Part shown: piece by piece, positions 1-64,000 of the stretch | Position numbering within the stretch: the first letter of the stretch is position 1 | Layout of the letters: the number at the start of each line of letters is the position of its first letter | Assembly (NCBI GenBank): GCA_051362555.1 | Contig: CM120649.1 | Span: forward strand, 12,772,001 to 12,836,000 | From: Lingula anatina | Lineage: Eukaryota; Animalia; Brachiopoda | Length of the DNA stretch: 64,000 nucleotides | Direction: 5' to 3' | Made by a program: the position numbers and the translations under genes | Notes under the pieces: generated by a model | Database searches by the model: none | What the model was told of the DNA's origin: nothing | Seen by the model: only the letters and a program-made list of their open reading frames with translations

Positions 1-248
1 GCACGCGCACGCATGCGCGCGTTTGTGTTGGGGGGGAAGAAATGTCCTTTTTGGGACAATTTTGATTAAAGAGGGACAAGTCTGAATCAAAATTTCATCT
101 GTTAGGTTATGCCATTTTCAAATTGGAATTAATTGGGAGGTTGGGCGGGGGGGGAGAAGATAAAGTATATACATTAATCAAATATTTTAGCATAAGCCCA
201 ACCACCATAAAGCTCAATTCTCATACATGTATGCTCGCTGTATTTCAG

Positions 249-365
249 GTTATAATGTGCAATAATGTCCAGGAGTTGTACAGTCATATAGACAGGGACC
301 AGTTAACACAGGACCTGGGAGGCCTTATAGCCTACGATCACGCCGAGTGGATACAGCAGAGAGCC
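249..365 (+). CDS. MCF2L: GEF exon: end of Sec14/CRAL-TRIO domain
   Basis: tttcag|GTT...GCC|gtaagt; [39 protein letters not shown]. Confidence 0.92.
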
Positions 366-3300
366 GTAAGTATGGCAGGAGATGAGAAGGCATGGACTTG
401 TGTGCTGCCCCCTTTTGTTCACCGTGGCTTTGTTTTCCATGAAAAACCCAAATAGAAATCCTGGTTGTTTTTGTTTCTCTTTTTAGTGACTTGATGAAAT
501 GAAAAGTAAGCAAGTGATAATTAATAAAAGATACATAATTAAATAAAGAGAGAAATGAAAAATAAATAGGTATCAGTATTTATTGTTAGGATAATAAATG
601 GTTAAACATCACAAAAAAAATACTCTTAGACCCCATTTCCATAGATTTTAGATCGATCTATCCCTGTGGGGAGTCTCACTAGATTACTGTCAGCTTTGGC
701 AGCTTAAGCGTCTGTCCCGCCTACTGAAAGCTGTAAGGGGGTAATTAACTATGGTGCGCGCTTGGCAGACTGCAATTTAGCGTGAACCCCCAGGGAGTTA
801 GGTCGATCTAAATCTTAATCTCTGGATCGATCTAAATCTGTGGGAATACACCCTTATGTTTGTGGTATATCCTGCATATTTTGCTAATTTTCCAGGCCAT
901 AGAAAAATTCTCTGCTAACACCCACCATGTCTCAGGTCAGCTACAGCAATGCACAGAACGCCTCAGCGAAACTGAGCTCCCCAATGATGTCGCGGGGACA
1001 GAGGCCCTTCTCCGAGATCACGGCCTAGAGCGTATGGAGGTGAAGGAGGAGTTGAAAAGCGTCGTAGAGCACGGAGAAACGTTGCTCAGTTGTATTCGTG
1101 AGCCAGAGCTGGAAAGTGGACAGGCGGAAATGGTGCTAAGTGTGTCAAAAGTAGTGCATGTGACTGCAGTGGAAAGGTAATTTATTGCATTGTGTGTGTG
1201 TGTGTGCGTGTGCGCATATGTGTGCGTGTATTAAATGGTATGTACTGTCACATACATACGTATTACGCACATTATGTATATTTGCATGTTAGGTATTTTA
1301 TGAATATGATTGAGAGTGGGATACACATGTGACATTTGTTAATTATAAGAAGTCAGTGTATTAATATGTGAAAGATAGCAAAGAAACTAAGTTTTAAATT
1401 GATATGAGTGCAGTAGAGAATATAACTCAAGGCAAGGAATTATGGATGCATGCGTACAGTCGTGTGCGTATACATGTGTTTGTACCATACACGTGTCTTG
1501 GCACGTGTCTGCTTTATGTAAGAGTTTTTAAGCATTCATGAATATGACTTGGTGGTTGTGAGAGGTTTTCACCTTTGGGGGCCATGAATGCTGGTATATA
1601 AAAACACTTACTAATAGCTAAAGTTTGATGCTGAATAATATAGCTTTCTTGAGTGCCTTGATGTGCCTAGTGTATAATAATTATAATTATTCTCATATTA
1701 TATCGAGGCATCTTGGGACTTTCTTTAATTCCATTAACAATATCTATCTAAATCTTTCACATTTAATTGAGCCTAATATGAAACATTGACTCCTTTTTAC
1801 CTTTAATAGTCATAAGTTTCCCTATGCTATAAATGGTAACGTTACAGTTGTATCAAAAACAAAGTGAGACTAAATAATTCATCTTATGCATTAAAAATAT
1901 TGTAAAAAATGGGAATTGGTAGATCTTTTGCATTTGACTGTGGAATAACAGCTGTAGATGTGGATTTGATAAATATTGATCAGGTGATGGATTGATGAGT
2001 CAGATAATGCTATAGTTATCAATTATTTACTTCAAGGCCCGCATTATCTTTCATGTGTTGTATCTGTAAGCAGAATACACATGTTCTGAGACGTGTTTGC
2101 AGTCTAGCTGCGTGGCCTTTAGTAAGGACTGCACAACCTCAACGGATCTTGTGATGACATGATGTGACCATTTTTTCATCTCAGTGACTAGGAGTGTGTG
2201 TGGGACAGCAGATGGATTAGATTGGCTTATTATGATTAGGCATTGTGATCATACAGGCTTACAGGCCATCAAGGCACCTAAGTAAAGTCAACTTAGCTAG
2301 ACTGTGAATGTGCCTGGAGTGTACTCAACTTAATGACCACAGTGGCCTATAATAGTAGCAAGTTAGAATAGCCGATATGTAGCAATGGAGTGAACATGCA
2401 TTTGAAAAGCTGGATAATGGGGAAAAATGAAGGTTGGTACTATATACTGAATGAAATTGTATATACTGTGGATTATGGTTTGAATATTTGCAATGGGTTA
2501 AAAGATTTTTGTTGTTGTGGTTCTGTTTCTGAAAGCAGTTAGTATATGTCCTGTTACACTGCAGTGCCAGCAGATTGAGGTGTGCTTGCCTAGATTTAGT
2601 TAGATATGCTGTCCAAGAAGAAGGCTTAAGATATGATATAATTAGAGTTAGGTTAAACTAGACAAGGATTCACATCATAACTGTAAGTAGTATGTTTAGT
2701 GATTGGTGGATTTGTATTATTTTGAATGCAGCTTAGATTTTTCATGAATACTTGCATAAGGTGGGTAAAAGTGGGAAATATTAGTCAAGATCTACCCTTC
2801 AAATATGGAAATGGTGAACATATATTTCTGTAGTTATGCAAAGTATTTTCTGTGAGGAGATGACGTTCAAATATTTTAGGCTTTAGAATGTTATTTATAA
2901 TTTTTAAGTTACAAATGTACCTGTTACTCTAGCTTGACTAGGGTTCCCATATTACATATTATAGAATGTGGTAAAACATACTGCAGCATAAAATTATTTG
3001 AAAAATTGAAAAGTGAAGCCAGTTTTATTGTTAGAACTCAAAGAAATCTATAAAAGATTATGCAGGATATCAGGGTAATGTCAATTTTCATCTTTTTTTT
3101 TTTGTTCTGAGAAAGAGAGATAGGATTGGGAGTGGATCCCCCTTACTTTCAGTGTGACAATTTAATGTATGCAATGCATCTATATATTAATGTGCATGTT
3201 ACCACAGTAACTTAAAGCTGGTGATATATTTTTTGGTTTTGTAATGATATGTTAGTTAAAAACTGTTTTGAACTCATCAGAATATGACACCTTACTCTAC

Positions 3301-6300
3301 TGTAACAGTTACAGTACTTTGTTGTCATGTGATTTGGTGGTAGCCTCATGTGGTATCAGTACAAAACCCTTCTGGCAGGCATCGGATTCCTTGCTCGTGT
3401 CCTTATATAAGAAACTTCACCATGTAGTAGAAATGGGCACCAGCAGGGGAGGTAACTGGCAATAGAAAGAATAGAAAGAAAATTACACTCAGGGGGGAAT
3501 TTAGCTGGAAAAAATCCCAGTGGTAAATGGTAAAACAGAAGAGGATAAGGACCAATTTGTTCATGTATGACCCCAGGAAGGGTAATTATCTGGAAAAAAA
3601 AACTTCAATTATAACAACCTTGACTGTTTTATTTACAATGATGGCATTAGCATCGGCTGAGGTGTTGAAATGATGTAAATTGATATATGTAAGGATTTAC
3701 TATAACTTCATTTAAACATGCAGAATGCCTCGAATTATTATATAATAGTCATCAGAATACATCTATATTGTAATGATTAGAATTGATATTGAATTTGAAA
3801 TGCATCTGCCTTGCTAAAAGCCTCAGTCTATATCTCCCATATAGTATATTTAGGCTCAGTTAACAAGATCAAATGACAAACGTGATATATAAGTTGACTG
3901 ATATTTGGCCACTTTTATTTGTGCCAAATCAAAATGAGTTTTTGTGATTTTACAATTAACAGATGGACCATGTAATCAAAATGGTGATCTGAAATAATTG
4001 ATTTAAGTACTTAACTATTACTTGTCATGACCAAAATATAATCATACAGGTAATCAGTCATGCATGAAGAAGGTTTTGTGTTTTGAATATTGTACCAAAG
4101 ATAGGTTAAATTTTCCTCTTTCTCTCTCTCGTTTTGTTTTTTTATTTTATTATTATTATTTTATTTATTTAATTATTTATTTAAGAAAAAAGTTAAGTGG
4201 TTGCTAAATTATGTGTGAAATGTTGAATAACAGACATATATCACAGAAGAGAGAGGATTTTCTTTCATATTTTCCTAAGGCAATTTCAGTAAATAGCCTT
4301 GTTATATAGGGCATTATAAAATTTGTGCTAAAGTATGCACTAAGGACTTAAGGCCGGAATCTCATGTTTTTATCTCCATGTGAAATTAACCGGAGGTGAC
4401 ATTTATTTATGTGCTATTCGGACATTACATCTTCAGACCTTTAATAGTGTGTGCACCTTTGGGCTATATCTACCCACCCCACCTCAATAATTGCTGGGTT
4501 TAGTTCATATATTTTAAGGTGACAATTTCGGAGTCGGTTGTTTCACTCATCAGGGTGCCTCTGGCTTTTGCCATCTTGAGCAAACAGTTTTGAAACCAAG
4601 CAAATAATTTTTTTCTTGTTGTCGTAATATATTGGTGGTTTAACTTCAAAAACTTTTCCTTTGAAAAGCTGATGCATCTTTTTTGTATCATAATGATGAC
4701 AAAAAGGGAAGGGATAAACGCATCGTAAAGTGACTGAAAATGACCTTACAACAGTACTCAACTTTTTACTTTGTATGCCATAGCATTGCATCTTCCTTTG
4801 CCTGTTAGATAATTTATGTATAATTGAGAAAAAAGAAATAGAAGAAAAAAATGCCAAAATGGAGAGTAAGAGACCTCTGTACAAGAGGGTACATCAGCAC
4901 CACACAAGCTGCTCTCCCCCTTTATCACGTACCGCATCACCTGACATCACTCCTCGCATGCTAAATTGTATAGCACCGTGAAGAAGGTTGCAAATTGCCA
5001 TTAAGCTTAATTCCAAAGGCTTGGAGTAAAATCATTTTCATATCAGGGAGGTGATTATGGTAGGGCCATTGCCATGGGAAAACAATAACTCGTGGTTGAA
5101 GTGGCCATGTTGTCGCTGGGCCTCGTGGATGCCTTTTCCGTTTTGGCGGCCTTGGGGAGTGGCGGAATGGTAGGGGTTTTTATGTTGGTTTTATTTTGTT
5201 AAAATAAGTGTGATCTGTATCGGCTGAATGCTACTAAATTTTTAACTCAAAGTTAGTGTAGATTAGTGACTTACTCTTGTATTTGGTACAGATTTCTCTT
5301 TGGCAGTTTGTAGTTTATTTCTTGAATGTGGGACCCATTGTGTATGCATTTCTAATGGCTTCAAGCTTAAAATAAGGCAACAGGTGCTTGTATCCTCACC
5401 AAACCTTTATCAGCACAAAGCTGCTAAAAAGTTACATGTGTTAATGGTTCTGGATTTTGAAAATATTTGTGTAAGAAATGTTTTTTTAAATTTTTTTTTA
5501 TAATTATTCTGTTGTATATATTTGTGTGAAGTTACTAGCTATAGTCTGATGGTACTTTGGCTTGAATTCTCGTGATAAAATTACATAGTCATGCAGTGAA
5601 ATTAAGAGACAGATGTGATACTAAACCCATGATAGAGACAATGTGAATTTTTTAAACATAAATCTCCATGGAAGTCTTAAGTTGAGAAGCAGTGTGTGAG
5701 GTATACATATAGTTATTCACATTTTTGGAATAAAAATTAATTTATTTTTTACAAATTTCTAGAAAAAAAGTTTATTTTAAGTTGTTAATATAACCCTTGA
5801 GCTCAGTCTGCACATTAGATTAAAAAACTTAATCCTGGAAAAATGAAATACAGGAATATTTAAGGTGTTTAAAATTTGTGAAACTTCTCATTGAATTTCA
5901 ATAAATTTAATCGATTAACTTTCTCAAAAAGAAGTGCATTTTAGTTATTAGTTATTTTTTCTAAAATTTTAGCCAGGAAGCATGTGTTCGTAAGTTTATA
6001 TTTTTTCCTTGAAAATATTGCATTTTACTATTTTATTATTTTTAGAGAAATTTTTGTTACAGTTTTTAGTTATTTTTCATATACATGGCAGGTGTAAAGG
6101 ACATTTTTGTAGGCAAATAACCTTCATGGTGCAGTGGTCACTGTATCTCTCTAAGCTGTTTTTTTTTCTACAGTGTCCATGCAGCTATAAATTTGAGGAG
6201 AGAGAAAGAGAAAGTCTAAGAGAGAGTAAGAGACATAGTCTAAAAAAGAGTAAAAGACCGAGAGAGGGAAAGAGAGAGAGCTTTCCCCTAAAATTAAACA

Positions 6301-9300
6301 ATTTTAGTAAGCAAATTGTATACAATTTCAGAGTTATTTATTTCATAAATATAGCATGAGGAAAACCATAACTCTATAAATACCTACTAAATGTGCAATT
6401 TCAGCAGATAGGATCATTCTGTGGTTAAGTTTGGACTTTCTCTTAACCTTGGCCACACACACTGTGAGAAAAGATGGGAAATTACAGGCAGAGTAAAATG
6501 TAGAACCATGATTTAGAAAAAAGAAGAGCAGTTTATGCTTTGGTGCACCACAACGAAAATATCATGTATTAATTAATTTGTTCATCTTTATTCAGTTAAT
6601 TGACAGTTTTAATGTTTGGTGTCAAGGTTTGTGAATGGTATAGAGTGAATGGATGAAAAGCCGAGATCATGTAGATAAAAGAAAAGATGGAGTAAAAAAG
6701 CTTGATTTGGTGACAAGTATGAAAGAAATATATTTTATGAAACCTTGTTTTTTGCTGTCAAAGTAGAACATATTTAAAAGAAAAAAGAAAGTTTCATGAC
6801 ATATTTCATTTCATTTTCTTGCAGACTTCTTGTACAGTTGGAAGAGACAGAGAAAGCCTTTGACAAGTTTTGGGACCAGCACCATAAGAAACTTCAGCAG
6901 TGTATGCAGCTGAGGAAGTTTGAAGATGAATTCAGACAGGTAGGAGTCAATTCTCTTTGATTTCAACAACACTTACCTTCAAACACAAGTAAGTATGGCG
7001 TCCCCTGTAGGCAATATGCTATAAGAAACATTGAATTCAATAAAAGACATTCATTTTGACATTTTGTGAATTTTTCTCTTTCCAGCTGCAGTATGTTGTA
7101 GAAAGACATCTTGAGAAATTAAAAGAAGAAGCCTTAGAAACAGAAAACTCCTTGTTGAAAATAGAGAACCATATCACAGATATGAAAGATTTTGAGGAAA
7201 ATACAAAGGTATGGATCTTTTTCATGAAGGAAATAAGATTTTGAGAGATGTTGACTGAAACATTCAGGCACATATCCTCATGTGCATGTATGCATGCACG
7301 CACAAACACACACATGCACGCAATAAAACAAAGAAACTTTAAGCTGTAAAAGATGCTGTTAACACAAAGCAGTTATGTCAAATTACTCTTGTGTACAACT
7401 GAAGTATTATATTACTACTTCTCAGTTATAATTATTTAGAATTAGATTTATTGAATTTAGCGTAAGTTTATAATATTATTAATAAAAATTGGCACAGTTG
7501 GTGATCTAATTTGACTGTAGAGATGGGATTGTTTGTATTTCTGAAAGTTCTTATCTCAAAACTCAGCTAGGGAGGCACTAGATCTACACTCAAAAATCAA
7601 ATTATTTCTGAATGTCCAAAGTTATTGTTGTACTAGTACATAATTGAAAATTGGTGGTGATGAAGTAATGCCATTGAACACTAGGTAGTATCATTTTATG
7701 CTCTGTCATCATTTTCTTCTATATGTCTGTACATTTGACATTATTGCTGCTTTCTTCCAGAATGATATCCACAGGGCAGAACAGCTCCGAATGGAGGGTG
7801 AGGCGTTGATAGAGGACCAGCATTACGCTGTGGATAGTATTCGCCCCAAGTGTTTGGAGCTGCAGAGAATTTGTCTTCAGTACAAAGAAGTTGTTCGCCA
7901 AAGAAATGAACTCCTGAGAAAGAAGAGAGATCTGTATGATAGACTGGAAAAGGTTGGTGTGCTGAAGTCGGTAATGGATTGAAATTAATAGAAGTCACTT
8001 TTAGCAAGGGTCTCCTTGGACTTCTTTTTAGTAACTGTCAAAATGATGAAAAATATATTAATAAACCTATAGAAATTTAAATAGCTAATCTGGAATATCT
8101 GTATGTCTCCAGTTGCTGTCAGTTTTCCCCCTTTCTTTTACTGGCAGTTAATAGTTAGTTCTTATTATCTGCTCAGAAACATAATTTGGATGTTATGCCA
8201 TTACTGCTGTATACTCCATAGATCAGCATTGCTTTGAGATGCAAGTAACTGGTGAGAAATATTTAATATTTTCCAGGCCAACAAATGGTGCACCAGAGGC
8301 GTAGACCTGCTGGCAATGCAGGACATGACACCAGATGGCGTTGATGTGGCCATCAAAGAAATCAGTGGCTATCTCCAGTTGTCGAAGCAGTTGAACTTGA
8401 ACAACCCACGGGAGTTCAGGCAGACTTTTGAAAGTGTGCTCACGCCAGAAATAAAGGTAAGGTGTTTAAGCCTCCCCCCCCCCCCCCCCCCAAAAAAAAA
8501 AAAAAAAATTGATATTTATGAAATATATTTATTACATTAAGTGGCACATAATCAAAATTGTGCACATGGTCATTTGTTTTATGGATAGTTATAATTTTTT
8601 CACGCATTTTAAAAAGTAGCTATAAGTTATGGAATGTTAAGACAAAAAATGCTAAAAATGTTATGAGACTATTTTCTCCATAATCTTGATCATCTGAATA
8701 TGACAATCTTCAAGTCATTTTATAATATATTATAAAGATCATTACAGTTAAAAACAGATAAATTTGCAGCATTAAATGAAATCTTTAAAAGACACAAACA
8801 GGATCTTGTATGATAATCATGTTCCCCATTTTGGAAGAGAAAGCCATCAAATACCTAACAAGGTTTTATTTCCCTACTTGTCACATAATTTGTTCAGATA
8901 TAAATAATTCTGCGAAATTTACCTTAAGATTTAACTGAATTGGCAGTTGTATAGCAGTACCTTATAATACCTAAAAAAACAAGTGCTTTACATGACCCAG
9001 TGCTGTATTTTTTAAGTTAAGACATCCTCTATCATTACAATCATGGCCTTTTTATAAGCCCAGACCTTCAATTACTAGATGTGTATTTCACCTAAGTTAA
9101 GATATAATTGACTTAATGTTATTCAACTTAAAAAATAATGGCAGTGATTTGTATTCTGGTTTGTGGTTAACCTCTTAAGCACAGTTTAGGGTCTAAGAAT
9201 ATTGTTTAATATGATAGATAGCACAGATTTCTCATATCTTCAACTTGAAATTCTTTATTTCATTCATTGTTGATCATATAATATATTTCCCTTTTATTTT

Positions 9301-9941
9301 GTTTTATTTTAATTCATATATGTTTTCACTAATTGTACAACTAGTTATATACCGAAAATTTTCAGAACAGAGAGAGCAGAGTTGTCCATTATATATGCCA
9401 ACCCAACCCTGCTATTTTAGCTATCAGGTTGTGCTAGCTTTGATTTTGGTTTAACGGAAAAAAAAACCTTATCTATATATGTTCATTGCTTGCTTAGAAT
9501 ACTATTTCAGGTATAGGAACCGTATACATTAATACAGCTACTGGTGTATATTTATTCATAATTGCTAGCTGATAATGACAATAAATTTTGAGAGAGATGT
9601 TTTTTACCTTGGTTTCCAAAAAATATTTAATCATTTAGGATACATTTGGCACAATAATTTTTTCATTTCCCAGAATGCAGTCCAGGAAGGTCTCAAGCGT
9701 ATTGAAGACATACAGGACATGTGCAAGAAGAGACTGGAGAACTTGAAGAAGGTCAAGGTCAACTCAAGGTCACCACCTCAACAGTTGACGCCACCGGTGA
9801 GTGTGTGAATATTTTGTATGACACCAGTGTAAAAAAAAAATAATAAAAAATAAAAAACATTTACTGCACCAAGATTTATTTGAGAGTTAAGCAATCAACA
9901 GATGATTAATACAACCACACACAAAATGACTAGTGAGAGAT

Positions 9942-9982
<41 letters not shown>

Positions 9983-10196
9983 CCCGAAGGAGGTGGGGGA
10001 GCATTTTTGGGTTCATGTGTGTATTGTCTTTTATTGTTATTTTGAAATCTTGAGGGGTTTTTTTTTGTTTTTTTTTCCTGTTCGAAAATTTCTATTTTCA
10101 AGTACTAGGGTATCAAGGATATCAAGGAACAAAATTACTCCAGGGAATTTGGATCAAGGGATGAGGTTTGAGAAAGACCTCCCTCTCTTCTCCCCC

Positions 10197-10227
<31 letters not shown>

Positions 10228-12725
10228 AAAAAAAAAATGTCTGCACATTCATATCAATTGTGCAGAAAAAAAAGGCTGAAAATCATTAAGTTCTTACGTA
10301 CAAATATGCTTCTGGGACTTGTCCAAATACAAAAAAAAAGGGAGGAAACATTAAATGGCATTATTAGTACCCTAAACCACCTGTATACCCTTCATTCCTT
10401 GTGTACACAAATGAAGACCTAATGATATTAACTTAAAAGCTGACCCCACTTAATGTAGTAAATATTTTAATGGACGGAAAGACTGCCGACTTAAACCAAT
10501 GTTAACATAATGTGTTTGGCTCAATGGACTTGGTCACTGTTAAATCTGCGTCTTTTGTTGTTGGGATTTTCACCTTGAAGATAAAATTCCCAGTTTGATA
10601 TTAAGTTTCATTTTGGTCTGAAAGTTGTAAAAATGGACAGAATAGGGCACTTTTAGTGTGATACAAGAAAACAAAACTCTCGGCTGTCGTCAACATGTTT
10701 ATGTCTGGACCTGTTTGGGGTAGGTTTGTACCGATTGAAAAGAATACTGTCCCACTGGCTAATGGATTGATTTGATCAAATGAGTTCAACATTCTCAGTT
10801 TGATATTGGGTTTCCTTTACATTTAGTTCCCCTTGGAAGTGAAAGGGCTAGTGGTATCAGATGACTGCATACAAGAAATATAAATAAAATCACGTGAATT
10901 TTTTTTTTTTATTTCTGGTTGAAGTTATAGGGTGCGTCCTGCACTGTTTTGACTGAGACTATAATTAGACTAACCCTAGGGAGTAGACATCTCGATTGCA
11001 GTCATCCAGTCAGCTCAATGCATTTTCTGACAGATAGCAGAGATCTTCATAATGATGCAGACAGTAGTTATCAATTGAGCTTTCTTCTTGTTTGAATTAG
11101 TCTAAATACAGTTTTAATAAAAACGGTATCGAATTGGACTACTGTTTATAAACTAGCTGTATAAAATTATGGTATTCACTCAGTGACTTTGTAAACCAGA
11201 CTGGTTTAATTACGTTTGGACATCTACTAGCGTTTGGACATCTTGGTAGAAGAATTCACTATGGAGTTGGATAAGTACAAGGATTAATTTGGATTCCTTT
11301 TACAAACGTTTTTTAGAGATCTGTAATAGGAAGATTTGCCTATATAAGACAGCATCACATTCATCAGGTGGTAAAATTAGTACATGAACCATAGTTTATT
11401 TTGATCACAACGAAGAGAAGAAAAAGTTAAAAGAGCTGAACAGATCTGTGGAATATAACTCTATTAAAATGTTCCTGTGAGAAAGGCTAAGGGATGCAAG
11501 ACGGACGTGACTGAGATGTTGACATTGACTATTTGAGTACATTTATATACCTTATTAGGGACTTTTCTGCATTTTGAGAAGCATATTGTTATTAAACCCT
11601 TTACACCAAGGACGAATTTGTTATTCCATCTGAAATTGGAGTTGACTTCTTATCTGGCAAATCTTTTAGCTGTCTGTGTATATTTGTAGATGATTTATGT
11701 TTGCTTATATTTACACTTTTGTTTGCCATAAGCTAAGTGCCTATAGCTACTTTAATGTATAATATATATTATAAAATATTTTGTGTGTACACAACAAGGA
11801 GTTAGGGAAAGCAAACTTTCGTATTTATTCTTAAAAAAGAAAGACTTTTTAGAACAAAAGAAAAATGTCCAGAAAACATTTTTATTCTTGAAGAAATTGT
11901 TGAAAGAGAATACATTTTCTCAAGTGGAAAATACTTAAAAATTCATTTGCAATGCAGTCCTTAATATAAGTTTTGCTGTTTAGTTTGAATTTACTGAGTG
12001 TGGTGAGTGACTTGACTTTGCCCACCTGGTATGGAATCGTATCTGTAGCCATAATTAAGACATAAGAGTACATTCTATCAAAAACAGACAAAGCAGAACA
12101 CAATGATGAGGAGGAGGACCATCTCCCATCCTGGTCCCAGAGTGCATCTGGTTCGTGTGAGTGTCAGGCTGTGTTCACATCAGTTCTAAGTTAAACCGAG
12201 AAATTGTCTGACTAAATGTTAGAGAAAGAATATAGAAGTTGAGAAAGTGTGTTTTGTCACTGCAGTTCCAAACACTCCACTGTCATAGGATAAACTTTGA
12301 GGTTTTATTACACAACTTATAGTCTGTAAAACTATTAGATTTGTTAAATAATTTTAGTTTTATACATTTCACAGTCTGTAAAAGCAATAGTCCTTCAAGT
12401 TTTATCTTTATTTTCACAGGAAAAGAAAGAAGCCGTGCCATTACGTAGCTCAGTGTCAACAGAAGATCTCCATCACAAAAGGAAGAGAAATGGAGAAATT
12501 AAGAAAAATGGAGGAACTCACCTCAGGGTAAGTGAATGGGATAGTTAAACATTTTTTATTTGTCACTATACTTGGGCTTTTTAATGCCATGTACTATTCC
12601 TAACTGTTGCAAATAATATTTTTCTATTGTGTAATAGTTGTACCAGGTGACTGTGGTAAATAAATACAGGCTTATCTGTGTCATTTTATATTAAAAATAT
12701 TTTTCCTCTTGATATTTCTTAATTT

Positions 12726-12776
<51 letters not shown>

Positions 12777-13698
12777 TTCAGACAAAAATAGAACTAGTCA
12801 GACAAGATGGCAATGAAAGTAGCTCATCACTGGAAAGTGAAAGTGAAAGTCTTCACAGAGGGCAGCAGAGTGGTGGAGTAAACAAGACGACCCCTCCAGT
12901 CAGTCCGCTGGCGGATCTGGATACACTTCACGCAAAGAGGGGGTAAGTTGATAAGTGGGTTCTCTTCAAGGCAGCAGAGTTAAAACATTTTCAATCAGTC
13001 TGGCAGTTTGTGCTTGTGTGTGTGTTTGTGTGTGTGTGCGTGTGCGTGCGTGTGTGTGTGTGTGTGTGTATGTCAAATCAGATTCAGCTAGAGTGCTGTT
13101 GGGGTTGATGCAAATTATGGAGGTAAAGTGTAGCCCTAATTGTATTGTTTAAATCAATGCATAAACAGAATTGTGATTCTTAAGTTACAACACTGAAGGA
13201 TTAAGTGTTTGTTTAAGAGTGGGTGTGTTTGTGTAAGGTGTTTCAGTTACTATTGAAAAGAAAAAAATACAACTTTTAGAAAAATATTTTTGTTTAGAAA
13301 AAAAATATTTTCAAGAAAAATGTGAATTATTGTCTCATCATATATTTTCAGTCATGTGATGAAGGAATTAATAGAGACAGAAAGGATATATGTGAAGGAA
13401 CTCAAAAGTATCATTGATGTAAGTGACCTGTATGAAAATTATACACATATAATGAATGTGATCTTTTAAATACTACACAGGCAGTGAATGTGTTGGTTGT
13501 GATTGTGTTGTCTCAACAAAAACAGCATGTTTTGAACAGCATGGGTTTTCTGTCAGTGAACAAGATATATTAAACAACCTTTGGGATAGACAGTTATTTA
13601 GTGGGCAGAGAATTGATTGCATTTGAATGCAGGTCTCAAGTACTTTTAAAGGAATTTATTGCCTTTGTTTATCATTCTTGAAGTGCTCTCTAAATGCT

Positions 13699-13781
<83 letters not shown>

Positions 13782-16700
13782 GTAGGGTTATGCTAAACTG
13801 ATGGATGATCCAGAGATGCAGCATCTTATCCCAGCACACATCAAGGGAAAGAAGAGGGAAATATTTGGAAACATTGAAGATATTTATACATTTCATCATG
13901 AGTAGGTGGTCCATAAACATTTTAGAATAATTGAAAATTTTCAGCTTACAGATGTAGATGTATTGTTATCTTATCAAGTAGGTTTTTATATTATTTGATA
14001 CTTTCTTTTCAAAATGCACCTTTCAAAATCATGATTACTCCTGTTAACAATTCTTTATTTACTTAAAAGGCCAATTTATTTTCTCAATATTGATAAAATG
14101 TAATTTAAATGATAACAATTTTGAAATTGTGTTATTTGCAATATTCGTGCTCAATTATGTCAGAGGGTAAAATTGTGTTTTTAAAAATGCTGGCAGGATG
14201 TAGTTTAAATTGGATAATTTAGATTTCTGATCACATGCTTTTTCTTTCATTCACAGCGAGTTTCTCAAGGATCTAGAGAACTGTCAGAACACGCCAAGTT
14301 TGGTGGGAAGGTGCTTTGTAGATAGGGTAAGTCATGGAGTCAGTATTTATCTCAAGAAAGGACAGTTTTCACATATCCCCCTCTTCCTGACCTTAAGATT
14401 TGTTCATCATGTCAAATCCACAAAAATCAAGAATGAATTCAAACAAAAATAAATAAATAAATGATTGTGTTTCTTCCATACTTCCTAAGAGAAACTGGTC
14501 AGATGGATTCTTTGGCCATATCACAATATTTTGTCTTCTGTGATATCTGTATCTTTCAAAAATACTTCTTGACAACATGTTTGAATTTTTTTTAAAGTTC
14601 AAATTTTGTCAAATTTAGCCCAAGAGTGTAGAGATTTTCTCTTTAACTTTATGCATTGAGAGAAATTCGAAATATACAACTACAGATTATCCAATCAAAT
14701 GATCTTTTACATTTGAAAACAGAGAGAAGAGTTTCAAATGTACAGCTACTATTGCCAGAATAAGCCTAGGTCAGAAGCGCTGAGGCAAGAGGCGGGCGAT
14801 CACAATTCATTCTTCAAGGTTTGTAAATAAATATTCCCACTACATTGGATCAAAACTAACTTGCAATGTTGTTTGATAATTTCTAAAATACTAGTCATAA
14901 ACTGTGAGTTTGGTTGAAGATTTTCCTAAATATGTTTGGTTGTTTATCTGATTTTTTGTTTGAATTAATGATGTTAAAATAATGAAATGCTACCTATTGG
15001 ATAAATATGGGGGTTGAAATTTATGAGTAATTACTTTAGATAAATTTGAAATATTACTAAATAATTAAATTGTATTTTTGAAGGAATGTCAAAGGCGGTT
15101 GGACCATAAATTGCCATTGGGCGCTTACTTGTTAAAGCCAGTCCAAAGAATTACCAAATACCAGTTGCTTTTAAGGGTAAGTTTATATCTGTAAAATGTG
15201 AATAGTTTTCCATATCTTTTGATAACAGTAGATTTTTTTACTCCAATATATAGGTACTTGGATGTTAATTACAATGAATTGGTACCATGAAATGAAATAT
15301 CCTGTATGTTGAGGGTATATTTTTTTCTTTATGATTAAGTCATATGGATTAAAATTTTCATTATGTAGCCATATTTTTAAACGATAATTTGATAAAAAGA
15401 AAATTCCCTGAAGTTATGTTTTTCACATTTTGACAAAATTCAAGTTCAATAGTAGAAATATGCAGTTAAGTAAACTTTGATATACCTGCCCAAGGCTTAG
15501 ATTTGGCATTAAAAATAAAAAGCTGCAATATTTTTGGCTCGAGAACATCAAACTGGTTTACAAGCCATACAGATGAAATGGTGGGCCTCTGGCATATAAA
15601 GATAAAAACTTGTCTGACTCTACAGAATATCCCTTGGGATTATAACATTTTAAAAGTTTGAACAGGTCAGATGACTAAAATCTTCACGTGTGCATACATA
15701 TAGGCCCGTGTCCACATACATACATACACAGAGACATGAAAATTTTCTAAGTAATCAGTAGAGATTACATTTCAAAATTAGATTGAAGATAAGGTTAACA
15801 GTATAGGCATGAAAACCCACATCAAATTTAGCAACACTTTTTGATGGCAAATCTCAGAAATAAATTTTAAAACAATTTTCAAGGACTCTTAAGGCCTGCT
15901 GAAATGATCCGCCTATCATTAACACATTATCAGAGGTGGCTTAACCCATAACTTCCTGTTGGTGGAAGTGGAGTGTTCGTGTGCTGCATATAAAATGTAC
16001 GTGGCACGCTGTATTGCAGGCATGGAACGTTTATAGGTCTTTAATATGTATTTGTTATATTAATTGCTAAGTTATAGTTTGACAACATTATTTTAGTTTG
16101 TAATATATATTAGAACAGTACAATGCCTGTAACATTTTTACACTGCCTATGATCTAAATACATACATGAGTACATTACTAATTTTAATTAAAAGCCTTCA
16201 ATAACACATTGACATAAGTTGACATAAAGACTGATGTTATGAAAATTAAGACCAGTTCCCTGTCCATGTGTGTCTTGTGTGATGACACCTAAACCATCCA
16301 GGTACATCAGTCAATTTCCTGTCCAATTTAGTTTTGTCTAGACACACCTTTAGCTTCTAGCAATGTATATTTACATGTGTGCGTATTGCAATCCTGTGAT
16401 GACATTAGAGGCAGTGTTATCTAGTTCAGAATGAGAGAAGGGAATTGTATTGGAATCAATGTAGGTTCTACCAGTACTTAAAAAGTGGATGAATCCAATG
16501 TCACATGGTTACTGTAGAATCTCGATCACTTTCTGAGGACTAAAGTATATCTAGAGAGGTCTAAAGTATTGTTGAAGTCTGGTGTGATTATTGCGAAATT
16601 CCAAAGTGGAGTATGTCAGATGTCACATATGGCGTTCTACTTAGGAGCTCACTGTCGACGGACTGTGGAAATACTCATTTACGGATTGAAGAGTATTCGG

Positions 16701-19700
16701 GTAAATGAATTTAAAATGAATTTAAACTATTTGGGAAAATCAGATTAATTTGATTTTTGGGAGTTTTTTTCCTGCGGTTGAAAGTAGTTAAGAGGCAGTG
16801 ATTTGATTTGATTTGAAGGGAAGATTTTATTTGAATATTTATTTTTTTTTTAAATTTCTGTGGGGTTAAAGTTCAGTGGGTTGTGCTCTGTGATTCTCAT
16901 TTAAAATATTTATTTTTTATCTTCTGTACTTGACTGCTAGTGATGTTTTATTTTCTGTACAAAAATTTGAATGGATTTGCATCACAGAAAAAATAACTTG
17001 CAGGAAGAATCTGTGATAATAATTGTCAAATTTTATATTCAGAATTGTATTTTTGAATTTTGATACTGTCATTTCCCACTAGCTTTAAAGTATGCACATC
17101 ACTTTGTCATTAACTGTATGTTTTACGACCCTTTGTTAGTCATATTCACTTGTGAAAAATATCTTTTGTCTCATTTGTTTGTGGCTTATCACATGCATCA
17201 AGCCATCGGCTTAGTTTGGTATTCATATTAATTCGTTGAGCTAGTATAATACAAAATTTACATTAATTTACTTATTGATTTAAAGAACTTTTAAAGAACT
17301 TTCTTTAAAGAACTTTTGATATAAGCACCTACAGAATTATGTGTTAGATTGAAGCTGAAAACCAGCTAAGTTGATTGTCATACAGAGGGACATACCAGTA
17401 TAGACAGACAGATACTATATAGATGGATATTGGAAGAAAACATGTTAAATTCAATATTTATCTGCCCCATGGCTGATGTGCACTTTGCGTCCTGAAGTAC
17501 TTTATCATCTTCATTATTTCAGTGAGACAAAGAGAGAGATACAGTTGATTGCAAAGTAATATTGCAATATTGCCAATGTTAACGGGAAGCAGAAAGGCTG
17601 AAGTTAGCTTAGGACCTGTAAAGATGGAGATCAGATTTGATTAATTATTCTTTACCATTGCAATTAACAGTTGATGACCTTTGCCCTTGAGACACTTTTC
17701 TTCCAAACAAGAAAAAATCATAATTTATCAGATGATCAGTGTTAAAAAAGAAAACAGCTGTGACTGCATGCTGTGGGTGTGTCTTTGTTCCTAGTCTTTA
17801 AGAGCATATTTAGAACCGTGGACGAACAGATACCAAATATGGCGACCTACTGAAAAGCTTGCTGTTTAATTCCCAATTAAACACCGAAGAGATTCCCTGC
17901 AGGGATTTCACAACAAGCATTCAAGTGGGTCGGCCATATTTGATCTGCGGATCTGTAAATCCGCTGTCTGAGTGTGTTCTTAGAGACTAGGAAAAAATAG
18001 ACAATTGTGCAATCAACAGCTGTTGTCTAGGTATGAACTAACTGTTGCATAAACATACCAGTCCTGTAACAGATGTGGACATCTCATAAAGATGACAAAA
18101 AATAGAATGTTCCATGTAGACAGGCTGTGTTCCAAACTATTTTTACCAAAACTGTTTTTAGACTAACTCTAGAGGATAAAGAGTAATATTGTATTCAACT
18201 CGGTTGATAGAGCAGGAAAACCTGTTATCCCTCATTTAACCACCACACCTGGTGTCACCTGCTTCCCCCCCTTCTCCCCTCCCTTCCCCTCCCCTCATCT
18301 TGTTGACCACTTATTTAAGCATGGGTGATAGTTTTCAGGATTTTCAGTCTTTATTTTGAACATTTTTTACGTAGTCTAAATGCATTGTAAAATTGCAAGC
18401 AGTGTTTTCAGGATTTTCAGTCTTTACAACTTTCATCTTAAATAATGTAAAGAATTACATCGGCCGCTGGATGCAGTCAACCCTCTAACTTCCTATATTT
18501 AGTCTGAAACTTTTTGTGTAGAAAATGTACTGAATGCACCCATGGACTATAGCGTGTTTGGACTGTTCTCCTGGTCGTAACTGTCACATGGACCCTGTCT
18601 TGACGTGCATCACGTGTTGGTATGTGTATGTGTAAGGGACACAGATGGTCTAGGATAGTCCTTTGTCTCTCACGACAGCTGATTTAAAGAAGTCATTTTG
18701 CTGACTGGTGTCAGACGCTGATACTGACTCTTTAGGCATATATTCATATAGCCAGAGGTGTACTAGAGAGAGTGTAGGACATAAAAAGAGTGATTATAAG
18801 ATAGATTAAAAAACATGGCAGCATTTTTGTTTTTGGGTAAGTTGCATGTATGCTAGTGCCTTTGTGTGTTTATTAATTTTTGTGTCTGTGAAATTTATCT
18901 GGGAAATTGGTTATTTTTTAGTTATCAAGTTTATAGGGATGAGATTTTTCTATTGACAGATTTCTGGCTTTTGGGAGGCAAAATTTTATTTTTGAGATTG
19001 ATGCAGATATGAAAAAGGGAGGGTTCTGGGTCTCTATTTTCAAACTTTTTTACTAAATGGCAGCCTCATCTGAGATTGTTATTATAATGGTAGAAAAGGT
19101 TGCATGCATGTACAGAGGTAGTACTGTGGGAGCAAAAGTGTTGCACAGTTTCAGAAATCACTTCAATGTTTTTGTTGTTTTTTAATTGCCGTCCATTGAA
19201 ATCCCAACAAAAAACACCAGTTTACCAGAGGGTGGCTGAAGTGAATGTGCCTACAGGCATCATATGCATCTCCGGACATAAACATTTTAATAAAGCTCAT
19301 TTACTGCCTCTTAACACTAATGACTTTGATTGTAGTAGGCTGGATAGTCATTTTGTACAGGAGTATAAATTACATAGTTTATACAAGCAAACTATGGTGT
19401 AGTTTTATTTCAAAGAGAGTTAGTGTTAATTACGTGTTTGTCTGTTTCGGATGATCCGGCCCCCCAAACAACAATGAAAAAAAAAAAAAAAAGAAGAAGA
19501 AGAGAGAGAGAAATGATCTTTTTTATTTAGTTTTTCATTCTTTCTTTCAGGAAATGCTTAAATACACTGGCAATGACATTGGGAGTGTAGAAATCAAGGA
19601 TGCACTGGATGCTATGCTAGGTGTGGTGAAATACGTGAATGACATCATGCATCAAATAGCAATCACAGGATACAAGGTACTGGCCTCTCTCTGACCTCTG

Positions 19701-19862
19701 TCCTTAATACATGATTCTCTGACAAGTTGGAATCCCAGCCTTCTCTCTCTCTCTCTTTAATATCTCTGAAAACCTCCCTCCATGCTCTCTCTCTCTTTGT
19801 AATAATACTTGAAGTTATCAACAATTTAGTCTGCTTTATTCTCTCTCTCTCTCTCTCTCTCT

Positions 19863-19959
<97 letters not shown>

Positions 19960-22900
19960 CATTTTAAAATCCTTTTCCATTATTAAGTAAAATAATCATT
20001 TACTCTTTTATTTTAATTCCAGGGAAATTTGTCGGATTTGGGGAAGTTGCTGATGCAGGGATCCTTCAGCATGTGGACAGAGCACAAACAGAAGAAAGAC
20101 AAACTGAAAGATCTTCGCTTCAAGCCCATGCAGCGGCATGTGTTTTTGTACGAAAAGCTGATCATGTTCTGTAAAAGGAAGGACCACGACACACACGCAG
20201 ATAAGCATTCTTATATATACAAGAGTTCACTACAGGTAAGACTGGCCGAGAAATTTTTAATTATGGTTCAGAAATGTTGTGTTTATTTATTGATTGGTTG
20301 CTTAATTTGATCAATTGGTTTGTTGGTTGATTGATTGGTTAATTAACAAAAAGATGATAGATTAATTGATTTATTGATTTGTGTATTGATTCATTTATTC
20401 CTCCATTCATTCACTTAAATCAAATGTATGAATTGATAAATAAATGGTAATTCTTTTTATATGAATTAAAAAGACTATATTATTAATATCCCACTTTTGT
20501 TCTTCACTGTAGACAGCCCAAGTTGGTCTCACTGAAAATGTGAAGGGAGACAAAAGAAAGTTTGAAGTGTGGCTTCATGGTAGATCTGAAGTCTACATCA
20601 TACAGGTAGACTTTTTATCTTTGGATATTGTTAGGATTGAAGATAATTCATCTCTATCTGTTATTGGATAGCACATGGTTTAGCTGACTATAACTTTATA
20701 GATATGGTTATTTTGATACAGAAATATTGGTGTCTATGATTTAAAAGATGTTTTATAGGAATTATTTTACTTTCCAGGCTCCCACAGAAGAGGTGAAAAA
20801 GGCATGGGTGGTCGAAGTCAAGAAAGTCTTGCTCAGTCAATTTGATCAGATTAAAGGTATTGTGAATTATAACTTCATTTTTTTTTCAGTTTTTAAAAAT
20901 CTAAAATTTTAGTCAAAGCAGTAAAAAGTATCCATTATGAAAAAGAAAATGGTCATTTGTTTCAGCCTTTGTAAATAATCCTAAACATATAATAGCATGT
21001 CAAAAAACTTAAATACTGTGCTTTTTTTTTTCTCCAGAGAGAAGACAGAGAATTCTCAGTTCTAAACCTAGTGAGGTGCATGAAGAAGCTCAGAACATGA
21101 ACAGGTATGTATGTTGCCCAGCAACTTGATCAGTACAGAAAGTATTAAAACATTATGTTATGTAAGGTGATGAATCAACATTTTTGTGACTGCTAAAAAA
21201 AATAAGATCATATTTACAATCAGTTTTGAAGAGGCAATTTGAGTCTGTCTCTAAAAAAATAAGATCACATTTACAATCAGTTTTGAAGAGGCAATTTGAG
21301 TCTGTCTCTTCATTTTCAAATGTTCATACCAGTACACACATGCTTGTTGTGTTTCTGAACTTATGCAGCATTTGATTGAATTATACCAAACACAAATGTG
21401 TGTGGCCCTTCAGCGCAACCACAAAACCCAGATAACTAGATGTGTGTTTGTGATTGCTGTGGTAAACTCCTATCAAACTTATCACCAAGGGTGCATTCCC
21501 AAGAATTTAGATTGACCTAACTTCCTGGGGGTTCACGCTAAATTGCAGTCAGCCGAGCGCGCACCATAGTTAATTACCCCCTTACAGCTTTTAGTAGGCG
21601 GGACCGAGGCTTAAGCCGGCTAAGCTGACGGTAATCTAGTGAGGCTCCCCACAGGGATAGATCAATCTAAAATCTATGGGAATGGGGTCCAACTGTCAGA
21701 GTTTGATAAGCTTGCACATATTGAGATTTGAAAATGAATAAGGTAGAATGCATAGTATGTTATGGTCAGGTTGCTTCTGAATCAAGATCAATTTTTACAA
21801 TAACATCCAGCCAATGGGGTCACTTAACACAAATTTGCCCCTTGGCTTCACAACAGAAAACATCTCAATAACCTAAATTTTTGTCTTTTGCCAATTTTAG
21901 GAAAAATTCGGACAACTACCCACCTTGTAATAACAACAGCCTTCTGGTCACTCCCAGCAGTACATCGTCTGCTGACCACTCCCCTACCTCAGATGGTCAG
22001 TCTCCGGACTACGAGCAGTACACGGATGATGAGGACTGGTCATCTAATGAGTTCACCGACACTGATGAAGAGACATCTGAGGCCACCACACCCTCTGCTG
22101 TGGTAAGAGAAGAAGAGGACAATTTTCCTTTTTTAATTTTAATTTATTTTGAGGCATAAAAGTCTTACAAAACTTGAAAATTTGTCAATGTCAGGTGCCA
22201 TACACAAGTATTTTTTAAAGATATCTGATTTACGCCTACAGTATGAATCTTATTCAATGCTGAAAATGTAAAGTTTGCACTGTTAATAAAATGTACGTGA
22301 AGCTTCTTTGTCTTGTGCTGGTGTCAAAAGGAAAAAAGTATTTGATGAAATGGCCAGCAATAGACATTTAAGATTGTTGAATTTACACAAGAGTAAAGTT
22401 GACATGAGATTTCCTCCACATTAAATCCCATTGAAGTACGATTGTTTTGTATTCTCTCACCAGGTGGAGTTACCAGTCTATGTCGCCCTAGGAGATTACC
22501 AAGGTGCAGACAACACAGAGCTCTCTTTACATGAAGGAGAGGAGGTTACCGTGGTTACAATTGGTGACAGCGGTTGGTGGTTTGTGAAGTCAATTGAGAC
22601 TGAATGCCAGGGATGGACGCCTTCTACATACCTAGAACCAATCAGCCGAAGAAGCTCGCGTTCAGCAATTTCTATGACAAGTTTAGGTATGAATATGATG
22701 TACTAGGAGTAGATTTATTCCTGAATATTTTTTAATGATATGTAATATTGTGTTATTATTTGTGCCAGCATCATAACTCAAAGATTTTTCATTCAAAGTC
22801 ATATGTCAACCTACATTTTCCAGAAAAAATTTGATTGAGGGTATTTTTTTAGGAGAATTAACTTAAAATATATATGTTTATATTTCAGAATCTGGCCTGG

Positions 22901-23052
22901 GAAGCAACGGCATCCACCACGCAGTGAGCAAAAACAGTATAGGTAGCAGCACCAGTGGCGGCTGTGGCACCAGCATGGAAGGTGGCGGGGCTGGAGGAAG
23001 GGTCAAAAGTCACCAGAACCTTTTGGACCAATTAGAGGACACAGTGGTGTGA
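249..23052 (+). CDS. MCF2L: Dbl-family Rho guanine nucleotide exchange factor, MCF2L/DBS-like (5' part upstream of window); 22 coding exons in window
   Basis: Hand-spliced GT-AG exons with consistent phases: 249-365, 896-1176, 6825-6939, 7086-7208, 7761-7952, 8277-8456, 9674-9796, 12420-12527, 12782-12942, 13352-13418, 13786-13901, 14257-14326, 14723-14818, 15084-15176, 19551-19676, 20023-20235, 20513-20605, 20778-20856, 21038-21104, 21901-22102, 22464-22686, 22889-23052. Motifs: Sec14 end ([13 protein letters not shown]), spectrin repeats, DH ([39 protein letters not shown]), PH, SH3. Family call by recognition, no database search. Confidence 0.92.
629..853. mobile_element. MITE family A (PIF/Harbinger-like), copy 1
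   Basis: Imperfect TIRs, TTA target duplication on both sides; inverted copies at 21489 and 34333. Confidence 0.8.
896..1176 (+). CDS. MCF2L: GEF exon: spectrin-like region
   Basis: ttccag|GCC...AG|gtaatt; AIEKFS...ETELPNDV...VER; phase 0 to 2. Confidence 0.92.
6825..6939 (+). CDS. MCF2L: GEF exon: spectrin repeat
   Basis: ttgcag|A...CAG|gtagga; [38 protein letters not shown]. Confidence 0.92.
7086..7208 (+). CDS. MCF2L: GEF exon: spectrin repeat
   Basis: ttccag|CTG...AAG|gtatgg; 41 codons. Confidence 0.88.
7761..7952 (+). CDS. MCF2L: GEF exon: spectrin repeat
   Basis: ttccag|AAT...AAG|gttggt; [15 protein letters not shown]. Confidence 0.9.
8277..8456 (+). CDS. MCF2L: GEF exon
   Basis: ttccag|GCC...AAG|gtaagg; [13 protein letters not shown]... 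Confidence 0.9.
9674..9796 (+). CDS. MCF2L: GEF exon
   Basis: tcccag|AAT...CCG|gtgagt; [26 protein letters not shown]. Confidence 0.9.
12103..12156 (+). CDS. Putative alternative first coding exon of the GEF ([18 protein letters not shown])
   Basis: ATG in acaATG context, 18 open codons, donor CGT|gtgagt, phase 0 matches exon 12420; no obvious acceptor directly upstream. Confidence 0.5.
12420..12527 (+). CDS. MCF2L: GEF exon: linker
   Basis: tcacag|GAA...AGG|gtaagt; 36 open codons, phase 0/0. Confidence 0.82.
12782..12942 (+). CDS. MCF2L: GEF exon: linker before DH
   Basis: attcag|ACA...GG|gtaagt; phase 0 to 2. Confidence 0.85.
13352..13418 (+). CDS. MCF2L: GEF exon: DH domain start
   Basis: tttcag|T CAT GTG ATG...GAT|gtaagt; [22 protein letters not shown]. 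Confidence 0.93.
13701..13781. repeat. (AAT)12(ATT)15 self-complementary microsatellite
   Basis: Direct reading; abuts the 3' splice site at 13785. Confidence 0.9.
13786..13901 (+). CDS. MCF2L: GEF exon: DH domain
   Basis: ttgtag|GGT...GA|gtaggt; [12 protein letters not shown]. Confidence 0.93.
14257..14326 (+). CDS. MCF2L: GEF exon: DH domain
   Basis: tcacag|C...AGG|gtaagt; [23 protein letters not shown]. Confidence 0.92.
14723..14818 (+). CDS. MCF2L: GEF exon: DH domain
   Basis: aaacag|AGA...AAG|gtttgt; [17 protein letters not shown]. Confidence 0.92.
15084..15176 (+). CDS. MCF2L: GEF exon: DH domain
   Basis: ttgaag|GAA...AGG|gtaagt; [31 protein letters not shown]. Confidence 0.94.
16629..16700 (+). 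CDS. Putative alternative first coding exon of the GEF ([24 protein letters not shown])
   Basis: catATGg start, 24 open codons, donor CGG|gtaaat, phase 0 matches exon 19551. Confidence 0.4.
17753..18024. mobile_element. Old palindromic MITE in GEF intron
   Basis: Long imperfect inverted arms (aacagctg...ttcctagtct...caaatatggc versus gccatatttg...agactaggaa...cagctgtt). Confidence 0.65.
19551..19676 (+). CDS. MCF2L: GEF exon: DH domain end
   Basis: tttcag|GAA...AAG|gtactg; EMLKYT...[14 protein letters not shown]. Confidence 0.93.
19841..19956. repeat. Compound microsatellite (CT)n(AT)n(T)n
   Basis: Direct reading. Other SSRs: (GT)n ~1191, (AG)n ~9944, (TATT)n ~12726, (GT)n ~13016. Confidence 0.9.
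20023..20235 (+). CDS. MCF2L: GEF exon: PH domain
   Basis: ttccag|GGA...CAG|gtaaga; [13 protein letters not shown]...[14 protein letters not shown]. Confidence 0.94.
20513..20605 (+). CDS. MCF2L: GEF exon: PH domain
   Basis: ctgtag|ACA...CAG|gtagac; [17 protein letters not shown]. Confidence 0.93.
20778..20856 (+). CDS. MCF2L: GEF exon: PH C-terminal helix
   Basis: ttccag|GCT...G|gtattg; [18 protein letters not shown]. Confidence 0.92.
21038..21104 (+). CDS. MCF2L: GEF exon: linker
   Basis: ctccag|AG...AG|gtatgt; phase 1 to 2 bridges the neighbouring exons. Confidence 0.82.
21193..21309. repeat. ~58-bp tandem duplication in intron
   Basis: ctaaaaaaa..taagatca.atttacaatcagttttgaagaggcaatttgagtctgtct twice. 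Confidence 0.85.
21489..21689. mobile_element. MITE family A, copy 2 (opposite orientation)
   Basis: Reverse-complement match to 629-853; CAA 3-bp TSD. Confidence 0.8.
21901..22102 (+). CDS. MCF2L: GEF exon: Ser-rich/acidic linker
   Basis: ttttag|G...GTG|gtaaga; [10 protein letters not shown]. Confidence 0.87.
22464..22686 (+). CDS. MCF2L: GEF exon: SH3 domain
   Basis: caccag|GTG...G|gtatga; YVALGDY...ELSL...GWW...GWTPSTYL. Confidence 0.93.
22889..23052 (+). CDS. MCF2L: GEF last coding exon ending LEDTVV*
   Basis: tttcag|AA TCT...GTG GTG TGA; phase 1 matches SH3 exon. Confidence 0.87.
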
Positions 23053-23166
23053 GGTGGCCAGTCTGGCCAATGGTCATTCTGACATAGTGAGCAGTGAGGA
23101 TATATGACCAGTGATATGTCCAGTACTAACCAGTAACCACAAGTTTGAGTGCTTTAAGAACAACAG

Positions 23167-23298
23167 CAGGGGCATATTGAGGCTGCCCTCTGGGTCTTCT
23201 GGAAGACAGATTTCTGTCGGAAGGTGGTAAAAAAAGGAGGATGGATGAACAAAGATAATTTGGAAGACTGTCAGAAATTATCTCTGGATCCGCCCCAG
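23167..23298. mobile_element. Degraded hAT-like MITE in GEF 3'UTR
   Basis: Similar to 60309-60476 (ctgggtctt..ggaagac, tctgtcggaag, ctggatccgcccc). Confidence 0.65.
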
Positions 23299-23544
23299 AA
23301 CAGGGGCAGTATGTTGGTCATAATCCATTTGAAATATTCAAAAACCATGCAGTGACATTTTTGTGACCCAGCGTAAAAAGAAAAGAGGGAGATAAAAGCT
23401 TTATCTATTTAAAGTACTGGTAGATGCAAAATTTAGTGTACAAACGAGAGGAAGCATGCAAACACTGACAGGGTTGCTGTACACTGTATGTGGCTTATGT
23501 ATCCAAATCAAAGTGATCCTAAAAGCAAGTGCTCACATGATTAT

Positions 23545-23660
23545 GATGTCCCTGTGTGATGTCACCATGTGATGTCATGGCTAAACCCATGTGATGTCAC
23601 AGCTATACCCATGTGATGTCACAGCTATACCCTGTGATGTCACAATTATACCCGATGTCA
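23545..23660. repeat. Short minisatellite (~21-bp unit with TGATGTCA) in GEF 3'UTR
   Basis: cccatgtgatgtcacagctata-type units, about 5-6 copies. Confidence 0.75.
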
Positions 23661-26215
23661 GAATATTTAAGAGCACATTTTCAGTTACTATCATAGTTTT
23701 GATATGTGTCCTAAAGATTTTTTATCTTGGATATGTACACATGCACTTCTATGGTGCAGCAATGTCTTGTTTTATTTCTGTTGTTATTTTTTTCTACACA
23801 GTCATGATGTATGATTATTGCCATGCAATTATGATGTAATGTATGCAACATCCACTGTTGGGTCTGTTTTCAGTTGAAAAGTTTGAGGGCTTCTTATGAT
23901 ATAAACATGTATACAGTATATATGACAATATTTATTCAGGTAATCATGTTCACTTTACTTGTTCTCATGATATACACGGTATCTAATTGATATAATGTGG
24001 TAATATTGATGATGTCATAATTGTGGTAGCCATGGTACCATCCAAAAGTGCACAACATGTGGTGACATCATTGCTTTTTGTGCCTTGATGTTGTCAAGAA
24101 TTTCAACCAGCATGTGTATCGTTTTTGGATTTTTATAGGAAACCAAGAGTAAGATCAATACTTCAAGTCATGGTGTAAGAAGAATTGTGAGCTTTGCTTT
24201 GGATGCTAGCACATTCCAGCTTTAATTTTTTTTCAAACAGTAAAAATATTTGCTTCATTTAATTTTGCTTATATGTGCATATTATATGCCATAAATGTTT
24301 ACAGAATTTTAGAAATACCATTCCAGTGTAGTCTTCTAAAAAGAAAAGGATTCCTCTTTATGAAAAAAGTATATTTTCTTTTGAAGATTTCTGTCACAGC
24401 CAACAGCTTATGATGAGCACATTTATATGTACAGATACTAGAACCGAAAAGAGACATTTGATGATATTTTTTCCAAATTATAAAGTTAAGTCGCTACGAA
24501 TGGTCATTTCAAATTTTATGAAAATTTTGACATATCTGTGATTTGCTATGCATTAACTACATGTGCTTTTACTGTAGTTAATTTATTTTATCTGAAGTCA
24601 AAAAGGTGGAGAAATTGACACACTTAAAAAGTAAAAAGTAATTTTGAATGATTCCTAGATGGATTGAAACATGAAAAGAAGAAAACATAGATATTCCCAA
24701 ACTTCAGAGTATTGAGAAATACATTCCCAGTCTGATCGTTATATGTGGTGAGAATAATATATATGTACTGGTAGAAATGCTGTTGTGAAAACTTTTCAAC
24801 AGAGATGATAATATTAAATTATTATAGAAATGATAGGTCTTTATTTGAAATGTGATATATATATATATATATACCTGTATTTTCTGAGAGTTGAAATGTT
24901 TTGATCAGATCTCAAGGGGGGGAATACATTCCTACATGATATGATCCCAAATGTACAGGTGTTACCTTTGTCATAACTAATATAAATTTTCATAATACGG
25001 TAATTACTAACAAATTTTGAACCCCCTATATTGTCAAGATGTATTACTTTTAGAGACTGAGTCTAAAAAGGTTGTGTTTAAGATGGTTCTGTAATGATAC
25101 CCTTCAGGAATAAATATTGGCGATGTGAAATATCGGGTCTTAAATAATTAAAACCAAGCAGAATATGGTAATTACTATAAAAAATTAAGAAGTAATTTGT
25201 ACCCGTTATCATGTTAAACAGAAATAGTGCAGATGTGTGTTTTATGAGGGCAACTGAAATATTTGCACTTGTCAATGTGCTTTTCACATATCGTCAGTCT
25301 TAAGGGATACATGTGCAATTTGGTATACAAGTCAAACAGCTGAGTGTATGTTATTTATGTCCATTATACTTTAATTTGTTAAGTTGTAAAGCTTGCTTTT
25401 CAGTGGATTTATGTAAATGAAAAAGTGAAAGTGAACTATGTACATGTATGTATATTCTGTAATGCATATGCACTGCACTTGCTTGTATATATAAAAGTAT
25501 AATTTGTGGTATTTATTAACAACACTGCCGTTTTGTAAATAGACAATATGTATTTTTCTCTCTTTCGGCAGATACAGCTGTTAAAATCAATTGGGAATTT
25601 GAGATCAGATTGATTATTTTTATTTTTTGCTTGAGCTTTGGCTTTCCTTGCATTTTATTTTGACAGTGATAATGTTTAATATGTTGATATGTTGATCCTT
25701 GTTAGATATTGATTCCGTACATGTACGCGTATTACGACAAGTGCGTGGTGCGAGTGCAAAGTAAATCGATCATTTCTGGGACATATTATGTGTACTTGTA
25801 TGTGCTTGAAGCTTCATAAGTATTTTCATTCATATACAAATAAGTGCTTCTTATATAATTACTACATGTAGTACTCTGAAAACGTGCATTACACTAGAAC
25901 TGTGGCATTCTTTTCATTTTGTAAATTGAATCATTACACTTTTTTGCAAAGTCCTAAAATTTGTGAAGGGATTGGAATACTTTTGTGTTTCAATCCCATT
26001 AGTGCTTCTTAGAGGCTTCAATCTTAGATGCCAAGCCGTTTCGTGTTTCGGCATGGGATCGCCAGAAAATTAGAAATAACAAGCTGGTCTGGTCATTAGA
26101 ATTACTTATTTTCTTTTGGTGCCATGTTATGTATAGGTGCATGCAATATACGTCTTTGTACACTTGTATATTGACATTTGTATTGATGTCGTCCATAGTG
26201 TGAAACGTGGAGGGA

Positions 26216-26221
26216 AATAAA
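26216..26221 (+). terminator. Likely polyadenylation signal of the GEF gene (implies ~3.2 kb 3'UTR)
   Basis: AATAAA followed by a T-rich tract at ~26235-26265; composition changes to CpG-containing and repeat DNA afterwards. Confidence 0.55.
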
Positions 26222-26662
26222 TATACAAATATATTTGCTGTTTATTTTTTATTTTTTGTAATTATTTACACCTTTTAGAGACGGCCGTGAGTTAACTCGC
26301 TGACAGCTGGTTTCTTCAGTAAGTTTTGTGTTAGAAGAAAGGTCTATAGAACTGATGCATGTTTGTGAAAATAAAGCCTAGGTTACATTTGTCACGCGGT
26401 GCCCGTGTGGGGAAGCAGGAGATTGTCGTACGAAATCGTTCAGATTCATGGCCTCTGTAGCCTCTAAGATCTTGTCAAGCTAAAACTTTTGACAAATTTT
26501 ACAAAAGTCATAATCCCTTAGGCCGCAACACTATTGTAGACGGCTTCGCACGCTTTCCTCAGTGGTTTCGTTCGGTACCCTAGGTTCTAGACATCGATAT
26601 TGCCGGCTCCATCTTGATTCCACATATAACCCACATCAGCAATGCTGTAAAGCTAATATAAC

Positions 26663-26824
26663 CAGGCCCTTAGCCAGCAATTTCAAAAGGGGGGGTTCTT
26701 TTTCTGAAAAAGTGGACCTTTTCCCATAAAAACTTCATGTACCTAGATCAAATTTTACCCAGAGTGGACCTTTTCCCAGCAAAAGGGGCGGTTCTTTCGA
26801 ACCCCCCGAACCTGGTCATGCCTC
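26663..26824. mobile_element. Degraded hAT-like MITE
   Basis: Starts CAGGCCCTTAGCCAG; internal agtggaccttttccc repeated twice; right end decayed. Confidence 0.5.
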
Positions 26825-27158
26825 TTTGTACATTGTGGCTTTGCTGGAAGATTTACTCTCAATCCGTCTACCAAACAGCAACAAGACGTGTGGTGTACTA
26901 GTAAGTAGAACCAAACAATTGTTACATATCTATACTGTATTGTTTTTTATTTCGACTATCAATCGTTATCTTTATACATCGACAGATGGATTAAACTGGT
27001 CACTCCACAGCATTTCCCCACTGCTTGGCAATATCTGAAGTAAGACACAATTGTGACCATAATATTTTACCAAAGAAATCAATATGTTCAATAAGAAGTC
27101 TAGTACATTTTTCTTTTCTCCGCGTTAAACGTGGAGGACACGGCACCGTACCGGGGAG

Positions 27159-27331
27159 GGGGCGTCTCGATAGTCCGAAGGTTCATTGGTCCGAAGGTTC
27201 ATTGGTCCGAAAAGTGGTAACATTTTCATCGATTTTTTAATCAAAGGTTCATAGGTCCGAAGGTTCTATAGTGAACATTCGGACCAATGAACCTTCGGAC
27301 TATTGAACCTTCGGACTATCGCTACGGCCCC
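27159..27331. mobile_element. MITE with 15-bp subterminal repeats
   Basis: GGGGCGTCTCGATAGTCCGAAGGTTCA...TGAACCTTCGGACTATCGCTACGGCCCC; direct and inverted copies of gtccgaaggttcatt. Confidence 0.75.
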
Positions 27332-27642
27332 CCTGGGGAAATGCCGCGGAAACATTCGACACCAGTATTGATAATGTCTATTTTTGTTTATGTTTATTTA
27401 TTCAACGCTCACTTCATATCTGACAGATGAAACTGCATTTAAAATTTAATAACATAGAAATACGTAGAACGCATTCGTCATTGGTAGGGCCTATATTTGA
27501 AAATATACCCGAGGAAAAAAATCTAGACGCCACCCCACCCCTCATTGAAACGACATTATGTGGGTTACTGACTGCCTTTATGGTCCACTGCATGCTCTTA
27601 TCTGAATAGTTTTCCCATGTTTGACAAATGAAACAAATACTA

Positions 27643-27658
27643 TAGCGCCATCTGGAGG
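27643..27658 (-). promoter_or_regulatory. CTCF-like motif
   Basis: CCTCCAGATGGCGCTA on minus strand, close to the CTCF core consensus. Confidence 0.5.
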
Positions 27659-27962
27659 CGAGAAAAGAATTGCCGTCTCCTGTGATCGAAAGAGCAGCTG
27701 ATTGTTGAGATTAATAATTGATACTACGTGGAATGAACAGATACTTTTGTGAATGCACAACAATTATCATAAATTGTTCAAGATAAAATATTTCCATTAT
27801 AATTTCTTTAACATGCCTTTCTTTTAAACGAACGTGATTGCTTAAGCCACAAAGCCATTCCCTTTCGTGAATGCATTTTAATTTTTTAAATATTCAAATC
27901 AATTAGATATATGCTGAAAATTTTAATGCCTTTTAAATGCCAGGAATACGAATGCAATCACT

Positions 27963-29828
27963 TCATGAACAATGCATATAGCGAAATATTTTCACCTGTC
28001 TTCCATTCTCCCCCACTACAAGCTGTCCTTTGTTATCAATGGCCACACCCGTTGGTACTGAAACGTGTTGTGGACCCACTACATATCTTAACAGTTGACC
28101 ATCTGGGGTCAGAACAACCACCCTGTTATTGTACTGGTCAGCAACGAAGATGTGACCCACGCTGTCTGTACACACTCCCCATGGAGAGTCCAGGTATCCA
28201 TCATCTGAGCCCATCTTCCCTGGTGTACCATACTGGAACACTACATCGCCCTGGGGGGTAACTCCATATACACAGTGTTCCTCAAAGTCGCTCACCACAA
28301 TGGTGTCACGGCATGGGAGCACTGCAATGTATCGTGGATCTTTACATATAGGAACACCGATCTTATTGATAAGATTGTACTGCACAGCATCATACACACA
28401 GATACATTTATCGGCCCTATCGCAGACAAGTATGTGTCCATTGTTGTCCACTGTAACACCCCAGGGCGTAGCCATGTCACCCTGACCAAACGTTTGGACA
28501 TGTTCCCCGGAGAAGGAATACACTCGACACCCATCATCACACGTAACCACCAGTCTGTCATCACTGAGCACGGTGACACCTCTGGGATCTGGTACTTCAA
28601 CCTCAAATATCACCTTATGAGCTGGTGATATTGCAGTTAGTTTACCTGGCTGGTTATAAACTAGATATATTGTCCCACTTTGACTGCATGATGTGCCCGA
28701 TAAATAACCAATGCTGCTATCAAACTCATTCACCAAAGATGCAGTATTTAGCCATTTATACTTCTTCACAAGAACAAAACATTTCACTGGAATTTTTTCT
28801 TCATTAGAAGTGATGTCTGTCGTTTTTGCCGGAAAAGAGGGTTTAAGTTTGCTCAGCTCTTTCATCCTAGCTTGGATATTTTTAGCGTGCATCATTACTT
28901 CCGTGTCGGAGCCATGTTGAACAAGCTGCTTGGCAAACTCGCATGTGCTGTGAATGGACAACTTCTGCAGTTGAACGCCATCTTTCTCAGCCTCGAGTGA
29001 TTTTACGAGCGTCGAGGCGTGGTCTTTTGCTTCCGCTATCAACTGTGCAGAAATACGCTGAACCTCTTCTATAATATCCGCCTCTTGTTGTTCTATGTCG
29101 GTCACCGTTTTGCTTACGTCGTCAAACGCAGCTTTCTGTTGCATGGATATTTCCGATTCTGCATTTTCAAACAGTGAAATGTTCTTAGACAGATCATGAA
29201 ATGCACTTTGTATTTTCTCTTTTTGCGTTTCTGCTATATCTGCAATGTCTACACAGTTGTGTTTGTTGTGTTTGGTGAGAATACAGTCACGACACACAAC
29301 AACATCGTCATCTGTGCAATAAAATTTCAACCGTTCTTCTTCGTGCTTATCGCAAAGTAATGTTACGCCCTTCATATCCTTGACATGCTTACTCAATTCA
29401 GATACTGCAATCATTGTGTGTCCCTGTAAAAAACCCATGGCGTCATGCTGTTTTTGTCGACAGTTCTCACAGAAAAAATGTTTGCAATTTTGACAGTAAA
29501 ATTGAGTAACTTGTGTGTGGCAGTTTCCACACATTTTGTCTTTACTTTCTTTTGTCAACATGTCCAACATTGTCCTCTTGGACAAAAAGAAGTTACGGAC
29601 AAGTTTATCCAGTCCACCTGGTGGAACAGGCGCCTCTTGGCGGCACACTGGACACGTAATGTTGCCTCTCGTCCCACTCACTGCCACGTGCTGGGCAACG
29701 CAAGCCAGGCAGAAAGTGTGATAGCATGGGAGGACACGCGGGTCGTCATACTCCTGATTACAGATGTGACACGTCAGAAAATTGTCACTGATGACTTTGT
29801 GGAACTTTTTGAATGCCATCACTGTCAT
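27963..29828 (-). CDS. TRIM-NHL E3 ubiquitin ligase copy 1 (RING-BB1-BB2-CC-NHL), intact
   Basis: 621-aa uninterrupted ORF; C3HC4 RING (CHIC...LPCYHTFCLAC...CPVC), two B-boxes, coiled coil, NHL repeats (PxGV..D..G.I.V.D..N.R). The start homologous to other copies is the second Met at 29819. Confidence 0.93.
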   Translation of the reverse strand: MTVMAFKKFHKVISDNFLTCHICNQEYDDPRVLPCYHTFCLACVAQHVAVSGTRGNITCPVCRQEAPVPPGGLDKLVRNFFLSKRTMLDMLTKESKDKMCGNCHTQVTQFYCQNCKHFFCENCRQKQHDAMGFLQGHTMIAVSELSKHVKDMKGVTLLCDKHEEERLKFYCTDDDVVVCRDCILTKHNKHNCVDIADIAETQKEKIQSAFHDLSKNISLFENAESEISMQQKAAFDDVSKTVTDIEQQEADIIEEVQRISAQLIAEAKDHASTLVKSLEAEKDGVQLQKLSIHSTCEFAKQLVQHGSDTEVMMHAKNIQARMKELSKLKPSFPAKTTDITSNEEKIPVKCFVLVKKYKWLNTASLVNEFDSSIGYLSGTSCSQSGTIYLVYNQPGKLTAISPAHKVIFEVEVPDPRGVTVLSDDRLVVTCDDGCRVYSFSGEHVQTFGQGDMATPWGVTVDNNGHILVCDRADKCICVYDAVQYNLINKIGVPICKDPRYIAVLPCRDTIVVSDFEEHCVYGVTPQGDVVFQYGTPGKMGSDDGYLDSPWGVCTDSVGHIFVADQYNNRVVVLTPDGQLLRYVVGPQHVSVPTGVAIDNKGQLVVGENGRQVKIFRYMHCS

Positions 29829-29829
29829 A

Positions 29830-31430
29830 AAAGACAGTTGGAATCAGTTTCGGTACTCAAATTTCTCCATGTGTCTGTAAAGTAGACTGTTACTACTTGA
29901 GCTGTTGAGTTCCTATTGGCATATGATATAGCCCATTACCTGATTGACTGATTTCTTTAATTTTCTTAGGGGTTATAAACGGTAAAATTCGAAAGCAATG
30001 TATATCAAGGCCCATATGATTCCTTGACTATGGGCCTTGTTATGATTAGATTCCGAGACCCAAAACTTCTAAGATGGCAGACGTGTTGGTTTCAAATGGC
30101 CTCATGTCCAAATCGATTTGGTACTTTGGTGAAATTCTACGTCACCTCATATTATGAAGATAATTACATCAAAAGTCAACAATCCATCCTTTTTGAAGAT
30201 TAATCAACAGTTTTGTGTAGACCAACGACGCGCCGTGTTCAAGTTGCTGTCTTATGTCGGTTGTGCATAAATTGATGATCGCGTCTGTCGTTCACCCTGG
30301 AGAACTCTACCAGGTGTAAATCAACCACTCAGGACTTCTCCATAGTAAAATTAATGCTTTTGTAATTATAAAAAACATCAATATAGATGTAACACAACAC
30401 AATGTCAAGTTGAGATCGAATCGTTAAGATCAATAACTTGATGTGTGCAATTATATTAAAAAAACATCATTATAGATGTAACAAAACACATTCCCAAGTT
30501 GAGGTCAATAATTCGATGTGTGCAATGAACCCAGGTTTTATGTTATAGGAAGTCAATACTGAAAATAAATAATTTTACCAGCATTAAAGGATTTTCTGAT
30601 GAAAACCAATATGCCGATATTTAGGAAGAAAACATACCTTGGAGAGTCTAACAAACGTGCCAGATGTCATAAATATCTTCATTGGGTCTAGGACATCAAA
30701 GTCATTCCGTTTTTTTTACATCAATAGCTGTAGCTTATGTTAGTCAAGCAAGTGTTCAAAATACATTTCAGCATCAATAGGTTCATTCACGTTCATCTAT
30801 CCATCTAAACATAAATGAATAATCTATTTGACTATTTGTTGTGGCTATTCCTATTAAATTATTTTTGTTAAGCGCATTTGCTATTACAACGAGTTGGAAT
30901 TGTCAAACACACGATTGATTACATTACCATATGACGTGAACGTGAATATTTTGAAAAATTGAAATTGGTCCACGCCATTCATGACCTTTAATGCATTATC
31001 AGGAATTTAGTTCAAACTGTGCATGGCTTCAGACAAATGTATGTTAGTCAGAAAATTCAAATAAAATACTGAAAATCGGACGTCCAAACAACAAACCCGT
31101 TTCGATCGAGTACCGGTAGAGTATAACTTGCTAAAGAACTCTCCCTTTCTCTCTGACACCAAAGTGATTTTTCGGTAAGTCATCAGTCGCAATCATTATA
31201 TTTTGAGTGCAGGTGGAATGTTCCAGACCTCATCGTGCAATCCCCCTCATTATCAAGACTAGGCACTGGAACTAAAATTCTATTTTTCAATATAAAAAGA
31301 TACGATCATTACACTAGATTATGTCAAAAGATCTGATGATAGAATGAAATATCCATCTATATTACACTGTAACTTAAAAGCATGCGTGTCAAGAGTGTAA
31401 AATATGCAAGTTCAACAATAATAATTGTTA
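29830..31430. repeat. Type-A upstream block (paralogs ~37220-38680 and ~40700-42770)
   Basis: Colinear shared sequence, e.g. gtccaaatcgatttggtactttggtgaaattcta and gcatggcttcagacaaatgtatgttagtcagaaaattcaaa. Confidence 0.85.
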
Positions 31431-32390
31431 ATTTCCCCTCCTCAATCATGATGGGAAAAAACTTCAACAAATGGTTCTAAATAACGACACAAGCCGATAT
31501 GGCTTGTCCATGAATTTACTAAACAGCGTAATTTACTCGTAGATTGCTATCGGAAGACCGCTAACGTTCTGTAATCGTTCGTGAAACCTTGGACATGAAA
31601 ATTATGTCCAAGGTGAAACGCACTGGCAATGTTGCAATGTCGATTATGCAAAGTCTTTTACTCGTTTTAAGCAGGTTTAGCAAAGCAAATACACTCTTGA
31701 CATTTTTGTACTGTGAGTATTTACGTTATTATGCAGCTGGTCTCCTACATGTATCCATACCGTCAAGAATATTAAACCTTTGTTGCCTAGGGTCTCACTG
31801 ACAGTCTGGGGCTTTTAAAATGTTTGCCTTAAACCTTGCACTAACTGTATACACTTGGACGTATATGAGAACACACCTCACTCGCCCCGATAGAGCCGGA
31901 GTCACCTGAGCTGAACGCCGCACTACGAGGCACTTGTTACATGTACAGAAGAGAATAAAAATGAACCAGTTTATTAATACAGGCTCTGATATTGTATTTA
32001 AAGTTACTCTATAGTCACCTGACTTTCTGATAACATTTTGTTCACGGACGTGTTTACTTCTCAGTATTAGGACAGGAGAATGTCAAGAATGAAGTAGTAA
32101 AGACCCCCCGGTTCTTATGGTTTTCACTGGAATTCACAAGCCTTTAACACCTTAAACATCTTTGCCAGGCAACAACAGGACGGACGACAGGTGAAACCAA
32201 ATTCACGTCATTTTTATATTCAACCAAACTTTAAATCAGATAACAGATTGCCTACTTGCATTGTATTATAAATACATGTATATAAAATAAAGGAAGAGTG
32301 CTTTGAATTTTCATATAATATTATACAAATTTAAAGCAAACAAATGTGGATAAGTGATGCTATGAAGAGAATCTGGCGATATGCACTTAC

Positions 32391-32481
32391 TTGAACACTA
32401 GAGGGAGTGTGTGAGAACACACTAGCCTGTCCTGATAGCCGGAGTCACCAGAGCTGTACGCCGTCCTACGAGGCACCTGTG
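32391..32481 (-). other. Candidate 91-nt spliced leader exon of TRIM copy 1
   Basis: Minus strand acceptor ttacttttcag| and donor CAA|gtaagt; similarity to nine other copies stops near these boundaries. Confidence 0.55.
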
Positions 32482-32910
32482 CTGAAAAGTAAATTACTTA
32501 CACTTTCACTATTTGCAGATAATTATAAAAACGGAATCAAATAAGTAAAAAGATAGGGATTTATTGATTGTAATTTAAATTTCTTTAAGAATCATGATGT
32601 GTAGAAATTGTTTTCATGGTAGGACAAGATAGAACATGTCAAAGTCACATATATTCGATATGATTGGCTAATTTCTCGATAGATTTGTAAAGCACGTGCA
32701 AACTAAAGGTGGATATGGTCCAAGCATGGGTAATTCACATAAAATTTTTGAAATTTGAAATTGAAAACAAGTCTCTTAGAAATTACTTAATAAGGACACA
32801 TTGACTGGTTTGCAAATTGAGAATGGAACGCTTATTAAAGTCATAATAACTCTTCATTTTGGCCAAAAATAGGATTTTCCTGGAGTAAACGGCAATTTTT
32901 CCGTACTTAC

Positions 32911-33300
32911 CAATGGTCAGCGACCCCATTCCTGCATTCAAAGTTAATCCAGGTTTTTTTTCCTAAACGTACGGTTTTTTGTTAAAATCTCTTAAGAGAT
33001 TTTAACTGACGGAGCTCTCTCTGACATCGCATAGTCACTGTTGACCTACTTAAAACCGCGGGAAAAGCAGACAACAACAACACTATATAAGATTCATGAG
33101 ATATATTCGTCTTTTTGTTAAAAATACATTAATATCCACAATGGTTGCCATTCTGGGCTTTTCGTTATCCGACGCACTGTACAAAAACTCGCAACTTACG
33201 TCTGCGTCCGCATTAATGCGTTTGGCGCCATATGTTATTTTGGTCTCGAATGAACGCGAGAATCCGCGTGACACCATTACGTCATTAGCAACGAATGCCT
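32911..33300 (-). promoter_or_regulatory. Candidate distal promoter and first exon upstream of TRIM copy 1
   Basis: Local CpG enrichment; E2F-like TTTTCCCGCG (33057-33066) and TTTGGCGC (33221-33228); CRE-like TTACGTCA (33277-33284); minus-strand donor TTG|gtaagt at 32911/32910. Confidence 0.45.
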
Positions 33301-33773
33301 TGATGAAAGCATCGAAAGCCCTATTGACAAGCACAGATTTTAGTTTTACTACAATAACGGCCGTTTTAGTGGTAAAATACAATAGAATATATTTCCATGC
33401 GTTGTTTACAATGTATTTCATGCGGAATTTTGAATCTCAAAGGAAGAGTTATTATTGCTTTAACTTAAAAACCAAGATAAGAATGACAAACCTAGACGAA
33501 ATATGAATTGCAAATACTGAAATGTGAACACAACGTTTTTTCTTACAAACTAAGGTATGAACACATGAATACTTTTTCCTTTCAGAAAACTAATTTTTCC
33601 AACACTGCGTATGGATGTCGTGTTTTGAGCGTATGGAAACGGCACACAACGGGAAAATATCCAAGACGTGTATAGTATTCGTTTTATGCTGCAGTATGCC
33701 CGATTCGCGTCCTTGTTACCTTAAAAGTTTTTTTTTTTTTTTTTACGAAAGGAAAGACTGCTAAGTAATCATT

Positions 33774-34966
33774 CCCAGCGGGCAAATTATGTTGTTTTAA
33801 CGTTGAAACAACGTTGAACCATAACGTTGATAAGATGTTGGATAAACGTTGGATTTGAAAGTTGTATCAACGTCACATAACAACATTGTATCAACCCCAG
33901 TTGTTAGACAACATTCTTGCATGAAAAGACATTAAAATGACCTGAAATGTTTTTATTTTTGGTACAAAACACAGGTACACAATTATACCGTACACTGTAA
34001 AAACATCCAAGTGCCTGCTTTGTCTGATTTTTTTCAACGCATTTAGCTCCTAAGCATGTTTTGCACCAAAGCATGGTACACCCTTTTAGCCTGGATGTGT
34101 TTAGCAGTAGGACATGTTTGATGGCTAAATATATGTAGGGTATATATGTATGACCTTTAAGTTAGGATTTCCAAGGTTTAGTTTTATATATATAGTTATA
34201 TTCTAGTTATATATATAAGAAAATAACTATATATGTAACAAAGTCACAGTCACCTCAACCTGTCTATCTATAACAGGGTACCGAGAACTGCCAACTTTGT
34301 TAAATTCACTCCATCACATTTACAGCCACTAAGGGTGCATTCCCAAAGATTTAGATCAATCCAGAGATTTAGATTTAGATCGACCTAACTCCCTGAGGGT
34401 TCGCGCTAAATTGCAGTCAGCCGAGCGCGCACCATAGTTAATTACCCCCTTACAGCTTTTAGTAGGTGGGACAGACGCTTAAGCCGGCTAACCTGACAGT
34501 AATCTAGTGAAACTCCCCACAGGGATAGATCGATCTAAAATCTATGGGAATAGGGTCTTATTCATCCTAATGTTAGCTGACCTTGCAAGGAAATTTATTG
34601 GAATGTATTTCTGAATAACAAGTTAAGAAAATTCACTAGTTCACTAAAGACACAAAACAACTGTCATTTTTACTTTAAAACACTTTTTAAAAATATTTTG
34701 ATAAAGTTAGTTACAGTATTAATAAACAAAGTATCACGTTTTCAATAGTTAATATTTTAAATTACAATCCATGTCTTGCATCATGACGACCAAACAACAA
34801 CGTTGAGTCAATGACCAAAATACAACATTGATTCAACGTCACATTATGACGGTGTTTTGACGTGGCTGGATCAACGTTGATTTTACGTTGAATTTAGGTA
34901 GATCAACGGCAATTCAACGTATCAACCTGTTTTCAACGTTGAATCAACGTCACTATGCCTGCTGGG
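33774..34966. mobile_element. Non-autonomous CMC/CACTA-like DNA transposon (1193 bp)
   Basis: TIRs CCCAGC(G/A)GGCA, many subterminal CAACGTTG-type repeats, ATT TSD confirmed by the empty site gtaatcATTaaaaatc at ~51951-51966. Confidence 0.85.
34333..34557. mobile_element. MITE family A, copy 3, nested in a CMC-like element
   Basis: Matches 21489-21689; TAA/TTA flanks. Confidence 0.8.
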
Positions 34967-35459
34967 ATTAAAAATCTAAATAGTTAGGGCATATGATGCC
35001 GATTGTGTTGCGCTGCTTTGAGCGCTGAAGATTAAAGCATGTCGAAACAAAATAGATGTGAAACGAAATTATTTATTTGTAAAAATTAAGGAAACGTGCA
35101 ACAGATAATACCCCCGGTACATTTGACATGATAAAGGAAGAATCACAATGCGTATTACATATTACATTCAAATAAATATCCGAACCAAAATCAAGGCTCA
35201 AATATACGCTTTTGACTTGTCTATACATTAGTTAAACTTGATAATGAATGGAATTTAAGTCCACGTATAAAAATGATGTCAATCCCCTTCCCCCCATATT
35301 TTCGTATGCTACATGTAATTTTTATCCAACTATTTTTCTTTCAATATGTCTGTCATAATAAAAAAGCTTGTCTTTTTGGTCCCAATCAACGATGTTCACG
35401 TAGTGCACCTAAAACTGTTCACTTTTAGAGTTGTCGCCTGGTAACGTCTCATGTACTAT

Positions 35460-37218
35460 TTAACTTGTAGTTACATAGCGAAATGTTTTCACCTTGCCTC
35501 CAATATCCCCCACTACAAGCTGTCCTTTGGTATCAATGGTAACGCACAGTGGTACGGAATCCTGTTGTCGACCCATCACGTATCTTAACAGTTGACCATC
35601 TGAGGTCAGAACAACCACCCTGTTATTGTACTGGTCAGCAATAAAGATGTGACCCACGCTGTCTGTACACACTCCCCAGGGGAAACGCAGGTATCTATCA
35701 CCTGAGCCGCTCTCACCTAGTGTACCGCACTGGAACACAACATCACCCTTGGGGGTCACTCCATATACACAGTGTTCATCAAAGGCACTCGCCACAATGG
35801 TGTCACGACATGGGAGTACTGCAATATATCGTGGAGCTTTACACATAGGAACAGTGATCTTATTGATAAGATTGTACTGCACAGCGTCATACACACAGAT
35901 GCATTTATTGTTCCTGTCACAGACAAGTATGTGTCCATCGTTGTCCACTGTAACACCATGGGGGTAGGACATGTCACCTTGACCAAATGTTTGGACATGT
36001 TCCCCGGAGGAAGAATAAACTCGGCATCCATCCCGGCATGTAACCACCAGTCTGTCATCACTGAGCACGGTGACACCTCTGGGATCTGGTACATCAACCT
36101 CAAATATCGCCTTATGAGATGGTGATATTGCAGTAAGTTTACCCGGCTGGTTATAAACTAGATATATTGTCCCACTTTGACTGCATGATATGTCCCATAT
36201 ATATCCAATGTTGCTATCAAACTCATTCACCAAAGATGCAATATTTAGCCATTTATACTTCTTCACAAGAACAAAACATTTCACTGGAATGTTTTCCTCA
36301 TTAGAAGTGCTGTCTTGCGTTTCTGCCTGAAAGGTGGGTTTAAGTTTTCTCAACTCTTTCATCCTAGCTTGGATACTTTTAGCGTGCATCATTACTTCCG
36401 TGTCGGAGCCATGTTGAACAAGCTGCTTGGCAAACTCGCATGTGCTGTGAATGGACACCTTCTGCAGTTGAACGCCATCTTTCTCAGCCTCAAGGGATTT
36501 TACGAGCGTCGTGGCGTGGTCTTTTGCTTCCGCTATGTACTGAGCAGAAATACGCTGAACCTCTTCTATAATATCCGCCTCTTGTTGTTCTATGTCGGTC
36601 ACCGTTTTGTTTACGCCGTCAATTGCAGCTTTCTGTTGCATGGATATTTCCGATTCTGCATTTTCAAACAGTGAAATGTTCTTAGATAGATTGTTAAAGG
36701 CGCTTTCTATTTCCTCTTTATGCGTTTCTGCTATATCTGCAATGTCTACACAATTGTGTTTGTTGTGTTTGGTGAGAATACAGTCACGACACACGACAAC
36801 ATCGTCATCTGTGCAATAAAATTTCAACCTTTCTTCTTCGTGCTTATCGCAAAGAAATGTTACGCCCTTCGTATCCTGGACATGCTTACTCAATTCAGAT
36901 ACTGCAATCATTGTGTGTCCCTGTAAAAAAACCATGGCGTCATGCTGTTTTTGTCGACAGTTCTCACAGAAAAAATGTTTGCAATTTTGACAGTAAAATT
37001 GAGTAACTTGTGCGTGGCAGTTTCCACACATTTTGTCTTTACTTTCTTTTGTCAACATTTGGACAAAAAGAAGTTACGGACAAGTTTCTCCAGTCCACCC
37101 GGTGGAACAGGCGCCTCTTGGCGGCACACTGGACACGTGATGTTGCCTCCCGTCCCACTCGCTGCCACGTGCCGGGCAACGCAAGCCAGGCAGAAAGTGT
37201 GATAGCATGGGAGGACAC
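35460..37218 (-). pseudogene. TRIM-NHL copy 2: RING destroyed; residual open ORF 37058-35460 (BB1-BB2-CC-NHL, 532 aa)
   Basis: Relative to copy 1, ~278 bp with splice acceptor, ATG and first half of RING are deleted at 37218/37219; a frameshifting deletion lies at 37058/37059; the rest is open. Confidence 0.82.
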
Positions 37219-39257
37219 ATGATTCCTTGACTATGTACCTTGTTATGATTAGATTGCGAGACCCAAAACGTCTAAGGTTGCAAACGTGTTGGTTTCAAAT
37301 GCCCTCATATAAAGTCGACTCTTCAATAGAATATTTAAAAAAACTCATGTCCAAATCGATTTGGTACTTTGGTGAAATTCTATCTGACCTCAAATTAGGA
37401 AGATAATTACATCAAAAGTCAACAATTCATCCTTTTTGAAGATTAATCAACAGTTTTGTGTAGATCCACGACGCGCCGTGTTAAAGTTTGTCTTACGTCG
37501 GATGTGCATAAATTGATGATCTCGTCTGTCGTTCACCCTGGACAACTCGACCAGGTGTAAATCAACCACTCAGGACTTTTCCATAGTAAAATCAATGCTT
37601 TTGTTATTATAAAAAAAAAACATCAATATAGATGTAAAAACACAACACAATTTCTAGTTGAGATCGAATCGTCAAGACCAATAATTTGCTGTGTACAATT
37701 ATATTTAAATAACATCAATAAAAATGTAACAAAACACATTCCCAAGTTGAAATCAATAATTCGATGTGTGCAGTGAACCTAGGTTTTATTTTTTAGGACG
37801 TCAATACTGCAAATAAATAATTTTACCAGCATTAAAGGATTTTCTGGTGAAAACCAATACGCCGATATTTAGAGAAAGAACATTCCATGGAGAGTAATAA
37901 ACATGCAAGATTTCTGTCATAAATATCTTCGTTGGGTCTAGGACATCAAAGCCATTCCAATTTTTTTGACAAATCGATAGCTTTAGCTTATGTTAGTCGA
38001 GCAGCCCTGCGAAATACATTACAGCAACAATAGGCTCATGCACGTTGATCTATTAATCTAAAAATATATGAATAATCCATTTGACTATTTGTTGTGGTAA
38101 TTTCTATTCAAGTTTTTTTTTGTTGAGTGCGTTTGTTATTGCAAAGAGTTGGGATTGTCAAACACACGATTGATTACATTACTAAATGGCGTGAACGTGA
38201 ATATTGTAAAAAAAAGGGATTAGTCACGATATTTATGACCTTTGATGCATTAATAGGAAGTTTGTACAAATTATGCATGGCTTCAGACAAATGTATGTTA
38301 GTCAGAAAATTCAAAGAAAATACTGAAAATCGAACGTCCGAACAACAAACACGTTTCGATCGAGTACCGGCAGGGTTTAACATGCTAAAGAACTCTCCCT
38401 TTTTCTCTAAAACTGAGGAAAATTTTCCATAAGTCAGTGGTAATCTTTATATTTTGAGTGCAGGTGGAATGTTCCAGACCTCATCGTGAAACCCCCCTCA
38501 TTATCAAGACTAGGCACTGGAATTAAAATTCTATTTTTTCTATATAAATAGATATAATCACTACACTAGTTGATGTCAAAGAACTGATCATTAGAATGAA
38601 ACATCCATCTATATAACACTGTAACTTAAACGCATGCGTGTGTGACAGTGTAAAATATGCAAGCTGAACCATAATAGTTGTTTAAAAAATCTAAGTACTA
38701 AAGGTAAAGGATGCCGATTCTGTTTTGCTGCTTTTGGCCGCTCATACTTTCTGTAGACTTCTGAAGAGAAAGGCATGTCGAAACGAAATTGATCGGAAAT
38801 GAAATTATTTATTTGTAAGAATTAATACAAGAAAACGTGCAGGAGATGGTACATTTAACATAATGAAGGAGGATTCACGCGTAAAACATGTTTCTTTCAA
38901 TTAAATATCCAAAGCAAAATCATTGCTCAAATATGGACATTACTAGCATAATCAAATAATAAACCTGACAATAAATGTGCTGAGAGAGGAGAAAGAAAGT
39001 AAGTAAATTTCCACGACATTAAACAGGATAAAACGTTGCATTTAAGTCCACGTAATGAATTTCAGCTCCCCCGCATGATAAGTTTTGCCAACTCCATTTT
39101 TCTTTCAATAATTAATTTTCTTTCAATCTCTTATAATAAAACAACTTGTCTTCGTGGTTCCAAATATTTAAATTATTTAATTTAATGAAGTGCTTCTGCA
39201 ATTGTTCACTTTTCGTGTTGTCGCCTGATATCGTCTGTTGTACTACTTCTATTGTAG

Positions 39258-40694
39258 TCATAGAACAAAGCGAAATGTTTTTAACTTTCCTTTCAACTCC
39301 CCCACTACAAGCTGCCCTTTGTTATCAATGGTAACACCCTGTGGTATAGAAACCTGTTCTCGACCCACCACGTATCTCAACAGTTGACCATCTGAGGTCA
39401 GAGCAACCACCCTGTTATTTCCCAGGTCAGCAATGAAGATGTGCCCCACGTTGTCTGTACACACTCCCCAGGGGTTCTTCAGGTATCCATCACCTAAGCC
39501 TTTCTCACCTGGTGTACCATACTGGAACACTACATCACCCTGGTGGGTCACTCCATATACACAGTGCCCACTCCAGTCACTCACCACAATGGTGTCACAT
39601 GGGAGCACTGTAATGTAATGTGGATATATACACATAGGAACACTGATCTTATTGATAAAACTGTACTGCACAGCGTCATACTCAAAGATACATTTATTGT
39701 TTTGGTCACAGACAAGTATGTTTCCATTGTTGTCCACTGTAACACCCCAGGGCGTAGACATGTCACCCTGACCAAATGTTTGGACATGTTTCCCGGAGGA
39801 GGAATAAACTCGGCATCCATCATCACATGTAACCACCAGTCTGTCATCACTGAGCACGGTGACACCCCTGGGATCTGGTACGTGTACCTCAAATTTCACC
39901 TCATGAAATGGTGATATTGCCTGTATTTTTTTCTAAGTGTCACAAACTACATAAACTGCCCCACTTTGGCTGCACGATAAGTCGAACAAATTATTCATAC
40001 TGCTGTGAAACTCACGCACCAGAGATGCAGTTTTTAGCCATTTTAACTTCTTCACGCGACCAAAGAAGTCTGCTGGAAGTTTTTCTTTACAAAAAGTGAT
40101 CTCTGTTGTTTTTGCCTGTACGGTGGGTTTAGCATTTTTGAATTCTTTCATCTTTGCTTGAATATTTTTACTGCATTTTATCACATCCACGTGGGAGCAA
40201 TGTTGGACAAGCTTTTTGGCATCCTCACATATGCTGTGAATGGATTCCTTCTGTTGGTGAACGCGATCTTTCTCAGCCTCGAGTGACTTAATTTGTGCTG
40301 CAGCGTGGTCTTTTGCTTCTGCTATTAACTGAGCAGAGGTACGCTTAACCTCTTCTATGATATCTGCCTCTTGTTGTTCTATGACAGTCACCGTTTTGTT
40401 TATGTCCTCATTTGTATCTTCCAGTTGCTTAGATATTTCCGACTCTGCATTTTCAAACAGTGAAATATTCGTTGATAAATAATTAAATGCGCATTTTATT
40501 TTCTCTCTATGCGTTTCTGCTTCATCTGCAATGTCTACACAATTGTGTTTGTTGTGTTTGGTGAGAATACAGTCACGACACACAGCAACATGGTCATCTG
40601 TGCAATAAAATTTCAATCGTTCCTCTTTATGCTTATCGCAAAATGGTGTTAAGTCCTTATCTTCCTGGGCTTGATTACTGGATTTGGATGTCAT
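39258..40694 (-). pseudogene. TRIM-NHL copy 3: in-frame loss of RING and B-box1, one premature TAG at 39933-39935
   Basis: MTSK joins SSNQAQEDKD (about 136 codons missing versus copy 4); ORFs 39933-40697 and 39258-39899 share one frame, separated by TAG where copies 5 and 6 have TCG. Confidence 0.88.
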
Positions 40695-41600
40695 CACTGT
40701 CGTAAAAGACCGTTGGAATCGGTTTCGGTGCTAAGATTTCTCCTTATATCTGTAAAATAGGCAGTTACTTCTTGAACTGTTGAGTTGCTATTGCCATATG
40801 ATATAGCTCATCACCTGATCGGCGTACTTCTTTAATTTTGTAAGGGGTTATAAACGGTAAAATTGGAAAGCAATGTACATCAAAACCCACATGATTCCTT
40901 GGCTATGTGCCTTGTGATGATTAGATTCCGAGACCCATAACTTCTAAGATTGCAAACGATTTGGTTTCAAATGCCCTTATATTAAGTTGATCACTCCACT
41001 AGAATATTTGCAAACGCCGTGTCCAAATCGATTTGGTACTTTGGTGAAATTCTATCGAACAGCAAATTATGAAGAAAATTACACCAAACGTCAACAATTC
41101 TTCCTTTTTGAAGATTAATCAACAGTTTTGTGCAGATCCACGACGCGTCATGTTAAAGTTGCAGTCTTATGTCGGATGTGCATAAATTGATGATCGCGTC
41201 TGTCGTTCACCCTGGACAACCCTACCAGGTGTAAATCAACCACCCAGGACTTCTCCATAATAAAATCAATGCTTTTGTAATTATAAAAAACATCAATATA
41301 CATTTAGATGTAAAAACACAATGCCAAGTTGCAATTCGTATTTCGATGTGTACAATGAACCCAGGTTTTATGTTATAGGAAGTCAACACTTCAAAATAAA
41401 CCATTTTACCAACATTAAAGGAGATTCTGATGAAAACCAATACGCCGATATCTGGGAAGAAAACACCTTGAAGAGTCTAACAAACATGCAAGATTCTGTC
41501 ATAAATATCTTCATTGGTTCTAGGACATCAAAGTCATTCCTATTTTTTGACATATCGATAGTTTTGTTAGTCGAGCAGCCGTACGAAATACCTTTCATAC

Positions 41601-41786
41601 CCAAACCCAATATAGAGGTGCAATTGATGTCACAAGCATGTTCTTAAAAATATTTACTGCACAGATATTTGTGGATTTTTGTTATGTACACATATATGTT
41701 TTGCAATATTGAATACAACTTTGAATTCATTCATTTTTATTTTTTGACACTTCAGCATGTGAAATGCACCTCTATATTGGGTTTGG
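41601..41786. mobile_element. MITE with perfect 22-bp TIR
   Basis: CCAAACCCAATATAGAGGTGCA...TGCACCTCTATATTGGGTTTGG; absent from paralogous blocks near 30770 and 38020. Confidence 0.8.
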
Positions 41787-41883
41787 ATGTCCAGCATTAA
41801 TGGGTTCATGCATGTTCATACGGTTTTTAGGTTCCTTGCGTCCGTCTACGACGTAGCTAGATCGCAGGGAAGAAATCAAGTAA

Positions 41884-42068
41884 AGCCTAGGCCCCAACCG
41901 AACGCACGGGCTGCTACGTGTGGTCTACGGCCAAAAAATGGGGAAAACGTGGGAGTTCGTGCGTGAGGAGCACGTCCATCGTGCGACTTTTGGAGGACGC
42001 AAACAGCACTTAGAAACTTTTCAACAGCCGCTACGTGCGATCTAGGTACGTCCTAGCCGGACGCAAGG

Positions 42069-42101
<33 letters not shown>

Positions 42102-42132
42102 GTGCGTCCAAAACGCAGTTGGGACCTAGGCT
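41884..42132. mobile_element. Harbinger-like MITE with adjacent inverted fragment (41820-41868)
   Basis: taa|AGCCTAGGCCCCAAC...GTTGGGACCTAGGCT|tta; absent from paralogous blocks. Confidence 0.7.
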
Positions 42133-43364
42133 TTAGACCGATGTAAAATACATGAGTAATCCATTTGACCATTTTTTGTGGTTATTTCTATTAAATTATT
42201 TTTGTTAAGCGCATTTGTTATTACAACGAGTTGGGATTGTCAAAAACACGATTGAGTACATTGCCAAATGACGTGAACGTGAATATTGTGATAAAAAAAA
42301 AATTGGTCCACGACATTCATGACCTTTGCTGCATTATTAGGAATTAAGTTCAAGCAGTGCATGGCTTCAGACAAATGTATGTTAGTCAGAAAATTCAAAG
42401 AAAATACTGAAAATCGGACGTCCGAAAAACAAACGCGTTTCGGTCGAGTACCGGTAGAATATAACATAAGGTGCAAAAGAACTCTCCCTTTTTCTCTGAA
42501 ACTGAGGAGAATTTCCCATAAGTCAGTCGTAATCTTTATATTTTGAGGGCAGGTGGAATGTTCCTGACATCATGGTCCATCTCCTCTCATTATCATAACT
42601 AGGCGCTGGAATTTAAATTATATTTTTTCTATATAAAGAGATATAATCACAGCACTAGATGATGTCAAAAGAACCGAACAGTAGAATGAAACATCCATCT
42701 ATATAACACTGTAACATTAACGCATGCGTGCGCAACAGAGTAAAATATACAAGCTCAACAATAATAGTTTTAAAAATCTAAATACTAAAGGTAAAGGATG
42801 CCGATTCTGTTTTGCTGCTTTTGACCGCTGATACTTTCTGTAGACTTCTGAAAAGTCGTCGAAACGAAATTGTCGGGAAATGAATTTTATTTATTTGTAA
42901 GAATTAATACAAGAAAAACGTGCAGGAGATACTACACTTAACATGATGGAGGAATAACACTGTGTAAATCATATTCCTTTCAAATAAACATCCAAAGCAG
43001 AATCATTGCTGAAATATAGACATGAAACTAGAATATTCAAATATTAAACCTGACAATAAATGTGCTAAAAGAGGTCGGAACAAAATAAGTAAATTTCCAT
43101 TCGTTTTGTCACGTATGAACTACGACATGAATAGGATAAAACATTGAATTTAAGACCACGTAACGAATTTCAGCTCCCCCGTATGACAAGTTTTTCCAAC
43201 TACATTTTTCTTTCAATAATTGATTTTCTTCCCATCTGTTAGAATAAAACAACTTTTCTTTGTGGTTCCAAATGTTTAAAATATTTACTTTCACGAAGTG
43301 CCCCTTCAATTGTTCATTTTCTATGTTGTCGCCTGGTAACGTCTGTCATACACTTCTACTGCAG

Positions 43365-45257
43365 TCAATGAACATAGCTAAATGTTTTCACCTGGCCTTT
43401 CAGCTCGCCCACTACAAGCTGTCCTTTGTTATCGGTGGTGACACACCGTGGTTTTGAAACCTGTTCTCGACCCACGATGCATCTCAACAATTGGCCATCT
43501 GAGGTCAGAACAACCACCCTATTATTCCCTGGGTCAGCAATGAAGATGTGCCCCAAGCTGTCTGTACATACCCCCGTGGGCTGGTCCAGGTATCCATCAC
43601 CTAAACCACTCTTCCCTGATGTACCATACTTGAACACTACATCGCTCTGTGGGGTCACTCCATATACACAGTGTCCAGCATAGTCACTCACCACAATGGT
43701 GTCACGACATGGGAGCACTGCAATGTATCGTGGATCTTCACACATAGGAACACCGATCTTATTAATAAGATTGTACTGCACAGCGTCATACACACAGATA
43801 CATTTATTGTTCTTGTCACAGACAAGTATGTGTCCATTGTTGTCCACTGTTACACCCTGGGGGTTAGACTTGTCACCCTGACCAAATGTTTGGACATGTT
43901 TCCCGGGGGAAGAATACACTCGGCATCCATCATCACATGTAACCACCAGTCTGTCATCACTGAGTACGGTGACGCCCCTGGGGTCTGGTACGTTGACCTG
44001 AAATATCACCTTATGAAATTTTGATATTGCCTTAAGTTTAACCATGCGAGTTTTACCAAGATTGCTTATACATAGATATATTGTCCCACTTTGGCTGCAC
44101 GAAATGTCCTGTAAACTGTCCTCACTGTCCCATAAATACCCAAATATGCTCCACGTTGAATCAAACTCACCCACCAAAGATGCAGTATTTAGCCATTTGT
44201 ACTTTTTCAAACGACCAAAAAGGTCCCGTGGAAGTTTTTCTTTAATAAAAGTTATGCCCGTTGTCTCTGCAGGTACGGGAGGTTCAACATTATTCAGTTC
44301 TTTTATCCTTGCTTGGATATTTTTAGCGTGAATCATCACCTCTGTGTGGGAGCCATATTGGACGAGCTGTTTGGCAAACTCACAAGTGCCGTGAATGGAT
44401 ACTTTCTGTAGTTCAAGGTTATCTTTCTCATCTTTGAGGGATTTCATGTAAGCTGCGGCGTGAGCTTTTGCTTCTGATGTCAACTGTCCACTAATTCGTC
44501 GAACCTCTTTTATAATATCCGTCTCTTGTTGCTGTATGTCGGCCAAAGATTTGTCATTGTCATCACTTGCATCCTTTTGTTGTTTAGATACTTGTAACTC
44601 TGCATTTTCTAACAGTGAAATTTTCTTAGATAGATCATTAAAGCCACTTTTAATTTTCTCTTTATGCGCTTTTGCAACATCTGCAACGTCTACACAATTG
44701 TGTTTGTTGTGTTTGGGGAGAATACAGTCACGACATACAACAACTTCGTCATCTGTGCAATAAAATTTCAACCGTTCTTCTTCATGCTTATCGCAAAATG
44801 GTGTTACGTCCTTTTCTTCCTGGGCTTCATTACCAAGTTCAGACACTGCAACCATCGTGTGTCCTTGTAGAAATTTTATGGCGTCATGCTGTTTTTGTCG
44901 ACAGTTCTCACAAAAAAAGTGTTTGCAATCCTGACAGTAAAATTGGGCAAGTTGTGATTGACAGTTCCCGCACATTTTGTCTTTACTCTCTGTTGTCAAC
45001 ATGAAGTCCTTCGCCTTTAACAAAAAGAAGTTACGAACAAGTTTCTCCAGTCCACCTGGTGGAACAGGCGCCTCATGGCGGCACACTGGACACGTGATGT
45101 TGTGTCCTGTCCCACTCGCTGCCACGTGTTGGGCAAGGCAAGCCAGGCAGAAAGAATGATAGCATGGGAGGACACGCGGGTCGTCATACTCGTGAAGACA
45201 GATGTGACACGTTAGAAAATTGTCACTGAAGCCTTCGTAGAACTTCTTTGATGCCAT
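43365..45257 (-). CDS. TRIM-NHL E3 ubiquitin ligase copy 4, intact
   Basis: 630-aa uninterrupted ORF, same domains, with in-frame insertions in the first NHL blade. Confidence 0.94.
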   Translation of the reverse strand: MASKKFYEGFSDNFLTCHICLHEYDDPRVLPCYHSFCLACLAQHVAASGTGHNITCPVCRHEAPVPPGGLEKLVRNFFLLKAKDFMLTTESKDKMCGNCQSQLAQFYCQDCKHFFCENCRQKQHDAIKFLQGHTMVAVSELGNEAQEEKDVTPFCDKHEEERLKFYCTDDEVVVCRDCILPKHNKHNCVDVADVAKAHKEKIKSGFNDLSKKISLLENAELQVSKQQKDASDDNDKSLADIQQQETDIIKEVRRISGQLTSEAKAHAAAYMKSLKDEKDNLELQKVSIHGTCEFAKQLVQYGSHTEVMIHAKNIQARIKELNNVEPPVPAETTGITFIKEKLPRDLFGRLKKYKWLNTASLVGEFDSTWSIFGYLWDSEDSLQDISCSQSGTIYLCISNLGKTRMVKLKAISKFHKVIFQVNVPDPRGVTVLSDDRLVVTCDDGCRVYSSPGKHVQTFGQGDKSNPQGVTVDNNGHILVCDKNNKCICVYDAVQYNLINKIGVPMCEDPRYIAVLPCRDTIVVSDYAGHCVYGVTPQSDVVFKYGTSGKSGLGDGYLDQPTGVCTDSLGHIFIADPGNNRVVVLTSDGQLLRCIVGREQVSKPRCVTTDNKGQLVVGELKGQVKTFSYVH

Positions 45258-45349
45258 GACTCAAAGTTCAATTAGGTTTACACACGGCCAAATTACTGTA
45301 CAATAAGTCTCGTCACTTCATGATGTCGCGTTCTCGTGGCCATATCTGT

Positions 45350-45410
45350 CTTTGACTGGACTGGGTAACACTGCGTCTGGGTTTTATACAAGAAAGAACA
45401 AACTACGTCA
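45350..45410 (-). promoter_or_regulatory. Proximal promoter of TRIM copy 4 (CRE-like, TATA, Inr-like)
   Basis: Minus strand: TGACGTAG (45403-45410), TATAAAA (45382-45388), CCAGTC about 25-30 nt downstream; similar arrangement at copies 5 and 6. Confidence 0.6.
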
Positions 45411-45484
45411 TTTTACACGGTGACGAAATCGTGTGCCAGAGACGGTGAGGGTTGCGGGGGTAGCTTATTAAATCACCATCAATT

Positions 45485-45735
45485 AGAGACCACTCCCATC
45501 GTACTAACTTTGGATTGATCTATCCCCTAGGGGAGTCTTGCTAAATTGCAGTTTACTTAAGCGGCTTAGATGTCTGTCCCGCCTACTGAAGCTAATAAGG
45601 GGTAATCAACTATCGTTTAACAGCTTTAGTAGGCGTGCCAGACATCTAAGCTGCTTAAGCTGATAGCAATTTAGCGAGAAACACCTTGGAGATAGACCGA
45701 TCCTGTTAGATCGATCTAGGAATCGGAACCCAGTC
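45485..45735. mobile_element. Diverged relative of MITE family A (fragment also at ~63605-63657)
   Basis: Shares gatctatccc, tctgtcccgcctactgaa, ggggtaat motifs with an internal inverted arrangement. Confidence 0.6.
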
Positions 45736-47025
45736 TTACATTTTCTTCAGACCGGCCTAAACTGCATTTAATTGACATTTAATTACTCATTTTTTAATTA
45801 CTCATTCAACTCGTTGCTGAACAAATTATGTCAAAATTTTAGTCAGTTCTAAATAACTTCGGTTGTAATCAGCCAATGAACATTTATCAACAAAATTGTG
45901 CGTTTGATTATTATTATTATTATTTATTTTTTATTATTTAATTAATTTTTTTGAATGATAAATTTATCATGATCGTATGACTAACAACTTTTAAAACTAG
46001 CTATCACTTTTAGATTTAGTTGCAGTTTCATAGCTTCTCATTTTCCTATCGCCACCCTCCTTGGACCCATGGACTGTTACAGAATCACCTGATTTAATCA
46101 GGTATTTACGTGTCTGTAATTTATACCCCGTAAACATGACAGGAGACAATATTTGATATAAAAGTAAGTGCCAAATTTGATTTTTTTTGTTTTACAGGTT
46201 GATCTGCTATTCAGACAAGCCCCCAACCCCGACATCCTGTATGTTTATACAGTTTTCCCCTTTTTATATCGGTGTTCAATCAGTCATGGATTTGCGCTAA
46301 ATTCAGCCTCCCGTTTCGCGAAAAATGTTCAGAAGCCACGCAGTTCAATCTTCGAAAGATTTAATTCAAGGAATATCCCGATTTTATATTTCCTCATTCT
46401 CATAATAATACTGAAAATAAATCATCTCCATAAAACTGTGAAAATTATACTTGCACTCATGTATGATATCCAATTATTAAGTTTAATTACATTTCCAAGG
46501 ATTTAGTTTATATTCTTATTTTCAACATGTATTTTAGATGGTTCAACCTGCACTAACTGTACACTTTGGCATACGTGACAACACACCTCACTCGTCCTGA
46601 TAGTCGGAGTCACCTGAGCTGTACGCCGTGTCACCAGGCACTTGTTACAGGAGATAGCAAAAATGAATCAGTTTATAAACCCCGGCGCTGACATCGTGTT
46701 TCAAGTTACTCTATATTCACCCTGACTCTCTGATAACAACTTGTTCAAGGACATGATGTTTACTGCTCAATACCAGGACAGGACGTTGCTAATGATTAAG
46801 CAGTTACTACCTTCCCTGCAACAGATAACTAACATCTAATTTCAAGGGATTTTGGAACAAATACCTTCAAACTATTCTCTTTAATGCATTAATGCAGTGC
46901 TTTTATATTACAAAATACAAAACATGAATAAATATCAAATAAGTAAAAAGTTCAAAGTGAAAAATAAACACTGAAAATTACCATCTAGTTTATTGAGAAA
47001 ATTGTCCTTTATCGCTAAAGTAAAT

Positions 47026-47777
47026 GGCCCGTATTCCAAGATGCTCCTTAAAACAGGGCTAAGGTCAACTTTTATAAAGGCTTCCTTTGATGAGGTCTTC
47101 CTTGGTAAAGGAAGGCCTAACGAAATGGTATTCTAAGACCACACTTTAGCCTCTCCTTTGATAAGGGATAACTTTGACAAAGTCAGCCTTTAAGGTAAGG
47201 GACACTGACACAAAGGAGCTCCTCATTGGTTAGAGTAGGCCTTTGTGACACCCTCCTCGTTAAAAATGCCTCAGTAATGTTGTATAATTGGGGTCAACTG
47301 ATCAACTTCAGTCATGCAACAGCACATATGGACATTATCACTGCATGTGGATGTTTTGATCTAAGCCAAATTTAGTGAATAAAGCAAGTATGGCAAGAAG
47401 AAAAAAGAAGGGTTTGGAGGATGAGAAAACCAAAGTCGTAGACCCTTTTCTGATATCGAAAAAGCAGCTACTGATGCAACGAGTCAACAGAGAAAAAAGC
47501 CTATCCTCGATCAAATGTATTACTTCCGCCAAGGAGGTTGTTTTCACCCCTGTTTGTTTGTCTGTCTTTTTGTTACCACCACCAAGGAGGTTATGTTTTC
47601 ATCCCTGTTTGTTTGTCTGTCTGACTGTCTATCTGTCTGTCTGTTTGTTTGTCATCAACATAACTCAAAAAGTTATGGCCGATTTGTATGAAATTTACAG
47701 GGTAGGTCAGAAATGGGTTAACTTAGAAGTGGTTAGTTTTTGGTGGTGATCAAGATCAATTATCTGGAATACGGGCC
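47026..47777. mobile_element. Harbinger-like non-autonomous element
   Basis: TIR GGCCCGTATTCCA/TGGAATACGGGCC, AAT TSD; empty site near 57690. Confidence 0.8.
47520..47760 (+). mobile_element. Helentron/HINE (DINE-like) fragment nested in the 47026-47777 element
   Basis: ttacttccgccaaggaggtt head (duplicated), GTTT/GTCT microsatellite, ataactcaaaaagttat palindrome, atgaaattt. Confidence 0.65.
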
Positions 47778-47782
47778 AATAT

Positions 47783-47873
47783 CCCTTACGAAAAAGTCCT
47801 ATAGGATTCTATAAAAATTTTGCCAAATTTCTTATAGGATCTTATAGGATCCTATAAGACTTTTTCGTTAGGG
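47783..47873. mobile_element. 91-bp MITE
   Basis: TIR CCCTTACGAAAAAGTC/GACTTTTTCGTTAGGG, internal tataggat repeats, AATAT on both flanks. Confidence 0.75.
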
Positions 47874-49759
47874 AATATTACGGAAAATGGCTGGAATTAA
47901 CACGAAAACAAATTGTATAGAGAGGATAGCGTTAAATGTGTGCACTAACTGTAGACTAGGGTGTACGTGAGAACACACCTCACTCGTCCTGATAGCTAGA
48001 GTCACCTGAGCTGTACGCCCCACCACGAGGCACTTGTTACAAGAGATAGCAGAACTGGGCTAGTTTATTAACCCAGGCGCTGATTGTCTGTGAAGTTATT
48101 CTATAAAGGCACTATGATAACATTTTGGTTTTTGCTCAATATAGGATAGGATAGTGTTAATTATTAGACAGTTATTAATTTCCTCGCCTGACACTACCAA
48201 CTTACACGGATTTTGTTGTTTTTCATATATTTTCAAACAATTCTCTTCCGTAAACACAATGGGCTTAAAACTTTTATATTACAAAATACAAAAATGTAAA
48301 TATCAAATAAATAAAAGGTCAAGGTGAAAAGTCATTATCGGTAATACCACCTGGAATTTTAATAAGGTAAAATATTATGGAAAGTGGCTGGAATTAACTA
48401 GAAAATAAATTGTATAAAGGGGGTGGCGTTAAGTGTGTGCCTTAAAACATGCACTAACTGCACACTTGGACGTACGTGAGAACACACCTCACTCATCCTG
48501 ATAGCCGGAGTGACAAGGCACGAATTACAGGAGATAGTAGAACTGGGCTAGTTTATTAACCCAGGCGCTGATCATTGTCTGTGAAGTTATTCTATAAAGG
48601 CTCTCTGTTAACATTTTGTTCAGGGACTTGTTGTTAACTGCTCAATACTAGGATAGGAAAGTGTAAATTGTTAAGCAGTTATTACCTTTCCCGACCGCCA
48701 CTACCAATTTACCCGGGTTTTGGTATTTTTCAAATATTTTCAAACGATTCTTTTAAATGCACACAATGTGCTTAAAACTTTTATATTACAAAAGACAAGA
48801 AAGTAAATATCAAATAAATAAAAAGCTCAAGGTGAAAAATCAGTATAACGGTAATACCACCTGGAATTTTAATTTATCGTCAAGGCAAAATGTTATGGAA
48901 AGTGGCTGGAATTAACAAGAAAAAAATTGTATAAACGGGATGACGTTTAATGTGTATCTTAAAACATGCAGCAACTTGTACAGAAGAGGGCGTATGTGAG
49001 AACACACCTCACTCGTCCTGATAGCCGGAGTCACCTGAGATGTACGCCGCACCAGGAGGCACTTGTTACAAGAGATAGCAGAACTGGACTTATTTATTAA
49101 CCCCGGTTCTGATTGTCTATGAAGATACTCTATATACCAAGGTATTTACCCTTGCTGTGCAGTTGGTTTGTTTTATAATGTTAAACTTGTAAGGATGTAT
49201 GTGGATTTTATTTGAGTTATGTGATAAAACGGTACAAATATGTAGTCATTTGTGTGCGGTACAGGAGATGTACACATTTGGAATCTCACTTGTTATTTAT
49301 TTAAAATAATAATACACCCTGACCACCTGCAGTGAGGACTGTAAAAAATTGCCCTGGCAACGAGGCCTATGGGGTTTAAAGGTGTTCGTTCCTGCTGTGA
49401 ATATGTCTTATCCTGTACAAAAGAACAGAATGAAAACCGTATCAAGTCTACAGAGTGACATACCAACTCCTGGCTAATTCTTTGAGAGTAACAAAAAGAG
49501 ATGATTTCAAACATCAAAATGCAATGAGTACTCCATCGACATACTGATTCCAACACACACAACTAAATTGTTATCAAATGCTTAAGATTGATCCTCTAAA
49601 TGTTATAATGGGATTTTAAAACTATATATTTATTATCCACACAGCACACCCCACCCCTCGTTGGAACGATATTATTAAGGTTACTGACTGCCTTATATGC
49701 TCCACTGCATGCTTTTATCTGAAAAGTTTTCCCATGTTTGACAAAAGAAACAAATTCTG

Positions 49760-49775
49760 TAGCGCCATCTGGAGG
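49760..49775 (-). promoter_or_regulatory. CTCF-like motif
   Basis: CCTCCAGATGGCGCTA in the paralogous block. Confidence 0.5.
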
Positions 49776-51764
49776 CGAAAAAAGAACTGTCGTCTCTGCT
49801 GCAATCGAAAGAGCAGCTGATTGTTTTAGATTAATAATTAAAAGGGTGTGGAATGAATAGATGCACTTTTGTGAATGTACAATAGTTTTCATAATAAATA
49901 CTTTTCCACATAGAATATCTATATTATTAATCTTCTGTAACATGCCTTTCTTAGAAACGAACCCGAGCGCCTATGCCACAAAGATATCCCCTTTCATGAA
50001 TGAATTTTTAAATTCTGTATAAATTTGAATCAATTTAATTTATGCTGTAAGTTTTAATGCTTTTAAAATACCCGGAATCTGAATGCAATCACTTCATCAA
50101 CAAGGCATGGGATTGGGTTAATGAGGTTAGTCATCCAGCAGAATAAAAATGAGAAGTATAAATAAAAGGTTGAGGCCACAACGTCGGTCAGTTGCTAAAT
50201 GTAAGTTTTAGTATTAGAATAATTTATATTTATCAATACATGGGATTGAAATAAAGACCGCAGTTAAATTATTTGAGTTCTTTGTTTTAGCGGTCAGCCT
50301 GCTGGACTTCTTTATTAACCCCGGTTCTGATTGTCTATGAAGATACTCCATATACCAGGGAATTTACCCTTACTGTGTAGTTGGTTTGTTTTATAAGTAT
50401 TTTATAAATAAAGTATTTTATAAATTCAAATCAATACAAGCACTTCATCAACAAGGCATGGGGTTGGGTTAATGAGGTTAGTCATCCAGCAGAATAAAAA
50501 TGAGAAGTATGAATAAAAGGTTGAGACCGCAACGTCGGTCAGTTGCTAAATGTTAGTTTCACTATTATAATAATTTATATTTATCAATACACGAGATTTA
50601 AAAAAAGATCATTTGCGTTGAAATGAAGTCTCATACCTTGAATATATTTATCAAGCTACTTCAAACAAAATCAAGTCTCTGAAACACAATCTGTAAATTA
50701 ACTTAAAATCAAGAAAGAATAAATCCACTTTATATTATAAAACTAGCCGAGATATGAATTGCAAATACTGAAATTTGCATAAAACATTGTTTCTTACAAA
50801 ATAAGGTATGGACACATTAATACTTTTTTCTTTCAGAAAACGTCTTTTTCCGATACGACACAAAGACTGATTAATATGAAAAAAGGAGCGTACATTTCTA
50901 TGGTGAAAAACACAAAAATCACCCAGAACTCACCCCTGTATACCGCCATTCCTTTCGTTTATACAAATAAGCGATAAATTAACCATCTTTCATAAATTAT
51001 TTCAAAATGACGACCAAGCAGGTTTACAGAGACGTTCTCAATCTTTTTTTAAAACATATCGCGTAATGAAAATGATCATTCATATCCAAACTGCAGACTG
51101 GTTTGGGCTTTTTTTGTCAAAATGGCCGCCAATTTGTCTTACATACAATGTCTCTTCTTATCCTAAAGTCGTTTTTTGTCCAAGTTACGCATTTTTCCTA
51201 CATCTGTATGCTTATTCTGTTCTCCGTAATGTCGTCTTCATTATGATCTCATTGTTTAAAAAATAGTGCTTGGGGAAAATGGATGTATAGCCCCTAAGTT
51301 AAGAGCACGCGTGGGTATGCTGGTATACGAAGTACATACAGAGGTAGTTTAATATGACCATGTCGAATTTATGTAGAACATAACAAACGGAAACTTTTTA
51401 TTTACTAAAGAAAAACAAAGATAAATGATTTTGATTTAGATTGTGATGTATTCATTAAGATATGACTTTACTTGGATTAAAAAATTCGCAACAGACAGAC
51501 TTTCAGCAACGAAAATACCCTGTTGGTCGAAGTGCAGATTAGAGAAGTAATATGGATAAAAGTACACGAAAAGTCCGAAGCCTAAATCTCTAGTCACGAA
51601 CAAGGCAGAAATTATTCAATTTATTAATGGTTGTATGACCATCTTTAGTTAAATTAGACAAAAATGCTCTCTATCGTCGTAATGATTAAGCATTCTGTTT
51701 GTAGAGTAACACAGAATTTTAGCGAAATATTCTTTACAAAGCGTTTGGATGCCGTGTTTTGAAC

Positions 51765-51798
51765 CTAAGATCTAATATACCTGTTTATTAGATCTTAG
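51765..51798. mobile_element. 34-bp hairpin insertion with 7-bp TSD
   Basis: tttgaac|CTAAGATCTAATA-8nt-TATTAGATCTTAG|tttgaac; empty site near 33624-33636. Confidence 0.7.
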
Positions 51799-52061
51799 TT
51801 TGAACGTATGGACATCATTAATAGAAGGTGAAACTGCACATAACTGGAAAAAATCCCAAATGTGCCCAGTATTCGTTTTATGCTGCAGTATGCCTGATTC
51901 ACGTCCTTGTTACCTTTAAAGGTTTTTTTTACGAAACGAAAGACTACTAAGTAATCATTAAAAATCTAAATAATTAAGGCATATGATGCCGATTCTGTTG
52001 CTCTGCTTTGAGCGCTGAAGATAAAAGCATGTCGAAACAAAATAGGTGTGAAACGAAATTA

Positions 52062-52067
52062 TTTATT
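52062..52067 (-). terminator. Conserved AATAAA downstream of TRIM genes (also 35072, 38808, 42890, 60602)
   Basis: Same ttatttatttgtaa motif about 380-470 nt after the stop in copies 2-5 and at the homologous place in copy 6. Confidence 0.55.
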
Positions 52068-52446
52068 TGTAAAATTTAAGAAAACGTGCAACAGATAATA
52101 CCCCCGGTACATTTGACATGATAAGAGAAGAATCACATTGCGTATTACATATTCCGTTCAAATAAACATCCTAACCAAAATCAGATCTCAAATATAGACT
52201 TATAACTTCATAATGAATGGAATTTAAGTTCACGTACAGGTATAAAATAATGTCACCCCCCCCCCCCCCCCATATTTTCTTATGCTACATGTAATTTTTC
52301 CAACTCTATTTTTCTTTCAATATGTCTGTCATAATAAAACAGCTTGTCTGTTTGGCCCCAATCAACGATTTTCACGTAGTGCACCTGAAACAGTTCACTT
52401 TTTGAGTTGTCGCCTAGTAACGTTTCACATACCACTTAACTTGTAC

Positions 52447-54294
52447 TTAATGTACATAGCGAAATGTTTTCACCTTGCCTCCAAACTCCCCCACTACAAG
52501 CTGTTCTTTGTTATCAATGGTCACTCCCCATGGTATTGAAACCTGTTGTGGACCCACCACGTATCTCAACAGTTGACCATCTGAGGTCAGAACAACCACC
52601 CTTTTATTTCCCTGGTCAGCAATGAAGATGTGCCCCACGCTGTCTGTACACACTCCCCTAGGGTTCTTGAGGTATCTATCACCTAAGCCTTTCTCACCTG
52701 GTGTACCATACTGGAACACTACATCACCTTGGGGGGTCACTCCATATACACAGTGTTCAAGACAGTCACTCACCACAATGGTGTCACGACATGGGAGCAC
52801 TGCAATGTATTGTGGGGCTGTACACATAGGAACACTGATCTTATTGATAAGATTGTACTGCACAGCGTCATACACACAGATACATTTATTATGTTGGCCA
52901 CAGACAAGTATGTGTCCATTGTTATCCACTGTAACACCCCAGGGGTAAGCCATGTCACCCTGACCAAATGTTTTGACAAGTTCCCCGGATGAGGAATACA
53001 CTCGGCATCCGTGATCACATGTAACCACCAGTCTGTCATCACTGAGCACGGTGACACCCCTGGGCCCTGGTATGTCAACCTCAAATTTCACCTTATGAGA
53101 TGGTGATATTGCCTGGAGTTTTTTCGATTCGTTAGAAACTAAATATATCGTCCCACTTTGACTGCATGATATGTCCCATAAATATCCAATGCTGCTATCA
53201 CACTCATACACCAAAGATGCAGCATCCAGCCATTCTAACTTCTTCACGCGACCAAAAAAGTCCGCTGGAAGTTTTTCTTTATTAAAAGTGATCTTAGTTG
53301 TTCTTTCCGGTACTGAAGGTTTAACACTATTCAGTTCTTTCATCCTAGCTTGGATATTTTTTGCGTGTGTCATCACCTCCGTGAGGGAGCCATGTTGGAC
53401 AAGCTGTTTGGCGAACTCGCATGTACTTTGTATGAATACCCTCTGTAGTTGAATGCGGTCTTTTTCAGCCTCGAGGGATTTTAAACGAGCTTCAGTGAGG
53501 GCTTCTGCTTTTGCTATCAACTGATCAGAAATTCGCTGAACTTCTTTTGTTATGTACGCCCCTTGTTGTTGTATGTCTGTCACTGTCTTTTTTTTAACGT
53601 CAGTTGCATCTTTCTGTTGTTTGGATATTTCCGACTCTGCATTTTCAAACAGTGAAATGTTCTTAGATAGATCATGAAATGCACTTTGTATTTTCGCTTT
53701 ATGCGTTTCTGCTATATCTGCAATGTCTACACAATTGTGTTTGTTGTGTTTGGTGAGAATACAGTCACGACACACAACAACATCGTCATCTGTGCAATAA
53801 AATTTCAACCTTTCTTCTTTATGCTTATCGCAAAATGGTGTTACGTCCTTTTCTTCCTGGACTTGCTTACCAAGTTCAAACACTGAAATCATCTTGTGTC
53901 CTTGTAGAAATTTTATTGTGTCATGCTGTTTTTGTCGACAGTTCTCACAGAAAAAATGTTTGCAATTTTGACAGTAATATTGAGCAACTTGTGAGTGACA
54001 GTTTCCACACATTTTGTCTTTGCTTTCTGATGTCAACATGGAGCCCTTCACCTTGGACAAGAAGAAGTTACGGACAAGTTTCTCCAGTCCACCTGGTGGA
54101 ACAGGCGCCTCTTGGCGGCACACTGGACACGTGATGTTGCGTCCTGTCCCACTCGCTGCCACGTGCTTGGCAAGACAAGCCAGGCAGAAAGTATGATAGC
54201 ATGGGAGGACACGCGGGTCTTCATACTCGTGAAGACAGATGTGACACGTTAGAAAATTGTCACTGAAGCCTTCGTAGAACTTCTTTGATGCCAT
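52447..54294 (-). CDS. TRIM-NHL E3 ubiquitin ligase copy 5, intact
   Basis: 615-aa uninterrupted ORF, RING-BB1-BB2-CC-NHL. Confidence 0.94.
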   Translation of the reverse strand: MASKKFYEGFSDNFLTCHICLHEYEDPRVLPCYHTFCLACLAKHVAASGTGRNITCPVCRQEAPVPPGGLEKLVRNFFLSKVKGSMLTSESKDKMCGNCHSQVAQYYCQNCKHFFCENCRQKQHDTIKFLQGHKMISVFELGKQVQEEKDVTPFCDKHKEERLKFYCTDDDVVVCRDCILTKHNKHNCVDIADIAETHKAKIQSAFHDLSKNISLFENAESEISKQQKDATDVKKKTVTDIQQQGAYITKEVQRISDQLIAKAEALTEARLKSLEAEKDRIQLQRVFIQSTCEFAKQLVQHGSLTEVMTHAKNIQARMKELNSVKPSVPERTTKITFNKEKLPADFFGRVKKLEWLDAASLVYECDSSIGYLWDISCSQSGTIYLVSNESKKLQAISPSHKVKFEVDIPGPRGVTVLSDDRLVVTCDHGCRVYSSSGELVKTFGQGDMAYPWGVTVDNNGHILVCGQHNKCICVYDAVQYNLINKISVPMCTAPQYIAVLPCRDTIVVSDCLEHCVYGVTPQGDVVFQYGTPGEKGLGDRYLKNPRGVCTDSVGHIFIADQGNKRVVVLTSDGQLLRYVVGPQQVSIPWGVTIDNKEQLVVGEFGGKVKTFRYVH

Positions 54295-54384
54295 GACTCT
54301 AAGTTCAATTAGGTTTACACACAGCCAAAAGGCTGTACAAGAAGTCTCGTCACATCATGGTGTCGCGTTTTCGTGGCATTTTCT

Positions 54385-54443
54385 GTCTGACTGGACAGAG
54401 TAACACTGTTTCTTGTAATATACATGAACATCAGACCACGTCA
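54385..54443 (-). promoter_or_regulatory. Proximal promoter of TRIM copy 5
   Basis: Minus strand: TGACGTGG (54436-54443), weak TATATTA (~54416-54422), CCAGTC downstream. Confidence 0.5.
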
Positions 54444-55571
54444 TCTGACTGATAATATCCTCTGCCAAGGACGGTGAGGGTTGCAAGGGTAAACTACGCA
54501 CTGATGTCCGTTAAACCACTTTTCAATGGTATTGAATTTAGATCAACCCAGAACGGAGTCAGTCAACATTTTAAATGGGAGTCTGTTTGATTGGGAAATT
54601 TGCTTCCTAAATCATTTGTCTAGAAAATGAGGAATCGTTTTGTGGAATTTCAGCCATCTCGCAGTACTTTGTTACAGTCAGCAACTAAACATTTCTCAGC
54701 AAAACAAATCCTAATTTATAGAGGATCTCGTGCATCTTTTATTCTTTTGAGAATACCGTGTTCTTAATTGTATCGTGATCGTATTACCAACAACTATTAA
54801 AATCCAGGATTAACTATAAATCTAGTTCCAGTTTAAAAAGCTTCTTATTTACCGTATTATCCTATCGCCACCCTCCCTAGACCCATGGTTTGTTACAGAA
54901 TCACCTGATTTTATTAAATATTAACGTGTCCATGATTTATACCTGATAAGAGACATTATTTGATATAGGCAAGTGCAGCGCAGTTAAATTATTTGAGTTC
55001 TTTGTTTTAGGGCTCCGTCTGCTGTTCAGACAACCCTTCCCCTGACAACGTGTTCCTGGCTGTTTCGGTACGGTGTAGGTAGTTTTCCTTATCAACTTTA
55101 GATCTTTATACGTGTAACAATCGCACACGCGGAGGCACCCACACATGGTTTGATAAAGAAGTCCTGTTCATATATCTTTATCTTCATAACTTTCTATTTT
55201 CTCCCAGTAAAATTAGTAAGATAAAGACTGTTTTCGCGTCTCCCAACCTTGCAGACGTCATATATATAGTAATAGCAGGAGCAGCCGAAGTCTCATTTTC
55301 ACGTTTTTCCCAAACTACAACGATCTGTTGACAACTAACAGTGAAAGCAATACCTTACGGCAGTGGGAAGATAGTGGCCGTCGTTTGAATTTGATTGTAA
55401 CTGTTAAAATATATATTTTGAGGGCATTTTTGAGCATGTGTGACAGGTATCATATATTGCCAATAACACTACATCAGATAGCAAGATTTGCTAGCCCAGT
55501 GGTAACGTCTTTGGCTGCCAAACAGAAACAGTGGTTTCGATTCCCACTGAGTCCTGTTTGTTTAAATTTAT

Positions 55572-56419
55572 TATTATTAGGATTCCCCATAGGGGAATAC
55601 TATTGTTTTTGGTATTATTATTCTTTCCGCGCGTTTTTTTTTTTTTTTTTTTTTGCAAAAAATCTGAAATAATTATCATAGGTAGCCTATGGTAAGAGAA
55701 TGCCACAGACCCAGTTTCAGTGACATTGACTTACTTTTCAAGGTCACAGGGGCTTTTAAAGACAAAATTTGTAAAATTTGAAATTGCCTTTATGCATGAA
55801 GTATAAGCCATATGGCTAATGGATAATGATACTGAGCTAAATTCCCAGATATTGACCCACTTTAATGCAAGTAGGTCAAGGTCAAGGTCGCTAATGGCTA
55901 AACCGGCTCAAAACAGGTTTGTTTCCGAGATCTCAAAAACCGGAAGGCTCAGAGCCGTGATCTAAGTAGCATATGATGCCTTATATATTTATCTAATGTT
56001 AGCCGTACTTTCGTAGCGACTGCTTAATAACTTTTTTAAATATAGATTTTTAAATATTTATAACATTGCGGAATTCGTGACTTCGGAAATTTCTCCATGA
56101 AATACTGGTTTTTGGTCATAGCATGCTATAGTAAACTACCCCAAACATGTACCCAAAACCGCCAAATCAAATGTCAAATTTGACCTTGACCCTCATTTTC
56201 AAGGTCATTTGGCTATTTCATGGAGAAGTATTGACGTGGGCTAAAAGTGATGTTTTGTTGACCCTCCCCCCTCAATTCGCACATGCTCTTTCAGAATATG
56301 GGGTCAAATTTAACCCGTGACCTTCCCATGACCTTGTAAATGCCCATTGCCTTCAAGTTCAAAGGTCATTTGCGGGGGAATCCTTCGCCACTGGCTGAAG
56401 AGCCAGTCGCAGTCTAGTT
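55572..56419 (+). mobile_element. Non-autonomous Helentron/HINE-like element
   Basis: Subterminal IRs GGATTCCCC (5') and GGGGAATCC (3'), 3' hairpin ACTGGCT-gaag-AGCCAGT then CTAGTT, internal tgacctt/aaggtca repeats, T-rich site. Confidence 0.75.
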
Positions 56420-57179
56420 AATATTATTATTATAAATATACATTACTGAAGGCAGAGTAGGGAAGTTGGTATTGAAAATGCACAAAATCTTTGAATCAGG
56501 GCGAGTGTGGAAATAAGACGTTTACACAAAATATAATATTAAAAGAGATTCTATAAATCGTGTATACTAATCTCTTATCATATCCAATGATTGATGTAAT
56601 GGGTATCAGCTAGTCCATGGACGTTACATCAAGGTGGTGTGTTTTCATCTTCCAAGTGGCTTTCTAATAATAAAGTATAATGAACTAAAATATCATCGAC
56701 TTCCCTATAGATTACATCCCATGACGCAATGTCATGCATTTGCTCTTACAAGCAGCGTTTCGATTTTATTAAAATGTCGCAAAAGTACACTGTGCCAAAA
56801 TTGAGGACTGTACGATCGTCAAAAACTTTTATCCCATGGGCTTTATCAAATTTAAAGAACTGAGGTTTTTATGAATTTTTAATGTGTATCGAATCATTTG
56901 AACACTTACAAGTATATTTTAAGATTGTGCATCTCACGACTATTTGTTTTTATTGTAAAATCCAACTTTTTAAGTTGCAAATAAATACATATTATTATTA
57001 TTTTAAAAAAAAACCATGTAGTTCAATGAGCGAAAGAGATATTCCGATGTCATTTTCCTCCTTCCTTATTCTCGTAATTACGTTAAAGCATCACCATGAA
57101 GATTCTTATTTGCATTCAAGTACATGTATAATATCCAACTGATGGTATCACGTTAATTTTTTTTAATTGCGATGATTTA

Positions 57180-59010
57180 GTTTGTATTCTTATTTCAACA
57201 CATTCTAGATTGATCTTGCACTAACTGTACACTTGGGCGTACGTGGCAATACACCTCACTCGTCCTGATAGACGGAGTCACCTGAGCTGTACGCCGCACC
57301 ACGAGGCACTTGTTACAAGAGATAACAAAAATGGACCAGTTTATTAACCCCGGCGCTGACATCGTGTTTCAAGTTGCTCTATATTCACCCCGACTCTCTA
57401 ATAACAACTTTTTCAAGGACATGTTGTTTACTGCTCAATACCAGAACAGGACGTCGCCAATGATTAAGCTGTTATTACCTTCCCTCCCACAGATAACTAA
57501 CAGCTAATTTCAAGGGATTTTGGAACTTTCCAAATACCTTCAAACTAGTCTCTTTCATGCATGCAGTGCTTTTATATAACAAGATACAAAACATGAAAAA
57601 TATCAAATAGGTAAAAAGTTCAAAGTGAAAAATAAACACTGATAATTACCACCTGGATAATTGAGGAACTTTTCCTTTATCGTTCAAGTAAATATCACGG
57701 AAAATGACTGGAATTAATAAGAAAATAAACTGTATAGAGAGGATGGCGTTAAATGTGTGACTTAAATCCTGCAGTAACTGTACACTTAGGTGTACGTGAG
57801 AACACGCATCATTCGTCCTGATAGCCAGAGTCACCTGAGATGTACGCCCCACAACGAGGCACTTGTTACAAGAGATAGCAGAACTGGGCTAGTTTAGTAA
57901 CCCAGGCGCTGATTGTCTGTGAAGTAATTCTATAAAGGCACTCTGATAACATTTTGGTTTTTGCTCAATACTAGGATAGGAGAGTGTCAATAACTAGGCA
58001 GTTATTAACTTCCTCGCATGACACTACCAACTTACATGGGTTTTGTTATTTTTCAAATATTTTCAAACGATTTTCTTCAGTAAACACAATGGGCTTAAAA
58101 CTTTTCTATTACAAAATACAAAAAAAAGTAAATATCAAATAAATAAAAGGCTCAAGGTGAAAATTCACCACCTGGAATTTTACCACCTGGAATTTTAATT
58201 TATCGTCAAGGTAAAATATTATGGAAAGTGGCTGGAAATTAACAAGAAAATAAATTGTATAAAGGGGGTGGTGTTAACTGTGTGCCTTAAAACCTGCACT
58301 AACTGTACACTTGGGCGTACTTGAGAACACACCTCACTCATCCTGATAGCCGGAGTGACAAGGCACGAATAGCAGGAGATAGCAGAACTGGGCTAGTTTA
58401 TTAACCCGGGCACTGATCATTGTCTGTGAAGTTATTCTATATAGGCTCTCTGATAACATTTTGTTCAGGGACATGTTGTTAACTGCTCAATAGGATAGGA
58501 AAGTGTAAATTATTAAAAGCAGTTATTACTTTCCCCGGCCGCCACTTCCAATTTACACGGGTTTTGGTATTTTTCAAATATTTTCAAACGATTCTCTTCA
58601 ATGCACAATTTGCGCATAAAACTTGTATATGAAAAAAATACCCCCCCCCCCAATAAATAAATAAATAAAAATGAATAAATAAAAGGCTCAAGGTGAAAAA
58701 TAAGTGTCGGTGCTTACTACCAGGAATTTTAAGGAACTTTTCATCAATCGTCAAGGTAAAATATTATGGAAAGTGGCTGGATTTAACAAGAAAACAAATT
58801 GTATAAAGGGGATGGTGTTTAATGTATATCTTAAAACATGCACCAACTTGTACAGAAGAGGGCGTATATGAGAACACACCTCACTCGTCCTGATAGCTGG
58901 AATCACCTGAAATGTACGCCGCACAACGAGGCACTTGTTACAAGAGATAACAGAACTGGACTTGTTTGTTAACCCCAGTTCTGATTGTCTATGGAGATAC
59001 TCTATATACC
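57180..59010. repeat. Paralogous tandem array of four ~520-bp units
   Basis: Cores start at about 57217, 57770, 58295, 58839; unit 3 has the same internal deletion as unit 3 of the first array. Confidence 0.85.
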
Positions 59011-59629
59011 AGGGTATTTACCCTTACTGTGCAGTTGGTTTGTTTTATAATTTTAAACTTGTAAGCATGTAGGCCCTATGTGGATTTTATTTGAGTTATG
59101 TGATAAAACGGTACAAATATATAGTCATTTGTGTGCGATACAGGAGATGTACACGTTTGGAATCTCACTTGTTATTTATTTTAAAATAATACAACCTGAC
59201 CACCTGCAGGGAGGACTTACAAAAATTGCCCTGGTGATGAGGCTTATGGGGTTTTTAAAAAGGTGTTCGTTCCTGCTGTGAATATGTCTTATCCTGTGCA
59301 AAAGAACAGAATGAAAACCGTATCATGTCTACAGAGTTACATACCAACTCCTGTCTAATTCTTTGATAGTAACAAAAAGAGATGATTTCAAACATCAAAA
59401 TGCAATGATTACCCCATCGACAGACTGGCTCCAATCCACGCATATAAATTGTTATCAAATTCTTAACATTGATCCTCTAAATATTATAATGGGACTTTTA
59501 AAACTATATATTTAGTATCCACACAGCACACCCCACCCCTCGTTGGAACGATATTATGAAGGTTACTGAATGCCTTATATGCTCCACTGCATGCTTTTAT
59601 CTGAAAAGTTTCCCCATGTTTGACAAAAG

Positions 59630-59645
59630 AAGCGCCATCTGGAGG
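59630..59645 (-). promoter_or_regulatory. CTCF-like motif
   Basis: CCTCCAGATGGCGCTT in the paralogous block. Confidence 0.45.
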
Positions 59646-60056
59646 CGAAAAAAGAACTGTCGTCTCTGCTGCAATCGAAAGAGCACCTGATTGTTTTAGA
59701 TTAATTATTAAAAGGGTGTGGAATGAATAGATGCACTTTTGTGAATGTACAATAGTTTTTATAATAAATATTTTTCCAGGTAGAATATCTATATTATTAA
59801 TCTTCTGTAACATGCCTTTCTTTGAAACGAACCCGAGCGCCTATGCCACAAAGATATTCCCTTTCATGAATGAATTTTTAAATTCTTTATGCTATAAGTT
59901 TAAATGCTTTTAAAATACCCTGAATATGAATGCAATCACTTCATCAACAACGTATGGGATTGGGTTAATGCTGTTAGTCATCCAGCAGAATAAAAATGAG
60001 AAGTATGAATAAAAGGTTGAGACCGCAACGTCGGTCAGTTGCTAAATGTAAGTTTT

Positions 60057-60240
60057 AGGCCGCATTCACATCGAGTTGAGCTATGGCTCTTCAAAGCCAC
60101 GACCTAAATATGGCGGACGTACATGACAGGAAAACCGTCTAATCTTTTAATAGTCTCTCCGCCTCTCACACGCCTCCCCATGTGACGTCCCAATGGAGCC
60201 GAGATTTAATGTCTATACCCCCGCAGGGACTACGCATGGT
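60057..60240. mobile_element. Truncated, diverged relative of the 60885 MITE
   Basis: Shares atggcggacgtacatga, ctaatctttta.tagtctctccgcct, ggagccgagatttaat. Confidence 0.7.
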
Positions 60241-60308
60241 GATGCAGTATGCCTGATTCGCGTCCTTGTTACCTTTAAAGTTTTTTTTTTTACGAAAGGA
60301 AAGACTAC

Positions 60309-60476
60309 CAGGGGCGGATTTAGGCCGTCTTCTGGGTCTTCCGGAAGACGGTCAGATTTTCTAGTTTACATTGAAGGGTATCTAATTTTTTCTGTCGGAA
60401 GACGGTCAAAAATGGAAAATGGATAACCAAATATAATATGGAAGACTGTCAGGAAATATTTCTGGATCCGCCCCTG
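60309..60476. mobile_element. hAT-like MITE
   Basis: TIR CAGGGGCGGAT/ATCCGCCCCTG; absent at paralogous sites near 51945 and 33760; TSD imperfect. Confidence 0.8.
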
Positions 60477-60884
60477 AGTAGTCTACTAAGTAATCATTAA
60501 AAAATCTAAACACTTAACGCATATGATGCCGATTCTGTTGCGCTGCTTTGAACGCTGAAGATAAAAGCATGTCAAAACAAAATAGATGTGAAACGAAATT
60601 ATTTATTTGTAAAATTGAAGAAAACGCGCAAGAGATATTTCCCCCGGTACATTTGACGTAATAAAGGAAGAATCGCAATGCGTATTACATGATCCGTTCC
60701 AATAAATATCTGAACCAAAATCAGGGCTCAAATATAGACTTGTAACTTGTCTATACATTAGTTAAACTTGGTAATGAATGGATTTTAAGTCCACATACAA
60801 AAATGATTTCAAATCCCCCTATATTTTCGTATGCTACATATATTTTTTTTCCATCCCTGTTTTTCTTTCAATATGTCTGTCATA

Positions 60885-61438
60885 GAGCGGATTCTCAACG
60901 AATTGAGCCAGGCTTTACAAAGCCGGTGACCTAAAAATGGCGGACGTACATGAAAGAAAACCGCCTAATCTTTTATTAGTCTCTCCGCCTCCCCACACGT
61001 CGTCCCTGCGGGATACAGTAATTAAATCTCGGCTCCGTTCGCCATGCGGAAGCTACCTGAGAAATATTAAGTGCGCATGCTCATCAGTTAAACTCGTGGT
61101 GAAGAAAGCATGGCGGCTGAAGGCGTTCGAAGGAAAAAAGCTCTTCTGTTTTATTATCTGTCAAAACAGAGACGAAAAGGGAATGAATTGGCCCGTAGAG
61201 CAGCAACGAATCGACTATCTACGGAGATAATATCACCAGAGATATTCACAGAACTACCCAGCCCCAGTAAACGTAGTTGGAGGTTGGAGCCGAGATTTAA
61301 TTACTGTACCCCGCAGGGACGACGTGTGGGGAGGCGGAGAGACTATTAAAAGATTAGGCGGTTTTTCTTTCATGTACGTCCGCCATTTTTAGGTCACCGG
61401 CTTTGTAAAGCCTGGCTCAATTCGTTGAGAATCCGCTC
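60885..61438. mobile_element. Young Harbinger-like MITE with ~152-bp TIRs
   Basis: Arms 60885-61036 and 61286-61438 differ by 2 mismatches and 1 indel; ATA TSD; empty site ctgtcATAataaaa at ~52326 and ~35350. Confidence 0.92.
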
Positions 61439-61554
61439 ATAATAAAACAACTTGTCTTTTTGGTCCCAATCAATGATTTTCACGTAGTGCACCTGAAACA
61501 GTTCACTTCTTGAGTTGTCGCCTTGTAACGCCTCATATACTACTTAACTTGCAG

Positions 61555-63402
61555 TTAATGTACATAGCGAAATGTTTTCACCTTGCCTCCAATATCCCCC
61601 ACTACAAGCTGTCCTTTGGTATCAATGGTCATACACAGTGGTATAGAAACCTGTTGTCGATCCACCACGTATCTCAAAAGTTGACCATCTGAGGTCAGGA
61701 CAACCACCCTGTTATTGCATTGGTCAGCAATGAAAATGTGCCCCGCGCTGTCTGTACACACTCCCCAGGGGTTCTTCAGGTATCCATCACCTGAACCTTT
61801 CTCACCTGGTGTACCATACTGGAACACTACATCACCCCGGGGGGTCACTCCATAAAGCCATTGTCCATCATAGTTACTCACCACAATAATGTCACGGCAT
61901 GGGAGCACTGCAATGTATCGTGGATCTTTACAAATAGGAACACTGATCTTATTGATAAAACTGTACTGCACAGCGTCATACACACAGATACATTTATTGG
62001 TCCTATCACAGACAAATATGCGCCCATTGTTGTCCGCTGTAACACCCCAGGGTGTAGACATGTCACCCTGACCAAATGTTTGGACATGTTTCCAAGAGGA
62101 GGAATACACTTGGCATCCATCCTTACATGTAACCACCAGTCTGTCATCCTGGAGCACGGTGACACCCCTGGGGTCTGGTACATCAACCTGAAATATCACC
62201 TTATGAGATGGTGATATTGCCTGAAGTTTTTTCGATTTGTAAGAAACTAAACATATCGTCCCACTATGACTGCATGATATGTTCCATAAATATCCGATGC
62301 TGCTATCAAACTTATCCACTAAGGATGCAGCATCTAGCCATTCTAACTCCTTCACGCAACCAAAGAAGTCCGCAGGAAGTTTTTCTTTCCTAAAAGTGAT
62401 CGCGGTTGTTCTTTCCGGTACAGAAGGTTTAACACTGTTCAGTTCTTTCATCCTAGCTTGGATGTTTTTAGCGTGTGTCATAACCTCCGTGTGGGAGCCA
62501 TGTTTGACAAGGTGTTTGGCGAACTCGCAAGTACTTTGAATGGATACCCTCTGTAGTTGAATGCGGTCTTTCTCAGCCTCGAGGAATTTTAAACGAGCTT
62601 CAGTGAGGGCTTCTGCTTTTGCGGTCAACTGATCAGAAATTTGCTGAACTTCTTTTTTAATATACGCTCCTTGTTGTTGTATGTCGGCCACAGTCTTGTT
62701 TCTGTCGTAAGTCGCATCTTCCTGTTGTTTGGATATTTCCGACTCTGCATTTTCAAATAGTGAAATGTTCTTAGACAGATCATGAAATGCACTTTGTATT
62801 TTCTCTTTTTGCGTTTCTGCTATATCTGCAATGTCTACACAATTGTGTTTGTTGTGTTTGGTGAGAATACAGTCACGACACACAACAACATCGTCATCCG
62901 TGCAATAAAATTTCAACCGTTCTTCTTCATGCTTATCGCAAAATAATGTTACTCCCTTCATTTCCTGGACTTGCTTCCCAAAGTCAGACACTGACATCAT
63001 TGTGTGTCCCTGCAGAAATTTTATGGCGTCATGCTGTTTTTGTCGACAGTTCTCACAGAAAAAATGTTTGCAATCTTGACAGTAAAATTGAGCAACTTGT
63101 GAGTGACAGTTCCCACACAATTTGTCTTTACTTTCTGCTGTCAACATAAAGTCCTTCACCTTGGACAAAAAGAAGTTACGGACAAGATTCTCCAGTCCAC
63201 CTGGTGGAACAGGCGCCTCCTGGCGGCACACTGGGCACGTGATGTTGCGTCCTGTCCCACTCGCTGCCACGTGCTGGGCAAGACAAGCCAAGCAGAAAGT
63301 ATGATAGCATGGGAGGACACGCGGGTCTTTATACTCGTGAAGACAGATGTGACACGTTAGAAAATTGTCACTGAAGCCTTCGTAGAACTTCTTGGATGCC
63401 AT
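61555..63402 (-). CDS. TRIM-NHL E3 ubiquitin ligase copy 6, intact
   Basis: 615-aa uninterrupted ORF, RING-BB1-BB2-CC-NHL. Confidence 0.94.
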   Translation of the reverse strand: MASKKFYEGFSDNFLTCHICLHEYKDPRVLPCYHTFCLACLAQHVAASGTGRNITCPVCRQEAPVPPGGLENLVRNFFLSKVKDFMLTAESKDKLCGNCHSQVAQFYCQDCKHFFCENCRQKQHDAIKFLQGHTMMSVSDFGKQVQEMKGVTLFCDKHEEERLKFYCTDDDVVVCRDCILTKHNKHNCVDIADIAETQKEKIQSAFHDLSKNISLFENAESEISKQQEDATYDRNKTVADIQQQGAYIKKEVQQISDQLTAKAEALTEARLKFLEAEKDRIQLQRVSIQSTCEFAKHLVKHGSHTEVMTHAKNIQARMKELNSVKPSVPERTTAITFRKEKLPADFFGCVKELEWLDAASLVDKFDSSIGYLWNISCSHSGTICLVSYKSKKLQAISPSHKVIFQVDVPDPRGVTVLQDDRLVVTCKDGCQVYSSSWKHVQTFGQGDMSTPWGVTADNNGRIFVCDRTNKCICVYDAVQYSFINKISVPICKDPRYIAVLPCRDIIVVSNYDGQWLYGVTPRGDVVFQYGTPGEKGSGDGYLKNPWGVCTDSAGHIFIADQCNNRVVVLTSDGQLLRYVVDRQQVSIPLCMTIDTKGQLVVGDIGGKVKTFRYVH

Positions 63403-63469
63403 GACTCTTAATAGTTAGTTCAGTTAGGTTTACACACACTCAATGGTTGTACAATAACATGCATTTCTG

Positions 63470-63530
63470 TCTTTGGTTGGACTGGGAAACACTGCGTCTG
63501 GGTTTTATACAAATATAACAAACCACGTCA
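63470..63530 (-). promoter_or_regulatory. Proximal promoter of TRIM copy 6
   Basis: Minus strand: TGACGTGG (63523-63530), TATAAAA (63503-63509), CCAGTC downstream. Confidence 0.6.
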
Positions 63531-64000
63531 TCTTACACGGCGATGAAATCTTGTGCCAGAGACGATGAGGGTTGTGAGGGTAGCTTATTAAATCATCTTT
63601 CAATTAGAGACCATTCCCAGGTCTATCGTACTAACTTTGGATCGATCTATTTCCTAGTTGCCTCAGTTTCCGAACTTACAAGCTCACGGTACCCTTACCG
63701 CCGGTAAGGCCTCATTGCAGTATGTACAAAAACCTTCAGACAGTTCAGTAGCTGGAAATATACCCGACCTGACAATCTCTGTTGGTCCTCCGTTGCACCT
63801 TGTAGCATGTAAATCCAATTAAAAGTGTTTTTGTGTACCTTCAGGTACGAGGTTCATAAAGTTTTGGTCTCTTTATTTCAGCTTCCTACTTCACTGACGC
63901 AACAGCACGCCATATAGTCGAACACTCGCGGAAAGGGCGACCAATTTTTCAAGGTCGACCGGTTGTCTATGTAAACTTTCAGTGACCTTTGACGACAGGT

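What the first reader, a model, noticed from the sequence alone, without database searches (positions are those of the whole stretch)
27963..63402. Six-gene TRIM-NHL array with hypervariable ligand-face loops: candidate diversified intracellular immune receptor repertoire
Seen: RING, B-boxes and NHL strand cores are nearly constant, while two short windows per blade vary across copies 1-6. Around PxG: blade 3 ATPW/SYPH/STPW/SNPQ/AYPW/STPW; blade 4 KDPR/KAPR/IYPH/EDPR/TAPQ/KDPR; blade 5 DSPW/RFPW/KNPW/DQPT/KNPR/KNPW; blade 6 VPTG/VPLC/IPQG/KPRC/IPWG/IPLC. After strand b: DRAD/DRNN/DQNN/DKNN/GQHN/DRTN; DFEE/AFDE/DWSG/DYAG/DCLE/NYDG; QY/QY/LG/PG/QG/QC; ENGR/DIGG/ELKG/ELKG/EFGG/DIGG. Changes are chemically radical. 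Known: these loops form the top face that binds RNA in Brat and LIN-41/TRIM71, and TRIM56 with this architecture is antiviral. Inference: a constant E3 module on a diversifying recognition propeller, comparable to B30.2 loops of TRIM5.
Basis: partly seen in the sequence, partly recalled or inferred. Interest (0 to 1): 0.85.

Follow-up and report, generated by a model that had tools for sequence, protein, structure and literature searches.

The report
Lingula TRIM-NHL array, diversified ligand face
A brachiopod (Lingula) carries six tandem TRIM-NHL genes, four intact and two lacking the RING, whose differences pile up on the predicted ligand-binding face of the propeller, likely because selection keeps that face different while gene conversion evens out the rest, which would suit, but does not prove, an intracellular immune-receptor repertoire.

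Summary
The array is real: six intronless minus-strand RING/B-box/coiled-coil/NHL genes, closest to Lingula anatina proteins. Two corrections: copies 2 and 3 lack a whole RING (copy 3 also has a stop), and the coiled coil is as divergent as the NHL domain. Variation does concentrate on the ligand face. Thirty positions defined in advance from LIN41 RNA contacts hold 13 of 16 sites flagged by site models, and 21 of 30 carry three or more residues against 17 of 225 elsewhere. But plain dN/dS>1 is not secure: synonymous divergence is about 3-fold higher at those codons, and the test falls from p=3e-7 to p=0.07-0.63 once rate variation or multi-base changes are allowed. Recombination is significant. 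Toy simulations fit best when selection shields top-face residues from homogenising gene conversion; neutral models fail. The same positions are 3.4 times more variable between haplotype-level homologues. Immune function is untested: expression is low, no induction data, no interferon- or NF-kB-type promoter match, no LIN41-like basic patch. Verdict: new variant of a known kind (finTRIM/TRIM5 logic on an NHL propeller).

The parts
27963..29819 (-). Copy 1: intact intronless TRIM-NHL ORF, 618 aa (RING, B-box 1, B-box 2, coiled coil, six-blade NHL; no filamin)
   Evidence: homologues P0006 (94%) and P0040
35460..37058 (-). Copy 2: RING-less open frame of 532 aa from its own ATG (B-box 1, B-box 2, coiled coil, NHL)
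   Evidence: P0041 is a homologue with a whole RING, P0011 shares the broken RING start
37059..37218 (-). Copy 2 RING remnant (second half only), out of frame with the downstream ORF; about 275 nt present in copy 1 (29738-30012) are missing at its 5' side
39258..40694 (-). Copy 3: RING and B-box 1 lost in frame; B-box 2, coiled coil, NHL; stop codon at 39933-39935 in blade 1 in this haplotype
   Evidence: the 478-aa homologue P0008 (95%) is open at this place
43365..45257 (-). Copy 4: intact TRIM-NHL ORF, 630 aa, with insertions in blade-1 loops
   Evidence: P0005 differs at 2 of 615 columns
52447..54294 (-). Copy 5: intact TRIM-NHL ORF, 615 aa; its NHL domain was modelled (pLDDT 95)
   Evidence: no returned protein in the alignment is over 84% identical
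61555..63402 (-). Copy 6: intact TRIM-NHL ORF, 615 aa
   Evidence: P0001 is 96% identical, with 21 of its 22 NHL differences after residue 520 (blades 5-6)
61558..62328 (-). NHL propeller of copy 6 (reference numbering aa 359-615) with the 30 top-face codons: P-2, P-1, P+1 around aa 372, 411, 451, 494, 545, 588 and D+1, D+2 after aa 387, 426, 466, 510, 560, 603
   Evidence: strand boundaries
62329..62817 (-). Coiled coil and linker of copy 6 (aa 196-358): second island of deep divergence between copies (dS about 0.4-0.5)

Best explanation
This is a Lingula tandem family of filamin-less TRIM-NHL proteins, predicted to be E3 ubiquitin ligases, in which gene conversion likely homogenises the RING/B-box and propeller framework while selection likely keeps the ligand-face codons different, giving each copy what would be a distinct binding surface, most likely for fast-changing foreign ligands inside the cell. 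Shown: architecture, fold, concentration of variation on the LIN41-equivalent face, recombination, raised synonymous divergence at and beside those codons, and excess variation there between haplotype-level homologues. Inferred: coiled-coil dimers present two propellers, the top face binds a target (protein more likely than RNA, since no constant basic patch is kept), and the RING ubiquitylates it or signals. RING-less copies would act as adaptors, decoys or conversion donors. Odds: selection on the face about 0.8; immune role given that about 0.6.
For: Pfam RING, B-box and NHL in the four intact copies, no filamin family listed. NHL model pLDDT 95, best folds TRIM3/TRIM2 NHL, TM 0.85-0.88. 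13 of 16 M8 sites with posterior over 0.5, and 6 of 6 over 0.9, fall in 30 of 255 pre-defined codons (p=2e-11); opposite-face turns have omega 0.42. PHI-type recombination test p=0.002; per-blade trees differ. Synonymous divergence: top 0.69, within two codons 0.37, far 0.19; amino-acid-invariant columns near the top sites have 0.58 against 0.31 synonymous changes (p=0.007). Simulations: relaxed or neutral-conversion models reach the observed top-face divergence in 0 of 60 runs in each of four settings; full protection from conversion with tracts of 15-60 nt reaches it in 55-59 of 60 and the near/far ratio in 19-27 of 60. Haplotype-level homologues: 32 of 180 top gene-columns vary against 70 of 1358 in the rest of NHL and 58 of 977 in the coiled coil and linker. 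In the two sister pairs top dN is 2.1 times coiled-coil dS (95% 1.15-3.9). Divergence peaks under conversion as a sign of selection, and pseudogenes kept as donors in MHC and R-gene clusters: PMC3924837 (passages).
Against: The positive-selection test is not robust: p=0.07 with synonymous rate variation, 0.08 with multi-base changes, 0.63 with both. With a free synonymous rate top-face omega is 1.03 (profile range about 0.6-2). Over the 13 deep pairs top dN is only 0.95 times coiled-coil dS. The protection model under-predicts synonymous divergence at the top codons (reached in 1-8 of 60) and its settings were hand-tuned. No ligand, induction or tissue data. RNA depth on copies 1-4 is low (about 0.3-1.2 reads per kb per million in one run, near zero in two) and may include paralog reads. 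No ISRE-like or kB-like match within 1 kb upstream of any start. Two of six copies are damaged and framework omega is about 0.5, as expected of relaxed duplicates too.
Confidence: 0.5

Rival explanations
1. Same selection on the ligand face, but the ligands are the host's own or genomic parasites: paralogs specialised on different RNAs or proteins, as Brat, Mei-P26 and LIN41 do, or in conflict with transposons or selfish elements in the germline.
For: The varying positions are the RNA-contact positions of LIN41. 11 of 15 Brat RNA-binding residues are not kept in Mei-P26 (PMC9070667, passage), so NHL paralogs are known to change this face without an immune role. No immune-type promoter match.
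Against: Excess variation between haplotype-level homologues, and broken and whole forms of the same copy, fit a moving target better than fixed developmental roles. Top faces have 3-7 basic and 2-6 acidic residues of 30, against 8 basic and 1 acidic of 14 contacts in LIN41.
Confidence: 0.2
2. Classical recurrent positive selection (omega about 4-6 at some 7% of NHL codons) on a simple duplication tree, with conversion a side effect.
For: M1a/M2a 2dL=29.8, M8a/M8 2dL=29.9 in NHL, not significant outside it (p=0.14); still 2dL=20.9 with a tree per blade and 22-27 for the fixed top-face class with the four intact copies only.
Against: It predicts no rise in synonymous divergence: 0 of 45 refitted simulations reach the observed 3.1-fold rate and 4 of 300 the 4-fold-site value; 0 of 60 reach the near/far ratio. 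A neutral model with multi-base changes fits about 26 log units better than M2a. Selection on multi-base mutations could rescue it in part; not simulated.
Confidence: 0.15
3. Neutral birth and death: redundant duplicates with relaxed surface loops; mismatches block conversion locally and so preserve themselves.
For: Two of six copies broken; low expression; omega 0.4-0.6 in every domain; free-rate top omega about 1. The broad coiled-coil island may well be of this kind.
Against: Relaxed models give 66-73% top-face identity against 40% observed (0 of 60 runs in each of four settings). Four mismatch-barrier settings give the near/far ratio in 0-1 of 60 runs, and where they match the top they lose the framework identity. 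Opposite-face turns stay conserved, although they are structurally tighter and so an imperfect control.
Confidence: 0.12

Closest known systems
TRIM-NHL proteins (class VII / subfamily C: TRIM2, TRIM3, TRIM32, TRIM56, TRIM71/LIN41, Brat, Mei-P26, Thin)
   Same: RING, two B-boxes, coiled coil, six-blade NHL; fold matches TRIM3/TRIM2/Thin/TRIM71 NHL; subfamily list in PMC3503706 (passages).
   Different: Only 20-26% identical to the closest solved NHL domains; no filamin domain; intronless tandem expansion; ligand face hypervariable rather than conserved; no constant basic patch.
Teleost finTRIMs and primate TRIM5-alpha (B30.2/SPRY)
   Same: Clustered, lineage-specific TRIMs with near-identical RING/B-box and a diversifying C-terminal recognition domain (PMC2657112, abstract).
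   Different: Recognition domain is an NHL propeller, not B30.2; virus induction was shown for finTRIMs and is not shown here; omega above 1 is not secure here.
TRIM56
   Same: RING/B-box/coiled coil/NHL-like layout; its NHL-like domain binds viral RNA and proteins (PMC11768893, passages).
   Different: No TRIM56 chain is among the 41 PDB sequence hits or the listed fold hits; 'TRIM56-like' is one of several source labels on these Lingula proteins; orthology not tested.
Conversion-plus-selection gene clusters (MHC, plant R genes, red/green opsins)
   Same: Divergence peaks at ligand-determining sites in a converting cluster, with broken copies as possible donors (PMC3924837, passages).
   Different: Here the peaks are single codons repeated in each propeller blade of an intracellular E3; no population test yet.
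Mussel dispensable B-box / six-bladed propeller genes
   Same: B-box (1133 in genome) and six-bladed TolB-like propeller (1410) domains are enriched among presence-absence genes (PMC7653742, supplementary Table S52 rows).
   Different: Reported only as domain enrichment; neither term occurs in the main text; whether these are the same kind of protein was not tested.

Membership tests
TRIM-NHL (class VII) | N-terminal C3HC4 RING | tested here: met
   PF00097 above cut-off in copies 1, 4, 5, 6; absent from the open frames of copies 2 and 3
TRIM-NHL (class VII) | One or two B-boxes followed by a coiled coil | tested here: met
   PF00643 in all six copies, two stretches in five. The coiled coil is assigned from position and sequence; it was not modelled.
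TRIM-NHL (class VII) | C-terminal six-blade NHL propeller | tested here: met
   PF01436; model pLDDT 95, TM 0.85-0.88 to TRIM2/3 NHL
TRIM-NHL (class VII) | E3 ligase activity | not testable with these tools
   Zinc ligands are present in the alignment; no assay
TRIM2/TRIM3/TRIM71 orthologue | Filamin domain before NHL | tested here: not met
   PF00630 not listed for any copy but listed for other hits such as P0028
LIN41/Brat-type RNA-binding NHL | Conserved basic top-face patch | tested here: not met
   3-7 K/R and 2-6 D/E of 30 positions, differing by copy; surface potential not computed
TRIM56 orthologue | Closest relative by sequence or tree | tested here: inconclusive
   Not among PDB hits; no tree with TRIM56 was built
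finTRIM/TRIM5-type antiviral repertoire | B30.2/SPRY recognition domain | tested here: not met
   NHL instead; works-like claim only
finTRIM/TRIM5-type antiviral repertoire | Positive selection concentrated on the binding face | tested here: inconclusive
   Concentration met; omega above 1 depends on the model
finTRIM/TRIM5-type antiviral repertoire | Induction by, or restriction of, a pathogen | not testable with these tools
   No challenge data; low RNA depth in three runs

The most novel reading that the evidence does not exclude
The NHL propeller is a germline-encoded variable receptor module of invertebrate cell-autonomous immunity: about 25 top-face residues act like CDRs, MHC-style gene conversion shuffles them between loci and haplotypes, RING-less copies serve as donors or decoys, and the divergent coiled coils keep dimers copy-specific. 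The large, uncharacterised B-box/six-bladed-propeller families of molluscs would be the same system, the invertebrate counterpart of B30.2 TRIMs.
Probability: 0.3. Interest if true: 0.8.

Novelty: new variant of a known kind. Interest (0 to 1): 0.58.

Why it matters
Diversifying TRIM receptors are known from vertebrates, where the variable part is B30.2. Here a different domain, usually treated as a conserved RNA reader, shows codon-scale diversification on its binding face in a brachiopod. It names 30 residues and a few near-identical paralogs for direct ligand-swap tests, and offers a testable reading of large unexplained B-box/propeller expansions in molluscs. It also shows that standard dN/dS tests mislead in converting arrays. 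Ten library searches listed no paper whose title or abstract start describes a diversified NHL face or this Lingula family; the Lingula genome paper and its supplement do not contain 'NHL' or 'tripartite'. Most subscription papers are not held, including a Lingula immune-gene survey that I recall but did not see.

Tried and rejected
No genome is held, so the total family size and DNA of other paralogs are unknown; haplotype comparisons are protein-level only and some 'alleles' may be recent paralogs or draft-assembly duplicates. PAML and HyPhy are absent; all codon models are my own GY94/F3x4 code with naive empirical Bayes, on six sequences; a first run timed out. The run search listed no RNA holder; three raw RNA runs were laid on copies 1-4 only. 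Left open: expression of copies 5 and 6, and whether copy 3's stop is present in transcripts or other individuals. GC at 4-fold sites gives no sign of GC-biased conversion (NHL 0.44, coiled coil 0.45). The viral fold search gave only generic propellers, 18% identity or less. Earlier findings: none. PMC8195603 and PMC9334734 (passages) hold nothing on this family; one paper was not held. Rejected: assembly artefact for copy 2's and copy 3's RING loss, since P0011 and P0008 show the same starts. No complex prediction was run.
Full report
WHAT IS THERE. Six paralogous, intronless genes lie head to tail on the minus strand between 27963 and 63402, tail to tail with a multi-exon RhoGEF-type gene. 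Copies 1, 4, 5 and 6 are whole (615-630 aa) with RING, two B-boxes and NHL repeats, and no filamin family is listed. Copy 2 has lost about 275 nt holding its start and half the RING, and is out of frame before an ATG that opens a 532-aa RING-less frame. Copy 3 has lost RING and B-box 1 in frame and carries a stop in blade 1. Of 38 database hits, 31 are named Lingula anatina; the other 7 are 29% identical or less. Copy 4 differs from P0005 at 2 of 615 columns, so the window is Lingula, from a haplotype other than the annotated ones. A full HMMER scan put Lingula proteins first; of 10 further hits looked up, 4 were named Lingula, 1 Owenia (29%) and 5 unnamed.

FOLD AND FACE. The NHL domain of copy 5 models as a six-blade propeller (pLDDT 95) closest to TRIM3 and TRIM2 NHL (TM 0.85-0.88). 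To avoid picking sites because they vary, I took the 14 RNA-contact residues of zebrafish LIN41 from PMC5908797 (passages) and placed them in the repeat using the PDB alignment. All 14 fall at five positions: two before and one after the repeat's proline, and the two after the aspartate that ends strand b. That gives 30 codons of 255. In the six copies 21 of the 30 carry three or more residues against 17 of 225 (p=7e-14); identity among intact copies is 39% against 81%. Among ten paralogs (six here, four from the database) entropy is 1.72 bits against 0.38, and any two differ at 12-25 of 30 positions. Exchanges are more radical.

IS IT POSITIVE SELECTION? Standard site models say yes for NHL (M1a/M2a 2dL 29.8; M8a/M8 29.9; omega about 6 on 7%) and not for the rest (p=0.14). 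13 of 16 flagged sites are top-face codons, and the signal survives a tree per blade. It does not survive more realistic models: p=0.07 with synonymous rate variation, 0.08 with multi-base changes, 0.63 with both. The reason is that silent divergence is uneven: dS 0.69 at the top codons, 0.37 within two codons, 0.19 further off, 0.52 in the coiled coil, 0.17 in B-box 2. Alignable non-coding flanks and spacer repeats show 0.08-0.27. With its own silent rate the top face has omega 1.03 and a 3.1-fold rate, preferred by 2dL 12.4. This is not an artefact of true positive selection: 0 of 45 refitted simulations reach that rate. Amino-acid-invariant neighbours also carry more silent change (0.58 against 0.31 per column, 31 and 101 columns, p=0.007).

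MECHANISM. Recombination among copies is significant (p=0.002), trees change along the gene, and copies 2 and 6 share blade 6 (93%) while being 60% alike in the linker. In toy forward simulations (60 runs per setting), relaxed loops with or without neutral conversion never reach the observed top-face divergence. Positive selection without conversion reaches it but never the near/far silent ratio. Mismatch barriers reach that ratio in 0-1 runs. Full protection of top-face residues from conversion reaches both (55-59 and, by tract length, 9-27 of 60), though it under-predicts silent change at the top codons (2-8 of 60). This is the 'peak of divergence' pattern described in PMC3924837 (passages) and PMC3728101 (abstract). 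Top dN equals coiled-coil dS over deep pairs (ratio 0.95) but is about twice it in the two sister pairs (2.07, 95% 1.15-3.92), so the face is both old and still changing. The coiled coil is a second, broad island; whether selection for copy-specific dimers or a plain mismatch barrier keeps it is untested.

HAPLOTYPES. Annotated homologues occur in runs of adjacent accessions on three scaffolds. Within six homologue groups 32 of 180 top gene-columns vary, against 70 of 1358 in the rest of NHL and 58 of 977 in coiled coil and linker; without the copy-6 group, 24 of 150 against 56 of 1131. The same blade-3 position differs within the homologue groups of copies 1, 2 and 3, each time towards the residue fixed in copy 4. 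Copy 6 and P0001 are near-identical up to blade 4 and differ as a block after it. Copy 2 exists with a whole RING (P0041) and with the same break (P0011); copy 3's homologue P0008 is open. No returned protein in the alignment is over 84% identical to copy 5. These point to a repertoire that differs between haplotypes (inference; draft assembly, protein level only).

FUNCTION. Inferred from TRIM biology (own knowledge): a coiled-coil dimer presents two propellers and the RING ubiquitylates what they bind. The faces hold 3-7 basic and 2-6 acidic residues and 3-7 aromatics of 30, unlike the basic LIN41 cavity, so protein or mixed ligands are more likely than one RNA motif. For immunity: the finTRIM parallel (PMC2657112, abstract), the antiviral NHL-like domain of TRIM56 (PMC11768893, passages), haplotype turnover, and enrichment of B-box and six-bladed propeller domains among mussel dispensable genes (PMC7653742 supplement rows). 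Against or missing: RNA depth on copies 1-4 is low in one run and near zero in two (6-25% of each run read, 93% likeness, paralog reads possible); no ISRE-like or kB-like match lies near any start (patterns recalled); no ligand or challenge data; no sign of special closeness to TRIM56.

VERDICT. Observation partly confirmed, interpretation partly supported. A member of the TRIM-NHL class that works, most likely, like finTRIM/TRIM5 but with an NHL face diversified under gene conversion. New variant of a known kind; interest 0.58.

Noticed in passing
window 66-22706 (+): Exons of a multi-exon RhoGEF-type gene (CRAL/TRIO, spectrin, DBS-like spectrin, PH and SH3 matches), tail to tail with the array.
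   Followed up: partly
window 60885-61438: About 550-bp element with 153-bp, 98% identical terminal inverted repeats just 3' of copy 6; MITE-like.
   Followed up: no
window 46500-49136 and 57174-59008: Arrays of degenerate units of roughly 500-550 bp in the spacers between copies 4-5 and 5-6, with a related piece near 31818-32480; possible substrates for unequal crossover.
   Followed up: no
window 32476-34863 and 41431-42027: High-copy repeats: contig depth 1e4-5e5 in run X1; most RNA reads laid on the stretch fall here and fit only in part. A 190-230 bp member recurs at 626-856 and 21505-21692.
   Followed up: no
window 29820-30300, 37219-37500, 40695-41180 versus 45258-45500, 54295-54540, 63403-63660: Copies 1-3 share one upstream sequence type and copies 4-6 another; the latter has a CRE-like hexamer 120-150 nt upstream of the start in all three (window-wide count not above chance).
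   Followed up: partly
window 62329-62817 and equivalents: The coiled coil and linker show two to three times the synonymous divergence of RING, B-box 2 and NHL framework, falling into four old lineages (copies 1/2, 3, 4, 5/6).
   Followed up: partly
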